This document shows, in pieces, positions 1 through 32,000 of a stretch of 32,000 bases of DNA. This stretch comes from Alkalilimnicola ehrlichii MLHE-1 (GTDB lineage: Bacteria > Pseudomonadota > Gammaproteobacteria > Nitrococcales > Halorhodospiraceae). The DNA lies in the NCBI RefSeq assembly GCF_000014785.1, contig NC_008340.1, positions 2,040,001-2,072,000 of the forward strand, read 5' to 3'. The notes beneath the pieces were generated by a model. That model was not told the DNA's origin, made no database searches, and worked only from the letters and a program-made list of their open reading frames with translations. The translations under genes and the position numbers were made by a program. How positions within the stretch are numbered: the first letter of the stretch is position 1; every line of letters begins with the position of its first letter.

Positions 1-1
1 G

Positions 2-430
2 GTGGTGCTGGTCGGTCCGGGGTGGCTGGCGGCCACCAAGGGCACCGACTTCGCACGGCTGGCGGGGCGTGCCAACGGCGAGACCGAGATCGTGCAGCTG
101 CTTTCGGCCTGGCAGATAGAGAATGGCGTGGCGCACTCACGGGACGTGGCATTGGCCACGCCCCGCAACCGCCTGGCCGCGCAGGCCGCACTGGAACTGC
201 CCGAGCGCCGGATCCGCGAGGCCGAGGTGGCCGTGGTCGATGGCGACGGCTGTGCGCTGATGCGCCAGGAGGTGCATGGCAGCTTCGATGCGCCGGAGAT
301 CGAGGAGCCGCACTTCCTGGAGGTGCTGCTCGGCGCCCCGCTGGACCTGCTGAAACGCGGGCTGGATGCCCTATCCATCAGCCCGGAGGACTGCGAGGTC
401 TTCTACGAAGGCGACGTTGCCGCGCCATGA
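2..430 (+). CDS. 3' end of a larger host gene cut by the window edge; possibly an AsmA-family C-terminal region (tentative)
   Basis: The open frame runs from the window edge to TGA at 428-430 with host-like high GC. The family guess rests only on the recalled pattern around ...IENGVAHSRDVALATPRNRLAAQAALELP... Confidence 0.4.
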   Translation: MVLVGPGWLAATKGTDFARLAGRANGETEIVQLLSAWQIENGVAHSRDVALATPRNRLAAQAALELPERRIREAEVAVVDGDGCALMRQEVHGSFDAPEIEEPHFLEVLLGAPLDLLKRGLDALSISPEDCEVFYEGDVAAP

Positions 431-447
431 GCGCGGCTGGTTATGCA

Positions 448-711
448 TTATTCGTAGTGGCTCCAGAGCCTCAGAACTTTTACCACCCGATCTTCTTCCA
501 ATACTTGGTAGACCAGACGATGCTGAATATTGATGCGGCGCGAATAGGCCCCCGCGAGATCCCCAATGAGTTTCTCGAACGGAGGCGGCTTGCGGTAAGG
601 GTCCTCTGAAATCAGCGCCAACAATTCCTGGGCTTTTGGTTTGAGGCCGCTAGAGGCCAGTTTCTTTGCATCTTTCTGGGCTTGCTTGGTGTAAACCAAC
701 TTCCATGTCAC
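448..711 (-). CDS. yoeB: YoeB/Txe-family type II toxin (mRNA interferase)
   Basis: 87 aa. Typical YoeB sequence (MTWKLVYTKQAQKDAKKL...RRINIQHRLVY...LWSHYE with the C-terminal His-Tyr). 4-nt ATGA overlap with the upstream antitoxin gene. Confidence 0.85.
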   Translation of the reverse strand: MTWKLVYTKQAQKDAKKLASSGLKPKAQELLALISEDPYRKPPPFEKLIGDLAGAYSRRINIQHRLVYQVLEEDRVVKVLRLWSHYE

Positions 712-950
712 CAGTCCATCTCCTCATCGCATTCGTCCACAGGGGTATCCATCCCCTCACGAATAGACTCCCTCATGCCCGGTACGGAGAGCAGATAAAG
801 TGTTTCCTGAATCGCAGACCAGTCTTCCTCGGAAACCAAGACGGCTTTGTTCCGCTTACCCGTGATGACGATTGGTTGGTGGGACTCGGCGGTCTCGTCA
901 ATCAACCGATAAAGGTTGCTGCGCGCCTCAGTTGCTGTGATTCCGGTCAT
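708..950 (-). CDS. yefM: Phd/YefM-family antitoxin
   Basis: 80 aa. The N-terminus (TATEARSNLYRLIDETAESHQPIVITGKRNKAVLVSEEDWSAIQETLYL) is classic YefM/Phd, with an acidic C-terminal tail. Overlaps yoeB by 4 nt. Confidence 0.85.
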   Translation of the reverse strand: MTGITATEARSNLYRLIDETAESHQPIVITGKRNKAVLVSEEDWSAIQETLYLLSVPGMRESIREGMDTPVDECDEEMDW

Positions 951-983
951 GACGCACCTCTTGCGTGTTCAACTTTTCACCAA

Positions 984-1021
984 GTGTACGCCTTTGGGTA
1001 CGTACGTCAAGACGAACGTAC
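984..1021 (-). promoter_or_regulatory. Putative yefM-yoeB promoter/operator with repeated GTAC cores
   Basis: GTAC cores at 986-989, 998-1001, 1002-1005 and 1018-1021, 35-70 nt upstream of the yefM ATG. TGTACG (985-990) and GGTACG (997-1002) are 12 bp apart. On the minus strand TTGACG (1011->1006) could act as a -35. Confidence 0.35.
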
Positions 1022-1237
1022 TGCATAACGCCCGGCCCCCAGCAGGTCAACCAGATCGGTGTGGCCACGGCCCCGCTGCACGTCCGGCACCCAGTGCAGG
1101 TAGCGCATGGTCGAGTGCAGATCCTTATGCCCCTTGCCTTGCTCGATGCGAAGCTGAGAGCGCTCGCCGTCAATGTCCGTGACCCGCACCGCGACCAGCT
1201 CACTGACCCGTAACCCCTTCGCTCTAACGCCAGCCAT
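1007..1237 (-). pseudogene. Remnant of a tyrosine recombinase gene (5'-truncated, internally deleted)
   Basis: The 76-aa ORF contains GLRVSELVAVRVTDIDGERSQLRIEQGKGHKD (box I region) fused directly to LHSTMRYLHW (the C-terminal Tyr region). Most of the catalytic domain is missing. The apparent ATG lies inside attC 1222-1282. Confidence 0.6.
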
Positions 1238-1282
1238 CAGTTGCGCGACGCAAGGAGCGTCAACTGCATGGCATTGTTATAC
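1222..1282 (-). other. Integron attC site (61 bp) closing the type I R-M cassette
   Basis: Plus strand: CTCTAAC-gccaGCCATCAGTTGCGC-gacgcaagga-GCGtCAACTGcATGGCatt-GTTATAC. It is an imperfect palindrome with two unpaired bases on one arm. The minus-strand R'' GTATAAC is the exact complement of the GTTATAC that opens the cassette at 8520-8514. Confidence 0.8.
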
Positions 1283-1303
1283 GCTTTCTGCACCCCAAAA
1301 CGC

Positions 1304-4300
1304 CTATCCGCCGCCGGTGCGCTTTTCCTCACGCACTCGCTTAAAAATCTCCTCGGCAAGGTGCTCATGGGCTGCTGAACGAAACTCCTTGTCGGTCATC
1401 ACACGCGAAAATATGTCTTCGTTGTTTTCCATTCGGTCAATGAACAGTTCATCCAGCATTCGCTCCAGAAATGCGGAGAAGTTTGGCAGGTTGTTTGCCC
1501 TTGCCGCTTCAACGATTTTTTCATTTTCCTCGGCGCTCGCGGTGATCTGATCAAAGAACAGTTGGTCGGCTTCGGTAAAGTCTGTGCCAAAACGTTCGTT
1601 TAGCTTTTCGACCAGTGATGATAGCGGCACGGCTTCCTCCTTCACGCCACTAGTGCCGACATCGGTGGGCCCTTTCAGAGGGTAGGCCTCGCCCGTGCCC
1701 AGGTCGATGGAGCCCTCCGTCATTTGTTGCAGGCGGAAATAGCGCAAGGCCACTTCGTCGTCGAGTGCGAAGGCCTGACCATCGCCAGGAGGGGGAAGCT
1801 TGGAAAGTAAGTTGCGGACGAAGGCGTAAAATTTTTCCAGTTCGCTGTCCTGATACGGAATGATCTGAGATAGAAAAGCGTAGAGATTACGGTAGGCGGT
1901 CAACTGGCCGCGAAACTCTTCTTGCTCCGCTTCCTCCCTGTCACTGAAGCGCGCAACCACCGCATCTAACACTGCATTCATTACCCGGTGGTCGGAAGCA
2001 GAGTGATCCCGTTTGCTCCGATACCATACATCCGCGAAAGCATTGACATCATCGGGCGCAAAGATGGCCCAACCCATAAGTTTGTGTTGCAGCTCGGACA
2101 ACTGGTGCGGATCGGCATTCTCGCCGACAGGTGTAGCCTCGTAGTAGGGCTTGAAGGACTGATAGATATCGTCTTCCTCGTTGGCGAAGTCCAGCACGAA
2201 GGTACGGGCCTTGCCCGGTGCCACACGATTGAGGCGAGACAGGGTCTGCACTGCCTGGACACCGGCCAGGCGTTTGACTACATACATGGTCTGCAGCAGC
2301 GGCTGGTCGAAACCGGTCTGGTATTTCTCCGCGACCAGCAGCACACGGTAATCCTCGCGCTCGAAGGTTTCCGGCAGCTCGCTTTCCGCCAGACCGTCAT
2401 TCATCGCGACCTCGGTGTAAGCGGAACCGGGGTCGTCTGGATCTTCAACGCTACCGGAGAAAGCGACCAGCGAGCGTATGCCGCCATAGCCGTTGTCCTT
2501 GATATAGCGGTCAAAGGCCAATTTGTATTTCACCGCAGCCAGCCGCGATCCAGTCACTACCATGGCTTTGGCACGCCCGCCCATTTCGCTCATCACATAC
2601 AACCGGAAGTGCTCGACGATCACCGAGACCACCTGCTCGATATTGACCGGGTGCAATTCCAGGTAGCGGCTCAGGGCCTTGGCGGCTTTCTTGCGCGGTA
2701 CTTCCGGGTCGTTCTCAACCTGCTTGATCAGGCCGAAGAAGCGCTTGTAGGTGGTGTAGTTCTGCAGCACGTCCATGATGAAGCCTTCTTCGATGGCCTG
2801 ACGCATGGAGTATTCGTGAAACGGAGAGCTGCCGGAGGGGCCCGGTTCATCGAAAAGGGCCTTGGTCTTGAATTTCGGCGTGGCGGTAAAGGCAAAGAAA
2901 CTAAGGTTTGGTTGCCGTGCCCGCTTCAGCGAATCGCGAAGAATAGCGGCCTTGGCTTCATCCGACAGCGCATCGTCTTCCTCATCCGACAACTGGGCGG
3001 CTATGGCCGCCTCGATGCCATCCTTGTTCAGCATGCCCCGCAATTCAGAAGCTGTCTCGCCGCTCTGGGAGGAATGCGCCTCGTCCACAATCACAGCAAA
3101 ACGCTTGCCGGCGGTGCTGATTTTCACCCCTGTGCCCTTTTTCTCCAGCGTAGAAAGGGCCTGGGAAATGAAGGGGAATTTCTGCAAGGTGGTGATAATG
3201 ATCGGCGTGCCGCCGGACAGGGCCTGAGCCAATTGCTGGGTGTTCTCGTCGATCTTCTCCACCACCCCGGTCTTGTGCTCGAACTGGTAGATGGTGTTCT
3301 GCAACTGCTGGTCCAGCACGCGCCGGTCAGTGACCACCACCACCGAGTGGAACACCTTCTGATCCTCGGCATCGTGCAGGCTGGCCAGCCGGTGCGCCAG
3401 CCAGGCGATGGAATTGGACTTGCCGGAACCGGCCGAGTGCTGGACCAGATAATTGTGCCCCGAGCCATTGGCCCGTGCATGGACCACCAGCCTGCGCACC
3501 GCGTCGAGCTGGTGATAGCGGGGGAAGATCATGGTTTCCTTGCGGATGGTGCGCACGCCCTTGTCGGTCTTGACCTGCCGCTCCTTCACCTCCAGGTGCA
3601 TGAAGCGTTGCAGGATGTCCATCAGGCTGTCCTTCTCCAGCACCTCATCCCACAGGTAGTGGGTCTTCCAGTTGTTCTCCACTGGTGGATTGCCTGCGCC
3701 ATGATCATGCCCGCGGTTGAAGGGCAGAAAGACGGTATCCTTGCCCTTCAGGCGCGTGGTCATCCATGCCTCGTCCGGGTCCACGGCAAAATGCACCAAG
3801 GCGCGCTTTTTGAACGCAAACAACAGGTCGCGTTCATCGCGGTCCTGCTTGTATTGCTTGACCGCATCTGCCGCCCGCTGGCCGGTGAGCGAGTTTTTCA
3901 ATTCTGCGGTGACCACCGGCAGGCCGTTCAAGCTCAGAGTGACATCGATAATGCAGCGGCGGTTTTTGGTTGATTTTGGACCATCGGCCTTCTTCATCAC
4001 CGAAGTAAAAGCCACCTGCCGGGTGACCGTTAGCCGGTTCAGTGCGTAGGCGGCCGCCGCCTCCGGGTTCATGCCGGAATTGGGCCGGAAATGCGCCAGC
4101 CGGAAGGTCTTGCCGTAACATTTGAAGCCGTAGCGCAGCACATGCAGGGTGCCCTTGATCTCCAACTCCTTGGCCAGGCTGTGCAGCACCGTGGCGCGAG
4201 TCTTTTCGCCCAGCAAGGCTTCCAGTTGGCCCCACTTGGCCGCTTGGCTGTCCTGCAAAAAACCGGTGACATCCTCTGGGAATATCGCCAACGCCTCGTC

Positions 4301-4393
4301 GTAGGCTGAGGCATTGCGTTTCTCATAGCCGCCCGCACTGGTCAGGCTGGCTTCTATGGCGGTTTCAAAAGCGAGTTCGGAGTGGCCAGCCAT
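1304..4393 (-). CDS. hsdR: Type I restriction enzyme R subunit (helicase/endonuclease)
   Basis: 1029 aa. Walker A (SAGSGKSNS), DEAH box (VIVDEAHSSQSG) and SF2 helicase layout. Last gene of an hsdM-hsdS-orf-hsdR operon. Confidence 0.9.
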   Translation of the reverse strand: MAGHSELAFETAIEASLTSAGGYEKRNASAYDEALAIFPEDVTGFLQDSQAAKWGQLEALLGEKTRATVLHSLAKELEIKGTLHVLRYGFKCYGKTFRLAHFRPNSGMNPEAAAAYALNRLTVTRQVAFTSVMKKADGPKSTKNRRCIIDVTLSLNGLPVVTAELKNSLTGQRAADAVKQYKQDRDERDLLFAFKKRALVHFAVDPDEAWMTTRLKGKDTVFLPFNRGHDHGAGNPPVENNWKTHYLWDEVLEKDSLMDILQRFMHLEVKERQVKTDKGVRTIRKETMIFPRYHQLDAVRRLVVHARANGSGHNYLVQHSAGSGKSNSIAWLAHRLASLHDAEDQKVFHSVVVVTDRRVLDQQLQNTIYQFEHKTGVVEKIDENTQQLAQALSGGTPIIITTLQKFPFISQALSTLEKKGTGVKISTAGKRFAVIVDEAHSSQSGETASELRGMLNKDGIEAAIAAQLSDEEDDALSDEAKAAILRDSLKRARQPNLSFFAFTATPKFKTKALFDEPGPSGSSPFHEYSMRQAIEEGFIMDVLQNYTTYKRFFGLIKQVENDPEVPRKKAAKALSRYLELHPVNIEQVVSVIVEHFRLYVMSEMGGRAKAMVVTGSRLAAVKYKLAFDRYIKDNGYGGIRSLVAFSGSVEDPDDPGSAYTEVAMNDGLAESELPETFEREDYRVLLVAEKYQTGFDQPLLQTMYVVKRLAGVQAVQTLSRLNRVAPGKARTFVLDFANEEDDIYQSFKPYYEATPVGENADPHQLSELQHKLMGWAIFAPDDVNAFADVWYRSKRDHSASDHRVMNAVLDAVVARFSDREEAEQEEFRGQLTAYRNLYAFLSQIIPYQDSELEKFYAFVRNLLSKLPPPGDGQAFALDDEVALRYFRLQQMTEGSIDLGTGEAYPLKGPTDVGTSGVKEEAVPLSSLVEKLNERFGTDFTEADQLFFDQITASAEENEKIVEAARANNLPNFSAFLERMLDELFIDRMENNEDIFSRVMTDKEFRSAAHEHLAEEIFKRVREEKRTGGG

Positions 4394-4396
4394 GGA

Positions 4397-5008
4397 TCAA
4401 ATCTCCTGTATCGAGGTGTTCTGCAACTCGGCCAGCGCCTGGCCGTGCACCTCGTCAAAATGGTAATAGCGTATGGATGGATCAGCGCGGAGTTGCCGAT
4501 TGGGTTCCAGATAGGCGTCTGGGTTGTCATTCTCGGCAAAGACGAATTTGCGAAGATGAATTCGGCGCTTGTCACCGGTGTAATGCTCGATGGTGCGCTT
4601 GAGGCTGTGGACCCAACAGGCACCCGCCCTGAGCTGAGGGACAATCTTTTCAGCAGTCAAACTCTTGGATTTGAACTCGATACAGTCCGCGTAAAACCTT
4701 TGGCCGTTCACATAGAAAATAACGAAGTCGCAGCGCTTTGACCAAGGCTTAGCTGTATCGTCTAGAAAGTGGAAAAGAGGCGGTTTACTCTTTTTCCGCT
4801 GCAACTCAACCTGATCATGGTCCAACTTGAAAGCCAATCCCGGCCCCGGCAAAAGAAGCTGTATTTTCCTTGTTTTCGCGCGGGTCCCTGTTGGAGGAAA
4901 ATACTTTTCTTTCAGGATGACTTCACCTCCCACGCCATCATGCATCACATATCGACTATTTACATAGGCCTTCAGGTGCTCGAAATAGGTGGAGGCTGCC
5001 AACGTCAT
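4397..5008 (-). CDS. Hypothetical protein with a PD-(D/E)xK-like motif, embedded in the type I R-M operon
   Basis: 203 aa. Its start overlaps the hsdS stop (ATGA at 5005-5008) and its stop is 3 nt from the hsdR start. ...KRCD94FVIFYVNGQRFYADCIE111FK113SKS... fits D-x(n)-ExK on consecutive beta-strand-like segments (codons about 4670-4729). No family recognised. Confidence 0.55.
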   Translation of the reverse strand: MTLAASTYFEHLKAYVNSRYVMHDGVGGEVILKEKYFPPTGTRAKTRKIQLLLPGPGLAFKLDHDQVELQRKKSKPPLFHFLDDTAKPWSKRCDFVIFYVNGQRFYADCIEFKSKSLTAEKIVPQLRAGACWVHSLKRTIEHYTGDKRRIHLRKFVFAENDNPDAYLEPNRQLRADPSIRYYHFDEVHGQALAELQNTSIQEI

Positions 5009-6264
5009 TGCAGACCTCCGATTTGGCCAGTGACGGCAGCGGTAATTAGTGCAGAGCGATATTCTTCTAGCTTCTGGACACTACGCTTTACTTCATCTGC
5101 AGCGAAGCGATTCTCTCGATCTACACGTGAACAATAGTCGGCAATCTCAGTTTGCTCATCTAGAAAGGGAATTGGTAACACAAACGCACCAAGCGCTTCT
5201 CGATTTACTTTAGGCATCGCAACGCGAAGTGACTCAAGCTCGGCATAAGCCGTAAACGCATCAGTTAGAAGAAAATAAAATAAGTACCGACGTTCAAAAT
5301 ACTTCCCGGGGTCAATAGCGTACATATCTGCACTGCAAAGACACACTGAATCAAATAACGCAACCTTTCTGAGTGCAGGGCGAATCTTTGAGTATAGAAC
5401 AGAGCCCTCAGAGCAGAAGTATTTCCCGCTAATTGCTCCCTGTTCCTCGGCACTAGGGACATCGTATAGTCGTCCAGTACCGCTTTCTATATAGTCGGGA
5501 GCAATTAAAGGCATATCTGTATACTCAGGCTCGCGAGGATCGACTTGCCCACTTTGTACTTGGCATCTCCATTTGAATGGAACCAGATCCCAATGCGCAG
5601 GAATATCACCCAGCCAGTCGATGCCGGAGGGTTTCATGGGGGCTTCGGGGTTAAGGCCCTTGGTGACGGCGCGGGTGATCAGGGCCTGGCGCTTTTCCGC
5701 CAGCCGGTCCAACAGGGCGCGCTTTTTCTCGATCAGGCCATCGATGCGGGCGGTCTTCTCATCCAGAAACTGCGCGATGCGGCGCTGGGTTTCGAGGGGT
5801 GGGAGCGGCATTTCGATAGTGACCAGCTCACTAGCGTTAATCGCCGGATAGCTGACCCCGACCGAGCGCGAAACAACCTCCGATACAAACGGCTCAGATT
5901 TCGCGGCCCAACCGAGGTATCCACTATCGACTTCTTCCCTGTCTGGTCGAACAACACAAAAACCTGTCGAAGCAATCAGGTCTGGCGAAGCTTCGTCAAC
6001 CTTGGCAATGGCCCTGAGGTAAGTCCGAACTGTAGAAATCAATATGTCGCCGCTTCGCACTTTACGACGAGCACGAGAGGGAGCCTTCCCGAAAGTAATA
6101 CGCTCTACCTGCTCAACTCCACGAGATAGGGAAACACCTGAGATCTCAACGTAGTCGATCTCGGCCTCTTCATCAGTGCTTTCTGGTAAGACCTCATCAT
6201 TATAGGTAGCTAGGTATTTGAGGCGCTTGCTTGACCATGTCGCTGGAAGTGTTACGTCAATCAT
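5005..6264 (-). CDS. hsdS: Type I R-M specificity subunit
   Basis: 419 aa. Two target-recognition-domain-like halves are separated by a conserved coiled-coil spacer (PPLETQRRIAQFLDEKTARIDGLIEKKRALLDRLAEKRQALITRAVTKGL). The C-terminal repeat of the same type is KLEEYRSALITAAVTGQI. Overlaps hsdM by 4 nt. Confidence 0.9.
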   Translation of the reverse strand: MIDVTLPATWSSKRLKYLATYNDEVLPESTDEEAEIDYVEISGVSLSRGVEQVERITFGKAPSRARRKVRSGDILISTVRTYLRAIAKVDEASPDLIASTGFCVVRPDREEVDSGYLGWAAKSEPFVSEVVSRSVGVSYPAINASELVTIEMPLPPLETQRRIAQFLDEKTARIDGLIEKKRALLDRLAEKRQALITRAVTKGLNPEAPMKPSGIDWLGDIPAHWDLVPFKWRCQVQSGQVDPREPEYTDMPLIAPDYIESGTGRLYDVPSAEEQGAISGKYFCSEGSVLYSKIRPALRKVALFDSVCLCSADMYAIDPGKYFERRYLFYFLLTDAFTAYAELESLRVAMPKVNREALGAFVLPIPFLDEQTEIADYCSRVDRENRFAADEVKRSVQKLEEYRSALITAAVTGQIGGLQ

Positions 6265-8438
6265 CCCACCAATCCCCTTAAAAGCCCGGCAATTTCCCCT
6301 TCCAGTTCGGTAATCTCCTGCTCGATCTCGTCCAGCGGACGCGGTGGCTTGTAGACGTAGAAATGCCGGTTGATCGGGATTTCATAACCCACCTTGGTCT
6401 TGCTGTAGTCCACCCAGGCATCATCCACATGGGGCAGCACCTCGCGGGCCATGTAGGCGTCGATCTCGGCCCGGAAGGCGGTCACCAGCTTGTCATTGGG
6501 TTTGTCCGGGCCGAACTGCATTGGCAGGGGCAGTTGGGTGCCCTCGGGCAAGGGGATGTTCTCGGTGTCGCGCAGTTCGCTGTCAGGCTCCGGTCTGCCC
6601 TTGCTGTCGCGGCAAATTTCGGCATCGGGGTCGCGCTCGCCCAGAGCGTTGAAGATGGCCTTTTTGATCGGTACCGGGAGTTTGAGGCTAGCCACCTTGG
6701 CAGCGGCGTTCAGATCCGCTTCGAAAACGGCGCGGTCGGTGTACTGCCCCTTGGGTGCTAGGCTCGCCAACAGAGCGCGAATCGCCTCCTGCTGCTTTTG
6801 CCCTTCCGCGATCTCCTTGGCAGCCGCAGCCTCATTCTTGCGTTTTTTCGAGGTGGCCAGGTTGGCAAAGGCGGTCTGCTCATCCAGCCGGGCAATGCGC
6901 TCCGGCGAAGCTTCGAAGTTCATGCGCAGGGGGCGCTCCACCGTCACCTTGAGAAAGCCGAACTCGCGGTTCTCGAAAATGCGGGAGACCACACGGGTTT
7001 CGGTGTCGCCGTTGATTCTTACCTCGGCGGTTTCACCGTCCCGGTTGTTACCGTAGAGTCGGGTCAGATCGCGGATCTGGTCTTCGGTGACCTCGTTACG
7101 CTTGTTGTTGAGGCTTTTCTTCATGCGCTGGAAAAAGCGTGTGCCGTCGATTAGTTGCACCTTGCCGCGCCGCTCCGGGGCCTTGCGGTTGGTCACCAGC
7201 CAGACATAGGTGAAAATACCGGTGTTGTAGAAAAGCTGGTCGGGCAGCGCGACGATGGCATCGAGCCAGTCGTTTTCGATAATCCAGCGGCGGATATTCG
7301 ACGGCCCGGAACCGGCATCACCGGAAAATAGCGGCGAGCCATTGAAGACGATGGCGATCTTGGAACCGACGGAGTCGTCATCCCCCTCTTTGTAGGGGTG
7401 CATCTTGGCGATCATGTGCTGCAGGAACAGCAGGGAGCCGTCATTGATGGCGGGCAGGCCGGCGCCGAATCGTCCGGCAAAGCCCATCTCCTTGTGTTCT
7501 TTCTCGACGACGGTTTTCTGGTCTTTCCACTCCACACCAAAGGGCGGATTAGCCAGCAGGTAGTGAAACTGCTTGCCCTCGAAGCCGTCGCGGGTCTTGC
7601 CGTCGCCCAGGGTATCGCCCAGCACGATGCTGCTGGTGTCTTCATCCTTGATCAGCATGTCCGAACAGCAGATGGCCCAGGACTCGTCGTTGTACTCCTG
7701 ACCGAACAGCGCCAAGTTAGCCTGACTGTTCTGGTCGAGGATGAATTTCTCCGATTCCGACAGCATGCCGCCCGTACCGCAGGCCGGGTCGTAAATAGTG
7801 CGGTAGATGCCCGGCGTGTAAACATCCTGTTCGCCGGTGTAGACCAGATTGGCCATCAGGCGGATGACTTCGCGCGGGGTGAAGTGGTCCCCGGCCTCTT
7901 CGTTGGCCTGCTCATTGAAGCGCATCACCAGATGCTCGAACAGGTAGCCCATTTGCAGGTTGTCGATGCGGTCCGGGTGCAGGTCCACTTCTGACATCGC
8001 CTTGACGATGGTAAACAGCCGGTTGCTGGCGTCGAGTTTTTCGATCTGGTCAGTGAATTTAAAACGCTCGAAGATGGCCCGAGCCGTAGGCGAGAAACCG
8101 TTGATATAGGCGACAAGGTTAGGCGCAATGTTCTCCGAATCCCCCAACAATTTCTCGAAGATGAACGGACTGGTGTTGTAGAGAGGGTGGGTTCGGTCAG
8201 GATCGGCCGCCTTGCCCAACAGCTTCTCCATGGCATTTTCCGGCATACCTTGAGCGGACAGCTTTTCGTATTGCTTCAGCACCGCTTCTTTGGTGGGCTC
8301 CAGCACACAATCCAGTCGCCGCAGCACGACCATAGGCAGCATGACCAAGCGGTACTGAGGGGGGCGGTAAGGGCCGCGAAGGCGGTTGGCGATTTCCCAG
8401 ATGTGGCTTTTGAGCTGGTCGTGCAACTGCAAGTTCAT
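6261..8438 (-). CDS. hsdM: Type I R-M N6-adenine DNA methyltransferase subunit (long form, 725 aa)
   Basis: HsdM N-terminal region, AdoMet motif (DPACGTGGML) and catalytic NPPFG (LLANPPFGVEW). A long C-terminal extension is present. AAGGA lies upstream of the ATG. Confidence 0.9.
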   Translation of the reverse strand: MNLQLHDQLKSHIWEIANRLRGPYRPPQYRLVMLPMVVLRRLDCVLEPTKEAVLKQYEKLSAQGMPENAMEKLLGKAADPDRTHPLYNTSPFIFEKLLGDSENIAPNLVAYINGFSPTARAIFERFKFTDQIEKLDASNRLFTIVKAMSEVDLHPDRIDNLQMGYLFEHLVMRFNEQANEEAGDHFTPREVIRLMANLVYTGEQDVYTPGIYRTIYDPACGTGGMLSESEKFILDQNSQANLALFGQEYNDESWAICCSDMLIKDEDTSSIVLGDTLGDGKTRDGFEGKQFHYLLANPPFGVEWKDQKTVVEKEHKEMGFAGRFGAGLPAINDGSLLFLQHMIAKMHPYKEGDDDSVGSKIAIVFNGSPLFSGDAGSGPSNIRRWIIENDWLDAIVALPDQLFYNTGIFTYVWLVTNRKAPERRGKVQLIDGTRFFQRMKKSLNNKRNEVTEDQIRDLTRLYGNNRDGETAEVRINGDTETRVVSRIFENREFGFLKVTVERPLRMNFEASPERIARLDEQTAFANLATSKKRKNEAAAAKEIAEGQKQQEAIRALLASLAPKGQYTDRAVFEADLNAAAKVASLKLPVPIKKAIFNALGERDPDAEICRDSKGRPEPDSELRDTENIPLPEGTQLPLPMQFGPDKPNDKLVTAFRAEIDAYMAREVLPHVDDAWVDYSKTKVGYEIPINRHFYVYKPPRPLDEIEQEITELEGEIAGLLRGLVG

Positions 8439-8513
8439 TTAGTTGATTATCCTTTTGATATTAGTGCGTGTTTCTGTAGATAATGTTCTCAGGTGAAGCG
8501 GTATTGTGAGTGC

Positions 8514-8603
8514 GTATAACGCAAAGGTAACCGGCGCCGGAGCGCCAGCGGGGGGAACCAAAAGCGGAACGCTTTTGGCGTCCGGTTGACCGCTTGGTTA
8601 GAG
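8514..8603 (-). other. Integron attC site (90 bp) closing the DUF867 cassette
   Basis: Plus strand: GTATAAC-gcaaaGGTAACCGGCGCC...GGCGtCCGGTTgACCgcttg-GTTAGAG. T and G are unpaired on the arm next to GTTAGAG. A perfect 9-bp inner hairpin (CCAAAAGCG-gaa-CGCTTTTGG) is present. The ORF stop codon (8598-8600) lies inside the R'' box. Confidence 0.85.
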
Positions 8604-9212
8604 CAGGCCTGCACGAATCAGCCCCTGACGAACGGCATCGACAAATTTATAGAACACGTCAGTCTGGCGTGCTCTTCCAGCTTTATTGAGAGACTCAAAG
8701 AGAGTGCTTCTCAAGCCGCGGGAGAGCTCTAATTGAACACCAGCTCCGCTCGTTCCGCGATTACAGATATTCGCTCGTGATGTCCCTTGAAGATTCGGGT
8801 TTTCATGCTTGCGCACGGTAAAACCGGCCTCTGCAAGTGCTTCGCTTATTTGAGAGCGCAGCAGCGCATCGGCACCGCCAGCAAATACCGTTTCCCCTGG
8901 GCTGTTTTCACCATGTATTGCTACAGCAGTGCGAGACCGCGCGACTACTTCGACACAACGAGGTTCATCGAAATTCGTACTGGTTATATGCAAGTCCCGG
9001 TTCTTGGCTACCTTAGTACCCTCAAAAATTGCGAAACTAAACTGCTCGCCTGCAATAGCAAAGGCCAACTCTGATGTGCCTGGCTCAATTGCACCACCAT
9101 GCGGGGCAATCACAGCTACCGCTGCTTCGTCTCGCACCGCCACCTGAACGCGAAAATCGCGCCCTTCAGTTTGCTCAGCTTTAAGTGCTTTAAAATTTGA
9201 GTATCTGTCCAT
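8598..9212 (-). CDS. Poly-gamma-glutamate hydrolase family (DUF867 / PghP-like) protein
   Basis: About 204 aa. APHGGAIEPGTSE and ...AVAIHGE... match the remembered HGG-IE-GT and downstream His zinc-ligand pattern of the family. The ATG at 9212 is preferred over the TTG at 9215. Confidence 0.65.
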   Translation of the reverse strand: MDRYSNFKALKAEQTEGRDFRVQVAVRDEAAVAVIAPHGGAIEPGTSELAFAIAGEQFSFAIFEGTKVAKNRDLHITSTNFDEPRCVEVVARSRTAVAIHGENSPGETVFAGGADALLRSQISEALAEAGFTVRKHENPNLQGTSRANICNRGTSGAGVQLELSRGLRSTLFESLNKAGRARQTDVFYKFVDAVRQGLIRAGLL

Positions 9213-9219
9213 CAATTCG

Positions 9220-9288
9220 CTCTAACGCTCAACTAAGCCGCTGGGCGGAGCGTAGCGTAGCCCAGTCGGCTTGAGTGTTATGTTAGCG
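9220..9288 (-). other. Integron attC site (69 bp) closing the membrane-protein cassette
   Basis: Plus strand: CTCTAAC-GCTCAActaAGCCGcTGGG-cggagcgtagcgtag-CCCAgtCGGCTTGAGt-gttat-GTTAGCG. The minus-strand R'' CGCTAAC is the exact complement of GTTAGCG at the cassette start (10209-10203). A tandem partial box GTTAT/GTTAGCG leaves the exact R'' register ambiguous. Confidence 0.75.
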
Positions 9289-10188
9289 ATTCGACATAAC
9301 ACGATAGAACTCTCTCACTGCACTTGCGAACGCGGAGCGTTCCCTAAGCAGTCGCACATACGTCGGCAGATTAAATCCGATAACGGGAGAGAGCAGATTG
9401 CCACGAATGCTGCCGGCCAGCATGGATATTGGCCCGCTCAACTTCTCCGCACAGTCAATAAATTGTTGGCATTCCTGTACGTTCACTTGATTATGGAACT
9501 CTTGGATGTAATTGGGATTATTCACATCGACTATTGGTACATGAATCCACATCTTTCTCCCGATCTCCTCAAGAGCCTGCACTGCCTCATCAAAGGCATC
9601 CGGCATTCCCCAGCCCGAACATAGTATTGTGTAGTTCCTTCCCTTTATTCGATGAACTTGTACCGTGGCCTGCGACAGTTGCTCTCTCGCTGATAGGAAT
9701 TCTCTAGTCTGGCTCAGGGCCCAGTCCACCTTAAATTTTGCCTCACGAGCGTTACTCCCTCTTTGGACCTCATTCACCGCTTCAACGAGGGACTCTACGA
9801 AGAGCTGCGCATCAGTTACAAGTTGGTTGGTTGTTCCAAAAAAATGCTCGATTTCGCCCGCTGTCTGGGTTCTAAGCTGCGCCTGTTGCTGCTGCTTCCA
9901 GCTCACGGTTGCCGTATGAAATGCCACCACAAAGCCACCAAGAGTTACCGCTGCGGTGGCAAGTCCTACTTTGTAAGCCTCCGGCTGTCCGTTGAACCAC
10001 AATACCAACTCGCCAGGGGAAAATGGCTCTACACCGAGCACAGTCTCCGCCCCTACGTATAGTGATATCGCCAGCGCTAGTGCACCCAATGCAGTGCCGA
10101 AAAGAAAGTGCACCAACATCCCAATCGAAATGAACGCGTAGAACGCTGGAACGGCCACTTGAGGTGGAATGCGCTGGAATATCTTCAT
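9283..10188 (-). CDS. Hypothetical membrane protein (2-3 N-terminal TM helices plus a helical soluble domain)
   Basis: The ORF track gives 9283-10266. I prefer the ATG at 10188 (MKIFQRIPPQ...), which is preceded by GGGAG. The hydrophobic stretches are AVPAFYAFISIGMLVHFLFGTALGALALAISLYVGA and VGLATAAVTLGGFVVAFHTATV. No family recognised. Confidence 0.55.
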   Translation of the reverse strand: MKIFQRIPPQVAVPAFYAFISIGMLVHFLFGTALGALALAISLYVGAETVLGVEPFSPGELVLWFNGQPEAYKVGLATAAVTLGGFVVAFHTATVSWKQQQQAQLRTQTAGEIEHFFGTTNQLVTDAQLFVESLVEAVNEVQRGSNAREAKFKVDWALSQTREFLSAREQLSQATVQVHRIKGRNYTILCSGWGMPDAFDEAVQALEEIGRKMWIHVPIVDVNNPNYIQEFHNQVNVQECQQFIDCAEKLSGPISMLAGSIRGNLLSPVIGFNLPTYVRLLRERSAFASAVREFYRVMSNR

Positions 10189-10202
10189 ACGTCTCCCAGA
10201 CT

Positions 10203-10274
10203 CGCTAACGCCGCGCTCTGCGGCAAATTTGGAGCGCAGCGGAGAATTTGTCCGACAGCAGCGCATTGTTAGGG
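10203..10274 (-). other. Integron attC site (72 bp) closing the CHAT-like cassette
   Basis: Plus strand: CGCTAAC-gccGCGCTCTGCGGCAAATT-tggagcgcagcggag-AATTTGtCCGaCAGcAGCGCatt-GTTAGGG. It forms a long imperfect stem with unpaired bases on the arm next to GTTAGGG. The minus-strand R'' CCCTAAC is the exact complement of GTTAGGG at the cassette start (11148-11142). Confidence 0.85.
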
Positions 10275-10277
10275 ATT

Positions 10278-11126
10278 TTACGTGGCAACAATATCATCCT
10301 TAGATAAAGGGAAGCGCGCATCATTTTCTGGAAAATCAGCAATGAAGAAGAACCTTTTTCTGAGTTTATCAAAGTGCTGATCTTCAGATGCAAGACCTTT
10401 CTTTACTTGCTGTCTGGCCCATGCCACACCACGTCTCTTTACGTCGGGGTTTTTCATCGCCTCAGAAACAAGGCGTTCTACCCTTTCTTTCTTCCCTTTC
10501 CCGACACAGTGACTTTTATAGTAGGCTCGGTAAGCCCTTGAAAATAGTCCAGCAGCGCTTAAAAAATGATAGGTTCGATCTTGATGCTCTGCCCCTTCAT
10601 TAAGGATACCTATGGCTTTATCACCATCGAGGTCGAAAAAGAAGGACTCATAAAACCGACCGAAATTATCCTGAATATGCCCAGCAGTTACTTCTACCTC
10701 CGGACCAATTATTGCCCAGAAAGGAGCCGCATCTAGCCTTGTAGATGCTTTTATTAAATGGGCACCATTGCAGGCAGCAATTACAATCATCAGATTTAGC
10801 TTAGTCGCTCGGTTAATCTCAATAAGTATCTCTCTGATTTCATCCCATTCAACCAGTTCTCCGCTAGCGGTTCCCAAGCCGTCTTCACACCCATGACACT
10901 CAAAGTGGATCATTGGATATATTCCGCTCAAAGCCTCATTTCGTATTTTTTCTAATACGTCAAACAGCTCGGACTTAGTTATTGGCTCAGCGAATTCGAC
11001 GACAAGGTCTTGCTGTACCTGCTTAGCCTTGTCCAGCTGATTGTCGAAGAGATTTTTCCCGGTTCTAAGCTCACCTGATGGTAAAGATTCTATAACCCAC
11101 AGCTTATTGAAAATATTTCCGGACAT
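10278..11126 (-). CDS. Putative clan-CD (caspase/CHAT-like) cysteine peptidase, single-gene cassette
   Basis: 282 aa. A hydrophobic strand followed by His-Gly (PMIHFEC-H78-G) and, 41 residues later, a hydrophobic strand followed by Cys (LMIVIAA-C119-NGA). This is the order and context of the caspase-hemoglobinase-fold catalytic dyad. H78 codon 10893-10895; C119 codon 10770-10772. Motif-level call only. Confidence 0.5.
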   Translation of the reverse strand: MSGNIFNKLWVIESLPSGELRTGKNLFDNQLDKAKQVQQDLVVEFAEPITKSELFDVLEKIRNEALSGIYPMIHFECHGCEDGLGTASGELVEWDEIREILIEINRATKLNLMIVIAACNGAHLIKASTRLDAAPFWAIIGPEVEVTAGHIQDNFGRFYESFFFDLDGDKAIGILNEGAEHQDRTYHFLSAAGLFSRAYRAYYKSHCVGKGKKERVERLVSEAMKNPDVKRRGVAWARQQVKKGLASEDQHFDKLRKRFFFIADFPENDARFPLSKDDIVAT

Positions 11127-11141
11127 GACGATTCCATTTAT

Positions 11142-11217
11142 CCCTAACGCGCAGCGTAACCGGTCGGATTTGGAGCGTCAGCGGAAAAGCCGATCCGTGT
11201 TGACGCTGTTGTTGTGC
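11142..11217 (-). other. Integron attC site (76 bp) closing the DUF262-HEPN cassette
   Basis: Plus strand: CCCTAAC-gcgCAGCGTAACCGGTCGG-atttggagcgtcagcggaaaag-CCGAtCCGtGTTgACGCTGtt-GTTGTGC. The 16-nt arm pairs perfectly once T, T and G on the other arm are flipped out. The minus-strand R'' GCACAAC is the exact complement of GTTGTGC at the cassette start (13051-13045). Confidence 0.85.
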
Positions 11218-11260
11218 TAAGCTGACGGATCGAATTCGTCTCGCCGCCACTCCTTATCCA

Positions 11261-11893
11261 TTACTCTGCACAATTCATAATATTATTTTGGAAACAATCC
11301 GATAAAACCAGAAGCATCCTTTGCGTAAACGTGACGTGCTCCCTGATATCTATCGTCGACAAATCCGGGTCATCGCCATGCGCAATACTATGGCGCCACC
11401 TCACAAGCTCGTTGTCTATTTTAAGGCGCCACCGCAAGAATGGAGAGCAATCGAACCCCATGACTTCGAAGTTGTCTTTTAACTTTCTGAAATCTAGATT
11501 TGATCTAGAAGAAACCACTTCCTTATCAAAATTCAAAAAGTCCCCTCTTGTCACTTCCTGAAATCGCAAGATAAACTCTACTGCTGCAAGCTGAGAATGA
11601 TTTCTATCTCTGAGCCTTTGAAAATCAGACTGGAGCAACCCAATCAGCATTGGCCAAGAGACATCTGAAACCTTCTTTCTAGCCTCCCTCAAAAAATCTA
11701 TGTAAAGAGATACGCAATCGTTATAAAACCCTTCCCAGTGAGAATAGGATAAAACGATAACTGCCTTCGACTGGACCCCAAATTGCGCAATAGAGCCTAG
11801 CTCATTCATTCGGACTTTTATCTCTGACAGTTCCTTGGCTCGGCGCAAGCGGATCGAATCCAAGTCTGAGAGAAATTGAAAAACATCGCTCAT
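11261..11893 (-). CDS. HEPN-domain protein (MAE_28990/MAE_18760-like), predicted RNase effector
   Basis: About 210 aa. Rx4H motif W-R-H-S-I-A-H-G (codons 11378-11395) near the C-terminus, plus the upstream YSHWEGF element typical of this HEPN family. The ATG at 11893 overlaps the DUF262 TGA (ATGA). The ORF track starts at 11908. Confidence 0.7.
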   Translation of the reverse strand: MSDVFQFLSDLDSIRLRRAKELSEIKVRMNELGSIAQFGVQSKAVIVLSYSHWEGFYNDCVSLYIDFLREARKKVSDVSWPMLIGLLQSDFQRLRDRNHSQLAAVEFILRFQEVTRGDFLNFDKEVVSSRSNLDFRKLKDNFEVMGFDCSPFLRWRLKIDNELVRWRHSIAHGDDPDLSTIDIREHVTFTQRMLLVLSDCFQNNIMNCAE

Positions 11894-12999
11894 TGTGGAG
11901 AAAACCAATTCTCACCAAATGGTACGGTTCTTTGGATCCGAGTAGTCCCTCGCAAGCCTGACGCACTCAACTCGGCGACATCTCTTTCTCGCCAGAACCG
12001 ATCGACGCGCTCACGCAAAAAACCATCCGGGTCTTCCAAGTCCTGAATTTTTTCTTTGTTTCTGGCGACCCCTACCAATATCGCTTCCAGTGCACGCAGA
12101 GAAAATCTTTTGGCTATTCCTTGATAAGCCTCGTCATGAGGAATCAAGGCATCGCCCCCGAATAAGCTATGCAAGCTATTGACGGCCCATTCCACCGTAT
12201 GGATCACATCATTCGGATCTTGATCCACGATAATTCGCGCAATACTTCGGTCGAGGAACTCCTGAACATCAGCATCTGAGCCAAAATCTTCGACTGTATG
12301 AACAATAGCACGAACCGCATATTCAACATCTTTTTGTTTTAAATTCTGCTCTTCCGTAATTTTAAAAATATTTATAAATTCTTCGCTTCTTGCCAGATTC
12401 CTTATTCGAGCGGTAGCATCTGCATTTCCAAGCACCATTGAACAAGTGCGGACTTCCTGCTCATTAGCGTACTCGCCACCCCGATTCAATCGCTGAAACA
12501 AATCAAATTTCGTTTTTGCGTCACTTGGGTGTTTAAGTATCTGGAAATCCAAGCGTGACCGACGAAAGAAAAGCTGAAGAGATTTTTCAAGAACTTGAGC
12601 ACCTCCATCTCCTCCTTCTGTTGGCCACACGACACCATCTAAGGACGGAAGATAGGTTGCAGTTGTCAGAGTAGAAGGCGGCATCTTCTCTGCAGGATTA
12701 TCTGGTTCGCGCAAAACGCCCATGAACTCGAGCACTGTGGAGATACGTTGTAACCCGTCTATCAGCTCCCATGTTCCATCTGGCTTTTCATATGCGAAAG
12801 CCGGGGGCACAGGGATTCCAATCAAAATCGATTCGATAAAAGCCGTCTTCTTTTCAGGAGACCAACGAAATAATCTCTGAAAATCAGGGATAATATCTAG
12901 CTCCTCCGCCGCATACATGGAAGCGATCTCCCCAATGGAGATTTGCAAACTATCGGTAACAACTGATCGCTTTGCGGTTTCTAGTTCATTTCTTAACAT
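11890..12999 (-). CDS. DUF262 (ParB/Srx-fold, GmrSD-N-like) protein lacking a DUF1524/HNH nuclease domain
   Basis: DFQRLFRW, IDGLQR and FQRLNRGG motifs match the DUF262 signature (QR..W, DGQQR, LN.GG). The ATG at 12999 is preceded by GAGGG at 7-nt spacing. The ORF could extend to 13017. Confidence 0.75.
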   Translation of the reverse strand: MLRNELETAKRSVVTDSLQISIGEIASMYAAEELDIIPDFQRLFRWSPEKKTAFIESILIGIPVPPAFAYEKPDGTWELIDGLQRISTVLEFMGVLREPDNPAEKMPPSTLTTATYLPSLDGVVWPTEGGDGGAQVLEKSLQLFFRRSRLDFQILKHPSDAKTKFDLFQRLNRGGEYANEQEVRTCSMVLGNADATARIRNLARSEEFINIFKITEEQNLKQKDVEYAVRAIVHTVEDFGSDADVQEFLDRSIARIIVDQDPNDVIHTVEWAVNSLHSLFGGDALIPHDEAYQGIAKRFSLRALEAILVGVARNKEKIQDLEDPDGFLRERVDRFWRERDVAELSASGLRGTTRIQRTVPFGENWFSPQ

Positions 13000-13044
13000 T
13001 AAGCAGCCCTCAAGCATGGAGAATCATAAGCAGAAATTTCATCT

Positions 13045-13063
13045 GCACAACGCCTAGTTAACC
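13045..13063 (-). other. attI-like simple site at the head of the cassette array
   Basis: Minus strand: GGTTAAC-taggc-G|TTGTGC. The GTTGTGC core is cognate to the R'' of the first cassette's attC. A related 19-bp site (plus strand GTTCAAC-gcctt-GTTGCAC) lies at 13140-13158. Overlaps the last codons of the IS91 tnpA ORF. Confidence 0.5.
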
Positions 13064-14343
13064 GGCCCGCATCGAGGCAAATAAAAATGCCGATCGCCCT
13101 CATTCACCTCGGACCTCCTCGAAGGCACTAGCGGGTCCGGTTCAACGCCTTGTTGCACACTGCCCGAAGCCTTCGGAGGCGACCCACTTCTTATTAGGGA
13201 ATTTTGAATCCGGTGGCGACTCGGGGGAAGCGTGAATCCCCGGATCAGCTCGGCACCGCAAGCGGGACAGCACAGGGCGTCGCTATGGCCAAGCATCTCC
13301 AGGTACGCCTGCCAGGTCTGCTTCTTCGGCTCCACTTCGGGCATAGGCGCCCCCATTTGTTCTCGGCAAGCCATTCGCTTGGCACGGCAGGTGTGGGCAT
13401 ACAGACCAACGTGGCGGACGGTGTGCTGACCCGGCTCCGGGACATGCCACAGGATCTGTTCCATGAATCGCTCCACCGCCACACGCCGCAGTTTCCGTCG
13501 ACCATCCCGGTGGTCATGGTAACGGAATTGAACCTGGCCTTCCCCCAACGACTTGATCCGGGTGTTTGTGATGGGTCCGCCGCGCACGTAGCGAGACAGG
13601 TACGCAGCGACTCCTCGTCCATGTGTATAGCGGCCCTGCAAACGGACATTCCATTCTTTCTTCGCAGTGGCCTTGAGCCAGTAATCCACGGTCGGATGAT
13701 CGCCACGGGGCGCTTTCAGTCGGCCAGTATCCAGATCATGGCGCAGACGGGAGAGTAGTTTGCCCCGGAACACGCGCTTCACCACGGCCGCAGGCAGCAG
13801 AAAGTCACCCTTCACCGCTCGCCACTGTCCACCCGTCGTCAATCCACCCCCACTGATCAAGCAGTGAACATGGGGGTGGGCGTTAAGGGTTCGACCCCAC
13901 GTGTGCAGGGCCATCACAATGCCGGGGACCGCCCCTAGGTGACGATCTTGCGCAAGCAGTTGGATGAGGGTGTCCCGACTGGCATCGAATAGCGCGGCCA
14001 CGAAGGACCGGCGGTTGTACCGCCACAGGGGGATCAATTCATGGGGCACGGTAAAGATAGCGTGGAAATGATCGCAAGGCAGCAGGCGGCCTCGTTCACG
14101 CTCCATCCACTGTGCCTTGGCACGCTCCGCACATTGCGGGCAGCTACGATGCCGGCACGAGTGGTACTGCACGCGGCGGTGGTGGCCATGGGGACAACAC
14201 TGCTCGTGGCCCCCCAGCGCTTCCGTCCGGCAATTCATAATCGATTCTGCCGCTTTGAGCTGCGGGAGCGGAAAACAATGATGTTTACGAAGCCCATCAA
14301 AATGCTCCAGAAATACGTCCTGAATGGTCGGCTTCCTTGCCAT
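13054..14343 (-). CDS. tnpA: IS91-family (HUH, Y2) rolling-circle transposase; element ends not defined
   Basis: 429 aa. N-terminal Cys/His zinc-binding region (CCPHGHHRRVQYHSCRHRSCPQC), HUH motif (HPHVHCLISGGG), YxxxY pair (YLSRY) and C-terminal CPACG. The last approximately 55 aa look non-conserved and run over the attI-like sites. Confidence 0.85.
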   Translation of the reverse strand: MARKPTIQDVFLEHFDGLRKHHCFPLPQLKAAESIMNCRTEALGGHEQCCPHGHHRRVQYHSCRHRSCPQCAERAKAQWMERERGRLLPCDHFHAIFTVPHELIPLWRYNRRSFVAALFDASRDTLIQLLAQDRHLGAVPGIVMALHTWGRTLNAHPHVHCLISGGGLTTGGQWRAVKGDFLLPAAVVKRVFRGKLLSRLRHDLDTGRLKAPRGDHPTVDYWLKATAKKEWNVRLQGRYTHGRGVAAYLSRYVRGGPITNTRIKSLGEGQVQFRYHDHRDGRRKLRRVAVERFMEQILWHVPEPGQHTVRHVGLYAHTCRAKRMACREQMGAPMPEVEPKKQTWQAYLEMLGHSDALCCPACGAELIRGFTLPPSRHRIQNSLIRSGSPPKASGSVQQGVEPDPLVPSRRSEVNEGDRHFYLPRCGPVN

Positions 14344-14590
14344 TGATTGAGCCTCCTGTACGGCGCTCCATGCCGTATATTACAGACATTGCAACGCGGC
14401 ATGTCTTCGCCAACTAACTGAAAAATCGCAACATCTGCCGCGAAGCGGCTTTGTGCAACAGTTGATTCTACTGCGTCTGTAGAGGCGGTGATATGCAGAC
14501 GCCGCATGTCACACCCGGGATACTTGATATCGAACCAGTCGGTGGCGCATGCTTATCGTGCATAGTCATGGACTGACGGAGTAAGGAATC

Positions 14591-15979
14591 ATGGTTGATC
14601 CAAGCCGCAAAGATGCCCGTGCCCGGTTCTGGGATCGTTACATCCAGGCTCTCCGAAAGCAAGGCGTGAAGCCACCCTTCGACCGATGGCACGTACGTCG
14701 GGCGGAGGAGTTCATCAAGGCGCACCCTGATCAAAGGCTTCGCGAGTTGGGCCCTGATGGCGTGCAAAGCTACCTGCGACGGAAGGGACACGCCGGTAAT
14801 CTCAAGGCCTGGCAGTTCCAGCAAGTGGTTCGTGCTATACAGACGCTGTATAGCACGGCTAACATAGCATGGGCTGCGAGGTTCGACTGGCAGTATTGGA
14901 TGGATGCCGCCCGAACGCTCGAGCCTGAACACGTTTCTACGGCCCGGGACACCCCAGCGCCAACTCCGGTACGGCTTGCCGAACGTGTTGCTGACACTCG
15001 TCTGGCACACGTGGTACACGCGCACCCCGCGCTTTTTGAGGCTTTTTCTGAAACAGTCACCAGCAGAGGCTTGGCGATCAGCACCGAGAAAACCTACCTG
15101 GCGTGGACCTGCCGGTTCATTGTGTTTCTGCAGTCGAAGCCTGTGGAAAGCGCGGACGAGGCGGATGTTCAACAATTTCTCAGTCAGTTGGTCACACAGC
15201 GCAATGTAGCCGCCAGCACCCAGAGCCAGGCTCTGAACGCTTTGGTCTTCTTCTTCCGGTACGTTCTGCAGCGACCGCTTGGCGAACTCCAGGCTATTGA
15301 GAGGTCAAAACGGCCCAGGCGCCTTCCTGTGGTTCTCTCTCGCAATGAGGTCAAGGCGCTGTTGAGTGAAATGCACGGTGTTCACCATTTGCTGGCCTCA
15401 TTGCTTTATGGTTCCGGCATGCGGGTCATGGAAGCACTACGATTGCGCGTCAAAGATATAGATTTCGAGCGGCGGGCAATCACGGTGAGATCCGGCAAAG
15501 GCGATAAGGATCGCGTGGTACCCCTTCCCGAATCCACGATAGCGCCGCTCCAGAACCACTTGCGGCAGGTGAAGGCCATTCACGAGGGAGACCTGGCCGA
15601 TGGGTACGGTGAAGCCTCCCTCCCCCATGCCCTGGCCCGGAAGTACCGCAATGCCGGGAAGGAATGGCATTGGCAGTATGTGTTTCCCAGTGCCCGGGTA
15701 GCGGTCGATCCCCGATCAGGGGCGATCCGTCGACATCATCTTCATGAAACCGCTGTCCAGCGTGCGGTAAAACGGGCGGTGAGAGCCTCCAGAATACCGA
15801 AACAGGCCAGTTGCCACACCTTGCGGCACAGTTTTGCCACGCACCTGCTGGAGCGCGGCCAGGATATCCGAACCGTGCAAGAGCTCCTGGGCCACGCGGA
15901 TGTATCGACGACCATGATCTACACGCATGTAATGAGCAAAGGTGGCGTCCCTGCGGCGAGCCCGTTGGACGGGCTTTAG
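14591..15979 (+). CDS. intI: Integron integrase (IntI-type tyrosine recombinase) with an approximately 130-aa N-terminal extension
   Basis: 462 aa. It aligns by eye with IntI1 across the N-terminal SAM-like domain, box I ([27 protein letters not shown]), the IntI-specific insertion ([21 protein letters not shown]...RRHHLHE), [28 protein letters not shown] and the tail GG..ASPLDGL. AAGGA lies 4 nt upstream of the ATG. Confidence 0.85.
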
Positions 15980-16293
15980 GACCGCCCCGGAGGGTCCTGG
16001 CCCAGAAAGCGGGCACGCTACCGCCAGTACGACATTGGGGGGCCCCCTGCCGTAGTCTCTATAGCCAGCTCAAGGCATCAGCGATCCGACAATGCCCAAG
16101 TGTTCAAAGCTACCGGCGACCGGTCACCCTGGTGACTTCCGGCAGTCCGAGCACTGCATCACATCCTGGGCGTTTTTACGCATGGTCGCCTCCGCAGCGC
16201 TCCAGTTGCAAGTCCGCCCCGGCATCCCCACCTTTGCCCCAGCCCCCTCCACCGCTAAAATGGCGGCCCGCTTCCCCAACCTGCCGTGACTGC

Positions 16294-19200
16294 ATGCCCG
16301 AGAAACACGCCTCACCGCTGACACCGCCCCTCCCCGCCAAGGCCGGCAACCGCGAGCACTGGTACGGCCTGCACGGGGCTACCGGCGCGCTGGCCCTGGC
16401 CCAGGCGGCCCGGGCCCATGACGGCCTGGTGGTGGCGGTCACCGACAGCCCCCAGCAGGCGGCGCGGCTGGATACGGAGTTGCGCTTCTTCCTCGGCGAT
16501 CACGCCCGGGGCGAGACGCCGGTGTTCAGCTTCCCGGACTGGGAGACCCTGCCCTACGACGTCTTCTCACCCCACCAGGACATCATCTCCGAGCGGCTGG
16601 CCGCGCTCTACCGCCTGCCGCGCACCCGGGGCGGCGTGCTGATCGTGCCGGTGAACACGCTGATGCAGCGCCTGGCCCCGGTGAGCTGGCTGGAGGGCCA
16701 GGGCCTGATGCTGGGGGTGGGCGACCGGCTGGACCTGGACGCCATGCGCGAGCGGCTGGAGCAGGCCGGCTACCGCTGCGTCTCCGAGGTGGGCGAGCAC
16801 GGCGAGTTCGCGGTGCGCGGCGCCCTGCTCGACCTTTTCCCCATGGGGGCCACACAGCCGGTGCGCATCGACCTGTTCGACGACGAGGTGGAGACCCTGC
16901 GCCACTTCGACCCGGACACCCAGCGCACCACCGAGAAGATCGACCGGGTGGAGCTGCTGCCGGCGCGGGAGTTCCCCACCGACGAGGCGGGCATCACCCA
17001 GTTCCGCGGGGCGTGGCGCGCCGCCTTCGAGGGTGACCCCTCGCGCAGCCTGGTCTACCGGGAGGTGAGCGCCGGCCACCTGCCGGCGGGCATCGAGTAC
17101 TACCTGCCGCTCTTTTTCGAGGAGACGGCCACCCTGTTCGACTACCTGCCCAAGGGCGCCCTGGTGGCCCGCCTGGGCGAGTCGGACACCCAGGCCGACA
17201 CCTACTACACCCAGGTGCGCAACCGCTACGAGCAGCGCCGCCACGACCTGGAGCGGCCGCTGCTGGCACCGGAACGGCTGTTCCTGAGCCCCGACGACCT
17301 GCGCGAGCGGTTCAACACCCTGCCCCAGGTGGTGCTGCACGCCGACACCCCGGCGCCGGAGGCCCCGCGCCCCCGCGAAGTGGTTTTCGAAACCGAGCCG
17401 CTGCCCGACCTGCGCAACCGCCCCCAGGCGGACAACCCGCTGGAGCGACTCACCAGTTACCTCTCCGACTACACCGGCCGGGTGCTCTTCATTGCCGAAA
17501 CCACCGGCCACCGCGAGGCGCTGCTGGAGCGGCTGCAGAAGCACCGCATCCGCCCCCAGGCGTGCGACTGGGAGGGGTTCGTCACCGGTGACATGCCCAT
17601 GGGCGTGGCCGTGGCCCCGGTGGAGCACGGCGCCCAGGTGAATCAGCCCGCCATGGCGCTGATCACCGAGGACGCCATCTACGGCGACCGGGCCCAGCAG
17701 CGGCGCCGGCGCCGCGCCGGGGCGGTGCGCGACCCCGAGACCATCATCCGCGACCTGACCGACCTGGCCATCGGTGCCCCGGTGGTGCACGAGGACCACG
17801 GCGTGGGCCGCTACCTGGGGCTGCAGACCCTGGAGGCCGGCGGGCTGACCACCGAGTTCCTCACCCTGGAGTACGCCAAGGGCGACAAGCTCTACGTGCC
17901 GGTGGCCTCGCTGCATCTGATCTCCCGCTACACCGGCGCCGAGGGCGACGCGGTGCCCGTGCACCAGTTGGGCAGCGACAAGTGGGAGAAGGCCAAGAAG
18001 CGCGCCGCCAAACGCGCCCGGGACGCCGCCGCCGAGTTGCTGGATATCTACGCCCGCCGCGCCGCCCGCGAGGGCCATGCCTACGAGTGGCGGGACGAGG
18101 ACTACCAGGCCTTCGCCGATGCCTTCCCCTTCGAGGAGACCCCGGACCAGGAGAGCGCCATCGCCGCCGTGGAGGCGGACATGCGCTCGTCCCGCCCCAT
18201 GGACCGGGTGGTCTGCGGCGACGTGGGCTTCGGCAAGACCGAGGTGGCCATGCGCGCCGCCTTCATGGGCATCCAGGACGGCCGCCAGGTGGCGGTGATG
18301 GTGCCCACCACCCTGCTGGCCCAACAGCACTTCCAGAACTTCCGCGATCGCTTCTCGGACTGGCCGGTGCGCGTGGAGGTGCTCTCGCGCTTTCGCAGCA
18401 CCAAGGACACCAACGCGGTGCTGCGCGACCTGGCCGACGGCAAGGTGGATATCGTCATCGGCACCCACAAGCTGCTGCAGGACTCGGTCAAGTACAAGGA
18501 CCTGGGGCTGGTGATCATCGACGAGGAGCACCGCTTCGGCGTCCGCCAGAAGGAGAAGCTGAAGAAGCTGCGCGCCGAGGTGGACATCCTCACCCTGACC
18601 GCGACGCCCATCCCGCGCACGCTCAACATGTCCCTGGCCGGTATCCGCGACCTGTCCATCATCGCCACCCCGCCGGCCCGCCGCCTGGCGGTGAAAACCT
18701 TCGTCAACCAGTGGGACCCGGCCATCATCCAGGAGGCCTGCCAGCGCGAGCTCAAGCGCGGCGGGCAGATCTACTTCCTGCACAACGACCTGGACTCCAT
18801 CGACCGCATTGCCCGGGAGCTGGAAGAGCTGGTGCCGGACGCCCGGGTGGACGTGGCCCACGGCCAGATGCCGGAGCGCGACCTGGAGCGGGTGATGCTC
18901 GACTTCTACCACCAGCGCTTCAACATCCTGGTCTGCTCCACCATCATCGAGTCCGGCATCGACGTGCCCACTGCCAACACCATCCTGATCAACCGCGCCG
19001 ACAAGCTGGGCCTTGCCCAACTGCACCAGCTGCGCGGCCGGGTGGGCCGCTCCCACCACCGGGCCTACGCCTACCTGATCGCGCCGCCGGAGAAGGCCAT
19101 GACGGCGGACGCCAAGAAGCGCCTGGAGGCCATCTCCAACCTGGAGGACCTGGGCGTGGGCTTCGCCCTGGCCAGCCACGACCTGGAGATCCGCGGCGCC

Positions 19201-19794
19201 GGCGAGCTGCTGGGCGAGGAGCAGAGCGGGCAGATCAGCGAGGTGGGCTTCAACCTCTACACCGAGCTGCTGGACCGGGCGGTCAAGGCGCTGCAGAGCG
19301 GCGAGGAGCCGGCGTTGGATGAGCCCATGCACCGTGGCGCCGAGGTGGATCTGCGCATCCCGGCGCTGATGCCGGAGGACTACCTGCCCGACGTGCACAC
19401 CCGGCTAGTGATGTACAAGCGCATCGCCAACGCCCGCACGGAGGCGGAGCTGGACGAGCTGCAGGTGGAGATGATCGACCGCTTCGGCCTGCTGCCGGAC
19501 GCCACCCGCAACCTGTTCCGCGTTACCGCCCTCAAGCTGCGCGCCGACGCCCTGGGCATCGAGAAGGTGGAGGGGCTGGCCTCCGGCATTACCCTGCACT
19601 TTGGCAGCAAGCCGAAGATCGACCCGGAGGCGCTGATCTCGCTGATCCAGTCCAGCCCGGAGACCTACCGGCTGCAGGGTCAGGAGAAGCTGCAGTACCG
19701 CAAGCACCTGCCGGAGGCGGAGGACCGGATCCGCGCCGTGGACGAGCTGCTGCGGGCGCTGCGACCTTCCGCTCGGGAGACCGCCGGCGCCTGA
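16294..19794 (+). CDS. mfd: Transcription-repair coupling factor
   Basis: About 1166 aa from MPEKHASPLTPPLPAKAG (compare E. coli MPEQYRYTLPVKAG). Walker A (GDVGFGKTEV) and DEEH (IIDEEHRFG) are present, with UvrB-homology and TRG regions. The ORF-track start at 15811 is an upstream read-through of the open frame. Confidence 0.93.
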   Translation: MPEKHASPLTPPLPAKAGNREHWYGLHGATGALALAQAARAHDGLVVAVTDSPQQAARLDTELRFFLGDHARGETPVFSFPDWETLPYDVFSPHQDIISERLAALYRLPRTRGGVLIVPVNTLMQRLAPVSWLEGQGLMLGVGDRLDLDAMRERLEQAGYRCVSEVGEHGEFAVRGALLDLFPMGATQPVRIDLFDDEVETLRHFDPDTQRTTEKIDRVELLPAREFPTDEAGITQFRGAWRAAFEGDPSRSLVYREVSAGHLPAGIEYYLPLFFEETATLFDYLPKGALVARLGESDTQADTYYTQVRNRYEQRRHDLERPLLAPERLFLSPDDLRERFNTLPQVVLHADTPAPEAPRPREVVFETEPLPDLRNRPQADNPLERLTSYLSDYTGRVLFIAETTGHREALLERLQKHRIRPQACDWEGFVTGDMPMGVAVAPVEHGAQVNQPAMALITEDAIYGDRAQQRRRRRAGAVRDPETIIRDLTDLAIGAPVVHEDHGVGRYLGLQTLEAGGLTTEFLTLEYAKGDKLYVPVASLHLISRYTGAEGDAVPVHQLGSDKWEKAKKRAAKRARDAAAELLDIYARRAAREGHAYEWRDEDYQAFADAFPFEETPDQESAIAAVEADMRSSRPMDRVVCGDVGFGKTEVAMRAAFMGIQDGRQVAVMVPTTLLAQQHFQNFRDRFSDWPVRVEVLSRFRSTKDTNAVLRDLADGKVDIVIGTHKLLQDSVKYKDLGLVIIDEEHRFGVRQKEKLKKLRAEVDILTLTATPIPRTLNMSLAGIRDLSIIATPPARRLAVKTFVNQWDPAIIQEACQRELKRGGQIYFLHNDLDSIDRIARELEELVPDARVDVAHGQMPERDLERVMLDFYHQRFNILVCSTIIESGIDVPTANTILINRADKLGLAQLHQLRGRVGRSHHRAYAYLIAPPEKAMTADAKKRLEAISNLEDLGVGFALASHDLEIRGAGELLGEEQSGQISEVGFNLYTELLDRAVKALQSGEEPALDEPMHRGAEVDLRIPALMPEDYLPDVHTRLVMYKRIANARTEAELDELQVEMIDRFGLLPDATRNLFRVTALKLRADALGIEKVEGLASGITLHFGSKPKIDPEALISLIQSSPETYRLQGQEKLQYRKHLPEAEDRIRAVDELLRALRPSARETAGA

Positions 19795-19872
19795 GGGGGC
19801 AACACCCCGGTGCTTATGTCATAGTATTCGCGAAAAGCCCACCCTACCCACCACGGATTGAGCCACGGACGC

Positions 19873-20541
19873 ATGCAGACACCTCGCCCGCACGCCACTC
19901 CATCCCGCCGCACCGGTTGGGCCGTGCCCGGCCTGTTGGCCCTTCTGCTCTCGCTGGTGGGCGGTACCGCACTGCTGCTGCCCGGTACCGTGGCGGCAGA
20001 GCAGCAGTACGATGTGGAGCTGATTATCTTCCGCCAGTGGGAGGCGCGCGGCGACGACGCCGAGGCCTGGCCGCTGTCGGTGGGCGCGCCCCACTTCGGA
20101 CGCTGGCAGCCGCTGGGCGCCCGTGGTTTCCAACGCCTGTCCGGCAACCAGTTGCGTCTGCACGGCGCCCGCCAGCGCCTGGAGCAGTCCGACGCCTATG
20201 ACCCCCTGCTGCATATCGGCTGGCGCCAGGAAGGCCTGCCGCGCAACCGCTCGGTGGCCGTGCCCCTCCCCCCCGCCTGGATGCCCCCGCAGGCCCCGGA
20301 GGAATGGGCCCCCTCGCTGGAGCCCCAGCGGCTCTACGGGCTGGTGCGCGTCTACCGCGAGCGCTTCCTGCACGCGGTGATCGATCTGCGCTACCGCCGT
20401 GATACCGGCGACCGCGACGCCCTGCTGCCGGCCGGCGCCGTCCATGCCCTGCAACAGAGCCGGCGTATGCGCAGCGATGAGCTGCACTACCTGGACCATC
20501 CGGTGCTGGGTGTGCTCATCCAGATCCGACCGGTCGACTGA
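19873..20541 (+). CDS. CsiV-family (DUF2803) periplasmic protein
   Basis: Signal-peptide-like N-terminus, YDVELIIFRQWE near the mature start and ELHYLDHPVLGVLIQIRP at the C-terminus, as remembered for CsiV. Position downstream of mfd is common in Gammaproteobacteria. The ATG at 19873 is preferred over the TTG at 19858. Confidence 0.6.
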   Translation: MQTPRPHATPSRRTGWAVPGLLALLLSLVGGTALLLPGTVAAEQQYDVELIIFRQWEARGDDAEAWPLSVGAPHFGRWQPLGARGFQRLSGNQLRLHGARQRLEQSDAYDPLLHIGWRQEGLPRNRSVAVPLPPAWMPPQAPEEWAPSLEPQRLYGLVRVYRERFLHAVIDLRYRRDTGDRDALLPAGAVHALQQSRRMRSDELHYLDHPVLGVLIQIRPVD

Positions 20542-20676
20542 CCCGGCCCACGGGGTAAGCACCGGAATGCCCGCCGGTGCGCCGCCCGCACACCGATCCG
20601 TCATTTTTTTGACGCCCTCAGCGCGGTACCGAATCCGCCCTGTGCGACCGCTCGGAGCGCGTTATCATGGAGGGAA

Positions 20677-22047
20677 ATGATACATAAGAGGTTGTCACCC
20701 GAGATCATGCCAAACAATACCGGCCATCCCGCGCCCCAGGACCCCCGTGAACTGCAACAGGCGCTGGTGGAGGTCAGCCTGCGGCTGGAGCGCCGGGTAC
20801 GGGAACTGGAGGCGCTGGTCAGCGTCACCGAACGAATCAACCGCGGGCTGTTGCTGGACGACGTGCTGGACGAGATCTACGACTCCTTCCGGCCGATCAT
20901 CCCCTATGACCGGATCGGTGTCGCCCTGCTCGAGGAGAACGACCAGGGCGAGCAACTGGTCCGCTCGCGCTGGGCACGCTCCGACCACCGCACCGCCCAC
21001 ATCGGCCCGGGCTACGCCGCGCCGCTGGCCGGCAGTAGCCTGGAGCGCATCCTCAAGACCGGCGAGCCGCGCATCATCAACGACCTGCAGGAACACCTGC
21101 TGCACAACCCGCGCTCCAAGTCCACCCAGCAGATCCTCAAAGACGGCGTGCGCTCCAGCCTCACCTGCCCGCTGGTGGCCATGGGCCGTCCGGTGGGCTT
21201 CATCTTCTTCTCCAGCAACGCGCCCAACACCTACCGCAACGCCCACATCGCCACCTTCCAGCAGATCGCCGGGCAGCTCGCCACCATCCTGGAAAAGAGC
21301 CGCCTTTACGAGCGGCTGATGGAGCTCAACGACCTCAAAAACCGCTTCCTGGGCGTGGCGGCCCACGACCTGCGCAACCCGTTGGGGGTGCTCAACGGCT
21401 ACATCGATCTGCTGCGCCAGGAGGCCCTCGGCCCATTGAACGAGGCCCAACAGGAGGTGATGGGGGTGATGGCGGACGTCGCCGAGCGCATGAGCGCGCT
21501 GGTGGAGGACCTGCTCGATGTCAGCGCCATCGAATCGGGGCAGTTGGAGCTGGAGCGCGAACCGCTGGACCTCAACCGCTTCCTGCAGGGGCAGGCCCAC
21601 GCCCAAGGGCTGATCGCCCAGGGCAAGTCGATCCGCATCGTGCTGGACATCCCGGAACCGCTGCCCACGGTGGCGGTGGACAGCCGCCGCCTGGGCCAGG
21701 TGCTGGACAACTTGATCGCCAACGCGGTCAAGTTCTCGCCCAGGGACAGCACCATCACCCTCGGCGGCCGCGCCGACGATCAGTCGGTTCGGATCAGCGT
21801 CAGTGACCAGGGCCCGGGCATCCCGGCCGAGGAACGGGCGCAGCTCTTCCAGCCCTTCCGGCGCGGCAGTAACGCCCCCACCGCCGATGAGAAGAGCACC
21901 GGGCTGGGTCTGTCCATTGTCCAGAAACTGGTTCAGGCCCACGGCGGACAGGTGGCGGTGGACGCGGCCCCCGGCGGCGGCGCCCGCTTCACCGTGACCC
22001 TGCCCCGGCAGCCCGACCCAGAACAGAAAGGCGATGCCCCGGCATGA
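20677..22047 (+). CDS. GAF-domain sensor histidine kinase
   Basis: 456 aa. H-box AAHDLRNPL, N-box DNLIANAVKFSP, G1 DQGPGI and G2 GLGLSIV, with an N-terminal GAF-like region. GGAGGGA SD upstream of the ATG. Confidence 0.88.
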   Translation: MIHKRLSPEIMPNNTGHPAPQDPRELQQALVEVSLRLERRVRELEALVSVTERINRGLLLDDVLDEIYDSFRPIIPYDRIGVALLEENDQGEQLVRSRWARSDHRTAHIGPGYAAPLAGSSLERILKTGEPRIINDLQEHLLHNPRSKSTQQILKDGVRSSLTCPLVAMGRPVGFIFFSSNAPNTYRNAHIATFQQIAGQLATILEKSRLYERLMELNDLKNRFLGVAAHDLRNPLGVLNGYIDLLRQEALGPLNEAQQEVMGVMADVAERMSALVEDLLDVSAIESGQLELEREPLDLNRFLQGQAHAQGLIAQGKSIRIVLDIPEPLPTVAVDSRRLGQVLDNLIANAVKFSPRDSTITLGGRADDQSVRISVSDQGPGIPAEERAQLFQPFRRGSNAPTADEKSTGLGLSIVQKLVQAHGGQVAVDAAPGGGARFTVTLPRQPDPEQKGDAPA

Positions 22048-22436
22048 CGACCCCGAGCCTGCCCGACCGCGTCCTCATCGTGGACGACTTCCAGCCCATG
22101 CGCTCGCTGCTCAACACCATGCTGCGCCAGATGGGCTTCGAGAATATCGACCAGGCACACAACGGCCGCAGCGCGCTGGAGAGCTTCCGCGGCCGCAAAC
22201 AGCCGCTGGTCTTTCTCGACATCAGCATGCCCGACATGACCGGCCTGGAGGTGCTGCGCGAGCTGCGGGAGCTGGAGGGCGGGGACCAGGCCTTCGTCAT
22301 CATGCAGACCGGCGACGCCACCCGCGACAATGTCCTGGAGGCCAAGGAGCTGGGGGTGGGGGGGTTTATCGCCAAGCCCTACAACATGCAGAAGGTGAAG
22401 GCGCTGGTCGGGGTTTACCTCAAGCGGGACCGATAG
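22044..22436 (+). CDS. Single-domain CheY-like response regulator
   Basis: 130 aa. Receiver motifs (VDDF, phospho-acceptor LDISMPDMTG, FIAKPY). ATGA overlap with the kinase gene. Confidence 0.88.
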   Translation: MTTPSLPDRVLIVDDFQPMRSLLNTMLRQMGFENIDQAHNGRSALESFRGRKQPLVFLDISMPDMTGLEVLRELRELEGGDQAFVIMQTGDATRDNVLEAKELGVGGFIAKPYNMQKVKALVGVYLKRDR

Positions 22437-22444
22437 CCGCGCAA

Positions 22445-22526
22445 CCGTCATCGCGAGGGCCGGAGGCCTCCCCCCGTCATCGCGAGGGCCGAAGGCCTCC
22501 CCCCGTCATCGCGAGGGCCGGAGGCC
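22445..22526 (+). repeat. Tandem 29-bp repeat, about 2.8 copies (CCGTCATCGCGAGGGCCGGAGGCCTCCCC)
   Basis: Head-to-tail copies start at 22445, 22474 and 22503 with one substitution. The array begins 8 nt after the response-regulator stop codon. Confidence 0.9.
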
Positions 22527-22570
22527 CGTGGCGATCCAGAGCGGTAGACTGCCGCGTCGGCTTCGCCTCC

Positions 22571-22765
22571 TCGCAGTGACGGTGGGGCAGGGCCGGGCTC
22601 GCAGTGACGGTGGGGGCGGGTCCGCGCTCCCTGTGACGGTGGGGGCGGGTCCGCGCTCCCTGTGACGGTGGGGCGGGGCCGGGGTCGCCGTGACGGTGGG
22701 CGGGGCCGGGCTCGCAGTGGCGATGGGGGCGGGCCCGCGCCCGGGGTGACGGTGGGGGTGGGTGT
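22571..22765 (+). repeat. Tandem 28-29-bp G-rich repeat, about 7 degenerate copies (core GTGACGGTGGGG(G)CGGG), inverted relative of the 22445-22526 unit
   Basis: GTGACGG cores start at 22576, 22604, 22633, 22662, 22690 and 22746, with a variant (GTGGCGATGG) at about 22717. CTCGCAGTGACGG matches the reverse complement of the first repeat (CTCGCGATGACGG) at 11 of 13 positions. The array runs up to the lysS stop codon. Confidence 0.85.
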
Positions 22766-24264
22766 TACTCCCCCGTCTCCGGGCGCATGGCCGGGAACAG
22801 CAGGACGTCCCGGATGGATGGGGCGTCGGCGAAGAGCATCACCAGCCGGTCGATGCCGATGCCCTCGCCCGCCGTGGGGGGTAACCCGTACTCCAGCGCC
22901 CGGATGAAATCGGCGTCGTAGTGCATCGCCTCGTCATCGCCGGCGGCCTTTTCCGCCGCCTGGGCCCGGAACCGCTCCGCCTGGTCCTCGGCGTCGTTCA
23001 GCTCGGAGAAGCCATTGGCAATCTCCCGGCCGCCGACGATCAGCTCGAACCGCTCGGTGTAGAAGGGGTCGTCATCCACCGGCCGGGCCAGCGGCGAGAC
23101 CTCCTTGGGGTAGTGGGTCACGAACGTGGGCTCGCGCAGCTTGTGCTCCGTCGTGGTCTCGAAGATCACCATCTGCAGCTTGCCGAGCCCCTCATGCCCC
23201 ATCAGCGGGATGTTCAGGTGCCCAGCCAGGTTGAGCGCCGAATCCCGGTCGGTCAGCGCCTCCGGCCCGATGTCGGGGTTGAACTCACAGATCGCATCCA
23301 CCATCCGGATCCGCCGGAAGGGCCGGCCGAAGTCGAAGGTTTCACCCTGATAGGTGATCTGCGTCGTGCCCAACTGCTCCTCGGCCAGCCGCCGCAGCAT
23401 AGCCTCGGTCAGGTCCATCAGGTCGTTGTGATCCGCGTAGGCCTGATAGAACTCCAGCATCGTGAACTCGGGGTTGTGGCGGGTGCTCACCCCCTCGTTA
23501 CGGAAATTCCGGTTGATCTCGTAGACCTGTTCGAAGCCGCCCACCACCAGCCGCTTCAGGTACAGCTCCGGCGCCACCCGCAGGTACAGGTCCGCGCCCA
23601 GGGCGTTGTGATGGGTCACGAACGGTCGCGCCGTCGCGCCGCCCGGAATGGGCTGCATCATCGGCGTCTCCACCTCGAGAAAACCACGGCCGTTCAAAAA
23701 GTCACGAATGCCCGCCACCAGCCGGCTGCGCAGCATGAAGACCCGGCGTGAGTCGTCGTTCATGATCAGGTCGACGTAGCGCTGGCGGTAGCGCGCCTCG
23801 GTGTCCGTCAGCCCGTGGTACTTCTCGGGCAGCGGGCGCAGCGACTTGGTGAGCAGGCGCAGCTCGTCCACCTTAACCGACAGCTCGCCCTTGCGGGTGC
23901 GGAACAACGTCCCCGCCGCGCCGATGATGTCACCGACATCCCAGCCCTTGAACTGCTGGTAGACCCCCTCCGGCAGCTCATCTCGGGCCAGAAAGAGCTG
24001 GATGCGACCGGACTGATCCTGCAGGTGGGTAAAGCTCGCCTTGCCCATCACCCGCTTGGCCATCATCCGCCCGGCCACCCGCACGCGGATGTTCTCCGCC
24101 TCCAGCGCCTCGTCGTCCAGCTCCGCGCAGCGGGCGTGGATGTCCGCTGCCAGGCTGTCGCGGCGGAAGTCGTTGGGGAAGGCCTGGCCGGCCTCGCGCA
24201 ACGCGGCGAGCTTTTCCCGCCGCTGGGCGATGAGCTTGTTGTCGTCCTGCTCGGTCATGGTCAT
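22765..24264 (-). CDS. lysS: Lysine--tRNA ligase (class II)
   Basis: 499 aa with full-length resemblance to LysS (N-terminal OB-fold region, class II motifs such as [13 protein letters not shown] and [11 protein letters not shown]). Conserved prfB-lysS synteny. Confidence 0.95.
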
Positions 24265-24359
24265 CTGCTCTGTTGGTCAACCTTGGGAAAGCGCCGCGGG
24301 CGGACAGGGGCCGGGCCTCGGCCCCCGGGTCGGCCCCCGGGGGTCGGGCGCGGGCGCGC

Positions 24360-25455
24360 TCAGACGCCGGCCTTGAGACTGGCCTCGATGAACTGATCGA
24401 GATCGCCGTCCAGCACCGCCTGGGTATTGCCCACCTCGACGCCGGTGCGCAGGTCCTTGATGCGGCTCTGGTCCAGCACGTAGGAGCGGATCTGGTTGCC
24501 CCAGCCGATGTCCGACTTGGTCCCCTCCACCGCCTCGGCCTCGTCGCGACGCTTCTGCATCTCCAGCTCGAAGAGCTTGGATTTGAGCTGCTTCATCGCC
24601 GTGGCGCGGTTCTTGTGCTGGGAGCGGTCCTGCTGGCACTGCACCACGATGCCGCTGGGCATGTGGGTGATCCGCACCGCCGATTCCGTGCGGTTGACGT
24701 GCTGGCCGCCCGCCCCGGAGGCGCGGTAGACGTCCACCCGCAGGTCGGCCGGGTTGATGTCGATATCCACGTCGTCGTCCACCTCGGGCGAGACGAACAC
24801 CGACGCAAAGGAGGTATGACGGCGGTTGCCGGAGTCGAAAGGCGACTTGCGCACCAGGCGGTGGATGCCGATCTCGGTGCGCAGCCAGCCGAAGGCGTAC
24901 TCACCCTCGAACTTGACCGTGGCACTCTTGATGCCGGCCTCGTCGCCCTCGGACAACTCGATGATTTCGGTCTTGAAGCCGTGGCGTTCGCCCCAACGCA
25001 GGTACATGCGCAACAGCATGTTCGCCCAGTCCTGCGCCTCGGTGCCGCCGGCGCCGGCCTGGATGTCCATGAAGGCATTGGCCGGGTCCATCTCACCGGA
25101 GAACATCCGCCGGAACTCCAGCTTCTGCAGCTCGCGCTCACAGTCGCCCAGGTCCGATTGCAGTGCGGCCACCGTCTCCTCGTCGCCCTCGTCGGCGGCC
25201 ATCTCCAGCAGCTCGTCGGCATCGCCGAGCACGCTGTCCAGGCGCTCAAAGGTCTCAACCAGGCCTTCCAGCTGGGCGCGCTCGCGCCCTAAGGACTGGG
25301 CCCGCTCCGGGTCGTTCCAGACCTCAGGCTGCTCCAGCTCGCGGGTGACCTCCTCTAGCCGTTCACGCTTGAGGTCGTAGTCAAAGATACCCCCTAAGGG
25401 CCTCGGCACGGCCCTTGAGGTCATCGATCTTCTGGGTAATCGGGTTCAGTTCCAT
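24360..25455 (-). CDS. prfB: Peptide chain release factor 2, expressed via programmed +1 frameshift
   Basis: Frame 0: ATG at 25455-25453, then [24 protein letters not shown] followed by TGA (25383-25381). The +1 frame continues [12 protein letters not shown]... to the stop at 24360. SPF and GGQ motifs are present ([15 protein letters not shown]). Confidence 0.93.
25380..25395 (-). promoter_or_regulatory. prfB +1 frameshift site (SD-like AGGGGG + CTT TGA C)
   Basis: The minus strand reads AGGGGGTATCTTTGAC, the canonical RF2 autoregulatory frameshift cassette. Confidence 0.9.
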
Positions 25456-25545
25456 GTTCGCGGTACCCTCGCGTTACCGTGATCGCGGAAAACGCGCAAT
25501 GGTACAACAAGGGCCGCGCGGTGTCAGGCCGGGGGCGCCATGGGC

Positions 25546-26442
25546 TCAGTCGCAGACCAGGCGCTCCCGCCCGTAGCGCTTGGCCCGCAGCAGGGCCATG
25601 TCGGCACGATGGAACAGCCCCTCGCCCGCCTCCTCCGGCTCCAACTCCGCCACCCCGGCACTGGCGCGCAGGTTGAGTTGGTCGTCGGATTCGCCGATGG
25701 CCAGGGTCTCCTGCGCCATGCGCGCCAGCAGGCGCTGCCCCGAGCGCACCGCCCCGGCCGCCGCCGTGTGCGCCATGAGCACCACGAACTCATCGCCGGC
25801 GTAGCGAAACACCAGGTCGCCGCCACGGCAGTTCTCCTGCAGCAAGGCCGCAAGCCGGCACAGCGCCGTGTCCCCCACCCGATGGCCGTGGGTGTCGTTG
25901 ATTGCCTTGAACCGGTCCAGGTCCACCACCATGAGCGAGAGTGGATGGCCGTGCCGGTGCGCCAGGCTGACCTCCCGCGCCAGCGCCTCCGCCAGCGCCT
26001 GGCGGTTCTGCAGCCCGGTCAGGCTGTCCTTCCGGCCGGCGGCCTCGGCCTGCTGAAAGCGGACAGCATTGTTCAGCGGGTGCACCAGCAGGGCCACCAA
26101 CTGGTCCAGGGCCTCCCGGTCCTCTGGCCGCCAGGGCGCGGCCCGCGACAGGGTCAATTCACCAAGCAGACGCCCGTTGAGGCGCAGCCGCTGCACCACC
26201 CGGCAGCGCCGGGCGCTTCCCGCCTGCAGCACCTCGGGCAGGGCCTCGCTCTGAAAGCGCACCGACGCCAGACCGATCAGCGGTTCACACTCCTGCAGGA
26301 AGTAGCGCAGCACCGCGGCCGGGTCCAGCGTGCTCTGCAGGCGCAATGCCACCCGCAGCGCCACCCCTTCCGGCGACGACGCCGTCGGCACCGCCTGCGG
26401 CTTCCCCACCCTGCTTTCCATGGACACCACCTGTTCGCTCAT
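25546..26442 (-). CDS. GGDEF-domain protein (diguanylate cyclase-like, AGDEF variant) with an uncharacterised N-terminal domain
   Basis: SLTGLQNRQAL, DLDRFKAINDTHGH, RGGD (I-site RxxD) and YAGDEF. The ATG at 26442 (MSEQVV...) is preceded by GGAGAGG. The ORF-track start at 26541 is less likely. Confidence 0.8.
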   Translation of the reverse strand: MSEQVVSMESRVGKPQAVPTASSPEGVALRVALRLQSTLDPAAVLRYFLQECEPLIGLASVRFQSEALPEVLQAGSARRCRVVQRLRLNGRLLGELTLSRAAPWRPEDREALDQLVALLVHPLNNAVRFQQAEAAGRKDSLTGLQNRQALAEALAREVSLAHRHGHPLSLMVVDLDRFKAINDTHGHRVGDTALCRLAALLQENCRGGDLVFRYAGDEFVVLMAHTAAAGAVRSGQRLLARMAQETLAIGESDDQLNLRASAGVAELEPEEAGEGLFHRADMALLRAKRYGRERLVCD

Positions 26443-26699
26443 GGTCCTCTCCGGCCGATTACCTGTGACAGAGAGCAAGCGAAATGTGTGCCAACACCAC
26501 AACCCACTGTTTTCACAGTGTAATAAGGGGGGATTTGCCAAGGGACAGTCCGAATTGCCGTAGTCAGTGACGGGTTACTGACGACCCCCGGCAAGCGACT
26601 GCCGGCGGGTTGACACCACGACGGCCAAAGGCTGCCGGCCAACCGTCGCCGGCCACCCCACCCTGCGCGCGGGTGTACAATCAGCACAGGAGCCCGCGC

Positions 26700-27905
26700 A
26701 TGAAGATTACCCACACCACACCGACGCTGGAGATCCGCGGGGCCAATATCGCCCGGCCGGCGCTGGCCCTGCGCCTGGACCAGGTGCTGCAGGCCACCGT
26801 GCGCACCGGTCCCGACGGCCACCTGGCTTTGCAGATGGCCAACCACCTGCTCGGTGCCCGCGCCGAGATCCCGCTGCGCGAGGGCGACCGGCTGAGCCTG
26901 CAGGTGGCCGAACTCCAACCCCGGGTCACGCTCAAAGTGCTCGAGCACCGGGGACGCGAGCCGGCCATCAACAACGCCCTGCGCCAGCTATTACCCCAGC
27001 AGGGCAGCCTCGCCCCCCTCCTGGATCAGCTCGCCGCCAGCCGGCCGGGCCGGGGCGAGGCGGCCGCCGGGCGCCAGCTGCCCGCGCCGGTGCGCGAGGC
27101 CGTGAACGCGCTCCTCGCCCGCATCCCCACCGCCGAGCAGGCTGGCCGGCCCGAGGGGTTTCGCCAGGCCCTGCAGCAGGCCGGCCCCCTGCTTGAGGCC
27201 CGTCTCGCCACCCTCCTGCAACCAACGGCCCAAAGCCCGCAGGCCCAGAGCACCGCGGCCGCTCAGGTGCTCAATCAGGACCTCAAGGCGGCGCTGCTGC
27301 GCCTGGCCAGCCGCATCCGCCAGCAGGCCGCCAGCGGCGGTACGCCCCCGGCCGGTCAGAACCGTACCGCTGGCAGTGCGCCGGAGGCGACCGGCCGGGG
27401 CGCCGCGCCACTGCCCGGTCTGCCTGCGGAGGGCCTGCTGGCCACCCTACTGCGCCAGACCGAGAGCGCCCTGGCCCGGGTGCAGTTGCTGCAGGTGCAG
27501 ACCGCGGCACTGGAGCAGCGGCTGGACTTCAGCCTGGACCTGCCGCTGAAGGACGGGGGCGAGCTGGATCTGCTGCGCCTGCGGGTACGCGACGACGACA
27601 GCACCGGGTCGGGGGAGGATGAGGACGGCGGTCGTCCCCTGGAGTTGCGGCTCGGGTTCGACTTCCGGCGCACCGGCCCGCTCCATGCCATCGTGCGGCT
27701 GCGCGGCGAGACGGTGAGCATCGCCTGGTGGGCGGAACGCGACGAGACCGTGGCGGTGCTGGATGATCTCCTGCCCCGCCTGGAGGCCCGCCTGCGCGCC
27801 CAGGGCTTCGAACTGGGCTACATGGGCTGCCAACGGGGCCGGCCACCCCATCCCCCCGAGCCCGACCCCGGGGCGCGCCGGCCCCTGCTGGACCTGAGGG
27901 CCTGA
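26700..27905 (+). CDS. FliK-like (flagellar hook-length control C-terminal-domain-like) protein
   Basis: About 401 aa from MKITHTTPTLEI. The central region is Ala/Gln/Pro-rich and low in complexity. The C-terminal segment (LDFSLDLPLKDGGELDLLRLRV...LHAIVRLRGETVSIAWWAE) resembles the Flg_hook domain. It is followed by an flhB-C-like gene, which is a known pairing. Confidence 0.5.
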   Translation: MKITHTTPTLEIRGANIARPALALRLDQVLQATVRTGPDGHLALQMANHLLGARAEIPLREGDRLSLQVAELQPRVTLKVLEHRGREPAINNALRQLLPQQGSLAPLLDQLAASRPGRGEAAAGRQLPAPVREAVNALLARIPTAEQAGRPEGFRQALQQAGPLLEARLATLLQPTAQSPQAQSTAAAQVLNQDLKAALLRLASRIRQQAASGGTPPAGQNRTAGSAPEATGRGAAPLPGLPAEGLLATLLRQTESALARVQLLQVQTAALEQRLDFSLDLPLKDGGELDLLRLRVRDDDSTGSGEDEDGGRPLELRLGFDFRRTGPLHAIVRLRGETVSIAWWAERDETVAVLDDLLPRLEARLRAQGFELGYMGCQRGRPPHPPEPDPGARRPLLDLRA

Positions 27906-27909
27906 ACCG

Positions 27910-28269
27910 GTGAGTGGACGTAACGACAACACCCCGCCCCTGGAGGGCAAGCGCCGCCTGGCCGTGGCCCTGGAGTACGGTGGCCAGGGCGCGCCCCGGG
28001 TGACCGCCAAAGGCGCCGGACCGCTGGCCGAACGCATCATCGAGCTGGCGGCGGAACACGACGTGCCGCTGGAAACCGACGCCGACCTGGTGGCCGTGCT
28101 CGCCCAACTGGAGCTGGAGCAGGCGATCCCCGAGTCGCTCTACCGGGTGGTGGCGGAGGTGATCGCCTTTGCCTACCTGGTGAAGGGCCGTTTTCCGGAG
28201 GGCTGGGAGGAACGGCAGCGCGACCAGGGCGCCCCGCGGGGTGAGACAGGGGCGCAAAGGGACGACTAG
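27910..28269 (+). CDS. Small FlhB/EscU/YscU C-terminal-domain-like protein
   Basis: 119 aa (GTG start). AVALEYGGQGAPRVTAKGAGPLAERIIELAAEHDVPLETDADLVAVLAQLELEQAIPESLYRVVAEVIAFAY matches the stand-alone FlhB-C-like family pattern. Confidence 0.7.
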   Translation: MSGRNDNTPPLEGKRRLAVALEYGGQGAPRVTAKGAGPLAERIIELAAEHDVPLETDADLVAVLAQLELEQAIPESLYRVVAEVIAFAYLVKGRFPEGWEERQRDQGAPRGETGAQRDD

Positions 28270-28287
28270 CCCCCGGTTGCGGCCACC

Positions 28288-28704
28288 CTATTGCTGGCTC
28301 TGCCCGGCCTGCGGGCCATGCAGGCGCACGATGAGATCCGCCTCCACCTGCCCGACGCCGCAGGTCTCCATGATCTCGGCGGCCCCCATACCCTTGCGTG
28401 CCATCCGGATGGCCTGCTCGTAGCCGGCGGGCGCCGGGGCGCTCTGCGCCACCTGCTCAATGCGCGATTTCAGCCGGGTGAGCTCCTGCTGGGTCTTGGC
28501 GAGCTGATCCCCGGAGCCCACCGCCGCGGTGGACAGCCCCTGGTACTGCTCATTAGTGCGCCGCAGGCCGCTCTCCAGGCCCTCCAACCGGCGCCGCAGC
28601 CGCCGCACCGACGCCACCGCCCGCCAGCTTACCAACAGCGCCAGCACGGCCAGCACCAGGCCGGCGGCACCGAGGTAGAGTGGAAGGGCGTCGGGCAGCT
28701 CCAT
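28288..28704 (-). CDS. DUF2802-like protein (N-terminal TM helix, coiled coil, C-terminal helix-turn-helix-like segment)
   Basis: 138 aa. TM segment LPLYLGAAGLVLAVLALLV. The C-terminal YEQAIRMARKGMGAAEIMETCGVGQVEADLIVRLHG fits my recollection of DUF2802. Confidence 0.45.
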   Translation of the reverse strand: MELPDALPLYLGAAGLVLAVLALLVSWRAVASVRRLRRRLEGLESGLRRTNEQYQGLSTAAVGSGDQLAKTQQELTRLKSRIEQVAQSAPAPAGYEQAIRMARKGMGAAEIMETCGVGQVEADLIVRLHGPQAGQSQQ

Positions 28705-28707
28705 GGC

Positions 28708-30096
28708 TTATTCGCGTCTCCAGGTGGTCCCCTGCGGGCCGTCCTCGAGGATGATACCCCGTTCCGCCAGTTCGTCGCGAATGCGGTCGGCCTCGGCGAA
28801 GTCCCTGTTCTTGCGGGCCTCGGTGCGGCGGGCGACCAGCGCGTCAATCTCCGCATCCTCATCACCACCGGCGTCGCCGCCGCGCAGGAAGCGCTCGGGG
28901 TCGTCCTGGAGCAGCCCCAGCACGCCGCCCAACACCCTCAACAGCGCCCCCGGGGCCGCCGCTCCGGCGTCGTCGTCCCCCTGCCGCAGGCGATTGACCT
29001 CCCGGGCCAGCTCGAACAACACCGCCAGCGCCTCCGGGGTGTTGAAGTCGTCGTCCATGGCGGCGTGGAAGCGGGCCCGGAAACCCTGCGGGTCCGCCTC
29101 CGGCACCGGCGCCTCCGGCAGGCCGCGCAGCGCCAGGTAGAGTCGCTCCAACGCCCCCTGGGCCTGGCGCAGCCCGTCCAGGGAGTAGTTGAGCGGGCTG
29201 CGGTAATGGCTGGAGAGCAGGAACAGCCGCACCGCCTCGGCGCGGTGCTCGCTGAGCACTTCGCGCACGGTGAAGAAGTTGCCCAGCGACTTGGCCATCT
29301 TCTCGTCATTGATGCGGACGTGGCCGTTGTGCATCCAGTAGTTGACGAAGGGGTGGCCGGTGGCGCACTCGCTCTGGGCGATCTCGTTCTCGTGGTGCGG
29401 AAACTTCAGGTCCAGACCGCCGCCGTGGATGTCGAAGTGATCGCCCAGCACCTGCGTGGACATGGCCGAGCACTCGATATGCCAGCCCGGCCGCCCCTCG
29501 CCCCAGGGCGAGGGCCAGGCGGGCTCTCCGGGGCGGGCCGCCTTCCACAGGGCGAAGTCCACCGGGTCGCGCTTGCCCTCGTCCACCTCGACCCGGGCAC
29601 CGGCGCGCAGGTCCTCCTGCCGTTCCCCGGAGAGCTTGCCGTACTCCGGGTAGCTGGAGACGGCGAAGTAGACGTCGCCATCATCGGCCACGTAGGCGTG
29701 GCCGCGCTCGACCAAGCGCTCGATCATGGCGATGATGTCGTCGATATGGCCGGTGGCCCGCGGCTCGTGGTCCGGGGGCAGCACCCCCAGCGCCTCGGCA
29801 TCCTCATGCATGGCACGGATGAAGCGCTCGGTCACCGCGCCCATGGGCTCGCCGAGTTCGGCAGCGCGGCGGATGATCTTGTCGTCGATATCGGTGATAT
29901 TGCGCACGAAGGTGACCCGGTAGCCGAGGTGGCGCAGGTAGCGGGCTACCATGTCGAACACCACCAGGGCACGGGCATGGCCCAAATGGCAGTAGTCGTA
30001 CACCGTCATGCCGCACACGTACATGCGCACGTGACCGGGTTGGATGGGTTCGAAGCGCTCTTTGCGTTGGGTCAGGCTGTTGTGGATATGCAGCAT
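28708..30096 (-). CDS. cysS: Cysteine--tRNA ligase
   Basis: About 462 aa from [19 protein letters not shown]-type motif (CHLGHAR) and KMSKS-type motif (KMAKSLGN). The ORF-track start at 30264 would overlap gltX and adds non-homologous Arg/Pro/Gly-rich sequence. Confidence 0.93.
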
Positions 30097-30161
30097 TCCG
30101 GCGTCCCTGTTCAATTCGTTGATCCCCGGCGTACGGCCCCGGATAGCGGGGGCCGCCCGTT

Positions 30162-31595
30162 TCATGGCGTGGTGGCGGCAAGCTCGCGCGCCTGCTCCAG
30201 CCGACATCGGGCGATATCGACGGGCATCAGGGCGTAGACCGGTCCCAGTTCCGGGCCCCGGCACAGGCCGGTGAGCGCCGCGCGTAGCGGCATGAAGAGC
30301 TGCCGGCCCTTGGCGCCAGTGGCCTTGCGCACGGCCTTGGCCAAGGCCGGGAAGTCACCGGCGGTGGTCTCCAGCTCCGCCAGCGCCGCCTCGTAGAAGG
30401 CCGGCCCGGCGTCGCGGATGACCGCCTCCGTATCCGGTGCCAACGCCGGCAACGGGCCGAACACCCGCTGACCCCACGCCGCCAGGTCGTCAGGGAAGAG
30501 GATGTTGTCCCGCACCGCCGCCAGCAGGGCCCGGCGCCGGTCCGCCGGCACGGCGTCGTCCAGCCGCTCCAGCCAGGGGGCCAGGGTGGCCTCATCGGCC
30601 CGGTGCACCGCCAACTGCTGCCAGTGGCTGAGCTGGTGACGGTCAAAGCGCGCCGGGGCCCGGCCCAGGGCGTCGGTGCGGAAGGCGTCCGCCAGCCCCT
30701 GCAGATCGAGTAACTGCGACTCCACCTCGCCGGTGTAGTGATGACCCAGCCGCGCCAGGTAGTTGAGCACCGCCTCGGGCAGCCAGCCGGCCTCGCGCAG
30801 CTCCGCCACCGACAGGCTGCCGTTGCGCTTGGACAGCGGCGCGCCGTCGTCCCCGGTGATCAGGTTGATGTGGCCGTACTCGGGCTGCGGCAGGTCCAGC
30901 GCCCGCAGCAGCAGGAGCTGGCGCGGGGTGTTGGTCAGATGGTCCTCGCCGCGAAGCACGTGGCTGACCCCCATCAGGGCATCGTCCACCGCGTTGCAGA
31001 AGAAGAACGCCGCCGTGCCGTCGGCGCGGCGGATGATGAAATCACCGATCTCGTCGGTGGGAAAGCGCTGCTCGCCCCGAACCAGGTCGTGGAAGACGAC
31101 GGTCTCCTCCGCCGGCACCCGGAAACGCAGGGTGGGCCGGCGGCCCTCGGCCCGGCGCCGCTCGCGCTCCTCGGCGGTGAGGTGGGCGCAGGTGCCCGCA
31201 TAGCGGGGCGGCTTGCCGGCGGCGCGCTGGGCCTTGCGGGAGAGCTCCAGCTCGCGCTCGGTACAGAAGCAGGGATAGGCCTGGTCCGCTGCCTCCAGTG
31301 CCCGATAGTAGCGCTCATAGACCGCGCCACGCTCCGACTGGTGGTAGGGACCGGCCTCACCGCCGGCCTCCGGGCCCTCATCCCAGTGCAGACCCATCCA
31401 GCGCAGGTCGGCCATCAGCGTCTGGGCGTGGGCGCCGCTGCTGCGGCTCTCGTCGGTATCCTCCAGCCGCAGCAGGAAGCGGCCACCGCGACTGCGTGCC
31501 AGCAGGGCATTGAACAGCGCCGTGCGCAGATTCCCCAGGTGCATGCGGCCGGTGGGGCTGGGGGCGAATCGGGTTTTTACGTTTGTAGGCGTCAT
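30162..31595 (-). CDS. gltX: Glutamate--tRNA ligase
   Basis: 477 aa. N-terminus [24 protein letters not shown], followed by LRLEDTD and PLSKRNGS (KMSKS-like). Confidence 0.92.
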
Positions 31596-31723
31596 AACCG
31601 CGCTATGTTATCCGGCCAGGCTCATCCGGCGCAAAAGCGGGCGGAACAAACACCCGTTTTGCGTCGCCCCGCGCGGGCGCAGTATCCTTTCGCTGATACC
31701 GCTCACGGAATAAGAGGACGCCG

Positions 31724-32000
31724 ATGACTGCCCCCCAGGCCCCGATACTTTTCATTGCCGATTTGCACCTCGACGAGCGCCGTCCCGAGATCGTCGAACT
31801 CTTTCTCGCCTTTCTCCAGCGCAGCCGCGATGAGGCGGGGGCGCTGTACATCCTGGGGGATCTGTTCGAGGCGTGGCTGGGGGACGACACCCTCCCCGCG
31901 GAGCACCCGGTCTTGGCCGGTATGCGCGACTTTGCGGCCAGCGGCACCCCGCTGTATGTGATGCGCGGCAACCGCGACTTCCTCATGGGGGAGGGGTTTG
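31724..32000 (+). CDS. lpxH: UDP-2,3-diacylglucosamine diphosphatase, 5' part (runs off the window)
   Basis: My own translation from the ATG at 31724 (AAGAGGA upstream): MTAPQAPILFIADLHLDERRPEIVELFLAFLQRSRDEAGALYILGDLFEAWLGDD...YVMRGNRDFL. These are the metallophosphoesterase motifs typical of LpxH. It is absent from the ORF track because no stop codon falls within the window. Confidence 0.85.
   Translation, partial: MTAPQAPILFIADLHLDERRPEIVELFLAFLQRSRDEAGALYILGDLFEAWLGDDTLPAEHPVLAGMRDFAASGTPLYVMRGNRDFLMGEGF

Follow-up and report, generated by a model that had tools for sequence, protein, structure and literature searches.

A chromosomal integron beside mfd with a putative 7.3-kb type I restriction-modification cassette

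The superintegron of Vibrio cholerae holds about 180 cassettes at a fixed chromosomal location, with toxin-antitoxin and defence genes in or beside the array and the attC bottom strands probably on the leading-strand template; Vibrio cassettes are mostly smaller than 1 kb. Small chromosomal arrays are also known, as in Xanthomonas (22 cassettes or fewer). An integrase longer than usual has been described from the Deltaproteobacteria, where the extension of ~120 aa in the 'clade 15' enzymes was attributed to one common 'gene fusion' with the partner left unstated, and the enzymes were suspected to be functional (Nemergut et al. 2008; PMC2426708). Publications of 2024-25 describe chromosomal integrons with defence cassettes; the systems found by Darracq et al. 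(2024; bioRxiv 10.1101/2024.07.02.601686) had at most two components, mostly of type II/IV restriction-modification (R-M), and the cassettes were concluded to be streamlined.

Here, we analyzed a 32-kb window (the whole stretch of DNA under study, 32,000 nucleotides) and describe a locus on chromosome CP183314.1 (3.26 Mb) of an Alkalilimnicola-like gammaproteobacterium, located between an asmA-family gene and mfd. Positions 440-15979 are, with high confidence, a genuine integron with co-oriented cassettes at a fixed chromosomal site. Its components are an intact long-form intI (plus strand), an attI with its G|TT at 14459 and a minus-strand array of six cassettes in one orientation, each closed by an attC. 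Counted from attI, the cassettes encode an IS91-family transposase (first), a GmrSD_N protein with a HEPN protein (second), a protein of unknown function each (third and fourth), a gamma-PGA-hydrolase-like protein (fifth) and, in 7.3 kb, a type I R-M system (sixth). Past the last attC the array ends in a scar left by rearrangement, followed by a YefM/YoeB toxin-antitoxin pair. The sequence-only reading had called this stretch a complete integron, and the term holds only in the IntegronFinder sense of intI plus at least one attC; the last 800 bp comprise a degenerate remnant and a toxin-antitoxin pair, with no recognisable attC. GC content is 44-60% in the cassettes against 69-70% in the flanks. 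This kind of integron is otherwise ordinary and well known; what sets it apart is a 7,292-bp hsdM-hsdS-orf-hsdR cassette, several-fold the usual size.

The locus resembles the V. cholerae superintegron in its fixed location, in the toxin-antitoxin and defence genes in or beside the array and in an integrase core that is 45% identical (Foldseek alignment) to VchIntIA, IntI-specific insertion and all catalytic residues included; its attC bottom strands would probably be placed alike. It differs by having six cassettes, one of them 7.3 kb, attC sites less uniform than VCRs, and an extra N-terminal domain of ~145 aa in IntI. By established integron biology, the bottom strand of each attC, here the plus strand, would fold as an imperfect hairpin with some bases extrahelical, and IntI would recombine the folded site with attI or another attC, cutting between G and TT. 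A cut of this kind would leave each cassette with six bases at its 5' end, the last six of its own R' box, and would explain why the 7-mers match perfectly cassette by cassette.

Cassette content and the 7.3-kb operon

All family-supported ORFs between 448 and 14343 lie on the minus strand, in agreement with the orientation first read from the sequence. That reading let the array begin at 13051 and overlooked a sixth unit, c0 (13051-14458, 1408 bp), which opens TTGCAC (14459 G|TTGCAC) and ends with its own R'' box GTGCAAC at 13158; attI is thus at 14459, and 13051 is the c0/c1 boundary. The c0 ORF (13054-14343) encodes an IS91-family (Y2 HUH) transposase (NF033538, 382.7 bits; Pfam Y2_Tnp and Zn_Tnp_IS91) and runs into its own attC. 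A comparable arrangement was seen in the class 1 integron of the IncN plasmid NZ_AP018758.1 (aacA4 - blaIMP-6 - aadA2 - IS91-family transposase - qacEdelta1/sul1), where an IS91-family transposase is likewise a true cassette under the boundary rule (G|TTGAAC ... GTTCAAC) and the attC bulge geometry is alike; that integron is a mobile, plasmid-borne antibiotic-resistance integron, and its transposase is only 40.6% identical to that of c0.

Cassette c1 (11148-13050, 1903 bp) encodes a GmrSD_N/DUF262 protein (11890-13017; Pfam GmrSD_N 2.4e-19, PADLOC NsnA 1.5e-47) and a HEPN RiboL-PSP protein (11261-11908; Pfam HEPN_RiboL-PSP 2.3e-31, PADLOC PD-T4-2_A 1.5e-29), and is a candidate two-gene defence system. 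The 282-aa protein of unknown function in c2 (10209-11147, 939 bp; ORF 10278-11126) matched no family in Pfam, NCBIfam or PADLOC; it shows similarity to phrog_38219 (3.4e-17) and a weak match to Peptidase_C13 (E 0.018). Cassette c3 (9226-10208, 983 bp) also encodes a protein of unknown function, matched by no family in the Pfam, NCBIfam, PADLOC and PHROG searches. Its longest ORF (9283-10266) has its ATG at 10266, inside attC2 and before c3 begins at 10208, while the gene call on a sibling assembly gives 301 aa with a start within the cassette. A poly-gamma-glutamate hydrolase family protein (8598-9215; Pfam Gamma_PGA_hydro 4.9e-68; phrog_4175) is encoded by c4 (8520-9225, 706 bp).

The last cassette, c5 (minus strand, 1228-8519), carries hsdM (6261-8438), hsdS (5005-6264), a 203-aa accessory ORF (4397-5008) and hsdR (1304-4393). 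Based on Pfam (N6_Mtase/HsdM_N, Methylase_S, HSDR_N/ResIII/T1R_D3) and PADLOC (MTase_I 893.6 bits, Specificity_I, REase_I), this would be a type I R-M system with HsdM, a two-TRD HsdS and an HsdR helicase-nuclease in one operon. No attC was found inside c5 when it was searched with the covariance model described below with its filters off. With the arrays of Darracq et al. (2024) the locus has in common candidate defence genes of the restriction and HEPN/nuclease types, together with toxin-antitoxin pairs. The c5 system differs from theirs in having three components of type I plus one accessory ORF within a single 7.3-kb cassette. A role of these cassettes in defence, and their expression, are presumed from gene content and from what is known of integrons.

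Whether IntI has moved 7.3 kb as one unit may be doubted. It is possible, though we consider it clearly the less probable reading, that the integron is real and the operon came in otherwise, through homologous recombination or some unrelated insertion event, landing between two attC sites or within the shell of a small cassette already present, and is now effectively fixed. Its closest relatives (L087-L091 and L134; HsdM identity 81-91%) are without attC sites, and homology to them covers 8457 to 1335, which leaves cassette-specific ends of 62 bp and ~50 bp. In print, the 'largest known cassettes' are ~2 kb, reported cassette-borne defence systems have no more than two components, and excision is already impaired at ~3 kb if the leading-strand template carries the bottom strands, an orientation that probably applies here. 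Against this, the opening TTATAC of c5 pairs perfectly with its R'' box GTATAAC at 1282, each 7-mer being unique on its strand, and the operon fits the unit closely, with an 82-bp leader, attC5 21 bp past the hsdR stop and no remnant of another gene. In addition, locus L105 holds a second type I R-M operon, only 63% identical, that likewise lies between attC-type boundaries (on one side GTTATGC at 9853, on the other an attC 4 bp past the hsdR stop whose R'' matches at 4/4 variable bases), and the L105/L107 array displays cassette gain or loss. We favor c5 as a single cassette.

Integrase, attI and chromosomal site

The recombinase encoded by intI (14591-15979, plus strand) is an intact integron integrase of 462 aa. 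It scores 448.2 bits against TIGR02249 (cutoff 265), and 169 bits against the XerC and XerD equivalogs, whose cutoffs are 335 and 330, which rejects a generic XerC/D identity and bears out the assignment to IntI first made from the sequence. The IntI-specific insertion and the catalytic residues claimed in that reading are present: the insertion aligns to VchIntIA residues ~196-260, and the R, K, HxxR, H and Y motifs line up with those of VchIntIA (PDB 2a3v, the best solved structure; 281 bits over residues 154-460), which is also the best Foldseek match (E 1.7e-21). The additional N-terminal domain of this long form looks like a second SAM-like four-helix domain, where the fusion partner in clade 15 was left unstated, and the long-form family comprises at least 120 clusters and takes in many Gammaproteobacteria, unlike the deltaproteobacterial clade 15.

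Between intI and the first cassette lies a putative attI region (14457-14590, minus strand), with its putative crossover G|TT at 14459/14458 within ...GAATCAACTG|TT. It was recognized as a homology breakpoint with two relatives. DNA homology to Alkalilimnicola ehrlichii CP184336.1 (L171, 96.8%) and to an Aquisalimonas MAG (L011, 76.6%) covers intI and the spacer and ends at 14457, and the three loci diverge straight after GTT. From 14457 onward L171 is 96-97% identical through intI, mfd, csiV, kinase, regulator and lysS; it shares the chromosomal site, the type of attC and, as far as G|TT, the sequence of attI. It differs in its array of five attC sites, of which no cassette is common to the window, in an intI broken by an IS (301-aa product, the window's being intact), and in having neither the IS91 cassette nor the R-M operon. 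The breakpoint in L011 is the same, its array obeys the boundary-matching rule, and it too has no cassette in common with the window; c0 is missing from both relatives at the equivalent attI. The cassette variation among relatives that had been proposed as a check is thus found, the cassettes of L171 and L011, which begin precisely at the attI G|TT, being different ones, and cassettes have turned over at one chromosomal site. Within the strain itself no excision or insertion was seen, sibling assemblies being identical; present-day recombination activity is presumed. So is a Pc promoter; a simple, insensitive scan of 14300-15100 (near attI and the 5' part of intI) gave no match to the sigma-70 consensus, and no LexA box was found.

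The right flank is formed by mfd, encoding the transcription-repair coupling factor (16294-19794, plus strand; gene calls and Pfam on L081), and the left flank by the convergent 3' end of an AsmA-family host gene (2-430, plus strand, GC 0.70; Pfam AsmA 1.5e-24 on the longer L084 copy). As mfd also adjoins intI in L171 and, in fragments, in L011, the integron has the fixed position of a sedentary chromosomal integron, while its six attC sites fall short of the large array that commonly goes with that type (more than ~20 attC). There is a very slight chance that it is instead a mobile integron, recently landed with a transposon or integrated element rather than vertically inherited, for which speak the small array of six cassettes, a cassette GC well under that of the host, and a first cassette whose IS91-family transposase has its 40.6%-identical relative in a clinical class 1 integron. 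Against recent arrival stand the same intI-attI segment beside mfd both in the Aquisalimonas MAG and in A. ehrlichii, where over 9 kb of flank are 96-97% identical, the lack of Tn402 or Tn7 transposition genes and a loop motif, a trait of sedentary arrays, common to 5/6 attC sites. A class 1 integron was rejected by the NF011946 score (308 bits, under the cutoff of 435), the absence of tni genes and flanks made up of core genes.

Over 16 kb of host flank the plus-strand GC skew is -0.039, which would place the attC bottom strands on the leading-strand template. The position of the locus, at ~65% of the chromosome record, would agree with such a placement.

attC sites and the matching rule

For the attC search we used a covariance model, R2, built from 36 attC sites beside intI homologues in other genomes only. 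R2 is a home-made proxy for the IntegronFinder attC model, its seed matches having come from a window-derived model. Run on a class 1 integron, it detects the textbook attC sites of aacA4, blaIMP-6 and aadA2, and at the intI-homologue loci (82 loci) it found 107 sites, of which 106 have the strand and 105 the side that were expected. In the window it identified exactly six attC sites, all on the minus strand and scoring 44.6-52.9 bits, with the next match at 12 bits. The foreign-trained model thus matches, with identical end coordinates, all five sites previously proposed as well as the sixth. The six are attC0 (13045-13158, 114 nt; 51.2 bits, E 2.6e-9; DNA fold z -2.2; bulges at top-strand positions 16 and 23), attC1 (11142-11217, 76 nt; 44.6 bits; z -2.6; bulges at 16, 20 and 24), attC2 (10203-10274, 72 nt; 49.1 bits; z -2.0), attC3 (9220-9288, 69 nt; 47.4 bits; z -4.2), attC4 (8514-8603, 90 nt; 49.1 bits; z -3.4) and attC5, the last recognisable one (1222-1282, 61 nt; 52.9 bits, E 1.1e-9; z -2.6). 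A bulge at top-strand position 16 recurs in all six, and most have another at 23/24 of that arm, a pattern also seen in aadA2 and aacA4; in bulge geometry the sites are identical to aadA2, and in spacing to class 1 attC sites.

The openings (13051, 11148, 10209, 9226 and 8520) and R'' boxes (11217, 10274, 9288, 8603 and 1282) read from the sequence are exact on the minus strand, 10 of 10 coordinates and 7-mers, and most of these 7-mers are single-copy on the minus strand of the window. The rule that each cassette opens with the reverse complement of the first 7-mer of its own closing palindrome holds throughout: comparing the opening TTNNNN with the cassette's own distal R'' box, 24/24 variable positions agree (six cassettes, four each), a total reached by 1/720 pairing permutations. 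As a control, R'' and R' within one attC agree at 13/24 positions, and non-cognate opening/R'' pairs mostly at 0-3/4. The palindromes are present as described, while the strict RYYYAAC/GTTRRRY consensus proposed for their ends fails for GCACAAC and CCCTAAC, and the site ends fit only the looser NNNNAAC/GTTNNNN form. A reading of the palindromes as ordinary intrinsic terminators or REP-like elements, and of the recombinase as a generic, functionally unlinked Xer-type enzyme, is extremely improbable and was rejected, for although every palindrome lies just past a stop codon and matches no Rfam family, no full attC stem is followed by a terminator-type T-run, a terminator scan performed at chance level, the bulge asymmetry is fixed with class 1 spacing, the matching rule is perfect, strand and side are associated with intI in 105/107 sites, and the integrase scores are IntI-specific.

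Array-distal end

The ~800 bp beyond attC5 do not conform to the integron pattern: R2 was negative over 440-1227, no attC was found upstream of 1029, and a recombinase pseudogene is present. This array-distal scar (1007-1227, minus strand) begins with a repeat of the c4 start, its first 11 nt (GTTAGAGCGAA, the G at 1228 counted) duplicating the start at 9226. There follows a fragment of an internally deleted tyrosine-recombinase (intI-like) pseudogene, which has 50% identity to IntI residues 276-307 and then skips to the C-terminal Tyr motif; the highest-scoring family, TIGR02249, reaches 26 bits, far under the cutoff. The remaining stretch (448-950, minus strand) encodes a Phd/YefM antitoxin (708-950) and a YoeB/Txe toxin (448-711), identified by Pfam and TIGR02116 (91.7 bits). 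The pair is bracketed by GTTATGC (1029) and GCATAAC (446), and a promoter scan placed a promoter-like site at 1010-983.

Integrase, attI and the fixed chromosomal site

The locus is a chromosomal integron of a well-known kind; the sequence-only reading had proposed this, and its interpretation was supported as a whole while requiring corrections to the anatomy. The integron itself is one more chromosomal example, in a haloalkaliphilic gammaproteobacterium, of a well-understood class. The main points for specialists are an oversized restriction-modification (R-M) cassette and a clean comparative definition of attI.

The 462-aa product of intI (14591-15979, plus strand) scored 448 bits against TIGR02249 (cutoff 265) and 169 bits, under both cutoffs, against the XerC and XerD models, which identifies it as an integron integrase and not as a generic XerC/D recombinase. 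The closest solved structure was VchIntIA (2a3v; 281 bits, residues 154-460), with which the previously noted IntI-specific insertion aligns, as do the catalytic R, K, HxxR, H and Y motifs. Foldseek searches with the AlphaFold model of IntI likewise returned 2a3v as the top match (E 1.7e-21), with XerA behind (~5e-12). Residues 1-147 (14591-15031) form a conserved N-terminal extension of ~145 aa with invariant residues F13, W14, W33, W74, Q75, Q78, A82, L86, and W103. This extension was modeled by AlphaFold as a confident four-helix domain (block pLDDT mostly 82-93) and matched the canonical SAM-like domain by hhalign (probability 67%, E 5e-5; Pfam E 0.025); it resembles a second domain of the SAM-like, four-helix type. 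The long-form family is large: a search with full-length IntI gave at least 120 clusters that match over the full length at 50-85% identity. The N-terminal 147 aa alone retrieved close relatives only. A paper of 2008 (PMC2426708) noted longer IntI proteins, ascribed them to a 'gene fusion' and characterised them no further.

The first cassette boundary had been placed at 13051, which proved to be wrong. The ORF at 13054-14343 encodes an IS91-family transposase (NF033538, 383 bits), and the unit carrying it opens with G|TTGCAC at 14459 and closes in an attC site whose outer R'' box is GTGCAAC. This unit is therefore the first cassette, c0, and attI lies at 14459. The position is proven by two relatives with intI and attI at the same chromosomal site. 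In Alkalilimnicola ehrlichii CP184336.1 (L171), 96-97% identity to the window extends from 14457 across intI, mfd, csiV, a kinase gene, a regulator gene and lysS, and ends at the TT of the attI G|TT (14459); left of this breakpoint L171 carries five attC sites and wholly different genes. The same homology breakpoint was found in an Aquisalimonas MAG (L011; IntI 84% identical, frameshifted), whose own cassettes keep the boundary rule described below (GTTATAA...TTATAAC and GTTAGGC...GCCTAAC). Different cassettes thus begin at the same G|TT, so that the expected variation of cassette boundaries in homologous loci was indeed seen. The sequence evidence shows the parts of the integron, their boundaries and the turnover of cassettes between relatives, and the comparison places the integron at a fixed chromosomal site with cassettes turning over. 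Between the window and L171 all cassettes have been replaced at an identified attI crossover, a very clean natural case, and this strain pair is a convenient system for studying long-form IntI.

The intI gene of the window is intact. Both relatives have an inactivated copy, interrupted by an IS in L171 (10001-12655) and frameshifted and truncated in L011 (4881-6040). Neither a sigma-70 array promoter (Pc) near intI/attI nor a LexA box near intI (CTGT-N8-ACAG, at most one mismatch) was found. We infer present integrase activity, a Pc and cassette expression. [quoted passage not shown]

attC sites and the cassette boundary rule

No Rfam family matched the window at gathering threshold, and Rfam was therefore unusable as an attC test. 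Home-built covariance models were used as a proxy for the attC model of IntegronFinder. An initial ungapped-arm scan was too strict and strand-symmetric, and aligning the entire sites with MAFFT did not lead to a usable consensus structure, so trimmed-arm seeds with a hand-set structure were used instead. The crude model R1, built from the trimmed arms of the six window sites, recovered four of these at E <= 0.12 and served only to harvest foreign sites: in 80 foreign loci with IntI homologues it gave 36 matches, 35 of them on the expected strand and side. R2 was built solely from those 36 foreign sites. On the window it returned exactly six sites, all on the minus strand, at 44.6-52.9 bits (runner-up 12 bits) and with end coordinates identical to those set manually: 1222-1282 (attC5), 8514-8603 (attC4), 9220-9288 (attC3), 10203-10274 (attC2), 11142-11217 (attC1), and 13045-13158 (attC0). 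All five sites recognised earlier are among them, together with a sixth. Across loci with IntI homologues, R2 found 107 sites at E <= 0.01 (106 on the expected strand, 105 on the expected side), and in a clinical class 1 integron it recovered the attC sites of aacA4, blaIMP-6 and aadA2.

Folded as single-stranded DNA, the six sites form imperfect hairpins (z -2.0 to -4.2). A one-base bulge occurs at top-strand position 16 in all of them, and in most an additional A bulges out at position 23 or 24; the bulges always lie on the same arm. The class 1 aadA2 and aacA4 attC sites have the same bulge geometry. That the palindromes are ordinary terminators is very unlikely: a terminator-type T-run after the full stem is absent from all six, and terminator and promoter scans of the window stayed at chance level. 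The loops of attC1-attC5 (e.g. 11170-11185 and 10228-10242) share a central motif, CGCTCC on the top strand and GGAGCG on the plus strand. Family resemblance of this kind among attC loops is typical of sedentary arrays. The motif is missing from attC0, the site of the IS91 cassette, which suggests a different origin.

All coordinates and 7-mers quoted in the sequence-only reading were found exactly on the minus strand of the window, and GC content is 44-60% in the region 1-16000 and 69-70% in the flanks. The strict RYYYAAC/GTTRRRY ends assigned to the sites did not hold, as several R'' boxes deviate; a looser NNNNAAC...GTTNNNN form fits instead, and the strict regular expression misses sites when used as a site finder. 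Bottom-strand folding of attC and cleavage by IntI at G|TT are established integron biology. Here the plus strand of each attC would fold as the bottom strand, IntI would cut between G and TT, and the final six bases of the other outer box, R', would move along with the cassette, so that opening and R'' would match cassette by cassette. In the six cassettes (four variable bases of GTTNNNN each), the opening TTNNNN agreed with its own distal R'' at 24 of 24 variable bases. The control pairing of R'' with R' within one palindrome gave 13/24 matches, non-cognate pairs of opening and R'' mostly 0-3 of four, and only one of 720 permutations, the true order, reached the observed total. If cassettes far above the usual size do exist, the six-base matching rule offers a means of authenticating them without annotation.

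The large restriction-modification cassette

The cassettes c0 to c5, counted from attI, measure 1408, 1903, 939, 983, 706, and 7292 bp. The last of these (1228-8519) holds hsdM-hsdS-orf203-hsdR, a complete type I R-M operon. With filters off, R2 found no attC between 1283 and 8513, and neither the opening TTATAC nor the distal GTATAAC recurs on the strand. The cassette is tightly filled, with an 82-bp leader and with attC5 starting 21 bp past the hsdR stop. Excision of c5 as a mobile cassette would give a circle of 7,292 bp, joined at ...GGCTGGCG|TTATACGC....

Cassette-borne defence systems have been reported to 'never exceed 2 components', with long loci absent (Darracq et al., bioRxiv 10.1101/2024.07.02.601686), and cassette lengths were tested only up to ~3 kb by Loot et al. 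(PMC5371416). Given these published limits, c5 stands out as an outlier, one which default pipelines would not join to the array, and it reveals a blind spot of surveys with a 4-kb attC clustering distance. The operon may instead have reached its cassette shell by another route, with no movement as a unit, which we regard as rather unlikely. The nearest relatives of the operon (81-91% HsdM identity) have no flanking attC sites; a type I R-M operon with 63% HsdM identity on a metagenome contig (L105, 9123-17603) lies between attC-type boundaries ~7.75 kb apart, at which the four variable bases match. In a sister contig (L107, 304-6436) the array recurs (100% and 95.5% identity), enlarged by a single 811-bp cassette that sits precisely between attC sites. 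L105 yielded no intI within 10 kb, and a 487-aa ORF upstream of its array, considered as an integrase, is not an IntI. Mobilisation by IntI of complete type I R-M systems as single units, in cassettes several-fold above the accepted limit, is a reading to which we give slightly less than even odds, together with the view that 'streamlining' is partly a detection artefact. If true, the reported streamlining (no more than two components and an absence of long loci) would in part reflect the default 4-kb attC clustering distance. The 7.3-kb, four-gene c5 and the L105 case challenge the assumptions that cassettes measure at most ~2 kb and that cassette-borne defence has at most two components.

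The 203-aa ORF (4397-5008) between hsdS and hsdR gave weak PADLOC matches (PD-T4-4_B, 7e-8; PDC-M47B). The closest R-M relatives carry a different sequence there, without DNA homology to this ORF, and in L105 a 334-aa ORF occupies another position, between hsdM and hsdS. The type I R-M family of c5 may have a variable accessory slot.

Remaining cassettes and the distal end of the array

Cassette c1 encodes a GmrSD_N/DUF262 protein (PADLOC NsnA 1.5e-47, PD-T4-2_A 1.5e-29) and a RiboL-PSP HEPN protein, and c4 a gamma-PGA-hydrolase-family protein. The 282-aa protein of c2 matches phrog_38219 and, weakly, Peptidase_C13, and the longest ORF of c3 (327 aa) has no family match. Because of the neighbouring cassettes, the c2 and c3 proteins (9283-11126) are candidate new defence genes. 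IS91-family (Y2 HUH) transposase genes were found as true cassettes, keeping the boundary rule each time, in three unrelated settings: the window, a Thiolapillus plasmid, and a clinical IncN class 1 integron, where the gene lies between aadA2 and qacEdelta1 (aacA4-blaIMP-6-aadA2-tnp-qacEdelta1). These cassettes span 13051-14458 in the window, 2416-3877 in locus L170, and 2418-3737 in locus L169. Their transposases are 40-43% identical, and the ORF runs into its own attC in the window and in L169. The IS91 transposase of the window has no further copies outside this locus. An IS91-family transposase as a cassette has a precedent in Shewanella (PMC9229058).

Beyond attC5 the array is degenerate. 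The first 11 bases after the attC5 crossover (GTTAGAGCGAA) duplicate the start of c4 (9226) and are followed, in cassette orientation, by an internally deleted intI-like recombinase fragment (1007-1237), which is most like IntI and too short to classify. The stretch 1007-1237 resembles a scar of rearrangement and may have been left by a duplicated cassette or by a second integron. That the fragment was once the partner integrase of an IS91 element of ISShvi3 type is not supported, since no integrase lies next to either of the two annotated relatives of the transposase. After it comes a YefM/YoeB toxin-antitoxin pair with its own promoter-like site, bracketed by GTTATGC (1029) and GCATAAC (446). 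As a seventh true cassette this unit was rejected, since the upstream stretch has no attC-like fold (z +0.42) and R2 was negative at both ends; it is possibly a remnant and not a cassette. The region ends in a short hairpin; a convergent asmA-family gene has its stop codon within the overlap with this hairpin. On the opposite side of intI, at ~22570-22760 between the response-regulator gene and lysS, BLAST self-matches revealed a direct repeat of ~80-100 bp with 82-86% identity and an offset of ~86 bp.

Follow-up and report, generated by a model that had tools for sequence, protein, structure and literature searches.

A chromosomal integron of Alkalilimnicola ehrlichii MLHE-1 with a type I restriction-modification operon probably bounded as a single cassette

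The window analysed here, a whole stretch of 32,000 nt from Alkalilimnicola ehrlichii MLHE-1 (NC_008340.1, positions 2,040,001-2,072,000; all coordinates below are window positions), contains a block of low-GC genes which an earlier note had described as an integron cassette array dominated by conflict and defence modules. This locus raises the question of what the array is made of and, above all, whether a complete four-gene restriction-modification (R-M) operon can lie in it as one cassette. Integron cassettes as reservoirs of compact anti-phage systems, to which the note had referred, are indeed described in two published reports. According to these, the systems carried by integrons "never exceed 2 components", and the common R-M systems are of types II and IV (10.1101/2024.07.02.601686; 10.1101/2024.07.02.601719). 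In the integron literature cassettes are 2.2-fold enriched in defence systems, and published surveys cluster attC sites with a 4 kb cut-off. The features of the locus are collected in Table 1.

Table 1 Features of the integron and its cassettes, in window positions.
Feature	Position	Strand	Details
C7 cassette	440-1028	-	truncated attC, R'' GCATAAC 446-440
yoeB	448-711	-	TIGR02116 Txe/YoeB, 92 bits (cut-off 52)
yefM	708-950	-	PhdYeFM_antitox (PF02604), 75 bits
C6 remnant cassette, 199 nt	1029-1227	-	tyrosine-recombinase fragments, ORF 1007-1237
C5 cassette, 7292 nt	1228-8519	-	attC5 1222-1282; 77-nt leader 8443-8519
hsdR	1304-4393	-	PADLOC REase_I, 110 bits
orf203	4397-5008	-	probable PD-(D/E)xK nuclease
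hsdS	5005-6264	-	PADLOC Specificity_I, 303 bits
hsdM	6261-8438	-	PADLOC MTase_I, 894 bits
C4 cassette	8520-9225	-	PghP-family gene 8598-9212; attC4 8514-8603
C3 cassette	9226-10208	-	301-aa protein gene 9283-10188; attC3 9220-9288
C2 cassette	10209-11147	-	282-aa protein gene 10278-11126; attC2 10203-10274
C1 cassette	11148-13050	-	attC1 11142-11217
RiboL-PSP HEPN gene	11261-11908	-	HEPN_RiboL-PSP (PF18735), E 2e-31
DUF262/ParB-like (GmrSD_N) gene	11890-13017	-	GmrSD_N, E 2e-19
C0 cassette	13051-14458	-	IS91-family transposase ORF 13054-14343; attC0 13045-13159
attI region	14453-14590	-	alignment with Aquisalimonas L013
intI	14591-15979	+	integron integrase, 462 aa, TIGR02249

The integron platform and its cassettes

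The integrase scored 448 bits against TIGR02249 (cut-off 265), with residues 150-462 covering model positions 3-315 of 315, and contains the Pfam domains Phage_int_SAM_4 and Phage_integrase. Its N-terminal extension of ~145 aa is conserved and common to the IntI of Thiohalobacter, Chromatiaceae and Aquisalimonas. The gene faces away from the cassettes, whose genes are all on the opposite strand, and the array sits between a host ORF and intI-mfd, the right flank being formed by the core genes mfd, lysS, prfB, cysS and gltX. An Aquisalimonas MAG (locus L013) has the same intI-mfd neighbourhood and entirely different cassettes, none of them in common, so that a fixed chromosomal site with variable cassettes was found. 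The alignment of both loci was kept up to ...TAGAATCAACTGTT (CAACTG|TT), with complete divergence beyond, which places the attI crossover between G14459 and T14458 (box GTTGCAC, 14459-14453). The attI-like site had previously been located near 13050, and the array therefore begins 1.4 kb beyond the end it had been given.

Eight co-oriented cassettes (C0-C7) are stacked on the - strand from this crossover, making up a 14.0 kb array (440-14459). The description as an integron array, borne out by the integrase and by the attC hairpins between cassettes, thus had to be amended in its details: the IS91 cassette and the 199-nt remnant had been missed, and the attC at 10203-10274 splits the 282-aa gene from the membrane protein gene, which belong to separate cassettes. 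The ORF of the latter, listed with 327 aa, really starts at ~10188. Six attCs are complete (61-115 nt) and their bottom strands fold as bulged hairpins, with z-scores of -2.0 to -4.2 for attC1-5 and -2.0 for attC0. A GGAGCG..AGCG core is common to four of the six, their lengths and stems vary, and the array comprises eight cassettes only. In 7 out of 8 cassettes the 5' GTTnnnn box and the cassette's own R'' are exact reverse complements, a match expected by chance in 1/256 per cassette (four free bases). Complementarity between the first seven cassette bases (GTTnnnn) and the own R'' is the signature that attC x attI insertion leaves, and each cassette would have been inserted by such IntI-mediated recombination.

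The GC content of the cassettes ranges from 44 to 60% vs 69-70% in both host flanks, in agreement with the AT-richness perceived by eye. Copies of C2, C3 and C7 with 83-97% DNA identity are present in Marinomonas, Vreelandella, Halomonas and a metagenome array. In all of them homology begins at the cassette 5' crossover, and in those of C7 and C3 and in the C2 copy of Marinomonas it also stops at or within the own 3' attC. The low GC, these recurrences with cassette boundaries and the presence of attC5 after hsdR on other contigs (see below) indicate that the cassettes were imported from elsewhere, as the earlier note had proposed, and the same boundaries in other genomes are indirect evidence that IntI may excise and integrate them.

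This integron resembles the sedentary chromosomal integrons with anti-phage cassettes (Darracq 10.1101/2024.07.02.601686; Kieffer 10.1101/2024.07.02.601719) in its chromosomal IntI, its attI and its co-oriented attC-bounded array, in the over-representation of TA and restriction functions and in low-GC cassettes found across genera. It differs from them in its host, which belongs to the Ectothiorhodospiraceae and not to Vibrio, in its short array of eight cassettes, and in that one cassette would be a four-gene type I R-M system. Taken as a whole, the best explanation, which we consider probable, is that positions 440-14459 are the variable region of a sedentary chromosomal integron, and that a complete four-gene type I R-M operon is bounded in it as a single 7.3 kb cassette.

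A type I restriction-modification operon between cassette boundaries

Pfam and PADLOC searches identified in C5 an HsdM, an HsdS with two target-recognition domains and an HsdR with nuclease and SF2 ATPase. The genes of C5 overlap by 4 nt or sit 3 nt apart, so that no attC is possible between them. In reverse complement the 5' box GTTATAC matches R'' GTATAAC, located 7.3 kb away, and the R' of attC5 is GTTAGAG (1228-1222). On at least five other metagenome contigs attC5 was also found after hsdR, with a different downstream neighbour on each: downstream of attC5 the DNA diverges at the R' crossover in L094/L095, L096, L097, L174 and L101 (an attC5-like site in L101), and an attC5-like R'' is likewise retained behind hsdR on one further contig, L100. 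The distance between hsdR and attC5 stays at 19-22 nt though the operon copies differ by up to ~20% in DNA. The same four genes occur as a unit in P4-like islands and defence islands as well, without attC, and homology to non-cassette operons is confined to the stretch from 5 nt upstream of the hsdM ATG to ~30 nt short of the hsdR stop.

The fourth gene, orf203, has 625 homologues, mostly at least 75% identical; in every context examined, the gene lay between hsdS and hsdR. Residues D94, D108, E111 and K113 are invariant in 31 homologues, and the product is a probable PD-(D/E)xK nuclease. Its similarity to the PADLOC models PD-T4-4_B (E 7e-8) and PDC-M47B is only weak; a Foldseek search returned no significant match (best E 0.065), with a list rich in PD-(D/E)xK enzymes. 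Type I R-M systems with embedded accessory genes (Payne et al. 2024, 10.1101/2024.01.29.577857) likewise have an additional gene inserted between hsdS and hsdR; C5 differs from them in that the embedded product is a small PD-(D/E)xK-like protein and the whole operon would be one integron cassette with its own attC.

It could be argued that the operon was not mobilised by IntI, having entered a short cassette or a gap between attCs by other means (homologous recombination, an island integrase), and that it is now immobile, with attC5 left from an earlier occupant. An IntI capture assay failed to recover a 4 kb cassette and recovery correlated negatively with size, the operon is also carried by P4-like and defence islands devoid of attC, and the 5' junction of C5 is known from this window alone, all of which would fit such an origin. 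However, the GTTATAC box exactly complements R'' across 7.3 kb, the homology limits at hsdM and hsdR leave no relic of an earlier cargo, and attC5 remains attached 19-22 nt after hsdR with differing downstream DNA on five contigs or contig pairs. We therefore regard this alternative as unlikely and favour a single cassette, whose product would restrict unmethylated incoming DNA.

The remaining cassettes and the defence reading

Profile searches confirmed the gene content and order that had been reported: DUF262 plus HEPN, a caspase-like protein, a membrane protein, PghP, the type I R-M operon with its extra gene, and yefM-yoeB. The two genes of C1 overlap and their translations display DGLQR and Rx4H motifs; the 5' box GTTGTGC pairs with R'' GCACAAC, and attC1 folds at -16.2 kcal/mol (z -2.6). 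C1 resembles PD-T4-2 (Vassallo et al. 2022), a two-gene system of DUF262 and PF18735 HEPN proteins, in having this domain pair on adjacent overlapping genes, and both domains are also found together, as one unit, on plasmids from several phyla. In contrast to PD-T4-2, the DUF262 protein is nearer to Menshen NsnA (E 1.5e-47) than to PD-T4-2_A (E 1.5e-29), and the HEPN protein, a member of the Pfam family reported for PD-T4-2 (PF18735), matched neither PD-T4-2_B nor any other PADLOC model at E<=10. As a Menshen NsnABC system C1 is incomplete, having two genes, with NsnB (ABC ATPase) and NsnC absent. The ParB-like DUF262 NTPase may sense phage DNA and license the HEPN RNase, leading to growth arrest.

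The caspase/CHAT-like assignment of the C2 protein was upheld by structure: the best Foldseek matches of its AF2 model (pLDDT 89) were SAVED-CHAT 8tl0 (E 1.4e-6) and caspases, and H78/G79 and C119/G121 do not vary among 36 homologues. By structure it is a stand-alone clan CD caspase-fold protease with a conserved His-Cys dyad, possibly a streamlined protease effector. Within the family, Pfam CHAT (PF12770) was found in 3/36 members at E>=0.11, below threshold, and Peptidase_C13 gave weak matches in 29/36 members, below its cut-off. Fold and dyad are shared with the CHAT/caspase-like defence proteases (Borvo, SAVED-CHAT, TPR-CHAT), whereas the C2 protein has only 282 aa, lacks a sensor domain, ends in a ~90-aa C-terminal helical bundle, falls below the Pfam CHAT threshold and was matched by no PADLOC model. 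C2 is 95% identical in DNA to Marinomonas primoryensis across window positions 10207-11148, which are the cassette boundaries, and 97% identical to Vreelandella starting at the 5' box; the Vreelandella homologue adjoins an Mrr_cat protein. Hydropathy analysis of the C3 protein revealed 2-3 N-terminal TM helices, and only 9 homologues were found among 5.8 billion sequences. C3 is 83% identical in DNA to a metagenome array (L184) from the 5' box GTTAGCG into attC3, the next cassette being different, and that array holds a TA pair and an MmeI-type enzyme. The C4 protein covered positions 1-191 of 191 of PF05908 (229 bits, E 5e-68) and matched phrog_4175 (E 2e-40), and its profile matches assign it to the PghP (poly-gamma-glutamate hydrolase-like) family; the 5' box GTTAGAG pairs with R'' CTCTAAC and attC4 folds with a z-score of -3.4.

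At the far end of the array, C7 consists of a Phd/YefM antitoxin gene followed by, and overlapping, a YoeB toxin gene, with 5' box GTTATGC pairing with R'' GCATAAC. The final attC, after yoeB, is truncated, R'' and ~8 nt being left. Halomonas sp. PA16-9 shares 88% DNA identity across window positions 433-1029 only, and its copy has the same attC truncation point. Two overlapping genes, an own promoter-like site and the distal position are also features of the YefM-YoeB cassettes of chromosomal integrons, from which C7 differs in its truncated attC. TA systems stabilise sedentary integrons via addiction (Darracq et al. 2024, 10.1101/2024.07.02.601686); the distal YefM-YoeB may stabilise this array against deletion and perhaps add abortive defence. 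A promoter scan of the array gave sites no more numerous than in shuffled sequence, and the TA cassette alone carries a promoter-like site (1010-983). The IS91 cassette and a terminator-like hairpin (14443-14426) lie between attI and the remaining cassettes; proximal cassettes would be expressed from a promoter near attI and distal ones from promoters of their own.

By length the claim that conflict modules dominate the array stands: C1, C5 and C7, with known defence or conflict relatives, amount to 9.8 of 14.0 kb (about 70%), C5 alone representing 52%. It does not extend to C0 and C6, which are non-defence cassettes, nor to C3 and C4, for which no defence homology was found and whose only link to defence is their neighbouring cassettes. 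The PADLOC search that had been proposed recognised the type I R-M operon as the only complete system in the array; the DUF262 protein matched NsnA and PD-T4-2_A, and the C1 HEPN, caspase-like, membrane, PghP and YefM proteins had no match at E<=10.

It should be considered, then, that the integron is real and its defence dominance over-read, the R-M and TA modules persisting as addictive selfish elements and the other cassettes being ordinary accessory genes with no net anti-phage function. The single complete PADLOC system, the four cassettes without defence homology (C0, C3, C4 and C6), the addiction-based stabilisation described by Darracq et al. and the weight of a single operon in the array length are consistent with this possibility, and the abundance of TA and R-M genes may reflect persistence rather than anti-phage benefit, both being selfish and addictive. 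Nevertheless, C1 combines the two domains of the validated PD-T4-2, which also occur as one unit on plasmids; the His/Cys dyad of C2 is conserved, and its Vreelandella homologue lies next to an Mrr_cat protein; a TA pair and an MmeI-type enzyme are found in the array of the C3 homologue; and type I R-M, even with its selfish traits, is a genuine anti-phage system. This over-reading of the array as defence therefore seems improbable to us. Tentatively, and with somewhat less than an even chance in our estimation, the caspase-fold protease, the PghP-like hydrolase and the membrane protein include at least one new minimal anti-phage system and, jointly with this, the R-M operon is an IntI-mobilised cassette that breaks the two-gene limit and has spread in at least five arrays.

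The two non-defence cassettes hold a transposase gene (C0) and a decayed recombinase remnant (C6). The C0 product, a Y2 HUH transposase (NF033538, 383 bits; Pfam Y2_Tnp and Zn_Tnp_IS91), has one copy on record in the genome. R'' GTGCAAC (13159-13153) matches the 5' box GTTGCAC of C0 in reverse complement, and the L''/L' stem folds. An active IS typically has oriIS/terIS ends and multiple copies; C0 is bounded by a cassette 5' box and an attC. C6 holds two pieces of a tyrosine-recombinase gene (Phage_integrase, E 2.5e-5; TIGR02249 positions 128-165), starts directly after R' GTTAGAG (1228-1222), stops at R' GTTATGC (1029-1023) and has no R'' of its own. An origin of the low-GC block as a generic genomic or defence island, brought in by IS91 one-ended rolling-circle transposition or a phage-type integrase, with coincidental attC-like hairpins, fits the transposase at one edge, the recombinase fragment near the other and the absence of a tRNA gene, but is highly improbable, being already contradicted by a bona fide IntI adjoining a conserved attI, seven perfectly complementary box pairs, homology to other genomes that breaks exactly at the crossovers, and an IS91 gene itself bounded like a cassette and on record as one copy.

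As an integron, the array would represent a horizontally supplied store of conflict genes. Its 7.3 kb R-M cassette is far larger than reported integron cassettes and, if truly a single cassette, would mean that integrons are not limited to compact one- or two-gene cassettes, and that this cassette escapes surveys in which attC sites are grouped with a 4 kb limit.

Integron platform and cassette boundaries

The host flanks of the window (1-439, 70% GC; 15980-32000, 69% GC) enclose cassettes of 44% to 60% GC, in agreement with the greater AT-richness relative to host genes that the earlier note had described, and core chromosomal genes occupy the right flank (mfd, a histidine kinase gene, lysS, prfB, cysS and gltX). 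The integron integrase, IntI, bears an N-terminal extension of about 145 aa (window 14591-15035), without a Pfam match and conserved in an IntI subgroup. The extension was kept in Thiohalobacter, Chromatiaceae, Granulosicoccaceae, Thiotrichaceae and Aquisalimonas (loci L003-L027), and the alignment of most other IntI matches began only at query residue 144-148. An Aquisalimonas metagenome-assembled genome (L013) encodes an 84% identical IntI, also adjoining mfd, and its DNA upstream of intI aligned with the window through TAGAATCAACTGTT and diverged completely beyond, on which basis the attI crossover was placed between G14459 and T14458, 1.4 kb farther out than the end of the array first proposed. 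The segment from intI to attI (14459-15979) has 58% GC compared with 69-70% in the host flanks, and the intI-mfd location is common to Aquisalimonas; the base composition of the integron platform, too, may be foreign. Since the window contains no tRNA gene, an island targeted to tRNA genes was discarded as an explanation.

On the minus strand, every intergenic gap longer than 60 nt contained an imperfect palindrome starting with nnnnAAC and ending with GCGTTnnnn. The decisive test of a boundary was complementarity between the first seven bases of a cassette (its 5' box) and the R'' outer box of its own attC site, and this was perfect in 7 of the 8 cassettes. A scan demanding complementarity of R'' and R' in situ was dropped even though attC2 and attC3 surfaced in it, since the R' box found in situ belongs to the next cassette and the criterion was therefore wrong. 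When folded, the attC bottom strands formed bulged hairpins (z from -2.0 to -4.2 for attC1-5; -2.0 for attC0); at lengths of 61-107 nt, the sites did not attain structural register in a MAFFT alignment. The attC at 10203-10274 (attC2) lies between the genes for the 282-aa protein (C2) and the membrane protein (C3), which places the start of the latter at about 10188, in agreement with the public gene call. Profile searches recovered all the gene families previously named from the sequence, in the same order and on the minus strand; that list had overlooked the first cassette (C0, IS91-family transposase), the recombinase remnant C6 and the attC separating C2 from C3.

The attC following yoeB (window 433-446) is truncated, with only R'' and some 8 nt left. 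Homology to the copy of this cassette in Halomonas sp. PA16-9 (L001 11990-12010) ends at the identical base, which implies that both descend from one truncated ancestor.

Integrase gene, cassettes and R' junctions of attC5 copies (slash, crossover or junction point)
Feature	Position in window	Strand	5' box	R'' box	R' junction	Basis
intI, integron integrase, 462 aa	14591-15979	+				TIGR02249, 448 bits vs cut-off 265, whole model covered
C0			GTTGCAC	GTGCAAC		
C1			GTTGTGC	GCACAAC		
C2			GTTAGGG	CCCTAAC		
C3			GTTAGCG	CGCTAAC		
C4			GTTAGAG	CTCTAAC		
C5	G/TTATAC (8520-8514) to attC5 (1282-1222), 7292 nt	-	GTTATAC	GTATAAC	GTTAGAG/CGAAGG	boundary boxes
C7			GTTATGC	GCATAAC		
attC5 copy, L094/L095					GTTATGC/AAATTG	
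attC5 copy, L096					GTTAAGC/ATTGCG	
attC5 copy, L174					GTTAGCC/CCTTCA	
attC5 copy, L097					ATTATTG	

A type I restriction-modification operon within a single cassette

Cassette C5 carries hsdM, hsdS, a 203-aa gene (orf203) and hsdR, which overlap by 4 nt or are separated by 3 nt, leaving no room for an internal attC. The same four-gene operon was found without an attC in a Marinobacter defence island, a Jannaschia island and P4-like integrative islands, and the DNA homology of the Marinobacter and Jannaschia operons was confined to window 1335-8443, so that only the cassette form has the 77-nt leader and attC5. By scanning metagenomes with the HsdR C-terminus, and in the case of L174 by a separate look-up, we found attC5 directly 3' of hsdR on further contigs (L094/L095, L096, L097, L100, L101 and L174), the attC5-bearing operon copies ranging from 98% to about 80% identity. 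In those attC5 copies that were aligned, divergence into unrelated DNA fell exactly on the R' crossover. The contigs behind L094-L097, L100 and L174 are ERZ1673962 NODE-2546, CEGF01000893.1, Ga0208813_1000735, Ga0105055_10000502, Ga0208482_1001886 and ERZ28616963 scaffold_10306. The 5' junction is known from the window alone, the other contigs being too short or non-integron islands. Exact searches of viral contigs for the R-M leader and attC5 found neither. One contig (L176, 3820-3900) has the same hsdR, with an identical C-terminus, followed by a different attC (CGTTAAC...GTTGGAC) in place of attC5, which looks like a putative attC replacement on the R-M cassette.

The literature searched contained no description of this integron, nor of any cassette carrying type I R-M genes. 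According to Darracq et al. (10.1101/2024.07.02.601686), integron systems 'never exceed 2 components' and R-M types II and IV prevail, and a 2026 preprint describes a 4 kb cassette that escaped capture, recovery being lower with larger cassette size. C5 is a variant beyond the described size and complexity, and a counter-example to the size limit reported for integron-borne systems.

The orf203 product has 625 homologues, and its gene lay between hsdS and hsdR in every context examined. Its invariant residues (D94, D108, E111 and K113) suggest a PD-(D/E)xK nuclease. It showed weak similarity to PD-T4-4_B and gave no significant Foldseek match, and its gene matches the description given by Payne et al. 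(10.1101/2024.01.29.577857) for genes nested inside type I R-M systems.

Small cassettes, transposase cassettes and their relatives elsewhere

The DUF262/GmrSD_N ORF of C1 (375 aa, or 369 aa from the later start in the public gene call) contains a DGLQR motif and matched the PADLOC models NsnA (E 1.5e-47) and PD-T4-2_A (E 1.5e-29). The overlapping partner gene encodes a PF18735 HEPN (RiboL-PSP) protein with the Rx4H motif RHSIAH, which matched no PADLOC model and had no tblastn match among phage genomes. This DUF262 and PF18735 HEPN pair is the composition described for PD-T4-2 (PMC10952713) and also occurs on Bacillus, Corynebacterium and Roseomonas plasmids. In the Menshen system, NsnA is accompanied by NsnB and NsnC, but both are absent here; given this absence and the lack of a PADLOC match for the HEPN protein, C1 was classed as a divergent PD-T4-2-like module and not as Menshen. 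The C2 protein had no Pfam match above threshold. Its AlphaFold model (pLDDT 89) matched the SAVED-CHAT structure 8tl0 (E 1.4e-6) and many caspases, H78/G79 and C119/G121 were invariant across 36 homologues, and 29 of the 36 family members matched Peptidase_C13 weakly. C1 and C2 are, as judged by these similarities, relatives of known defence types.

C3 encodes a protein with 2-3 N-terminal TM helices and only 9 homologues among 5.8 billion sequences, and C4 a full-length PghP-family protein (PF05908, 229 bits) with a phage-family relative; we found no evidence for a defence role of either in this analysis. C7 is a standard YefM-YoeB pair with its own promoter-like site. The description of the array as dominated by conflict or defence modules held by length, C1, C5 and C7 making up 9.8 of 14.0 kb (70%; 77% with C2), but did not extend to C3 and C4.

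Several cassettes recur in other genomes. C2 shares 95% DNA identity with Marinomonas primoryensis from one cassette boundary to the other (window 10207-11148), with different neighbours on both sides, and 97% with Vreelandella alkaliphila starting at the 5' box. For C3, the identity to a metagenome array (L184) is 83% and extends from the 5' box into attC3, the next cassette there being different, and the 88% identity of C7 to Halomonas sp. PA16-9 is limited to 433-1029. The conjugative IncC plasmid pKAZ2 contains a stretch with 97% identity to attC2 (L002 6001-6067) and a second, 82% identical copy 1.2 kb away (L002 4753-4818), and a Pseudoalteromonas xiamenensis plasmid has a sequence with 91% identity, indicating that the attC2 type circulates on plasmids. 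The array of the C3 homologue (L184, 1-8636) also contains a Phd/PIN TA pair and a 917-aa MmeI-type restriction-methylase, and that of the C2 homologue (L185, 5291-13835) a Mrr_cat protein; these add to the large or defence-type genes seen in arrays of cassette-like organisation.

IS91-family (Y2 HUH) transposase genes adjoin intI in cassette orientation at 6 of the 80 IntI loci retrieved (L008 6300-9900, L010, L048 6800-9520, L040 630-3119, L038 and L067), as well as at window 13045-14459, some of them accompanied by an upstream tyrosine-recombinase gene. Boundaries were confirmed in the window, L008, L048 and L040, where the 5' box is complementary to the cassette's own R'', the attC is complete (90-137 nt) and the cassette occupies the first position after attI. 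The three loci besides the window belong to Thiohalocapsa, which carries two tandem copies of the cassette, a Desulfobacterales MAG and a Planctomycetota MAG. The leader motif CCGCTTCGCGG is common to the window, L038 and L048, and L040 has the one-base variant CCGCTGCGCGG. The single similar case found in the literature is ISShvi3 of Shewanella (PMC9229058). These sequences suggest an attI-targeting cassette family, or a functional link of rolling-circle transposases with integrons, and attI-proximal cassettes as vehicles for IS91-type transposase genes are a lead to follow. C6 (199 nt, window 1029-1227; ORF 1007-1237) holds two tyrosine-recombinase pieces, the box I region and then the C-terminal Tyr motif, and its two ends fall on the R' crossovers GTTAGAG (1228) and GTTATGC (1029). 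It looks like a decayed recombinase, probably of a recombinase-plus-IS91 type cassette, and its structure suggests IntI-mediated deletions at secondary sites in such a former cassette.

Proposed function and significance of the array

The window contains an intact IntI, an attI site and cassettes delimited by attC sites, and copies of the cassettes occur in other genomes. Circular cassettes would be inserted at attI by IntI and excised via attC x attC recombination, which would make the array a store fed by horizontal transfer. The R-M cassette would methylate host DNA and restrict foreign DNA; in C1, the ParB-like DUF262 NTPase would sense DNA and then release the HEPN RNase; C2 may serve as a minimal protease effector; and YefM-YoeB would stabilise the distal end of the array. 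A promoter and terminator scan of the window returned no more sites than shuffled sequence, and no convincing promoters. Between attI and C1 stand the IS91 cassette and a hairpin with a T-run. This terminator-like element (14443-14426, minus strand) lies 15 nt past the attI crossover, in the leader of the IS91 cassette, and could keep transcription that starts at a promoter near attI from reaching the array.

The concept that integron arrays store defence genes is already published; the present array illustrates it cleanly outside Vibrio and is a new case, in an Ectothiorhodospiraceae host. Three of its components are small, portable candidates for phage assays: the DUF262 and HEPN pair, the minimal protease with a caspase fold, and orf203 from within the R-M operon. 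As the distance from attC5 to attC4 (7.3 kb) exceeds the 4 kb default clustering of IntegronFinder, censuses may under-count large defence cassettes. The cassette and non-cassette versions of the R-M operon, at about 75-80% DNA identity, are a rare before-and-after pair for studying how an attC attaches to a gene set.

Follow-up and report, generated by a model that had tools for sequence, protein, structure and literature searches.

A type I restriction–modification operon that probably forms a 7.3-kb integron gene cassette

The hsdM-hsdS-orf203-hsdR operon of Alkalilimnicola ehrlichii MLHE-1, which encodes a type I restriction–modification (R-M) system, probably constitutes one genuine integron gene cassette of 7,292 bp, the sixth in the chromosomal integron of this bacterium; from sequence comparison we put the probability of this reading at about 0.85. 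The window that we analysed is a 32,000-nt stretch of the MLHE-1 chromosome, and the features discussed below are listed with their coordinates in Table 1. A first-pass annotation of the window had proposed that the whole operon is bounded like a single cassette and would thus be exchangeable by the integron integrase, IntI, and the recurrence of the same block with the same attC site in other arrays supports this proposal. The typical form of a cassette, one promoterless ORF of ~0.5-1 kb, is not the form seen here, with four genes in 7,292 bp.

Table 1. Features of the integron and of the R-M cassette in the window
Feature	Position	Strand	Details
Phd/YefM-YoeB/ParE toxin-antitoxin pair (context only)	448..950	-	array end; Pfam
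Tyrosine recombinase gene remnant (context only)	1007..1237	-	begins directly at last attC
attC of R-M cassette	1222..1282	-	61 nt; R'' box GTATAAC ... R' box GTTAGAG; zero-mismatch canonical
R-M cassette unit	1228..8519	-	7,292 bp; first T of TTATAC to G of own R' box
hsdR, restriction subunit	1304..4393	-	1029 aa; Pfam HSDR_N, SWI2_SNF2/ResIII/DEAD, T1R_D3-like
orf203, conserved accessory gene of this R-M family	4397..5008	-	PADLOC PD-T4-4_B E=7e-8
hsdS, specificity subunit	5005..6264	-	419 aa; two target-recognition domains; Pfam Methylase_S, two stretches
hsdM, type I methyltransferase subunit	6261..8438	-	725 aa; ATG at 8438
Leader, core site to hsdM start	8439..8513	-	75 nt; AAGGA ribosome-binding site ~10 nt before ATG
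attC of preceding cassette	8514..8603	-	R' box GTTATAC = crossover opening R-M cassette; zero-mismatch canonical
attI crossover core GTTGCAC	14453..14459	-	array start; G at 14459, TT at 14458-14457
intI, integron integrase	14591..15979	+	462 aa; N-terminal extension ~145 aa

The product of intI (annotated in the source genome as integron integrase ABI57143) scored 448 bits (cutoff 265) with the TIGR02249 'integron integrase' model, the match covering positions 3-315 of its 315, and also matched Pfam Phage_int_SAM_4 and Phage_integrase. Both catalytic-box segments are kept, including LGH..TTMIYTH, and the integrase appears intact as judged from its sequence. The start of the array is marked independently by a second A. 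ehrlichii strain (L118), which has the same integron locus: similarity between the two strains begins at window position 14457 and extends through intI and mfd, and on the array side of this position they are wholly different, the second strain having an entirely different array without the R-M cassette. The first attC has the R'' box GTGCAAC, to which the bases TTGCAC of the attI core are reverse-complementary.

The array headed by intI consists of six cassettes, all on the minus strand, with the R-M block as the sixth and last, in the same orientation as the others and ~6 kb from attI. The read sets SRR32708590 and SRR9436228 carry this array. Each of the six cassettes opens with six bases that are reverse-complementary to its own R'' box, a rule also obeyed by neighbouring cassettes in three other loci (L083, L104 and L106). 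For cassette 2 we rejected a candidate attC at 11217-11154, with which cassette 3 would break this rule; a relaxed scan placed the R' box of cassette 2 at 11148-11142, and cassette 3 then obeys it. The cassette immediately upstream of the R-M block encodes a poly-gamma-glutamate hydrolase, and by Pfam and PADLOC the neighbouring cassettes look defensive (GmrSD_N/NsnA-like and HEPN proteins, toxin-antitoxin pairs). Beyond the R-M block lies the recombinase remnant, which gave weak TIGR02249 and Phage_integrase matches and in which box I is fused to box II, indicating an internal deletion, followed by a toxin-antitoxin pair at which grammar scans revealed no terminal attC.

The upstream boundary of the R-M cassette is the attC of the preceding cassette. 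On the minus strand this site ends, as the first-pass annotation had read it, in G|TTATAC, with the G at 8520 and TTATAC at 8519-8514. Its bottom strand reads GTATAAC, GCAAA, GGTAACCGGCGCC paired with GGCG-T-CCGGTT-G-ACC, GCTTG, GTTAGAG, with a bulged G and a bulged T 6 bp apart, and its DNA fold z-score is -3.4. The downstream boundary is a second attC, which the annotation had correctly placed at 1282-1222, opening with GTATAAC; the distance of 22 nt that it gave from the hsdR stop codon is, however, 21 nt. The bottom strand of this site reads CTCTAAC, GCCAG, CCAT-CAGTTG-CGC paired with GCG-T-CAACTG-C-ATGG, CATT, GTTATAC, again with two bulged bases 6 bp apart. The opening GTATAAC is the exact reverse complement of GTTATAC at the upstream core, a complementarity already pointed out in the annotation, and the first bases of the R-M cassette, TTATAC, are likewise the exact reverse complement of the inner core GTATAA of its own attC.

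The attC calls rest on a rule-based grammar (inverted R boxes AAC/GTT, an unpaired spacer of 4-6 nt, 3-4 bp, a bulged base, 5-7 bp, a second bulged base and 3 bp) that was devised after the flanking sites had already been seen, with random and real-DNA controls. Zero-mismatch matches in the window were confined to 13158-13045, 9288-9220, 8603-8514 and 1282-1222, all on the minus strand, and in 1.66 Mb of other loci zero-mismatch matches were true attC sites only. Random sequence of the same composition gave 0.24 matches per 15.5 kb with two mismatches allowed. Within the R-M block (1283-8513) no attC was detected at up to one mismatch of a much looser grammar, and at two mismatches this grammar found one weak locus (1910-2017), vs 3.2 expected by chance; the earlier remark that there is no room for an internal attC agrees with a scan that found nothing above chance. 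Bulged bases kept an ungapped inverted-repeat finder from detecting any of the attC sites, and an Rfam scan of the window gave no match, Rfam having no attC family. Hairpin scans based on folding energy and anchored at AAC/GTT, the first version of which missed the attC at 8603-8514, were dropped as unspecific, since they returned many matches in coding DNA.

The genes between the two sites are packed as tightly as had been described, with hsdM/hsdS and hsdS/orf203 each overlapping by 4 nt and a gap of 3 nt between orf203 and hsdR, and the hsdM start codon lies exactly 75 nt from the upstream core, close to the earlier estimate. Pfam and PADLOC bore out the identities proposed for hsdM (N6_Mtase 4.8e-54, HsdM_N 7.3e-22, MTase_I 893 bits), hsdS (Specificity_I 1.5e-90) and hsdR (REase_I 1.8e-32); scores against the family models TIGR00497 (hsdM, 103 bits) and TIGR00348 (hsdR, 188 bits) were under the respective cutoffs of 243 and 284. 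The products have the domains of a type I R-M system, namely HsdM with HsdM_N and N6_Mtase, HsdS with two target-recognition domains, and HsdR with an N-terminal nuclease domain and an SF2 translocase, from which we infer that the cargo is probably a complete type I R-M defence system. The product of orf203 had no match in Pfam, NCBIfam or the PDB sequence search, and its 625 homologues are all unnamed. It has invariant residues D63, D94 and E111-x-K113 and may possibly be a PD-(D/E)xK-type nuclease; an AF2 model (pLDDT 85.6) gave no significant PDB fold match with Foldseek. The G+C content of the cassette is ~57%, vs ~70% in the core genome, a contrast that supports a foreign origin of the R-M cassette. 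A promoter scan found no sigma-70 consensus promoter for hsdM or the operon on the correct strand, and expression may depend on read-through from upstream or on a putative weak promoter in the leader.

The first-pass annotation had suggested looking for the same block between attC sites in other integrons. Four other cassette arrays (L083, L091, L095 and L104) and one non-integron island (L003) contain the block followed by the same 3' attC, with different neighbours in each, so that the palindromes, which the annotation had allowed might always be missing elsewhere, do accompany the block. The 3' attC of L083 is 97% identical to that of the window. The similarity of the window cassette to L003, L083, L091 and L095 starts and stops at the 1228/8519 boundaries, and in arrays it breaks at the G|TT crossover. 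At the upstream end, three unrelated attC sites, those of the window, L083 and L091, have the same ending, G|TTATAC, and GCAC comes next; the core has diverged in two contexts (GTTGTAC in L095, GTCAGAC in L003), in which no upstream attC was found. The leader is homologous across all five cassette copies, with a conserved 5' end, T(T)ATACGCAC. At the downstream end the sequence past the crossover varies (TTAGAG, TTATTC, TTATTG, TTATGC, TTAAGC, TTAGAT): it is TTATTC in L083, whereas in L091 the junction is ATTATTG (A|TT) rather than GTT..., and in L104 the attC of the next cassette begins with GCTTAAC, the reverse complement of the junction TTAAGC. In L095 the R-M cassette sits among GNAT and toxin-antitoxin cassettes, and in L003 it lies, with its own attC, in a non-integron island. 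These comparisons show, at the level of sequence, that several different cassette arrays have received the same R-M unit, joined to them at the crossover point. An 18-mer search of metagenome contigs gave 32 loci, ~23 of which were chance matches without attC context.

The same junctions bear on the possibility that there is no cassette here at all: the array would end at 8514, as standard 4-kb clustering of attC sites (PMC4889954) would place it, and 1222-1282 would be a terminator or a chance inverted repeat following an ordinary R-M operon. The fold z-score of this hairpin, -2.6, is modest, which speaks for such a reading. The hairpin, however, has no intrinsic-terminator T-run and has the full attC layout with AAC/GTT boxes, so that the structural doubt raised about it in the annotation is answered by a canonical site with zero mismatches. 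Its R'' box is exactly complementary to the first bases of the cassette, and the site accompanies hsdR in other arrays as well, where the crossovers are at G|TT. In addition, an attC-like sequence after hsdR was absent from 20 other loci with R-M relatives of at least 70% identity (L003 excepted). We therefore regard this explanation as very improbable.

Among the copies, the R-M cassette family ranges from 7.3 to 8.6 kb and from four to six genes. HsdS and the accessory genes differ among the variants: the identity of the window HsdS to its counterparts in the sister cassettes is only 35-37%, vs 88-96% for HsdM and HsdR, and L083 carries RhuM and a 45-aa gene, and L091 a 284-aa gene. Such variable content, together with the abundance of this operon family outside integrons, could also be explained if an R-M island had inserted into an existing cassette, or if cassettes had fused after loss of an attC, and the product had spread by homologous recombination or transfer of array segments and not by IntI acting on one cassette; transformation-driven shuffling of cassettes has been described (PMC12614218). 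No transposase, integrase or repeat lies within the block or at its edges, however, and the non-coding DNA between the operon and the core sites amounts to only 75 nt and 21 nt, which leaves no room for a disrupted host cassette. In three arrays the breakpoints lie precisely at G|TT, beside attC sites unrelated to one another, a pattern that homologous recombination would not yield, and the internal gene junctions are the native ones of operons outside integrons. A composite origin is thus improbable, and we favour descent of the block as a single cassette.

Close relatives of the R-M operon without attC are widespread. Free type I R-M operons, for example those of Methylobacillus flagellatus KT, Salinicola acroporae and Marinobacter sp. 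ELB17, encode HsdM 87-90% and HsdR 80-89% identical to those of the cassette, and share with it the gene order, including the overlapping gene junctions, and an accessory slot between hsdM or hsdS and hsdR (occupied by orf203, RhuM, or an M78 peptidase and DUF4411). They differ in that they have no attC past hsdR and no upstream GTTATAC core, and their similarity to the window is limited to the coding block. Five such loci, L084, L085, L120 (M. flagellatus) and L121/L122 (Salinicola), were considered as cassettes and rejected, having no attC flanks; a hairpin upstream of the operon in L084 was not counted as an attC, its AAC/GTT boxes being out of register. In neighbour-joining trees of HsdR and of HsdM the attC-bearing blocks cluster tightly, but a Marinobacter block without attC (L004) falls next to one subclade of the cassettes, so that a single capture event is not proven by them. 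Most likely, the cassette form arose when one of the ordinary chromosomal operons in this widespread R-M family acquired an attC of a local family.

The evidence for mobility of the R-M cassette is all comparative, and the following steps take their form from the established mechanism of integrons. IntI would bind the folded bottom strands of both flanking attC sites and cut between the A and C of the bottom-strand AAC; cuts at both sites would release the operon as a circle. The predicted circle is of 7,292 bp with the junction ...GGCTGGCG|TTATACGCACTC..., and excision would leave the chromosomal deletion junction ...CCTTTGCG|TTAGAGCGAAG.... Reinsertion of the circle would take place at attI (attI x attC) or, in rare cases, at a secondary site, which may have happened in L003. 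Given that the specificity subunit and the accessory slot are swapped in the sister cassettes, IntI could in this way exchange a whole, diversifying defence operon.

Such exchange may be very rare, since recovery and excision of long cassettes are lower in published experiments: one of 4 kb was not recovered (10.64898/2026.03.17.712381), and for some attC pairs excision fell at 1.5-3 kb (PMC5371416). Accordingly, the block might be a true cassette by descent that is now frozen, 7.3 kb excising so seldom that it acts as fixed DNA at the distal, silent end of the array. Besides the fall of recovery and excision with cassette length, its place there fits this idea, the recombinase remnant and toxin-antitoxin pair following it with no further attC. 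Both attC sites are nevertheless structurally intact with zero mismatches, IntI appears to be so too, the array differs wholly between the two strains of the species, and the presence of the family in at least four other arrays with different neighbours argues that cassettes of this size have moved repeatedly. We therefore consider a frozen state possible but the less probable account. It competes with the mobile-cassette reading only over present-day function, not over the identity of the element.

The first-pass annotation had placed the element at the extreme of known cassettes, which fits the literature consulted: the largest known cassettes are of ~2 kb (Cury et al. 2016, PMC4889954), and defence systems in cassettes are said to 'never exceed 2 components' (Darracq et al. 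2024, bioRxiv 10.1101/2024.07.02.601686). Together with published statements that long multi-gene systems are absent, these limits have been used to argue that recombination or cassette genesis restricts cargo size. Our search found no relevant report of a type I R-M, hsdM or hsdR cassette or of an A. ehrlichii integron in the literature that it covered, which left most subscription journals outside. The R-M cassette belongs to a known kind of element, but its class of size and cargo is unreported. With typical cassettes it shares the G|TTRRRY core, an attC of its own, the attC architecture, the rule for the first six bases and the orientation; it differs from them in being polycistronic and about 3.5-4 times longer than the stated maximum. 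The occurrence of type I R-M cassettes of 7.3-8.6 kb in several arrays means that the limit on cargo size is not absolute, the cargo being about three times as large as in surveys and more complex, and a full R-M operon with a swappable specificity subunit would become exchangeable by IntI.

The scarcity of such elements in surveys may lie partly in the method. IntegronFinder clusters attC sites only when they are within 4 kb (PMC4889954), and the spacing here is 7.2 kb, so that the MLHE-1 array would be cut at 8514 and the R-M operon would be scored outside the integron. We lean, by a small measure, towards the broader view that cassettes the size of an operon (7-8.6 kb, four to six genes), complete type I R-M systems with swapped HsdS and accessory genes among them, can be made and moved by integrons, and that surveys using the 4-kb rule systematically cut such cassettes out. 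If this is true, the 'small cargo only' rule for integron defence is partly a product of 4-kb clustering. The siblings that have no attC, at 80-90% identity, also allow the states before and after the making of a cassette, a still unsolved process, to be compared, and such near-identical operons provide defined material for testing how an attC becomes attached to a gene or operon.

Two further groups of previously described cassettes are close to the R-M cassette. The defence cassettes of sedentary chromosomal integrons (Darracq et al. 10.1101/2024.07.02.601686; Kieffer et al. [quoted passage not shown] A similarly unusual attC spacing in a chromosomal array is found in the long IS-containing cassettes of Vibrio cholerae (such as Sucellos, which carries an IS and has its attC sites 4 kb apart; 10.64898/2026.03.17.712381). 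There, however, the length comes from a landed IS, and the authors infer that the cassettes have lost their mobility, whereas the length of the R-M cassette is that of its native cargo, and it is found in several arrays.

The type I restriction-modification (R-M) operon hsdM-hsdS-orf203-hsdR lies between two integron recombination sites (attC), and we put the probability that this block is a true single cassette at about 85%. It is standard in every defining structural respect. Its non-coding ends consist of a 75-nt leader, in which no sigma-70 consensus was found, and of a 21-nt spacer followed by a 61-nt attC after hsdR; the short gap that had been noted between the hsdR stop and the attC is thus present, its length being 21 rather than 22 nt. 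On its bottom strand (here the plus strand) each flanking attC has the canonical pair of bulged bases, separated by 6 bp, and the R-M attC opens, as the first-pass annotation had it, with the exact complement of the core of the preceding cassette, C5 (GTATAAC versus GTTATAC).

To describe attC sites we used a grammar of R'' and R' boxes that carry AAC/GTT and are paired in at least 5 of 7 positions, followed by a 4-6 nt unpaired spacer and then a stem in three segments (3-4, 5-7 and 3 bp, in that order) separated by single bulged bases. Zero-mismatch matches in the window were limited to the attC sites of C1, C4, C5 and C6, and the less regular sites of C2 and C3 were picked up by a looser grammar. 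Random sequence gave 0.24 matches per 15.5 kb at up to two mismatches, and in 1.66 Mb of unrelated loci every zero-mismatch match was a true attC. Relaxed scanning of 1283-8513 returned no attC match at up to one mismatch and one weak locus at two mismatches (3.2 expected by chance), which upholds the earlier claim that the R-M block contains no internal attC. The overlapping gene junctions of the block are those of same-family operons outside integrons, indicating that they are native operon junctions and not cassette joints.

Features of the cassette array and integrase in the window (C1-C6, cassettes in array order, with the R'' ... R' boxes of their attC under Remarks; ABI accessions are exact protein matches in Alkalilimnicola ehrlichii MLHE-1)
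Feature	Position	Strand	Remarks
Integron integrase (intI)	14591-15979	+	ABI57143; TIGR02249 448 bits (cutoff 265), whole model
attI	crossover 14459/14458		no cargo; G|TTGCAC
C1, IS91-family transposase	attC 13158-13045	-	GTGCAAC ... GTTGTGC
C2, GmrSD_N/NsnA-like + HEPN	attC 11217-11142	-	GCACAAC ... GTTAGGG
C3, orf282	attC 10274-10203	-	CCCTAAC ... GTTAGCG
C4, ORF of ~300 aa	attC 9288-9220	-	CGCTAAC ... GTTAGAG
C5, poly-gamma-glutamate hydrolase	attC 8603-8514	-	CTCTAAC ... GTTATAC
C6, R-M operon	attC 1282-1222	-	GTATAAC ... GTTAGAG
R-M cassette (C6), whole	8519 to 1228	-	7,292 bp
hsdM	8438-6261	-	ABI57136; Pfam + PADLOC
hsdS	6264-5005	-	ABI57135; Pfam + PADLOC
orf203	5008-4397	-	ABI57134
hsdR	4393-1304	-	ABI57133; Pfam + PADLOC

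All six cassettes are read on the minus strand, with the R-M cassette ~6 kb away from attI. Each of the six opens, right behind the crossover G, with six bases that exactly match the reverse complement of its own R'' box, the footprint that would be expected if each unit had once circularised at G|TT. C1 (13045-14459, minus strand) holds a Y2 transposase gene (14343-13054) bounded in cassette-like fashion from the attI G|TTGCAC to a canonical attC of 114 nt, whose R'' box, GTGCAAC, exactly complements the cassette start. This attC overlaps the final ~35 codons of the transposase ORF, and the last ~65 residues of the ORF lie outside the transposase model (NF033538 covers aa 6-364 of 429). C2 (11261-13017, minus strand) has two overlapping genes, for a GmrSD_N protein (PADLOC NsnA, E=1.5e-47) and a RiboL-PSP-type HEPN protein, which likely form a two-gene defence cassette. 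On the 3' side of C6 are a tyrosine recombinase remnant, a Phd/YoeB pair and then core DNA, and the grammar scans found no attC in the window beyond C6. The remnant is a 76-aa ORF (1007-1237, minus strand) in which box I (GLRVSELVAVRVTDID...GKGHKD) runs straight into box II (STMRYLH). Its start falls right at the R' box of the C6 attC, an arrangement resembling the outcome of recombination between an attC and a site within a recombinase gene.

Further copies of the cassette were sought by database look-ups and by screening metagenome contigs for an 18-mer of the R-M attC. The HsdM family is very widespread and strongly conserved (80-91% identical over several phyla), and just one of 21 genome loci with relatives of at least 70% identity shares flanking DNA with the window: L003, from a Halopseudomonas sabulinigri MAG, where the similarity spans window positions 8515 to 1223, matching the cassette boundaries. 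The first-pass annotation had suggested looking for the block with attC flanks in other integrons, and it was found between attC sites in L083 and L091.

Copies of the R-M cassette in comparison loci (L-numbers); M, S and R are hsdM, hsdS and hsdR
Locus	Upstream	Genes	Length	Downstream
Window	C5 attC, G|TTATAC	M, S, orf203, R	7,292 bp	G|TTAGAG
L083	different attC, TTCTAAC ... G|TTATAC	M, RhuM, 45-aa gene, S, orf203, R	8,553 bp	same R-M attC (97%), G|TTATTC
L091 / L113	third attC, G|TTATAC	M, 284-aa gene, S, R	7,635 bp	same R-M attC, A|TTATTG
L095 / L111	G|TTGTAC, no clear attC	M, S, orf203, R	7,302 bp	same R-M attC, G|TTATGC
L104	contig end	only hsdR end present		same R-M attC, G|TTAAGC
L003	G|TCAGAC, no attC	M, S, orf203, R	7,311 bp	same R-M attC, G|TTAGAT

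The 5' end of the cassette, T(T)ATACGCAC, is conserved among copies, and the DNA upstream of it is unrelated. In L095 the cassette is flanked by GNAT and methyltransferase cassettes and by HigBA and Phd-YoeB cassettes; in L104 the attC of the following cassette opens with GCTTAAC, which matches the junction TTAAGC in reverse complement. In L003 it sits in a non-integron island, adjoining DUF3987 and CHC2-primase-like genes, and its attC (17172-17236) has a tandem (CATGC)n expansion in the 5' arm. Judged from these boundaries, the unit is shown to have relocated repeatedly with junctions at G|TT (A|TT downstream in L091), and has evidently moved between arrays. HsdM and HsdR of the copies are 88-96% identical to those of the window, HsdS just 35-37%, and the accessory slot holds orf203 alone, RhuM with the 45-aa gene and orf203, or the 284-aa gene, so that diversification within this cassette family affects both specificity and add-on genes. 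In neighbour-joining trees the attC-bearing blocks fall into two tight groups next to each other, with the attC-less loci L004, L084 and L085 as nearest relatives; M. flagellatus KT and Salinicola acroporae have close relatives of the block that likewise lack an attC. The attC of a ~575-bp cassette in L106 (13505-13565) is ~84% identical to the R-M attC (~94% between the R boxes), and a second attC family occurs beside the R-M cassette in L083 (927-1010) and L104 (3863-3947) and also in L118 (5362-5445), a second A. ehrlichii strain. That unrelated cassettes have attC families in common (L106, the L091 upstream attC, L118, L083, L104) may reflect a shared pool of cassettes or a shared host lineage.

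In the established integron mechanism, IntI acts on the folded bottom strands of attC sites and the cassette is excised as a circle. [quoted passage not shown]

The size, which had been called extreme for an integron cassette, is so by the literature found: copies measure 7.3-8.6 kb, Cury et al. (2016, PMC4889954) put the largest known cassettes at about 2 kb, and Loot et al. (2017, PMC5371416) tested lengths of at most ~3 kb and termed cassettes of at least 1,500 bp 'very large'. Loot et al. considered the length limit not stringent and possibly a reflection of cassette genesis. In a 2026 preprint a 4-kb IS-containing cassette was not recovered, and recovery dropped with size (10.64898/2026.03.17.712381). 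Among defence systems in integron cassettes, Darracq et al. (2024, 10.1101/2024.07.02.601686) report a number that 'never exceeds 2 components', with small restriction systems of types II and IV prevailing and long loci absent, whereas here a three-subunit system is carried in cassettes of four to six genes. This size and cargo class is outside the range in the literature found, and our search, of partial coverage, turned up no description of either a type I R-M cassette or the A. ehrlichii MLHE-1 integron. Under the 4-kb clustering distance of IntegronFinder (PMC4889954), the R-M attC, 7.2 kb past its neighbour, would be left unjoined to the array.

The product of orf203 is a conserved accessory protein whose only database link is to PADLOC PD-T4-4_B (E=7e-8). 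It belongs to a family of 625 unnamed proteins, and its invariant residues D63, D94 and E111-x-K113 are suggestive of a PD-(D/E)xK nuclease. Its AF2 model is confident, yet gave no significant fold match in the PDB.

The array lies in a lower-G+C island (430-15,980) within core DNA of ~70% G+C, the R-M block having ~57%. In L118 (CP184336) the same integron locus adjoins mfd, and similarity to the window (~96%) runs from 14457 on through intI and mfd, a start point that places the attI crossover. Against window positions 1-14457, L118 has no cassette in common and lacks the R-M block, so cassette content turns over within A. ehrlichii. Its array contains ISL3 copies and its intI is broken by an insertion sequence (DDE transposase). 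The window integrase has the catalytic-box segments, preceded by an N-terminal extension of ~145 aa (14591-15030) that lies outside the part covered by the TIGR02249 and Pfam models. The extension is kept in the second strain at ~97% nucleotide identity and, by eye, resembles a second SAM-like domain.

Follow-up and report, generated by a model that had tools for sequence, protein, structure and literature searches.

We analyzed a window of 32,000 nucleotides from Alkalilimnicola ehrlichii MLHE-1 (assembly GCF_000014785.1, contig NC_008340.1, positions 2,040,001 to 2,072,000), and all coordinates given below are positions within this window. On its minus strand lies a cluster of co-oriented genes in the order hsdM-hsdS-X-hsdR, in which the HsdM, HsdS, and HsdR domains of a type I restriction-modification (R-M) system were identified with Pfam and PADLOC. 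X is our label for an open reading frame (ORF) of 203 amino acids between hsdS and hsdR, located where an earlier note on this DNA had placed it, and its product is identical to ABI57134.1 / WP_011629528.1, a protein annotated as 'hypothetical protein'. The genes and features of the locus are the following:

6261-8438, minus strand: hsdM, methyltransferase subunit, 725 amino acids (Pfam N6_Mtase, 4.8e-54, and HsdM_N, 7e-22; PADLOC MTase_I, 2e-269)
5005-6264, minus strand: hsdS, specificity subunit, 419 amino acids (Pfam Methylase_S, 4.6e-19; PADLOC Specificity_I, 1.5e-90)
5015-5019, minus strand: GGAGG, a Shine-Dalgarno-like motif for X inside the 3' end of hsdS (minus strand: CGGAGGTCTGCAATGA)
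5005-5008, minus strand: ATGA, in which the hsdS stop codon TGA overlaps the X start codon ATG (tcat on the plus strand); translational coupling
4397-5008, minus strand: X, predicted PD-(D/E)xK-like protein, 203 amino acids, distant homologue of PD-T4-4_B / PDC-M47B (translation, PADLOC)
4727-4777, minus strand: codons L78-D94 of X (LFHFLDDTAKPWSKRCD), the best-conserved stretch of the family (near-invariant residues; pLDDT 59-70)
4670-4732, minus strand: codons C93-K113 of X, predicted beta-hairpin with D94 ... E111-x-K113 (strand prediction, conservation)
4403-4407, minus strand: AGGAG upstream of the hsdR ATG, within the last codons of X (sequence)
4391-4407, minus strand: junction of X and hsdR, with the X stop codon TGA (4399-4397), a 3-nt spacer TCC, and the hsdR ATG (4393-4391) (sequence)
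1304-4393, minus strand: hsdR, restriction/translocase subunit, 1029 amino acids (Pfam HSDR_N, SWI2_SNF2, ResIII, T1R_D3-like)

The translational coupling of X to both of its neighbors, which the earlier note had read from the ATGA overlap with hsdS and the distance of 3 nt to the hsdR ATG, is borne out by the homologous loci. The ATGA overlap is retained in 57 out of 73 of them, and the gap between X and hsdR measures 2-9 nt in most and exactly 3 nt in 30. The GGAGG motif lies 7-11 nt upstream of the X start codon, and comparable G-rich motifs are similarly placed in most homologous loci. A simple scan for promoters and terminators found none inside the operon above the shuffled background. 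Read from its junctions, the operon demonstrates a single coupled message, from which X would be made together with HsdM, HsdS, and HsdR.

X belongs to a small and constrained protein family

We identified 625 homologues of X (E ≤ 1e-3), mostly of about 200 amino acids, which form only 80 clusters at 50% identity among 1.84 billion representatives; measured by these sequence clusters, the family is small and compact. For pairs with unsaturated synonymous sites, the dN/dS of X ranges from 0.03 to 0.16 (median 0.09). Because of these 625 homologues, the low dN/dS, and the conserved coupling signals, X is, judged by its pattern of substitution and conservation, a real gene and not a chance ORF. 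In a scan of one genome per species, relatives of X occur in 117 out of 185,579 species and in many phyla, including Pseudomonadota, Acidobacteriota, Verrucomicrobiota, Chloroflexota, Cyanobacteriota, Desulfobacterota, Nitrospirota, and Planctomycetota. We found no X in 72,556 plasmids and none in 50,697 phage genomes, and only 4 of the 2.9 million contigs of IMG/VR carry it. None of Pfam, NCBIfam, and PADLOC v2 has a name for the family, and no mention of the X protein accessions was found in the literature that we searched.

Searches of Pfam, NCBIfam, PHROGs, and PDB sequences, run with the single sequence of X and again with a profile, returned nothing meaningful; matches to LapB and ROCK1 (E 0.03-1) were discarded as chance. 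PADLOC models gave a distant match to PD-T4-4_B (E 7e-8, PDLC04037), which aligns residues 7-161 of X with positions 4-149 of the 190 in the profile, followed by PDLC04035 (1.8e-5) and PDC-M47B (3e-5). Across 25 divergent family members, 19 matched PD-T4-4_B (best 1e-12) and 18 matched PDC-M47B. Because the PADLOC scores are low, we regard the X family as a sister of PD-T4-4_B / PDC-M47B and not as the same family, with a profile-level similarity of the kind seen within a superfamily. The statement in the earlier note that no known family came to mind thus holds for Pfam, NCBIfam, and PDB sequences, but not for the distant relationship to PD-T4-4_B / PDC-M47B.

X is predicted to be a divergent PD-(D/E)xK-type nuclease

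X contains the motif C93-D94-F-V-I-F ... C-I-E111-F-K113, which the earlier note had interpreted as a PD-(D/E)xK nuclease motif, naming the lack of the D/E/K residues in homologues as evidence that would count against it. These residues are near-invariant: of the 210 distinct sequences of the family, 209 have D94, 208 have E111 (and one more has D), and 206 have K113, and Q125 (207) and D63 (208) are conserved to the same degree. The AF2 model of X (built from 25 sequences; pLDDT 88.7, pTM 0.87) has an N-terminal part of one helix plus four strands (residues 5-61), followed by a core of two strands forming a hairpin (95-101 and 104-113), a long helix (119-144), and a further strand (150-158). 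The model places D94 where the hairpin starts and E111-x-K113 where it ends, as in the classical PD-(D/E)xK arrangement, and the element order strand-strand-helix-strand fits the PD-(D/E)xK core.

A Foldseek search of the model against PDB and BFVD gave no match below E 0.005, with all TM values at or below 0.28. The best of these weak matches (E ≥ 0.005) are almost all PD-(D/E)xK enzymes and include Nt.BspD6I, BamHI, SwaI, HincII, FokI, the hantavirus (bunyavirus) endonuclease, and herpesvirus UL24/ORF20. The weak Pfam matches of individual family members are likewise all to PD-(D/E)xK families (HSDR_N_2, PDDEXK_9, DUF2726). Since there is no significant structural match, the assignment of the fold rests mainly on the motif and the distant HMM match, and on these grounds we predict, with good but not complete confidence, that X is a divergent PD-(D/E)xK-type nuclease.

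The stretch LFHFLDD..KPWSKRCD (residues 78-94), which is the most conserved of the protein, is modeled with low confidence, so that the active-site geometry in the model is tentative. The same region stands out between allelic variants of X, for which segment 63-93 is the most conserved (identity 0.60-0.68 vs 0.34-0.47 elsewhere). In the model, this combination suggests a site that may become ordered on a partner or substrate.

X is tied to one clade of type I systems but is not a core subunit

In all 80 genome loci that were selected by X, the order hsdM-hsdS-X-hsdR on one strand is present wherever flanks exist, and their HsdM and HsdR belong to the same clade as those of the window (50-96% identity). 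Three distant family members (P0151, P0167, and P0158, with 30-34% identity) also lie between hsdS and hsdR, and among about 90 loci examined we found no X outside this slot. No ABC ATPase was found in the slot of the X homologue loci (80 genome loci examined) or in the window. The sole relative with an ATPase is P0200, which is also the most marginal (E ~1e-3 to X, 1e-12 to PD-T4-4_B); it directly follows a 464-amino-acid AAA_15/AAA_21 ATPase, which is the arrangement of PD-T4-4. Another marginal match, P0197, was set aside: the ORF preceding it is truncated and unlike the HsdS of the window, and it has no PADLOC match.

Taken by themselves, the 80 out of 80 loci selected by X suggest a fixed fourth subunit. 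We therefore set beside them a sample selected by HsdR, obtained by scanning metagenomes with the HsdR N-terminus (80 loci, 45-76% identity), and placed the loci in a neighbor-joining tree of HsdR N-termini (330 residues). All X-bearing loci fall in one clade of this tree. Only eight of the HsdR-selected loci fall in the same clade, a small sample in which two carry X (L083 and L109) and four are clearly without it: in L097 hsdS abuts hsdR directly, in L084 the slot holds a Fic/DOC gene, in L095 it holds an unrelated gene of 303 amino acids, and in L115 it is empty, with a RhuM gene between hsdM and hsdS. Of the remaining two, L119 has an IrrE/M78 + DUF4411 pair in the slot and shows no X upstream of hsdR, with X possibly lying past the contig end, and L085 is too short upstream of hsdR to be scored. 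The HsdR N-termini of L097, L084, L095, L115, and L119 are 66-88% identical to that of the nearest X-bearing locus, and the HsdR of loci without X is closer to X-bearing HsdR than many X-bearing pairs are to each other. These loci exclude a fixed fourth subunit; X is dispensable to its R-M clade and is not a core subunit.

The reading of X as a duplicate of, or stand-in for, the nuclease domain of HsdR can also be set aside. The D..ExK..Q..QY nuclease motif of HsdR does not vary among relatives, whether they carry X or not, and neither do the helicase motifs. A profile-profile comparison of X with the HsdR nuclease domain (hhalign) found no relation (probability 0.4%). The enzyme evidently exists without X, and because HsdR keeps its motif and shows no similarity to X, we conclude that X does not take the place of the HsdR nuclease and is not a second copy of it.

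The junction of hsdS and hsdR is an embedding hotspot

In the wider HsdR family, an upstream hsdS could be identified in 54 loci; the distance from hsdS to hsdR exceeds 30 nt in 40 of these and 300 nt in 37, and the cargo in this slot is very diverse, with Fic, TIR, RhuM, and GxxExxY-like proteins among others. The hsdS-hsdR junction is an embedding hotspot. Loci with X are also host to extra cargo, usually placed after X and before hsdR: an IrrE/M78 + DUF4411 pair lies between X and hsdR in five loci (L004, L005, L006, L026, L078), a CAP12/Pycsar-type TIR protein is found next to X in four (L055, L058, L038, L172), a DUF3800 protein in one (L077), and unknown proteins of 281-283 amino acids in three (L018, L047, L048). 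In the P0167 loci, which represent a distant sub-family, an ORF of 78 amino acids lies instead between hsdS and X. The earlier note had likened this position to the slot for add-on genes that PrrC occupies, and the inserts in 40 out of 54 loci, together with the absence of X from some members of its own clade, agree with that framing. Because the slot hosts cargo and X is dispensable, an add-on gene fits better than a core subunit.

X is an old associate of its R-M clade and occurs as exchangeable alleles

The GC content of X is 50.5%, close to that of hsdS (51.1%) and below that of hsdR (57.5%) and hsdM (58.5%), and the whole island lies below the 66-72% of the genome. The earlier remark that X is more AT-rich than hsdR is therefore correct, but hsdS is equally low. 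The separate acquisition that had been read from this difference is not supported, given the shared GC of hsdS and the old tie of X to this HsdR/HsdM clade, and with the whole island below the genome we do not use low GC as a mark of how X was acquired. Pairwise identity of X correlates with that of the HsdR N-terminus (Pearson r 0.76), and X at ~40% identity pairs with HsdR at ~55%. Because X is found only with this clade and diverged alongside it, we consider the association of X and HsdR to be old and not a recent insertion.

Within this old association, 17 pairs of loci have HsdR more than 85% identical and X less than 55% identical; in L062 and L031, for example, HsdR is 97% and X 50% identical. 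DNA comparison places the breakpoints of these exchanges at the gene borders. Between L052 and L016, hsdS is 85.5% identical until 19 nt before the start of X, X itself cannot be aligned, and identity returns at 84.7% from the first codons of hsdR. One variant of X is present in 47 loci, including the window, and a second in 12. As judged from these alignments, X consists of at least two old, interchangeable alleles that are ~50% identical and have been swapped between near-identical backbones.

Discussion

We propose that X serves as an accessory effector of the nuclease type that relies on the R-M complex in the manner of PrrC, to which it is unrelated, and we put the chance that this is right at about even. 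PrrC is the latent nuclease of the prr locus, where the restriction complex holds it silent. X would share its ancestry with PD-T4-4_B and PDC-M47B, which form the effector half of ATPase + nuclease pairs, with the ATPase partner missing; it appears instead to be wired into the operon, its start codon lying on the hsdS stop and its last codons carrying the ribosome-binding site of hsdR. We infer that X binds the Hsd complex, which would act as the gate in place of the lost ABC ATPase and keep the nuclease silent. An infection that engages or blocks the restriction complex would release or activate X, and X would then cleave nucleic acid to provide a back-up or abortive line of defense. By analogy, the Hsd complex would be as necessary to X as the ABC ATPase is to the relatives of X. 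Since two of these relatives, PD-T4-4 and WonAB, degraded no DNA, the target of X may equally well be RNA or DNA.

A more specific form of this proposal is tentative, and we think it rather unlikely to hold in full: the role of sensor and gatekeeper would have passed from the ABC ATPase to HsdMSR, to which X would remain bound in a silent state as long as the complex works. Jamming of the complex by phage anti-restriction proteins, be it DNA mimics like Ocr and ArdA or Stp-like peptides, would free X, probably onto tRNA or rRNA. If HsdMSR does gate X, this would represent a second, independent invention of the strategy by which PrrC acts as a guard of the restriction enzyme, and the interchangeable alleles of X would reflect an arms race with phage inhibitors.

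X could alternatively be an auxiliary restriction subunit, that is, a second DNA nuclease or nickase carried on the translocating HsdR that aids in making or processing the double-strand break and so belongs to restriction itself instead of forming a separate layer. Such a role would be in keeping with the presence of X in only one HsdM/HsdR clade, its constant place directly behind hsdS, its tight coupling to both neighbors, its diversification together with them, and the weak matches of three family members to HSDR_N_2. We nevertheless judge it to be unlikely, since HsdR keeps its D..ExK..QY motif with or without X and the relatives of HsdR that lack X at 66-88% identity look intact. Variants of X that are ~50% identical are moreover exchanged between near-identical backbones, X has no profile relation to the HsdR nuclease domain, and its own relatives degraded no DNA.

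The exchange of X alleles as a cassette with breakpoints at the gene borders is also what would be expected if X were a self-sufficient gene, such as a type IV/Mrr-like nuclease or another defense gene, that merely uses the slot and the promoter of the operon, as the unrelated and apparently self-sufficient cargo of the slot (Fic, TIR, RhuM, GxxExxY-like) seems to do. A gene of this kind should be found elsewhere, yet X never occurred outside the slot in about 90 loci, nor in the plasmids and phage genomes searched, and its relatives need a partner ATPase, which makes this explanation improbable. Type I systems must delay or limit HsdR activity, and X might answer this need as a regulator or safety device, whether by setting HsdR dosage through coupled translation (the hsdR ribosome-binding site lies within the last codons of X, at strongly conserved spacing), by restriction alleviation, or as an addiction toxin after loss of methylation; however, near-invariant catalytic-type residues and purifying selection over the whole protein exceed what a spacer or coupling device needs, and X is still kept where genes between X and hsdR break the coupling, so that we consider this improbable as well.

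New defense functions are known to come from genes embedded in restriction operons, but few of these genes have been tied mechanistically to their host system, with PrrC as the classic case of one that is tied to its R-M system. Embedding as such is already known, but an obligate link to a single R-M clade, together with the missing ATPase and the interchangeable alleles, makes X a testable case of an R-M-gated effector. The locus offers a clean comparison, in which the same nuclease stock is accompanied by an ABC ATPase elsewhere and has only the restriction enzyme as a possible partner here, and natural controls are at hand in the relatives without X and in the two exchangeable alleles. If the proposed dependence is true, it would mean that effector nucleases are able to exchange the NTPase that controls them for an entire R-M machine, and X would provide a second tractable model of 'guarded' restriction. 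If X is instead self-sufficient, it is simply one more embedded defense candidate.

Comparison with known systems

The nearest relatives of X by sequence are the B components of PD-T4-4 and of PDC-M47, a PADLOC candidate system. In the supplement to PMC9519451, PD-T4-4 is given as an 'ATPase, nuclease' two-gene anti-T4 system of E. coli ECOR58; its B family is regarded in the literature as a PD-(D/E)xK nuclease (PMC12137116), and its A protein is an OLD-type ABC ATPase. X resembles these systems in that it matches the HMMs of their B components over most of its length, is about 200 amino acids long, and has a D...ExK core, and PDC-M47 itself was defined from genes embedded in R-M, BREX, or DISARM systems, as X is in R-M. 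It differs in that no adjacent OLD-type ABC ATPase was found for X, which has hsdM, hsdS, and hsdR as its neighbors. Because this defining ATPase is missing, we advise against classing X as PD-T4-4. In vitro, purified EcPD-T4-4 did not cut any of 11 DNA substrates (bioRxiv 10.1101/2025.07.10.664194).

WonAB, from the WASA-1 prophage of Vibrio cholerae, has a PD-T4-4-like organization according to its authors (PMC12137116). WonB was toxic only with a functional WonA ATPase and through its catalytic lysine; it left chromosomal DNA intact and stopped translation, and the authors suggest rRNA or tRNA as its target (PMC12137116). By its description WonB resembles X in being a small protein of a PD-(D/E)xK-variant type, and it offers a model of how such a nuclease may act, namely by abortive infection through a halt of translation that spares the DNA. 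Unlike X, it is smaller (16 kDa), is paired with the ABC ATPase WonA, and is located on a prophage and not in an R-M operon.

PrrC shares with X the slot between hsdS and hsdR (hsdM-hsdS-prrC-hsdR in EcoprrI) and a near-exclusive tie to type I R-M, and the two probably also share their logic. Embedded defense genes have been described from BREX, DISARM, and, often, type I R-M systems, the last being almost the only setting in which PrrC is embedded (bioRxiv 10.1101/2024.01.29.577857); the cargo of the hsdS-hsdR slot agrees with this picture. PrrC has an ABC-ATPase domain fused to an anticodon-nuclease domain, whereas X has neither and is half the size; we found no ATPase motif and no Pfam match in X and no PrrC model among its PADLOC matches. 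The two proteins have no sequence relationship, and X has a restriction-endonuclease-type motif.

The closest parallel in position comes from plasmid pYP1 of Ketogulonicigenium vulgare, the nearest plasmid-borne relative by HsdR (52% identical), in which an AAA_21/AAA_15 ATPase and an HNH protein occupy the identical slot. This cassette differs from X in having two genes, an HNH nuclease fold, and a retained ATPase. ATPase + nuclease dyads do, therefore, land in the slot between hsdS and hsdR.

Allele exchange and sequence constraint at the gene between hsdS and hsdR

The gene for the 203-aa PD-(D/E)xK-like protein that lies between hsdS and hsdR (hereafter X) exists as two old alleles that are approximately 47-50% identical to each other. 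These alleles have been swapped between R-M backbones that share 83-93% DNA identity, with breakpoints at the gene borders, as seen when comparing three pairs of retrieved homologous loci (L052 with L016, L062 with L031, and L058 with L018; locus coordinates about 8001-8600). X ends in the conserved residues Q-E-I-stop (CAG GAG ATT TGA; window 4397-4407), which are also the Shine-Dalgarno region of hsdR, and therefore part of the C-terminal conservation may stem from this overlap instead of from protein function. In a few loci X appears to be truncated or interrupted (L064 8001-8363, L065 2221-2529, L050 5758-6231, and L028 8095-8610): its reading frame is only 120 or 102 aa long, or tblastn matches it only in part. 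Such copies may be decaying or may reflect assembly errors.

Recurrent cargo in the hsdS-hsdR slot

Among the cargo that recurs between X and hsdR are two kinds. The first is a gene for a CAP12/Pycsar-type TIR-domain protein, inserted repeatedly in sub-families of X that are close to the window's as well as in distant ones (L055 8661-9386, L058 8594-9394, L038 8930-9664, and L172 1930-2652; PF10137, 4.6e-33 for the L055 protein). This TIR protein may be a recurrent partner of X, or merely a frequent co-passenger. The second is a two-gene cassette of an IrrE/M78 peptidase-HTH gene and a DUF4411 (PIN-like) gene, present in L004, L005, L006, and L026 (about 8700-10400), as well as in L078 and L119. 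In the nearest plasmid-borne relative of the window's R-M system, Ketogulonicigenium vulgare pYP1 (L081), the same hsdS-hsdR slot (5048-6992) holds an AAA_21/AAA_15 ABC-type ATPase gene and an HNH gene annotated as 'retron system putative HNH endonuclease'.

The P0167 type is the most divergent R-M-embedded X sub-family. Its loci carry a 78-aa ORF between hsdS and X (L172 712-948, L173 2983-3219, and L174 3842-4078) with a weak match to DUF202 (membrane); nowhere else was a gene seen to separate hsdS from X.

A low-GC island with a defence-type gene pair

Together with the genes around it, the R-M operon makes up an island of low GC (window 1304-15979), at 43-58% compared to 66-72% for lysS, prfB, cysS, and gltX. 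One island border, adjoined by mfd, carries an IS91-family transposase and a tyrosine integrase; no tRNA genes were found anywhere in the window.

Genes between hsdM and the mfd-side border of the island (window coordinates)
8598-9215, minus: poly-gamma-glutamate hydrolase family gene (PF05908, 4.9e-68), immediately upstream of hsdM
9283-11126, minus: two neighbouring unknown ORFs (282 aa and 327 aa)
11261-13017, minus: overlapping DUF262/GmrSD_N gene (375 aa) then RiboL-PSP HEPN gene (215 aa)
13054-14343, minus: IS91-family transposase
14591-15979, plus: tyrosine integrase

The two unknown ORFs, which lie in the stretch from the HEPN gene to the R-M operon, could be an additional defence pair of the island. 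The sole family match of the 282-aa ORF is a weak one to Peptidase_C13 (caspase-like; E 0.018), and domain-family and PADLOC searches returned no family match for the 327-aa ORF. The 375-aa DUF262/GmrSD_N protein matches PADLOC NsnA (1.5e-47) and PD-T4-2_A (1.5e-29), and the pair to which it belongs has the same composition as the defence system PD-T4-2, namely 'DUF262, HEPN'.

Follow-up and report, generated by a model that had tools for sequence, protein, structure and literature searches.

Organisation of the cassette array

The DNA analysed, hereafter the window, is a 32,000 bp stretch of the Alkalilimnicola ehrlichii MLHE-1 genome (contig NC_008340.1, positions 2,040,001 to 2,072,000). 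The region of interest contains a single long open reading frame, on the minus strand at positions 10278..11126. The frame has an ATG start and encodes 282 amino acids. Homologues of the product were found in databases clustered at both 90% and 50% identity. The former yielded 91 homologues at E ≤ 1e-3, which are 28-95% identical to the query. When the latter was searched with a profile, 3,253 cluster representatives passed E ≤ 1e-3, and 1,162 of these also passed E ≤ 1e-30. Almost without exception, they are 275-300 amino acids in length and align over their full extent. Hence, the open reading frame is a real gene. Its product is a cytoplasmic protein of a large, unnamed clan-CD family. Residues 1-190 are assigned to a caspase/CHAT-like (clan CD) domain and residues 191-282 to a basic, all-helical domain.

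The gene lies in a complete single-gene integron cassette of 940 bp (10209..11148, minus strand). The cassette begins with a 22 nt leader (TTAGGGATAAATGGAATCGTC, then ATG; 11127..11148), which starts at the recombination point, G|TTAGGG, of the preceding core. This core (GTTAGGG, 11149-11143), which marks the 5' junction of the protease cassette, belongs to the attC site of a DUF262+HEPN cassette (11143..11214, minus strand). Homology to other genomes sets in at 11148-11150. The protease cassette terminates at G10209. Its own attC site (10203..10274, minus strand) was recognised from the sequence, the hairpin fold, an attC heuristic and the ends of homology blocks at 10201-10207. The site consists of an inverse core (CCCTAAC, 10274-10268), an imperfect palindrome with bulged bases and a core (GTTAGCG, 10209-10203). 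Both cores differ from the strict consensus (RYYYAAC-like and GTTRRRY-like) by one base each. The bottom strand folds into one hairpin, which has three bulges (-18.8 kcal/mol, z -2.8). A preliminary description of this DNA had placed the unit at 10278-11148. Position 11148 is exactly the cassette boundary. Conversely, the stop codon ends at 10278, so that the attC site of the cassette had been omitted.

Five consecutive units share the minus-strand orientation, and downstream of each there is an attC-like hairpin with bulged bases and cores of the form ...YAAC and GTTR.... By hairpin folding and the attC heuristic, these hairpins are at 11214-11145, 10271-10206, 9280-9223, 8588-8528 and 1279-1225. 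The integron integrase gene, intI, is divergent from the array (14591..15979, plus strand). Its product scores 448 bits against TIGR02249, for which the cut-off is 265, and matches the Pfam families Phage_integrase and SAM_4. The true start of intI probably lies close to 15035. Between intI and the first cassette there is an IS91 transposase gene (13054-14343). No σ70-like promoter was found on the minus strand between 9000 and 14700, the cassette leader included. This copy of the protease gene may be unexpressed owing to the IS91 element, which separates the array from intI.

Base composition also sets the array apart. The protease cassette is 46% GC, compared to ~69% for the host. The array as a whole is 45-60% GC and the adjoining chromosomal core genes mfd, lysS and prfB are 68-72% GC. 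Three other genomes share the cassette. In Methylonatrum kenyense the shared block corresponds to window positions 11149-10201 (96% identity), in Marinomonas primoryensis to 11148-10207 (95% identity) and in Cobetia amphilecti to 11141-10206 (87% identity). The cassette is the sole block that the window shares with the three genomes. In all of them the flanking DNA is dissimilar, and identity ends at the GTT recombination points. Thus, the mobile unit is 10209-11148, a segment of 940 bp with one gene, and it is almost certainly a bona fide cassette of a chromosomal integron. Transfer of the 940 bp unit as a block between unrelated genomes would be mediated by IntI. The cassette has recently moved between different orders of the Gammaproteobacteria. 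The integrase, the attC hairpins and the block common to three unrelated genomes bear out the original suggestion of a stand-alone mobile cassette.

Carriage by integrons is not a general property of the protein family. An attC-like hairpin was found downstream of 6 out of 68 family loci, mainly those of closer relatives, and in 7 of 400 random windows. Hence, we rejected the idea that all family members are integron cassettes.

The caspase-type domain and its basic C-terminal extension

Three motifs, KLWVIESL, MIHFEC-H78-G and MIVIAA-C119-NG, had been taken in the preliminary description as marks of a clan-CD peptidase, together with a 41-residue gap between the histidine and the cysteine. 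All are present in the 282-residue protein (K8-LWVIESL15, Y70-PMIHFEC-H78-G79 and L112-MIVIAA-C119-N-G121) and H78 and C119 are separated by 41 residues. We modelled the protein with AF2, using an alignment of 39 sequences (pLDDT 88.7, pTM 0.84). Strands at residues 8-14, 42-46, 71-80, 113-117, 138-142 and 186-190 alternate with helices in the model, which is the caspase topology. The caspase-type fold extends to approximately residue 190, where the last strand ends.

The model was compared to known structures using Foldseek. The top match in the PDB was the CHAT domain of SAVED-CHAT in its activated, filamentous form (8tl0, E 1.8e-7), with a TM score of ~0.5 across ~210 columns. Next came CED-3, caspases-3/6/7/8/9/11 and MALT1. 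There were 134 PDB matches at E ≤ 1e-3, and the best 50 of the 134 were all CHAT, caspase or paracaspase structures. Matches in a library of viral structures were to caspase, metacaspase and clostripain proteins. Taken together, the model and the structural matches show that the N-terminal 190 residues adopt the caspase-haemoglobinase fold, as had been proposed from the sequence motifs.

In the AF2 model H78-G79 terminates strand 71-80, and C119 comes after strand 113-117. Caspases, CHAT proteases, legumain and gingipains hydrolyse peptide bonds with a histidine and glycine after the third strand and a cysteine after the fourth, and H78, Gly79 and Cys119 have the same positions in the model. 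H78, G79 and C119 are invariant in 39 homologues, the most distant of which is 26% identical. The larger set comprised 287 non-identical family members (median identity to the query 33%, minimum 24%). Conservation of H78 and C119 had been set beforehand, next to the fold, as a test that could refute the proposal, and the protein passes both. In the larger set C119 is present in 287 of 287 sequences and H78 in 286. P71 is likewise found in 286 members, and G79 and N105 in 284 each. Across the family, variation is lowest in the two active-site strands.

Alignments with hhalign placed H78-G79/C119 on H148-G149/C189 of legumain (E 0.41) and on H121-G122/C163 of caspase-3. Neither alignment is significant. 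With regard to the S1 pocket, position 21, which is K or R in 63% of members, aligns with caspase-3 R64 solely in the non-significant hhalign alignment.

H78, G79 and C119 are almost fully conserved among sequences with a median identity of 33%, as would be expected if catalysis were under selection. We consider it highly likely that the protein is an active clan-CD cysteine protease. A pseudo-protease or scaffold, which retains the caspase fold and has no catalytic activity, might be suspected from scores that fall under every Pfam peptidase threshold. However, the near-constancy of the three residues in the 287 sequences makes such a protein extremely improbable.

Sequence models place the family less readily than structural ones. 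Peptidase_C13 (PF01650; legumain, clan CD) is the sole Pfam family to give a consistent signal, and this signal is weak. The A. ehrlichii protein scores 15.0 bits against this model (E 0.018), over residues 72-127 only and below the gathering threshold of 22.8. Weak Peptidase_C13 matches were obtained for 32 of the 39 homologues (best E 1.4e-5). The protein does not match Pfam CHAT (PF12770), to which 3 of the 39 homologues match with a best E of 0.11. There was no match to Peptidase_C14 (PF00656) at E ≤ 10, and this family was absent among the matches listed for the 39 homologues. Scans with PADLOC (2023) and NCBIfam left the protein unmatched and the family has no model in either. Searches of PDB sequences, with the single sequence or a profile, returned nothing relevant. 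The protein also had no tblastn match in 50,697 phage records. PHROG 38219, a group of unknown function, matches the family (E 3e-17). We found no description of the 282-residue family in the literature. The family is thus a newly recognised one within clan CD. It has a stand-alone architecture and falls outside Pfam CHAT, C13 and C14 by their thresholds.

Domain fusions were of no help as a clue to function. The longer members P0124, P0126, P0195 and P0151 have N-terminal extensions without recognisable domains. In P0085 the additional molybdopterin-binding domain is unrelated, and most likely reflects a fused or mis-joined gene call.

The C-terminal region had been described as ~130 residues in length and unassignable. 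The second part of this description holds. The length does not, because the caspase-type fold runs to residues 186-190 and leaves ~92 residues (191-282). Modelled alone, residues 191-282 gave a confident bundle of short helices (pLDDT 91.6). The isolated domain had no structural match in the PDB (Foldseek, best E 8.4). Its pI is 10.0, compared to 4.7 for the protease domain, and the family medians are 9.5 and 5.3 respectively. The C-terminal domain is somewhat more variable than the protease domain, with mean pairwise identities of 28% and 35%. According to the models, it is a family-specific, strongly basic helical bundle.

Two distant plasmid homologues have sub-threshold HMG_box_2 matches at residues 200-249, and PGAP calls one of them an HMG-box protein. 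For the A. ehrlichii domain we rejected this identity; the protein itself is unmatched and the Foldseek search of the isolated domain was empty. The matches in the plasmid homologues are a weak lead towards nucleic-acid binding by the C-terminal domain.

The two domains could also be parts of a self-processing toxin. An active clan-CD enzyme would then cut itself, and the basic C-terminal domain would be freed as an effector acting on membranes or nucleic acid. The split in charge between the domains is in keeping with this, as are the HMG_box_2 matches in the plasmid homologues. Protease-released latent effectors are a known theme (PMC12642450). However, the A. ehrlichii protein lacks the HMG-box match, its isolated domain lacks a structural counterpart, and no conserved cleavage motif was found between the domains. 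Furthermore, the full-length AF2 model packs the C-terminal helices onto the protease domain with high confidence. We therefore regard a self-processing toxin as very unlikely.

Gene neighbourhood and the search for a partner

We inspected the genes surrounding family members in ~75 loci, using ad hoc longest-ORF gene calls. The neighbours differ on both sides of the gene. All-against-all clustering of 653 neighbour proteins, encoded within 5 kb, identified no family present in more than 4 loci. Similarly, when the 121 nearest neighbours were scanned against Pfam and PADLOC, no family was present in more than 3 loci. It had been noted earlier that the gene has no obvious substrate partner, and the comparison of ~75 loci extends this to the family, since no neighbouring gene is conserved. 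A gene that moves alone, and has no conserved neighbour, must work autonomously.

The adjacent cassettes of the window were considered as sources of a partner. Downstream of the protease gene is a membrane protein gene, called at 327 codons and really of 301, the product of which might have been a gasdermin-like substrate. We rejected this candidate. The gene has its own attC site (9280-9223) and is absent beside the protease gene in Methylonatrum, Marinomonas, Cobetia and Vreelandella. Furthermore, its product clusters with no neighbour at other loci. The HEPN and DUF262 proteins encoded upstream were also rejected as partners. They belong to a separate cassette, ending at the attC site 11214-11145, and are not conserved elsewhere.

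The protein might instead be an orphan effector, switched on by a small-molecule second messenger from a Thoeris TIR, CBASS or type III CRISPR system encoded elsewhere in the same cell. The C-terminal domain would then detect the ligand, in line with a proposal made for the type IV Thoeris caspase. It fits this idea that the best structural match is the CHAT domain of a cOA-activated SAVED-CHAT protein. In addition, a weak TIR-like gene at one homologue locus, and a weak NDT-like gene at another, are directly downstream. However, no TIR, cyclase or Cas10 gene is conserved beside the family in the ~75 loci, and no TIR family is among the Pfam matches listed for the 121 nearest neighbours. The small, basic helical bundle is unlike SAVED, SLOG, Macro or any PDB fold, and the protein has no PF00656 match, unlike the Thoeris caspase family. 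Finally, the single-gene cassette moves between unrelated hosts, and an effector that needs the signal of an unlinked system would seldom be of use in its new host. For these reasons an orphan effector seems unlikely.

The company kept by the gene is mixed. In A. ehrlichii the same array carries the DUF262 (PADLOC NsnA, E 1.5e-47) and HEPN cassette and a type I restriction-modification system. At some loci relatives are beside SIR2-HerA, Mrr, Drt6 or C5-methylase genes. Others are in a Mu-like prophage, on Klebsiella IncFIB and Yersinia plasmids, or near plasmid replication genes, and one is between ordinary housekeeping operons. Among the 121 nearest neighbours, ordinary genes and genes of unknown function prevail, and defence genes are a minority.

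Such surroundings could suit an accessory protease with no role in defence, serving either a mobile element or the host. Its task might be the processing or turnover of a widespread bacterial protein, stress adaptation, or, as a moron, help with establishment of the element. The many non-defence neighbours, the locus among housekeeping operons and the positions near plasmid replication genes and within a prophage all speak for this. So does the fact that most integron cassettes are diverse and of unknown function (10.64898/2026.03.17.712381). Conversely, patchy horizontal spread, in company with restriction-modification, DUF262-HEPN, SIR2-HerA, Mrr and Drt6 genes, is typical of genes involved in conflict. 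Moreover, where a role has been assigned to a known cytoplasmic protease of the caspase/CHAT type in bacteria, it is that of an immune effector. On balance, we think a non-defence role for the protease unlikely.

The storage of small defence systems in integron cassettes has been documented (bioRxiv 10.1101/2024.07.02.601719; 10.64898/2026.03.17.712381). These two publications do not mention proteases, peptidases, CHAT proteins or caspases. The defence reservoirs of integrons, together with the DUF262+HEPN and restriction-modification genes of the array, lead us to favour a single-gene protease directed against phages or mobile elements.

Proposed function and related systems

The reading that we favour is of an autonomous, trigger-activated protease, acting on phages or mobile elements and controlled by its C-terminal domain. 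We give this full description about an even chance of being correct. A role of the protein in defence, considered by itself, has at best an even chance and perhaps slightly less. In the proposed mechanism the protease would be latent, either restrained by the C-terminal domain or sensing through it. Invasion by a phage or mobile element would cause the protease to cleave proteins of the host, the invader, or both, and infection would stop. The outcome would be an abortive-infection or exclusion function encoded by a single gene.

Latency has a rationale in the biology of the cassette. It enters unrelated hosts alone and is read through from upstream cassettes. Hence, we infer that the protein does no harm before it is triggered, or that it acts specifically on foreign proteins. 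Regulation or sensing would most obviously fall to the C-terminal domain, although this role is conjectural. For cleavage that aborts infection, the promiscuous caspase of type IV Thoeris is a plausible working analogy.

More ambitiously, the protein might be the smallest self-contained caspase-type immune module known. In that case one protein of 282 residues would both sense and execute, independently of any TIR, CRISPR, STAND or gasdermin partner, and would pass between bacteria as an integron cassette. The basic C-terminal domain would sense infection, perhaps by binding phage nucleic acid or protein. We put this forward tentatively, and judge it doubtful. The 940 bp cassette is nevertheless a good candidate for a one-gene anti-phage system, and is small enough for direct synthesis and testing.

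Caspase-like proteases are recognised effectors of bacterial immunity. Among the characterised examples encountered in our search (gasdermin systems, Craspase, SAVED-CHAT and type IV Thoeris), all depend on a sensor or signal generator that is separate. In contrast, the family described here, of ~3,250 clusters, has no conserved neighbour and no model in Pfam, NCBIfam or PADLOC. Should the gene prove to function in defence, caspase-type immunity would be compressible into one small mobile gene, and a protease class would be added to the defence repertoire of integrons. It would also provide a simple system for understanding how an enzyme with the caspase fold stays latent and is triggered.

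Among known systems, the closest in structure are SAVED-CHAT (type III CRISPR-associated, 8tl0) and TPR-CHAT/Csx29 of Craspase. They share the caspase-type fold and the His/Cys dyad with the A. ehrlichii protein. They are also bacterial cytoplasmic proteases in an immune context, as the A. ehrlichii protein would be. Unlike SAVED-CHAT and Craspase, the A. ehrlichii protein lacks a SAVED or TPR sensor, and neither a CRISPR system nor a cOA generator is encoded nearby. It is also smaller (282 residues, compared to ~480-700 for SAVED-CHAT and TPR-CHAT) and the basic helical C-terminal domain is confined to its family.

The executioner of type IV Thoeris, PsCaspase, is a promiscuous protease that aborts infection (Rousset et al., bioRxiv 10.1101/2024.10.24.620036). 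It is a member of PF00656 and invariably occurs together with a TIR gene, the product of which makes N7-cADPR (bioRxiv 10.1101/2024.10.24.620036). Conversely, the A. ehrlichii gene has no C14 signal and no TIR partner, and it moves alone; its neighbours in the window, HEPN upstream and a transmembrane protein downstream, are separate cassettes. Hence, we rejected membership of type IV Thoeris.

With respect to its vehicle, the gene resembles the phage-defence cassettes of integrons (BRiCs; sedentary chromosomal integrons). These are short and promoterless, with an attC site and one or two genes, as is the case here (10.64898/2026.03.17.712381). They are shuffled between integrons and stockpiled beside other defence cassettes.

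Legumain (Peptidase_C13, MEROPS clan CD) has the same H-G ... A-C motif with the identical 41-residue spacing. However, legumains are secreted or lysosomal enzymes of eukaryotes, and their C-terminal prodomain is different. A parallel in function is Lit, of the E. coli element e14. Lit is a single-gene abortive-infection protease, which cleaves EF-Tu when triggered by a phage product. It is a zinc metalloprotease and its fold is unrelated to that of the protein described here. The analogy would be one of strategy: one gene, on a mobile element, encoding a latent protease.

Base composition and interruption of the cassette array

The GC content falls sharply between the core genes and the array. 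The small cassettes have 45-53% GC and the restriction-modification (R-M) unit 52-60%, compared to 65-76% for core genes (window 8000-13000 vs 16000-32000). The core set comprises mfd, a histidine kinase gene, lysS, prfB and fliK. The cassettes are clearly foreign to their high-GC host. An IS91-family transposase gene (13054-14343, minus strand; NF033538, 383 bits), together with positions 14344-15035, lies between the integron integrase gene intI and the first cassette. The IS91 element may isolate the array from both attI and the Pc promoter, and thereby silence or immobilise it.

Other cassettes of the array

The two-gene DUF262 and HEPN cassette (11145-13017, minus) has attC 11214-11145 as its 3' end. 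Its first gene (13017-11890, minus) encodes a DUF262/GmrSD_N protein that matches PADLOC NsnA (E 1.5e-47) and also PD-T4-2_A (E 1.5e-29). This gene overlaps that for a RiboL-PSP HEPN protein (11908-11261, minus).

Downstream of the protease, and distinct from its cassette, is a membrane-protein cassette (9223-10188, minus). Searches of Pfam, NCBIfam, PADLOC and PHROGs gave no match for the encoded protein. As called, the 327-aa ORF begins within the attC of the protease cassette. The true start is probably the ATG at 10188, which is preceded by GGGAGA and would give a product of 301 aa. The next cassette (8528-9215, minus) encodes a protein of the poly-gamma-glutamate hydrolase family (Pfam E 4.9e-68) that also matches PHROG 4175; phages often carry this family.

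An attC-like hairpin lies on either side of a complete type I R-M operon (1225-8588, minus), one at 8588-8528 and the other at 1279-1225. The operon consists of hsdM (8438-6261), hsdS (6264-5005), a 203-aa gene with no assigned function (5008-4397) and hsdR (4393-1304), all on the minus strand. It looks like one four-gene integron cassette of 7.3 kb, which is far larger than is usual for a cassette.

Relatives of the protease in other genomes

For the protease homologue of Vreelandella alkaliphila (locus L091, 8977-9843), a 97%-identical block shares the 5' cassette boundary. Identity ends at window position 10284, upstream of the stop codon. This copy has 293 aa, with a C-terminal end unlike that of the window protein, and the attC is lost.

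Family members also occur in a prophage and on plasmids (L093 8001-8882; L088 4968-5846; L089 3968-4861). One is within a Mu-like prophage, between a portal gene and the gene for a 1,521-aa Kelch/TIG protein. Others are carried by Klebsiella IncFIB plasmids of ~110 kb, near repB, and by a 153-kb Yersinia pseudotuberculosis plasmid.

The C-terminal helical domain of distant plasmid homologues (L090 568-1452; L089 3968-4858) matches HMG_box_2 below threshold (~20 bits vs a cut-off of 22.4; residues 200-249). PGAP labels one of the two 'HMG-box domain-containing protein'. The window protein has no HMG_box_2 match.

At two distant loci (L001 1556-5160; L004 6996-7931), a protease homologue is followed, after 76-134 bp, by a TIR/NDT-like gene. 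In one case, the downstream gene matches Nuc_deoxyrib_tr weakly (E 3.7e-4) and SIR2-HerA follows; in the other, it has a weak CAP12/Pycsar TIR match (E 7e-4). These neighbours could reflect chance proximity in defence islands, or could point to signalling-linked relatives.

Follow-up and report, generated by a model that had tools for sequence, protein, structure and literature searches.

Among systems that join a DUF262 protein to a HEPN protein, the closest described relative of the gene pair reported here is PD-T4-2 from E. coli ECOR65, listed as 'DUF262, HEPN' (Vassallo 2022; PMC9519451). The top HHpred matches of its two proteins are PF03235 for PD-T4-2A and PF18735/PF18737 for PD-T4-2B. 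The system protects against T4 in a plasmid-borne test, deletion of the native genes sensitises ECOR65, and an H127A mutant of PD-T4-2B was built, the mutated residues being stated as essential (PMC9519451). As of 2025, PD-T4-2 was described as 'largely uncharacterized' (PMC12065111). ParB-like and HEPN modules are also joined in PD-lambda-5, a validated defence system listed as 'ParB/HEPN, methyltransferase' (Vassallo 2022). In addition, Table 1 of Anantharaman 2013 contains the entry 'Ribo L-PSP-HEPN ... operon with ParB'. An earlier interpretation of the DNA made without database searches (the sequence-only reading) had mentioned ParB/DUF262-HEPN neighbourhoods noted in comparative genomics, and these are indeed found in that table. 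As far as architecture is concerned, its remark that no experimental characterisation of such a pair was known is out of date, PD-T4-2 being a validated DUF262-HEPN pair.

We analysed a stretch of 32,000 nucleotides from Alkalilimnicola ehrlichii MLHE-1 (the window), in which a HEPN gene, here designated gene B, comes directly after a DUF262 gene, designated gene A. The features of the region are collected in Table 1. The plus strand reads TCAT at 11890-11893, corresponding to ATGA on the coding strand, where the ATG of the HEPN gene overlaps the TGA of the DUF262 gene. This overlap had been pointed out in the sequence-only reading; it is seen in the sequence and is kept in related loci, and genes A and B are predicted to be translationally coupled through it. 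Gene B may start at a TTG (11261..11908, 215 aa) or at the ATG (11261..11893, 210 aa). Concerning gene A, the true start is likely M7 (window 12999), giving a protein of 369 aa, because the consensus of the homologues starts at this residue and the RefSeq protein WP_156774667.1 has the same length. RefSeq already has names for both proteins. In a promoter/terminator scan of 11000-14700, the number of sites did not exceed that of shuffled sequences; upstream of the pair, no promoter above chance was found on the minus strand. Scanning the complete window for Rfam families and tRNA genes returned no match, and there was thus no sign of an RNA antitoxin.

Table 1. Features of the A-B region, in window coordinates.
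Feature	Position	Strand	Details
Gene A, ParB-like DUF262 protein	11890..13017	-	375-aa ORF; ABI57141.1 / WP_156774667.1
Gene B, HEPN protein, RiboL-PSP / MAE_28990 family	11261..11893	-	210 aa; ABI57140.1 / WP_011629534.1
ATGA stop/start overlap of A with B	11890..11893	-	Read from sequence
Integron cassette carrying the A-B pair	11143..13051	-	Junctions by comparison with L048; ~1.9 kb
attC of the A-B cassette	11140..11216	-	Predicted fold and core sites; R''...AAC / GTT...R'
attC-like site of preceding unit	13040..13162	-	Core sites and predicted stem
IS91-family transposase gene	13054..14343	-	NF033538 transpos_IS91 1.6e-114; PF04986, PF14319
Integron integrase gene intI	14591..15979	+	TIGR02249 integrase_gron, 448 bits (cut-off 265); divergent from cassettes
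Putative attI crossover	14385..14405	-	GACATGCCGCG/TTGCAA (slash, crossover); 45 nt upstream of IS91 ATG; inferred only

A Pfam search, which the sequence-only reading had proposed as a check, matched both proteins. Protein A corresponded to PF03235 (GmrSD_N) over residues 38-191 (2.4e-19, 70.7 bits, cut-off 33.2), and among the Pfam profiles no DUF1524 (PF07510), HNH or other nuclease domain was matched. It carries DFQR at 45, DGLQR at 87 and LNRGG at 177. In 32 homologues of A, motifs I, II and III (QRxxxW, DGxQR and FxxxN) were invariant or nearly so, with Q47, R48, W52, D87, Q90, R91, F174 and N178 invariant and G88 present in at least 90%. Protein A also ends in an invariant tail, SASGLRGTTRIQRTVPFGxxWF. 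The earlier assignment of A to DUF262, lacking the DUF1524/HNH half, is thereby supported by a profile score above the cut-off, the conserved motif residues and the missing Pfam match. The best PADLOC match of A was NsnA (1.5e-47, 160.7 bits), spanning residues 21-348 and model positions 46-355 of 385, which implies a common ParB-DUF262 and ParBDB-type architecture. Protein A also matched PD-T4-2_A (PDLC04027; 1.5e-29, 101 bits), the best stretch comprising residues 27-100 only. The AF2 model of A (pLDDT 82.5) found ParB-CTP (ParB CTPases) as its best PDB fold, and its best structural matches after ParB were BrxU (probability 0.99) and SspE; a profile search of PDB sequences with A gave no meaningful match. 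Protein A is thus an NTP-binding DUF262 protein of the ParB/Srx fold whose C-terminal domain is helical, NsnA-like and of the ParBDB type.

Protein B matched PF18735 (HEPN_RiboL-PSP; 2.1e-31, 109.7 bits, cut-off 28.4) and PF18737 (HEPN_MAE_28990; 4.6e-23, 83 bits, cut-off 26.8), in both cases over nearly its full length. Numbered from the ATG, it possesses YSHWEGF at 50 and RHSIAH at 167-172, the Rx4H motif being R167-H172; the R172/H177 of the sequence-only reading refers to this motif in a numbering that begins at the upstream TTG. W166, R167, H168, A171, H172 and G173 were invariant in 38 homologues of B with 40-79% identity. The HEPN assignment and its Rx4H motif had already been proposed, with conservation of the motif among homologues named as a point on which the proposal could fail; both Pfam profiles score above their cut-offs, and the catalytic residues R167 and H172 are present in 38/38 homologues. 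The AF2 model of B was all-helical (pLDDT 90.7). A Foldseek search of this model against the PDB gave nothing at E <= 0.001 (best E = 0.31, non-specific helical bundles) and a profile search of PDB sequences gave no match, so that with no significant structural neighbour in the PDB the HEPN assignment is one by sequence profile only. None of the PADLOC models, including PD-T4-2_B (PDLC04028-04030), matched B at E <= 10. The same was observed for eight other HEPN proteins of its family, and NCBIfam contained no model matching either A or B. No homologue of B was found by tblastn in a phage genome collection, a result that is neutral for the defence explanation.

We then compared the pair with PD-T4-2. 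In both, two co-oriented, tightly spaced genes encode a PF03235 protein first and a PF18735 Rx4H HEPN protein second (in the PD-T4-2 reference locus, L001, the DUF262 gene precedes the HEPN gene), DUF1524, an ATPase and a third gene are absent, the genes are borne on a mobile element, and the A proteins match the PADLOC models NsnA and PD-T4-2_A. BLASTP aligned protein A with PD-T4-2A at 28% identity (E = 3e-20). On the PD-T4-2_A model, however, A scored 101 bits and the genuine PD-T4-2A 538 bits; the latter also matches NsnA (197 bits). Genuine PD-T4-2B matches all three PD-T4-2_B models and reaches 31.4 bits on PF18735 (cut-off 28.4). BLASTP of protein B against PD-T4-2B gave no match, and hhalign of the alignments of the two families returned a probability of 0.7%. 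With a wider 131-sequence profile the probability was 3.6% (E = 0.012), the alignment consisting of the Rx4H helix alone. The only link in sequence between B and PD-T4-2B is that both pass the PF18735 cut-off, and B was rejected as an orthologue of PD-T4-2B (no BLASTP or PD-T4-2_B match; hhalign 0.7-3.6%). The two systems differ further in the length of B (210 aa here and 167 aa in PD-T4-2), in spacing (overlapping genes here, a 4-nt gap in PD-T4-2) and in carrier (an integron cassette here, a P4-like satellite hotspot in PD-T4-2). As for the PADLOC check suggested in the sequence-only reading, with A matching NsnA and PD-T4-2_A and B matching no model, the pair is no clean member of PD-T4-2. 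These comparisons point to a widespread sister variant, a divergent relative of the known PD-T4-2 design and not a new kind of system. Since B has no BLASTP or profile similarity to PD-T4-2B outside the catalytic motif, function is transferred from PD-T4-2 by shared architecture and Pfam family and not by orthology. In the literature, it is only for this distant relative that protection against T4, and its dependence on the HEPN histidine, have been shown.

Other systems share parts of this design. NsnA of Menshen likewise combines ParB-DUF262 with a C-terminal ParBDB-type architecture, and a role as DNA sensor has been proposed for it (Millman 2022; PMC12065111). In contrast to Menshen NsnABC, our locus has neither the NsnB ABC ATPase nor the NsnC inPIN-effector and comprises two genes with a HEPN effector; the ORFs adjoining the pair gave no PADLOC matches. 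Membership in Menshen was rejected, NsnB and NsnC being absent and the HEPN gene following directly after A, whereupon the cassette ends. The cassette carries no methylase, a feature to be set beside the ParB-HEPN operons (RiboL-PSP-HEPN, MAE_28990) of Anantharaman 2013, which are known from a computational catalogue only. The absence of a methyltransferase also distinguishes it from PD-lambda-5, and the PADLOC PD-Lambda-5 models matched neither A nor B.

GmrSD, BrxU and SspE, as does protein A, contain a DUF262 domain with QRxxxW, DGxQR and FxxxN followed by a helical middle domain. Unlike these proteins, A has no DUF1524 His-Me nuclease, and the role of effector is predicted to fall to a second protein, the HEPN RNase; membership in GmrSD-type type IV restriction was rejected, as DUF1524 is absent. 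We also considered the possibility that A itself nicks or cleaves modified phage DNA in a type IV restriction-like manner, with the HEPN protein in an accessory or regulatory role. Taking into account that GmrSD, BrxU and SspE, whose N-terminal half is DUF262, are directed against modified DNA, that BrxU and SspE are among the best structural matches of A, that some ParB-fold proteins have been described as nucleases (Anantharaman 2013 names the partner 'ParB nuclease') and that the phage used to select PD-T4-2, T4, has glucosyl-hmC modified DNA, this activity is conceivable. Nevertheless, we regard it as quite unlikely: A contains no DUF1524/HNH or other nuclease domain, and in GmrSD/BrxU/SspE it is DUF1524 that cleaves or nicks, DUF262 serving as NTPase/sensor. 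Moreover, the catalytic R and H of the HEPN protein are invariant and PD-T4-2 requires the His at the equivalent position, which argues that the HEPN site is functionally needed.

The A-B pair constitutes one discrete, self-contained, horizontally mobile integron gene cassette. A second A. ehrlichii genome, CP184336.1, contains a locus (L048) that is 100%/99.9% identical to the window across the cassette. The identity begins at GTTGTGCAG (13051; G/TTGTGC) and ends at GCGTTAGG (11143), and the cassette crossovers (G/TT) lie between 13051 and 13050 and between 11148 and 11147. The flanks differ on both sides: L048 has attI upstream and a CBASS cassette downstream, and the window has attC0 upstream and orf282 downstream. 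The cassette was called from these junctions between genomes, because a MAFFT alignment of five attC-like sites was uninformative owing to their unequal lengths. The cassette status given in the sequence-only reading is therefore confirmed by exact junctions with different neighbours, and the bounds leave room for genes A and B alone. The attC of the cassette is an imperfect palindrome whose 5' arm has bulged bases, and it falls within the block common to L048 and L049, as far as GCGTTAGG. The attC-like site of the preceding unit, GTGCAAC-AAGGC-GTTGAACCGGACCCGC ... GCGGGCCGGTTAAC-TAGGC-GTTGTGC, provides the junction before the A-B cassette; the 3' end of the ORF for the IS91 transposase overlaps this site. 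The putative attI displays a GCGTT core as in the five attC R' boxes, and the 12-mer GACATGCSGCGT recurs 105 nt upstream. The mechanically called intI ORF is 462 aa long, residues 150-462 being covered by the TIGR02249 model. A blastn search of the IS91 region against plasmids, seeking the ends of the IS, gave no match. The pair had been regarded earlier as the first, attI-proximal cassette, and good expression had been expected on that basis. This does not hold in MLHE-1, where the IS91 transposase unit with its own attC-like site intervenes before intI and separates the pair from the integron promoter region.

In CP184336.1, the cassette directly adjoins attI/intI and the next cassette encodes a CD-NTase and Cap15. 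An ISL3 transposase splits the DUF262 gene in this genome and the HEPN gene is 100% intact. The G+C content of the cassette is 43-46%, versus roughly 70% for the chromosome, and the intI genes of the two integrons display only ~67% nucleotide identity; a 100% identical cassette in integrons this different indicates recent transfer. The array in the window also contains a type I R-M operon, and it has been documented that integron cassettes serve as a reservoir for defence systems (bioRxiv 10.1101/2024.07.02.601686). It could be argued that the pair is cargo without function in MLHE-1, an intact but silent cassette, or that it acts in RNA/DNA metabolism other than defence. The lack of an own promoter above chance, the IS91 unit between the cassette and intI/attI, the copy inactivated by an IS in the sister strain CP184336.1 and the heterogeneous, often metabolic flanking genes in other genomes are all consistent with this. 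We give it very little weight, as both ORFs are intact, the catalytic motifs are invariant across phyla with the overlap present in 24/24 loci, and the recent transfer described above speaks against it.

In the 41 genome loci examined, the DUF262 gene was located directly upstream of the HEPN gene in every locus with an intact HEPN gene, an obligate linkage. The stop of A overlapped the start of B by 8 or 14 nt in all 24 of the scorable related loci. DUF262-then-HEPN linkage was found in at least six phyla and was still present at 23-29% HEPN identity, on metagenome contigs and on plasmids of Bacillus, Psychrobacter and Roseomonas. Clustering at 50% identity gave 760 HEPN clusters (E <= 1e-3). 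Protein A was better conserved than B among homologues (59-83% versus 40-79% identity). The catalytic motifs, invariant across phyla, and the overlap kept in these 24 loci indicate purifying selection on the family. The genes flanking the pair in other genomes were varied and often metabolic, and there was no third conserved gene, each Pfam family being present in at most 2 of the 73 flanking proteins. When the window intI and neighbouring cassette proteins were searched by tblastn against the 41 related loci, no match was found, and in these loci, outside A. ehrlichii, no integrase was seen at a distance of up to 6 kb from the pair. Two plasmid copies adjoin BsuBI/PstI-type R-M genes, and the Roseomonas plasmid copy adjoins RelE/ParE TA.

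The gene order and plasmid occurrence raise the question of a toxin-antitoxin or addiction module, in which HEPN would be a constitutive RNase toxin, the DUF262 protein its antitoxin, and the main role the stabilisation of the array or carrier. HEPN toxins are known in TA systems such as HEPN-MNT, type II TA pairs typically have, as here, the regulator first and overlapping, coupled genes, chromosomal integrons are known to be stabilised by TA cassettes, and the pair occurs on plasmids, once beside RelE/ParE. If A were an essential antitoxin, however, the split A gene with intact B in CP184336.1 should be lethal, unless polarity silences B. This intact B beside a split A suggests that B is not constitutively toxic. 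Protein A, moreover, has 369 aa, two domains and invariant NTP-binding motifs, and its conservation exceeds that of B, all in contrast to small labile antitoxins. The PD-T4-2 relative also protects against phage. We thus consider an addiction module unlikely as the main role. TA behaviour and defence can coexist.

We favour the interpretation that genes A and B of the cassette form an anti-phage module of the PD-T4-2 type, with a probability of about 0.62. The sequence-only reading had put forward a candidate two-gene defence system, which we judge reasonable. In the mechanism that we propose, A and B would be made in a fixed ratio by translational coupling and would form a complex that holds HEPN inactive. 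On infection, protein A would recognise a feature of the invader DNA, possibly modified or otherwise foreign, a sensor role suggested by analogy with GmrSD, BrxU and SspE and by the model proposed for NsnA. Protein A may then switch in an NTP-dependent manner, licensing the HEPN RNase B to cut cellular and/or phage RNA. Translation would halt and, through growth arrest or abortive infection, the phage would fail to multiply. That A is the sensor, that B targets RNA and that the two proteins form a complex is what we infer; a DUF262 sensor coupled to a HEPN RNase effector had been offered as plausible logic in the sequence-only reading.

More tentatively, the pair may represent a distinct widespread defence family that is not orthologous to PD-T4-2, with its own trigger and RNA target. 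In this case, a ParB-type NTP switch on DNA would gate a HEPN RNase directly, with no ATPase intermediary. The pair would then be a minimal form of the Menshen-like logic leading from ParB sensor to effector, exchanged as a cassette between unrelated integrons.

Specialists will find nothing surprising here: a 2013 catalogue contains the operon association, validation of a relative followed in 2022 and the proteins are named in RefSeq. The cassette, 100% identical in two integrons that differ by about one third in their integrases, is a clean natural case of defence genes being moved in the form of integron cassettes. With its two proteins, the pair also offers a compact model of how a ParB/DUF262 NTP switch passes its signal to an effector, a question common to PD-T4-2, Menshen and Dazbog. 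If the pair is active, inventories built on PADLOC v2.0 models, in which the HEPN component went undetected, would undercount the family, and the validated PD-T4-2 design would extend to a family of far greater size and diversity.

The DUF262 (ParB-like) gene A and the HEPN gene B overlap at 11890-11893, where the coding strand reads ATGA and the stop codon of A shares bases with the start codon of B, as the sequence-only reading had described. All motifs quoted in that reading were found: DFQR at 45, DGLQR at 87 and LNRGG at 177 in protein A, and YSHWEGF at 50 and RHSIAH at 167-172 in protein B, numbered from ATG. The HEPN Rx4H motif is present, with R167 and H172 as its residues; the earlier numbering, R172/H177, counts from a TTG at 11908, to which gene B extends upstream in the mechanical ORF list. 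The window is part of the A. ehrlichii MLHE-1 chromosome, and its protein B corresponds to ABI57140.1/WP_011629534.1 at 100% identity. Concerning gene A, the homologue consensus (n=32) starts at M7 and RefSeq WP_156774667.1 is 369 aa long, so the true start is probably 12999. Taking into account the low G+C content of the pair (43-46%) beside the adjoining mfd gene (70%), the pair is clearly foreign DNA. No sigma-70-like promoter above chance was found upstream of it.

Coordinates of the gene pair and of the surrounding integron features
Feature	Position in window	Strand	Remarks
hsdR	1304..4393	-	type I R-M operon
203-aa ORF	4397..5008	-	embedded between hsdS and hsdR; stops/starts overlap or adjoin
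hsdS	5005..6264	-	type I R-M operon
hsdM	6261..8438	-	type I R-M operon
gene B	11261..11893	-	HEPN protein, 210 aa counted from ATG
gene A	11890..13017	-	DUF262 protein, 375-aa ORF
IS91-family transposase gene	13054..14343	-	NF033538, 1.6e-114
integron integrase intI	14591..15979	+	TIGR02249, 448 bits, cut-off 265
attC-like site	1216-1284	-	cores + imperfect palindrome
attC-like site	8508-8601	-	cores + imperfect palindrome
attC-like site	9222-9286	-	cores + imperfect palindrome
attC-like site	11140-11216	-	cores + imperfect palindrome
attC-like site	13040-13162	-	cores + imperfect palindrome

Pfam searches returned the domains that had been claimed, and the pair was rightly put forward as a defence candidate. 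The sole match of protein A was PF03235 (GmrSD_N/DUF262; residues 38-191, 70.7 bits, cut-off 33.2 bits), with no match to DUF1524, in agreement with the earlier remark that A lacks the DUF1524/HNH half. Protein B matched PF18735 (HEPN_RiboL-PSP, 109.7 bits) and PF18737 (HEPN_MAE_28990, 83 bits) over nearly its full length. A conservation check suggested for the Rx4H motif came out in its favour: R167 and H172, together with W166, H168, A171 and G173, are invariant in 38 B homologues (40-79% identity). Among 32 A homologues (59-83% identity), QRxxxW, DGxQR and FxxxN, the three DUF262 motifs, show no or almost no variation. As modelled by AlphaFold (pLDDT 82.5), A has an N-terminal domain of the alpha/beta type and a C-terminal one made of helices; the nearest PDB folds, all with weak E-values, are ParB CTPases, BrxU (probability 0.99), pNOB8 ParB and SspE. 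The B model, of high confidence (pLDDT 90.7), is all-helical, with no significant neighbour among PDB structures; sequence-profile searches of PDB found nothing. We also noticed that the C-terminal tail of A (SASGLRGTTRIQRTVPFGxxWFxP, residues 351-374, window 11890-11965, minus strand) is nearly invariant family-wide and still recognisable at a locus where the partner HEPN is only 29% identical (L043). Possible roles of this tail are DNA binding and contact with the HEPN protein.

The pair is a genuine integron cassette (window 11143..13051), and comparison with a second A. ehrlichii genome (CP184336.1) was decisive. The cassette is 100%/99.9% identical there; the match starts exactly at GTTGTGCAG (window 13051) and runs to GCGTTAGG (window 11143). 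The flanks differ on both sides: attI and intI lie upstream in CP184336.1 versus an attC-like site in the window, and a CD-NTase + Cap15 cassette lies downstream versus the 282-aa ORF. The two intI genes are ~67% identical in nucleotides over the single 329-bp stretch that aligned; hence the cassette has moved between different integrons. In CP184336.1 it occupies the first position, with the DUF262 gene cut by an ISL3 transposase at window 12490/12489. The integron there (positions 3188-9318 of locus L048), different from that of the window, carries an intI of 331 aa, the DUF262-HEPN cassette, and then a minimal CBASS cassette composed of a CD-NTase and a Cap15 receiver domain.

In the window itself, five attC-like sites were found, each 3' of ORF stops, with a 5' ...AAC core, a 3' GTT... 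core and bulged bases in their imperfect palindromes. The pair had been placed next to attI and presumed to be best expressed for that reason. Both points fail here, as the IS91-family transposase gene and its own attC-like site intervene before intI. The IS91-family region (13040-14405) is cassette-like, with a GCG|TTGCAA core 45 nt 5' of the ATG and a GGAGG ribosome-binding site; the last ~35 codons of the ORF enter the attC-like site, and the transposase model stops at residue 364/429. Blastn found no other copy of this region among plasmids. Two origins are possible: capture of the transposase gene as a cassette, or insertion of an IS into what had been the first cassette. Of the 462 aa of the mechanical intI ORF, the integron-integrase model covers residues 150-462 only, and the intI of CP184336.1 has just 331 aa; the first ~130-150 codons (14591-15040) may be untranslated and overlap the attI/promoter region.

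Genes A and B form an obligate unit. When one genome per species was scanned, 41 loci with B relatives were found, in Gamma- and Alphaproteobacteria, Bacteroidota, Cyanobacteria, Acidobacteriota, Binatia, Armatimonadota and Verrucomicrobiota. An A homologue lay directly upstream in every locus with an intact HEPN, and the stop of A and start of B overlapped by 8 or 14 nt in all 24 scorable loci. No further gene was conserved in the flanks, where no Pfam family occurred in more than 2 of 73 proteins; resolvases, integrases, one transposase and one conjugative coupling protein appeared sporadically. The linkage is kept at 23-29% HEPN identity, in two metagenome contigs and on plasmids (Bacillus cereus, Psychrobacter cryohalolentis and Roseomonas mucosa). 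RefSeq names the plasmid pairs 'DUF262 domain-containing protein' then 'MAE_28990/MAE_18760 family HEPN-like nuclease', and BsuBI/PstI-type R-M genes adjoin two of these copies. In an exhaustive phmmer search, representatives of 760 HEPN clusters passed E <= 1e-3; 70 passed <= 1e-10 and 18 passed <= 1e-30.

We then compared the pair with known systems. ParB-HEPN neighbourhoods had indeed been seen by comparative genomics: operons were catalogued in 2013, and Table 1 of that study has 'Ribo L-PSP-HEPN ... operon with ParB' (PMC3710099). The supposition that such a pair had not been characterised experimentally did not hold. PD-T4-2 of E. coli ECOR65, listed as 'DUF262, HEPN' (HHpred top hits PF03235 for A, PF18735/PF18737 for B), has been validated: the cloned system protected against T4, its deletion sensitised ECOR65, and an H127A mutant of PD-T4-2B was built, the mutated residues being essential according to the authors (PMC9519451). 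Traced via the published lambda-red primer, its locus sits between psu and int, a hotspot of a P4-like satellite. A 2025 study of Menshen calls PD-T4-2 largely uncharacterised; in its account NsnA joins ParB-DUF262 to a DNA-binding ParBDB domain, and a sensor role is proposed for it (PMC12065111). Window A is 28% identical to PD-T4-2A over 177 residues (E = 3e-20). In the PADLOC check for a named system, A matched NsnA (1.5e-47) and PD-T4-2_A (1.5e-29), against 1.1e-58 and 2.3e-162 for PD-T4-2A itself, whereas B, like eight other members of its family, matched none of the three PD-T4-2_B models. BLASTP detected no similarity between B and PD-T4-2B, hhalign of the two family alignments gave a probability of 0.7%, and with a 131-sequence profile only the Rx4H helix aligned (3.6%, E = 0.012). 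The sole link is that PD-T4-2B passes the PF18735 cut-off (31.4 vs 28.4 bits). The pair is like PD-T4-2 in architecture but fails profile-based membership for component B, and we therefore treat it as a putative sister variant. Menshen was ruled out, NsnB and NsnC being absent, as was a GmrSD-type system, DUF1524 being absent.

In GmrSD, BrxU and SspE, DUF262 hydrolyses NTP and recognition is coupled to a separate nuclease domain (PMC10952713), and on this basis we regard A as a likely sensor/NTPase. A and B would be co-translated at a fixed ratio; A, a ParB/DUF262 protein presumed to bind NTPs and, through its helical domain, DNA, would sense a feature of invading DNA and switch state, licensing the HEPN RNase B, and RNA cleavage would arrest translation and block phage propagation. 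Alternatively, the pair may be a toxin-antitoxin system with B constitutively toxic and A the essential antitoxin. Unless polarity silences B, this is hard to reconcile with CP184336.1, in which ISL3 destroys A and leaves B intact and identical. The scheme of a DNA-sensing A and a HEPN RNase B is most likely.

Neighbouring cassettes were also inspected. A complete type I R-M operon (1216-8601, minus strand) lies between attC-like sites 8508-8601 and 1216-1284 and seems to form one integron cassette of ~7.3 kb, unusually large given that an integron-defence survey found small systems favoured in cassettes (bioRxiv 10.1101/2024.07.02.601686). Its embedded 203-aa ORF had no Pfam match; other work has taken genes nested within defence operons as pointers to new defence genes. 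In a single-gene cassette (8598-9215, minus strand), bounded by attC-like sites 9222-9286 and 8508-8601, the encoded protein is like poly-gamma-glutamate hydrolases (PF05908, 4.9e-68). The cassette that follows the DUF262-HEPN pair (9283-11126, minus strand) holds ORFs of 282 aa and 327 aa with 11 nt between them, neither matching Pfam, NCBIfam or PADLOC, nor the former any PDB sequence. By eye, an H...C pattern (HFECHG ... AACNGAH) in the 282-aa protein recalls caspase-like proteases, and the N-terminal region of the 327-aa protein is hydrophobic. They are a possible defence pair.

Overall, the earlier observation is confirmed and its interpretation partly supported. The candidate DUF262-HEPN defence family is large and PADLOC v2.0 models do not recognise it; the design of the pair, however, had been predicted in the 2013 study, and a relative was validated in 2022.

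Follow-up and report, generated by a model that had tools for sequence, protein, structure and literature searches.

The integron of Alkalilimnicola ehrlichii MLHE-1 carries an intact IS91-family transposase gene, tnpA, beside its integrase gene, and the question is whether an insertion sequence has invaded the integron or whether the transposase gene is itself one of the integron's cassettes. The window considered throughout is the whole 32,000-nt stretch at positions 2,040,001 to 2,072,000 of contig NC_008340.1.

The integrase gene, attI and tnpA

The features at the head of the array are as follows.

14591..15979, plus strand: intI, integron integrase gene, long 462-aa form (TIGR02249, PF13495, PF00589)
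14459..14590, minus strand: attI, with the promoter region of intI and the cassettes; crossover 14459/14458 (G|TT, minus strand)
13054..14343, minus strand: tnpA, IS91-family Y2 HUH transposase gene, 429 aa (NF033538, PF04986, PF14319)

The intI product matches TIGR02249 end to end over aa 150-462 at 448 bits (cut-off 265), and has hundreds of homologues of 460-470 aa that cover 100% of the protein. Its PF00589 match is stretched, with 201 residues over 168 profile positions, which points to the presence of the insertion specific to IntI in the recombinase at this locus. The intI-mfd locus recurs in three related loci (L001, L002 and L003), and in a four-locus alignment of these with the window (alignment A3) conservation extends from the intI ATG to AAC|AG, with divergent sequence beyond this point in all but L002. 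At the crossover L003 has a different cassette and L001 the end of a kdpE-like gene, and L002 has the same 5' end of tnpA at the same attI junction as the window. As delimited by this alignment, the attI of A. ehrlichii is the segment directly 5' of intI, conserved together with it and bordered by variable DNA beyond the crossover. A scan of 12900-14900 returned no promoter, and the two terminator-like hairpins found in the same interval are at chance level.

An earlier, sequence-only reading of this DNA had placed tnpA between intI and an attI-like site, which does not agree with these limits: attI lies at about 14459-14590, and the site at 13045 is the R' box of an attC belonging to the tnpA unit itself. 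As one of two alternatives, that reading had also proposed that attI was split by an IS91 element inserted within it, so that IntI-binding boxes remained to either side and cassette expression might depend on read-through. Three related heptamer-containing sites do flank tnpA; however, attI is intact, and attI and intI are collinear to the crossover with all three related loci, including the tnpA-free L003 and L001, while the supposed distal half has the form of a canonical attC, which travels with tnpA into arrays that have no attI nearby. These comparisons refute a split attI. The sequence gave no evidence that expression of the downstream cassettes depends on read-through, or that intI is co-mobilised.

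The transposase matches NF033538 at 382.7 bits (cut-off 125; the model covers aa 6-364), as well as PF04986 and PF14319. Its HUH motif (H158-V-H160), Y248xxxY252 and zinc-binding Cys/His are all invariant when 40 sequences are aligned, which bears out the earlier description of the HUH, YxxxY and zinc-finger motifs as intact, and the stop codon (TAG, 13054-13056) does lie 2 nt from GTTGTGC (13051-13045, minus strand). Also correct was the description of the C-terminal tail as non-conserved and spanning two 19-bp sites: the last ~65 aa, which extend beyond the family model, represent read-through into the attC. We rejected this tail as a conserved protein feature, because in relatives the underlying DNA is conserved while reading frame and stop position shift.

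The tnpA unit begins at the attI crossover and ends with an attC

The limits of the tnpA unit and of the cassettes that follow it are listed below.

13051..14458, minus strand: predicted tnpA gene cassette, 1408 nt, first in the array (5' limit from the L003/L001 comparison, 3' limit from the R''/start-core rule)
14453..14459, minus strand: its 5' core, GTTGCAC (GTT plus the IS91-type tetranucleotide GCAC), the exact inverse of R''
13045..13158, minus strand: its predicted attC, 114 nt, with the cassette ending at G 13051
13152-13158, 13140-13146, 13057-13063 and 13045-13051, minus strand: the R'', L'', L' and R' boxes of this attC
11148..13050, minus strand: cassette 2, NsnA/GmrSD_N-like gene and HEPN (RiboL-PSP) gene (Pfam and PADLOC matches)
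1228..11147, minus strand: cassettes 3-6, at 10209-11147, 9226-10208, 8520-9225 and 1228-8519 (start-core/R'' rule)
10203-10274, 9220-9288, 8514-8603 and 1222-1282: the attCs of cassettes 3-6

The 5' limit is set by the four-locus alignment with L003 and L001, and the 3' limit by the R' box GTTGTGC, whose TTGTGC belongs to cassette 2. An attC is an imperfect palindrome of the form R''-L''...L'-R', 57-141 nt long, with R-L spacers of roughly 5 nt and a classic unpaired pair, G and T, at canonical positions on the '' arm of the folded bottom strand. The site at the end of the tnpA unit reads GTGCAAC-aaggc-GTTGAAC ... GGTTAAC-taggc-GTTGTGC, with R-L spacers of 5 nt, and forms an imperfect hairpin on both strands (z = -2.0 and -2.5). 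Its '' arm has two unpaired bases 6 bp apart, the first of them after GTT (L'' GTT-G-AACCGG-A-CCCGC against L' GCGGG-CCGGTT-AAC), and on the bottom strand these are C and T. The 19-bp sites that the sequence-only reading had considered as attI boxes, at 13045-13063 and 13140-13158, are real but are the two halves of one attC, and the third site that it noted, GTGCAAC-A-GTTGATT at 14453-14467, is also present and is the attI/cassette junction.

The cores GTTGCAC and GTGCAAC retain GTT and AAC, with one mismatch each to GTTRRRY and RYYYAAC, a deviation that is family-wide (GTNCAAC). The 5' core is a perfect reverse complement of the unit's own R'' (GTGCAAC, 13152-13158), a relationship that arises in cassettes because both sequences come from a single R' in the circular form. 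The same rule holds for all downstream cassettes (5/5); that of cassette 2, for example, relates its start core GTTGTGC to the R'' GCACAAC (11211-11217) of its attC at 11142-11217. Cassette limits rest on this chain of start cores and R'' boxes, as the strand calls of a heuristic attC finder were unusable: attCs are near-palindromic, leaving the finder blind to strand (73 sense against 78 antisense matches), and we dropped the strand comparison.

These comparisons show that the tnpA unit begins at the attI crossover and ends with its own attC of canonical form. We consider it likely that the unit is an integron gene cassette carrying an IS91-family transposase gene, of the same kind as the catalogued gcISKpn22 discussed below.

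Relatives share the limits, occur in many arrays and are duplicated whole

About 80 metagenomic relatives have the same cassette limits as the window unit, and its attC architecture recurs in about 50; the relatives were chosen by protein similarity, and clade members outside arrays are possible in other genomes. Under a selection rule based on position only, 42/58 related loci have a 5' heptamer that exactly matches the reverse complement of their R'', against 19.4 +/- 2.8 (maximum 30) when the two are paired across loci (2000 shuffles). The family cores covary as GTTGNAC/GTNCAAC, with N being C, A, G or T and all four matched. The earlier suggestion that GTTGCAC and GTGCAAC mark the ends of an insertion sequence accordingly holds insofar as the two belong together and covary family-wide, but the 3' limit lies 107 nt further on, at 13051. 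When a genome collection was scanned with the single TnpA sequence, the only match was a distant relative in L004, an IS91 linked to a tyrosine recombinase, which was of no help in defining the ends of the unit.

Related units follow an ordinary attC at 11 loci and adjoin a divergent intI at no fewer than 7. A 76% identical unit with the same limits (L102) lies after an ordinary attC; for one identical element (P0151), both upstream and downstream neighbours are shuffled between loci. As judged from these contexts, relatives are shown to sit after attI or ordinary attCs in many unrelated arrays, with changing neighbours. In one relative (L066), what appears by eye to be a group II intron reverse-transcriptase gene abuts the 5' boundary of the tnpA cassette in the opposite orientation.

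Recurrence of tnpA beside intI could instead reflect a co-mobilised tnpA-attI-intI module, in which one-ended rolling-circle replication from oriIS through terIS spreads integron platforms. Replication in the IS91 family starts at oriIS, runs towards terIS and with appreciable frequency continues beyond it (PMC13181058), which in the window would lead into intI, and the pairing does recur in at least 7 other divergent integrons. It does not, however, behave as a conserved unit. IntI and TnpA divergence are uncorrelated (r = 0.25; in L051/L081, for example, IntI is 69% and TnpA 42% identical), in Alkalilimnicola relatives intI remains beside mfd whether tnpA is present or not, and the breakpoints coincide exactly with the attI crossover. 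The lack of correlation, together with near relatives that lack tnpA at the same chromosomal locus, argues for repeated capture at attI, and makes a co-mobilised module highly unlikely.

Duplications also delimit the unit. Tandem copies of the whole cassette occur in L033 and L048 (100% identical) and in L051 (99.9%), L019 has two tnpA cassettes with different flanks, and two contigs (L014 and L068) have overlapping ends that define a unit of cassette length with a complete attC at the junction. Such self-closing contigs fit either circles or tandems, and their sequence does not tell which enzyme was responsible. The comparison of copies shows that the whole tnpA cassette is the unit of duplication in these relatives. 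A shorter moving unit extending from terIS to the oriIS-like motif was rejected, since none of the duplicates or closed contigs is shorter than the complete cassette, and all contain the attC. Solo attCs of the tnpA type, which excision by the transposase alone might leave as footprints, were also screened for; the distance filter of the screen was unsound, and on inspection it yielded only further tandem copies or ordinary attCs.

Putative IS91-type signals inside the proposed cassette

Two putative cis signals lie within the cassette.

14437..14449, minus strand: terIS-like subterminal hairpin, GCCGC-TTC-GCGGC (covariation in alignment A2)
13192..13205, minus strand: AAAATTCCCTAATA, oriIS-like DNA motif (family consensus AAAWTTCCYATA)

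The 5' end of the unit, GCAC-AAA-GCCGC-TTC-GCGGC, has the layout of terIS, a tetranucleotide followed by a palindrome upstream of tnpA. In alignment A2 the hairpin positions pair in 82% of cells, compared with 64% after shuffling, and cells with a double change number 30, as opposed to 7.5 in shuffles; 0/500 shuffles reach the observed value. The left end of an IS1294-like element, GAAC-CACG-GCAGCC-TGGC-GGCTGC, has the same layout; our reference for such ends was the element in pE044_IMP6. ISCR1 was also sought in pTHC11-2 for the oriIS comparison, but that plasmid has ISEcp1 instead.

Codon usage across the downstream motif points to constraint on DNA: Ser is encoded by TCC in 27/30 genes, compared with 10% of Ser codons elsewhere, Asn is AAT in 18/18, and the amino acid at the first position is variable. 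The motif resembles the terminus ...CAATTTCCTATAC of the IS1294-like element, whose end is defined from two copies, and lies 39 nt before R'' in the window and 18-64 nt before it across the family. An oriIS is terminal and borders the target tetranucleotide, which this motif, although like ...TTCCTATAC, does not do, being about 150 nt before the limit of the element. From these patterns we infer that the tnpA cassette keeps IS91-type cis signals under selection, comprising the 5' tetranucleotide with its hairpin and the oriIS-like motif after the gene.

Which enzyme moves the unit

The unit could alternatively be an autonomous IS91-family insertion sequence, which its own HUH transposase would place next to the core GTT(R) of attI or attC sites, with the attC-like 3' end serving as its oriIS region and with no need for IntI. 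In the IS91 family oriIS abuts GTTC/CTTG-type tetranucleotides in which T is always second, no target duplication is made, and terIS consists of a tetranucleotide and a palindrome (PMC13181058). Like IS91, IS801 and IS1294 (PMC13181058), the window unit encodes a Y2 HUH transposase whose N-terminus contains a zinc domain, although the protein is only 30% identical to the transposase of an IS1294-like element. In both, a tetranucleotide and a subterminal hairpin precede tnpA, a TTCCTATA-type motif follows it, the target is not duplicated, and the flank begins with GT. Members of its family begin GTT-GNAC-hairpin and always abut GTTR, GNAC/GTNC fits the known target tetranucleotides GTTC, GTCC, GTAC and GTGC (PMC13181058), and conservation extends to the transposase as well as to the two cis motifs.

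The unit nevertheless departs from canonical IS91 elements in that a complete attC is appended, with consensus L boxes, 5-nt spacers and unpaired bases that a transposase would not need, and in that the oriIS-like motif is internal, at a variable distance from R'', instead of at the boundary. Tetranucleotide targets would be everywhere, yet in every context examined the unit lies at the boundary of an attI or an attC. The canonical habit of using many GTTC/CTTG-type sites, often in multiple copies, was not seen either; the unit occupies one place per A. ehrlichii genome, and its counterpart ISKpn22 occurs once per In722 plasmid. We therefore regard an autonomous insertion sequence as unlikely.

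The tnpA unit is most likely moved by IntI, which would insert it at attI through attI x attC recombination, after which it would be transcribed from the integron's cassette promoter. The junctions by themselves cannot name the inserting enzyme, since the IntI cut (G|TT) and the IS91-type cut (|GTTN) fall 1-2 nt apart and would produce identical junctions. Movement by IntI alone gives no reason for the conserved oriIS-like motif and terIS-like hairpin, and so leaves the explanation incomplete where TnpA is concerned. The retention of these signals beside an intact transposase suggests that TnpA is probably still active in nicking or replicating the cassette that encodes it, which would make this a selfish cassette as opposed to cargo useful to the host.

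More tentatively, and with considerable doubt, we suggest that two enzymes could cooperate, with the HUH transposase making single-stranded bottom-strand copies of the cassette by replication and IntI pasting them at attI. IntI needs a folded bottom-strand attC, and replication by TnpA would supply one. Cooperation of this kind would explain why an intact transposase with terIS and oriIS signals persists within a perfect cassette, why the core appears as GTT (IntI) fused with GNAC (the IS91-type tetranucleotide), and why the unit is frequently in first position and found as 100%-identical tandems and closed units; if true, the element would provide single-stranded attC substrate naturally, through the action of an enzyme. 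Circles, if formed, predict different junctions: ...GGTTAACTAGGC-GTTGCAC... with the full attC for a cassette circle, and ...AAAATTCCCTAATA(N)-GCACAAAGCC... for a transposase-type circle.

Comparison with known elements

The closest parallel to the cassette that we propose is gcISKpn22, the INTEGRALL name for ISKpn22 in the class 1 integron In722, which is carried by IncN blaIMP-6 plasmids including pKPI-6 (PMC6262049). It too is an IS91-family transposase gene that fills a cassette slot and points the same way as the array. Its 5' core, GTTGAAC, directly adjoins attC_aadA2 and is the inverse of the R'' of its own attC (GTTCAAC), and the unit extends to GTTAGAT, where the 3'-CS begins, with one copy per plasmid. 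The two differ in that the transposases are 40.6% identical, that gcISKpn22 is the fourth cassette of a mobile class 1 integron and the window unit comes first in a chromosomal one, and that gcISKpn22 has no clear AAAWTTCCYATA motif and a longer stop-to-R'' spacer of about 190 nt. In full-text literature searches, IS91-type cassettes appeared in passing mentions only and were not described as a family, and the tnpA unit belongs to a catalogued but poorly analysed kind.

Other elements tied to integrons differ more. ISCR28 and ISCR20 adjoin sul4 in integron contexts, where the authors left open passive cassette shuffling as against self-movement (PMC12772301, PMC5732528); ISCR28, which we compared by description only, is described as having its own oriIS and terIS and as capturing neighbouring resistance genes, and no sign of such capture was seen here. 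ISCR1 in complex class 1 integrons is likewise an IS91-like element physically tied to integrons, but lies beyond the 3'-CS, is not bounded by a cassette core and attC, and has non-cassette genes by its oriIS (PMC6218425). IS1111-attC elements and group IIC-attC introns are also mobile elements specialised on integron arrays, yet they interrupt an existing attC, whereas the window unit interrupts nothing and brings its own. A subgroup of IS91 elements has an adjacent tyrosine recombinase that is integron-like, without the IntI insertion, and co-transcribed and co-inherited with tnpA (bioRxiv 10.1101/542381); the window unit falls outside this subgroup, as its recombinase appears to have the insertion, is divergent from tnpA and is not co-inherited with it.

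For A. ehrlichii, the integron is intact, with attI unsplit and an array of mostly defence-type cassettes that is normally organised, and the label "IS91 insertion" for its tnpA is misleading. More widely, gcISKpn22, ISCR28 near sul4 and ISShvi3 appear either to belong to one widespread class with cassette limits or to be analogues of it, which bears on the argument in the resistance literature between mobilisation of neighbouring genes by such elements and mere shuffling by IntI. Handles on possible cooperation between a rolling-circle transposase and an integron integrase are offered by the conserved hairpin of terIS type, the hybrid core GTT+GNAC and the motif resembling oriIS.

The tnpA gene follows an intact attI

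Around the integron integrase gene the window carries:

13054-14343 (-): tnpA, 429-aa IS91-family transposase (NF033538, 382.7 bits, cut-off 125; PF04986; PF14319)
14591-15979 (+): intI, 462-aa integron integrase (TIGR02249, 448 bits, cut-off 265, aa 150-462)
13158-13045 (-): attC of the tnpA cassette, 114 nt, R''-spacer-L''...L'-spacer-R', GTGCAAC-aaggc-GTTGAAC ... GGTTAAC-taggc-GTTGTGC

NF033538 covers aa 6-364 of TnpA in the profile search, and the HUH, YxxxY and Cys/His residues, which the sequence-only reading had called intact, are invariant among relatives (40-sequence alignment). TnpA has 100% identity with a protein of Alkalilimnicola ehrlichii MLHE-1. The mfd gene, right of intI, is in DNA of about 70% G+C; intI and all DNA to its left have 45-60%. 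The IntI N-terminus has an extra extension of ~145 aa (14591-15025 (+)); hundreds of homologues of 460-470 aa, named 'integron integrase', conserve it, with 100% coverage. A weak match of residues 15-89 to Phage_int_SAM_4 (E = 0.024) suggests that this extension may hold another core-binding-type domain, in tandem with the first; IntI of the long as well as the short form is found beside tnpA cassettes.

The intI-mfd locus recurs in three related sources, L001, L002 and another A. ehrlichii strain, L003 (CP184336.1), with IntI identities of 82%, 83% and 97%, respectively. Upstream of intI, conservation among all four loci extends from the start of that gene as far as ...AATCAACTG/TT (minus strand; window 14459/14458), past which L003 has an unrelated small cassette, L001 the end of a kdpE-like gene, and L002 the tnpA 5' end as in the window, joined at the identical base. 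Since the loci are collinear to the crossover, attI is intact, a normal site adjoining intI, and the aligned sequences place tnpA past the crossover, in the first cassette position, and not between intI and an attI-like site as had been proposed. GTGCAAC-A-GTTGATT is present at 14453-14467 as claimed, but the same alignment makes it the attI/cassette junction, not a split-attI box; insertion of an IS inside attI is disfavoured to the point of being extremely improbable, as attI stands intact beside intI. An inverted repeat inside attI (GCGTCTG...CAGACGC, 14474-14503 (+)), kept in all four loci, does not fit a LexA box and could be an IntI-binding or regulatory site. In L003 (10001-12655 and 1-8558), an IS4-like DDE transposase cuts the 97%-identical intI, and the array has ISL3- and IS4-type insertions and no tnpA cassette at attI.

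The tnpA cassette ends in its own attC

The tnpA stop codon does lie 2 nt from GTTGTGC (13051-13045, minus strand), and the two 19-bp sites occur at 13045-13063 and 13140-13158 as described; judged by boxes and fold, they are not attI halves but the boxes of the cassette's own attC. The observation was real, its interpretation mis-assembled. This attC (13045-13158) folds as an imperfect hairpin on both strands (z = -2.0 and -2.5), with two unpaired bases in the '' arm, one following GTT and the other 6 bp deeper, where the classic extrahelical bases sit. The cassette opens with GTTGCAC (14459-14453), and inverting these seven bases gives R'' (GTGCAAC) exactly, as expected for a cassette because R' splits on integration. 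Every downstream cassette (5/5 attCs) likewise starts with the inverse of its own R'':

11142-11217: attC, start core GTTGTGC, R'' GCACAAC
10203-10274: attC, start core GTTAGGG, R'' CCCTAAC
9220-9288: attC, start core GTTAGCG, R'' CGCTAAC
8514-8603: attC, start core GTTAGAG, R'' CTCTAAC
1222-1282: attC, start core GTTATAC (8520-8514), R'' GTATAAC (1282-1276)

By this array-wide rule the tnpA cassette spans 13051-14458 (1408 nt). Just before its L' arm (13070-13100 (-)) lies a T-run, TTTTTATTT; as ATTTTTTTG it is conserved in the attC loops of most relatives, amid an otherwise variable attC centre, and might act as a terminator downstream of tnpA or else as a signal for the transposase or for replication.

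The other cassettes (8520-13050 (-)) look defence-related or of unknown function, and a single 7.3-kb cassette (1228-8519 (-)), unusually large, is a complete type I restriction-modification operon whose attC terminates at GTTAGAG (1228-1222):

11148-13050 (-): NsnA/PD-T4-2_A-like GmrSD_N + HEPN RiboL-PSP gene, one cassette
8598-9215 (-): poly-gamma-glutamate hydrolase-family gene, cassette within 8520-13050
6261-8438 (-): hsdM, in cassette 1228-8519
5005-6264 (-): hsdS, in cassette 1228-8519
4397-5008 (-): PD-T4-4_B-like gene, 203 aa, in cassette 1228-8519
1304-4393 (-): hsdR, in cassette 1228-8519

Two ORFs of 282 and about 300 aa, with no assigned function, are separate cassettes, not one. 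Because attC 10203-10274 extends over the 5' portion of ORF 9283-10266, as mechanically listed, that gene must actually begin further downstream. Just past the last attC (~1000-1220 (-)), tyrosine recombinase-like fragments are seemingly encoded (...VRVTDIDGERSQLRIEQGKGHKD... then ...HSTMRYLHW), possibly what is left of a decayed integrase at the array end.

A family of tnpA cassettes shares covarying signals

A protein search returned thousands of IS91-family matches, the top ones 45-76% identical, 405-435 aa long and mostly on metagenome contigs of 1.3-2 kb; we collected relatives' loci by exact protein look-up (9) and a metagenome scan (80). Members that could be resolved all have the same architecture: at the 5' end a core, GTTGNAC or GTTGNNC; 3 nt and then usually a GC-rich hairpin of 5-6 bp; tnpA; a motif, AAAWTTCCYATA; a linker of 18-64 nt; and an attC with GTNCAAC at its start and GTT at its end. 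Core and R'' covary, with C, A, G and T all seen at N and all matched: among 58 pairs chosen by a position-only rule, 42 are perfect complements, against 19.4 +/- 2.8 with pairs shuffled across loci (maximum 30, 2000 shuffles). The hairpin shows compensatory changes (GCCGC/GCGGC, TCCGC/GCGGA, TACGC/GCGTA, ATCGC/GCGAT, AACGC/GCGTT), with 82% of cells paired versus 64% in shuffles and 30 double-change cells versus 7.5; none of 500 shuffles reached the observed value, and slid controls gave 0.04-0.17 versus 0.50. Our literature search, incomplete in coverage, found no earlier description of family-wide rules for an IS91-type cassette.

Contexts and duplication of the cassettes

At least 11 loci have the tnpA unit after an ordinary attC, where attC R' gives the G of GTTGNAC; in the window, L002, L051, L027, L069, L081, L031, L048 and L041 the unit comes after attI beside a divergent intI. 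This recurrent adjacency might be read as a co-mobilised tnpA-intI module, which is disfavoured and very unlikely: pairwise identities of IntI show no correlation with those of TnpA (r = 0.25), which argues for repeated capture over co-inheritance. In L102 (76% identical) the first 30 nt are as in the window, with an ordinary attC before and a different cassette after, and one identical element, P0151, recurs with its neighbours, two of them upstream and three downstream, variously combined.

Whole tnpA cassettes show signs of recent duplication. Two tandem copies are 100% identical in L033 (30-2685) and L048 (3488-6689) and 99.9% identical in L051 (5911-8509), adjoining intI in the latter two; the two copies in L019 (99.3% identical) occupy separate places in the array and have different flanks on both sides. 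In contigs L014 and L068 the two ends overlap, by 55 and 122 nt; the units so closed measure 1368 and 1555 nt, precisely the length of the respective cassette, and have a complete attC where they close. The repeated unit includes the attC in all of these cases.

In L066 (392-1769 (-), 2240-2260), a group II intron-type reverse-transcriptase/maturase-like gene (YADD motif) in opposite orientation ends, read by eye, exactly at the tnpA cassette 5' limit (...GGGCACAC/TTGAAC). It resembles an insertion of a group IIC-attC-type intron at the crossover point, and attC-targeting introns act so at genuine cassette boundaries. In L084, too, the G is missing before TTGGAC. On the 10.5-kb Thiolapillus brandeum plasmid pTBH10 (L095), which also has IS66 and IS21 elements, a family member (42.5% identical) comes after one attC and bears another of its own; annotation of the 6.6-kb stretch examined shows no intI.

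Relation to IS91 elements

The ends of an IS1294-like element in pE044_IMP6 were read from three left junctions and two right ends. Its left end (GAAC-CACG-GCAGCC-TGGC-GGCTGC) matches the layout of the cassettes' 5' end (GNAC, 3 nt, hairpin), and its right terminus (...TTTTTCAATTTCCTATAC/GTC(A/G)) resembles their internal motif, which, unlike that terminus, stands off the element limit at a variable distance from R''. Constraint on the motif acts at the level of DNA and not of protein: its Ser codon is TCC in 27/30 genes (a codon used for 10% of Ser in the rest of these genes), its Asn codon AAT in 18/18 (53% elsewhere), and its first residue is E, K or Q with nucleotides xAA kept. The main rival, an autonomous IS targeting attC and attI, we consider improbable; the best-supported reading, and in our view a probable one, is that a gene cassette bearing a transposase was inserted at an attI that is intact.

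INTEGRALL lists gcISKpn22 as the fourth cassette of In722, on pKPI-6-type IncN blaIMP-6 plasmids (PMC6262049). In NZ_AP019550.1 it starts with GTTGAAC directly after attC_aadA2, its R'' reads GTTCAAC, and its end is at GTTAGAT, with which the 3'-CS begins; its IS91-family gene, 40.6% identical to the window TnpA, is present in one copy per plasmid. For ISCR28/ISCR20 beside sul4, the authors left passive shuffling versus self-mobility undecided (PMC12772301, PMC5732528).

Conservation of the cis signals, the GTT+GNAC hybrid nature of the core and the frequency of fresh duplicates make it a testable possibility, if one we hold at low probability, that a rolling-circle transposase cooperates with IntI. 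Integron attC recombination uses a folded bottom strand. In IS91-family elements, too, the functional intermediate is a single-stranded circle of the bottom strand; their oriIS adjoins GTTC/CTTG-type targets, and their terIS, a tetranucleotide plus palindrome, is read through at measurable rates (PMC13181058).
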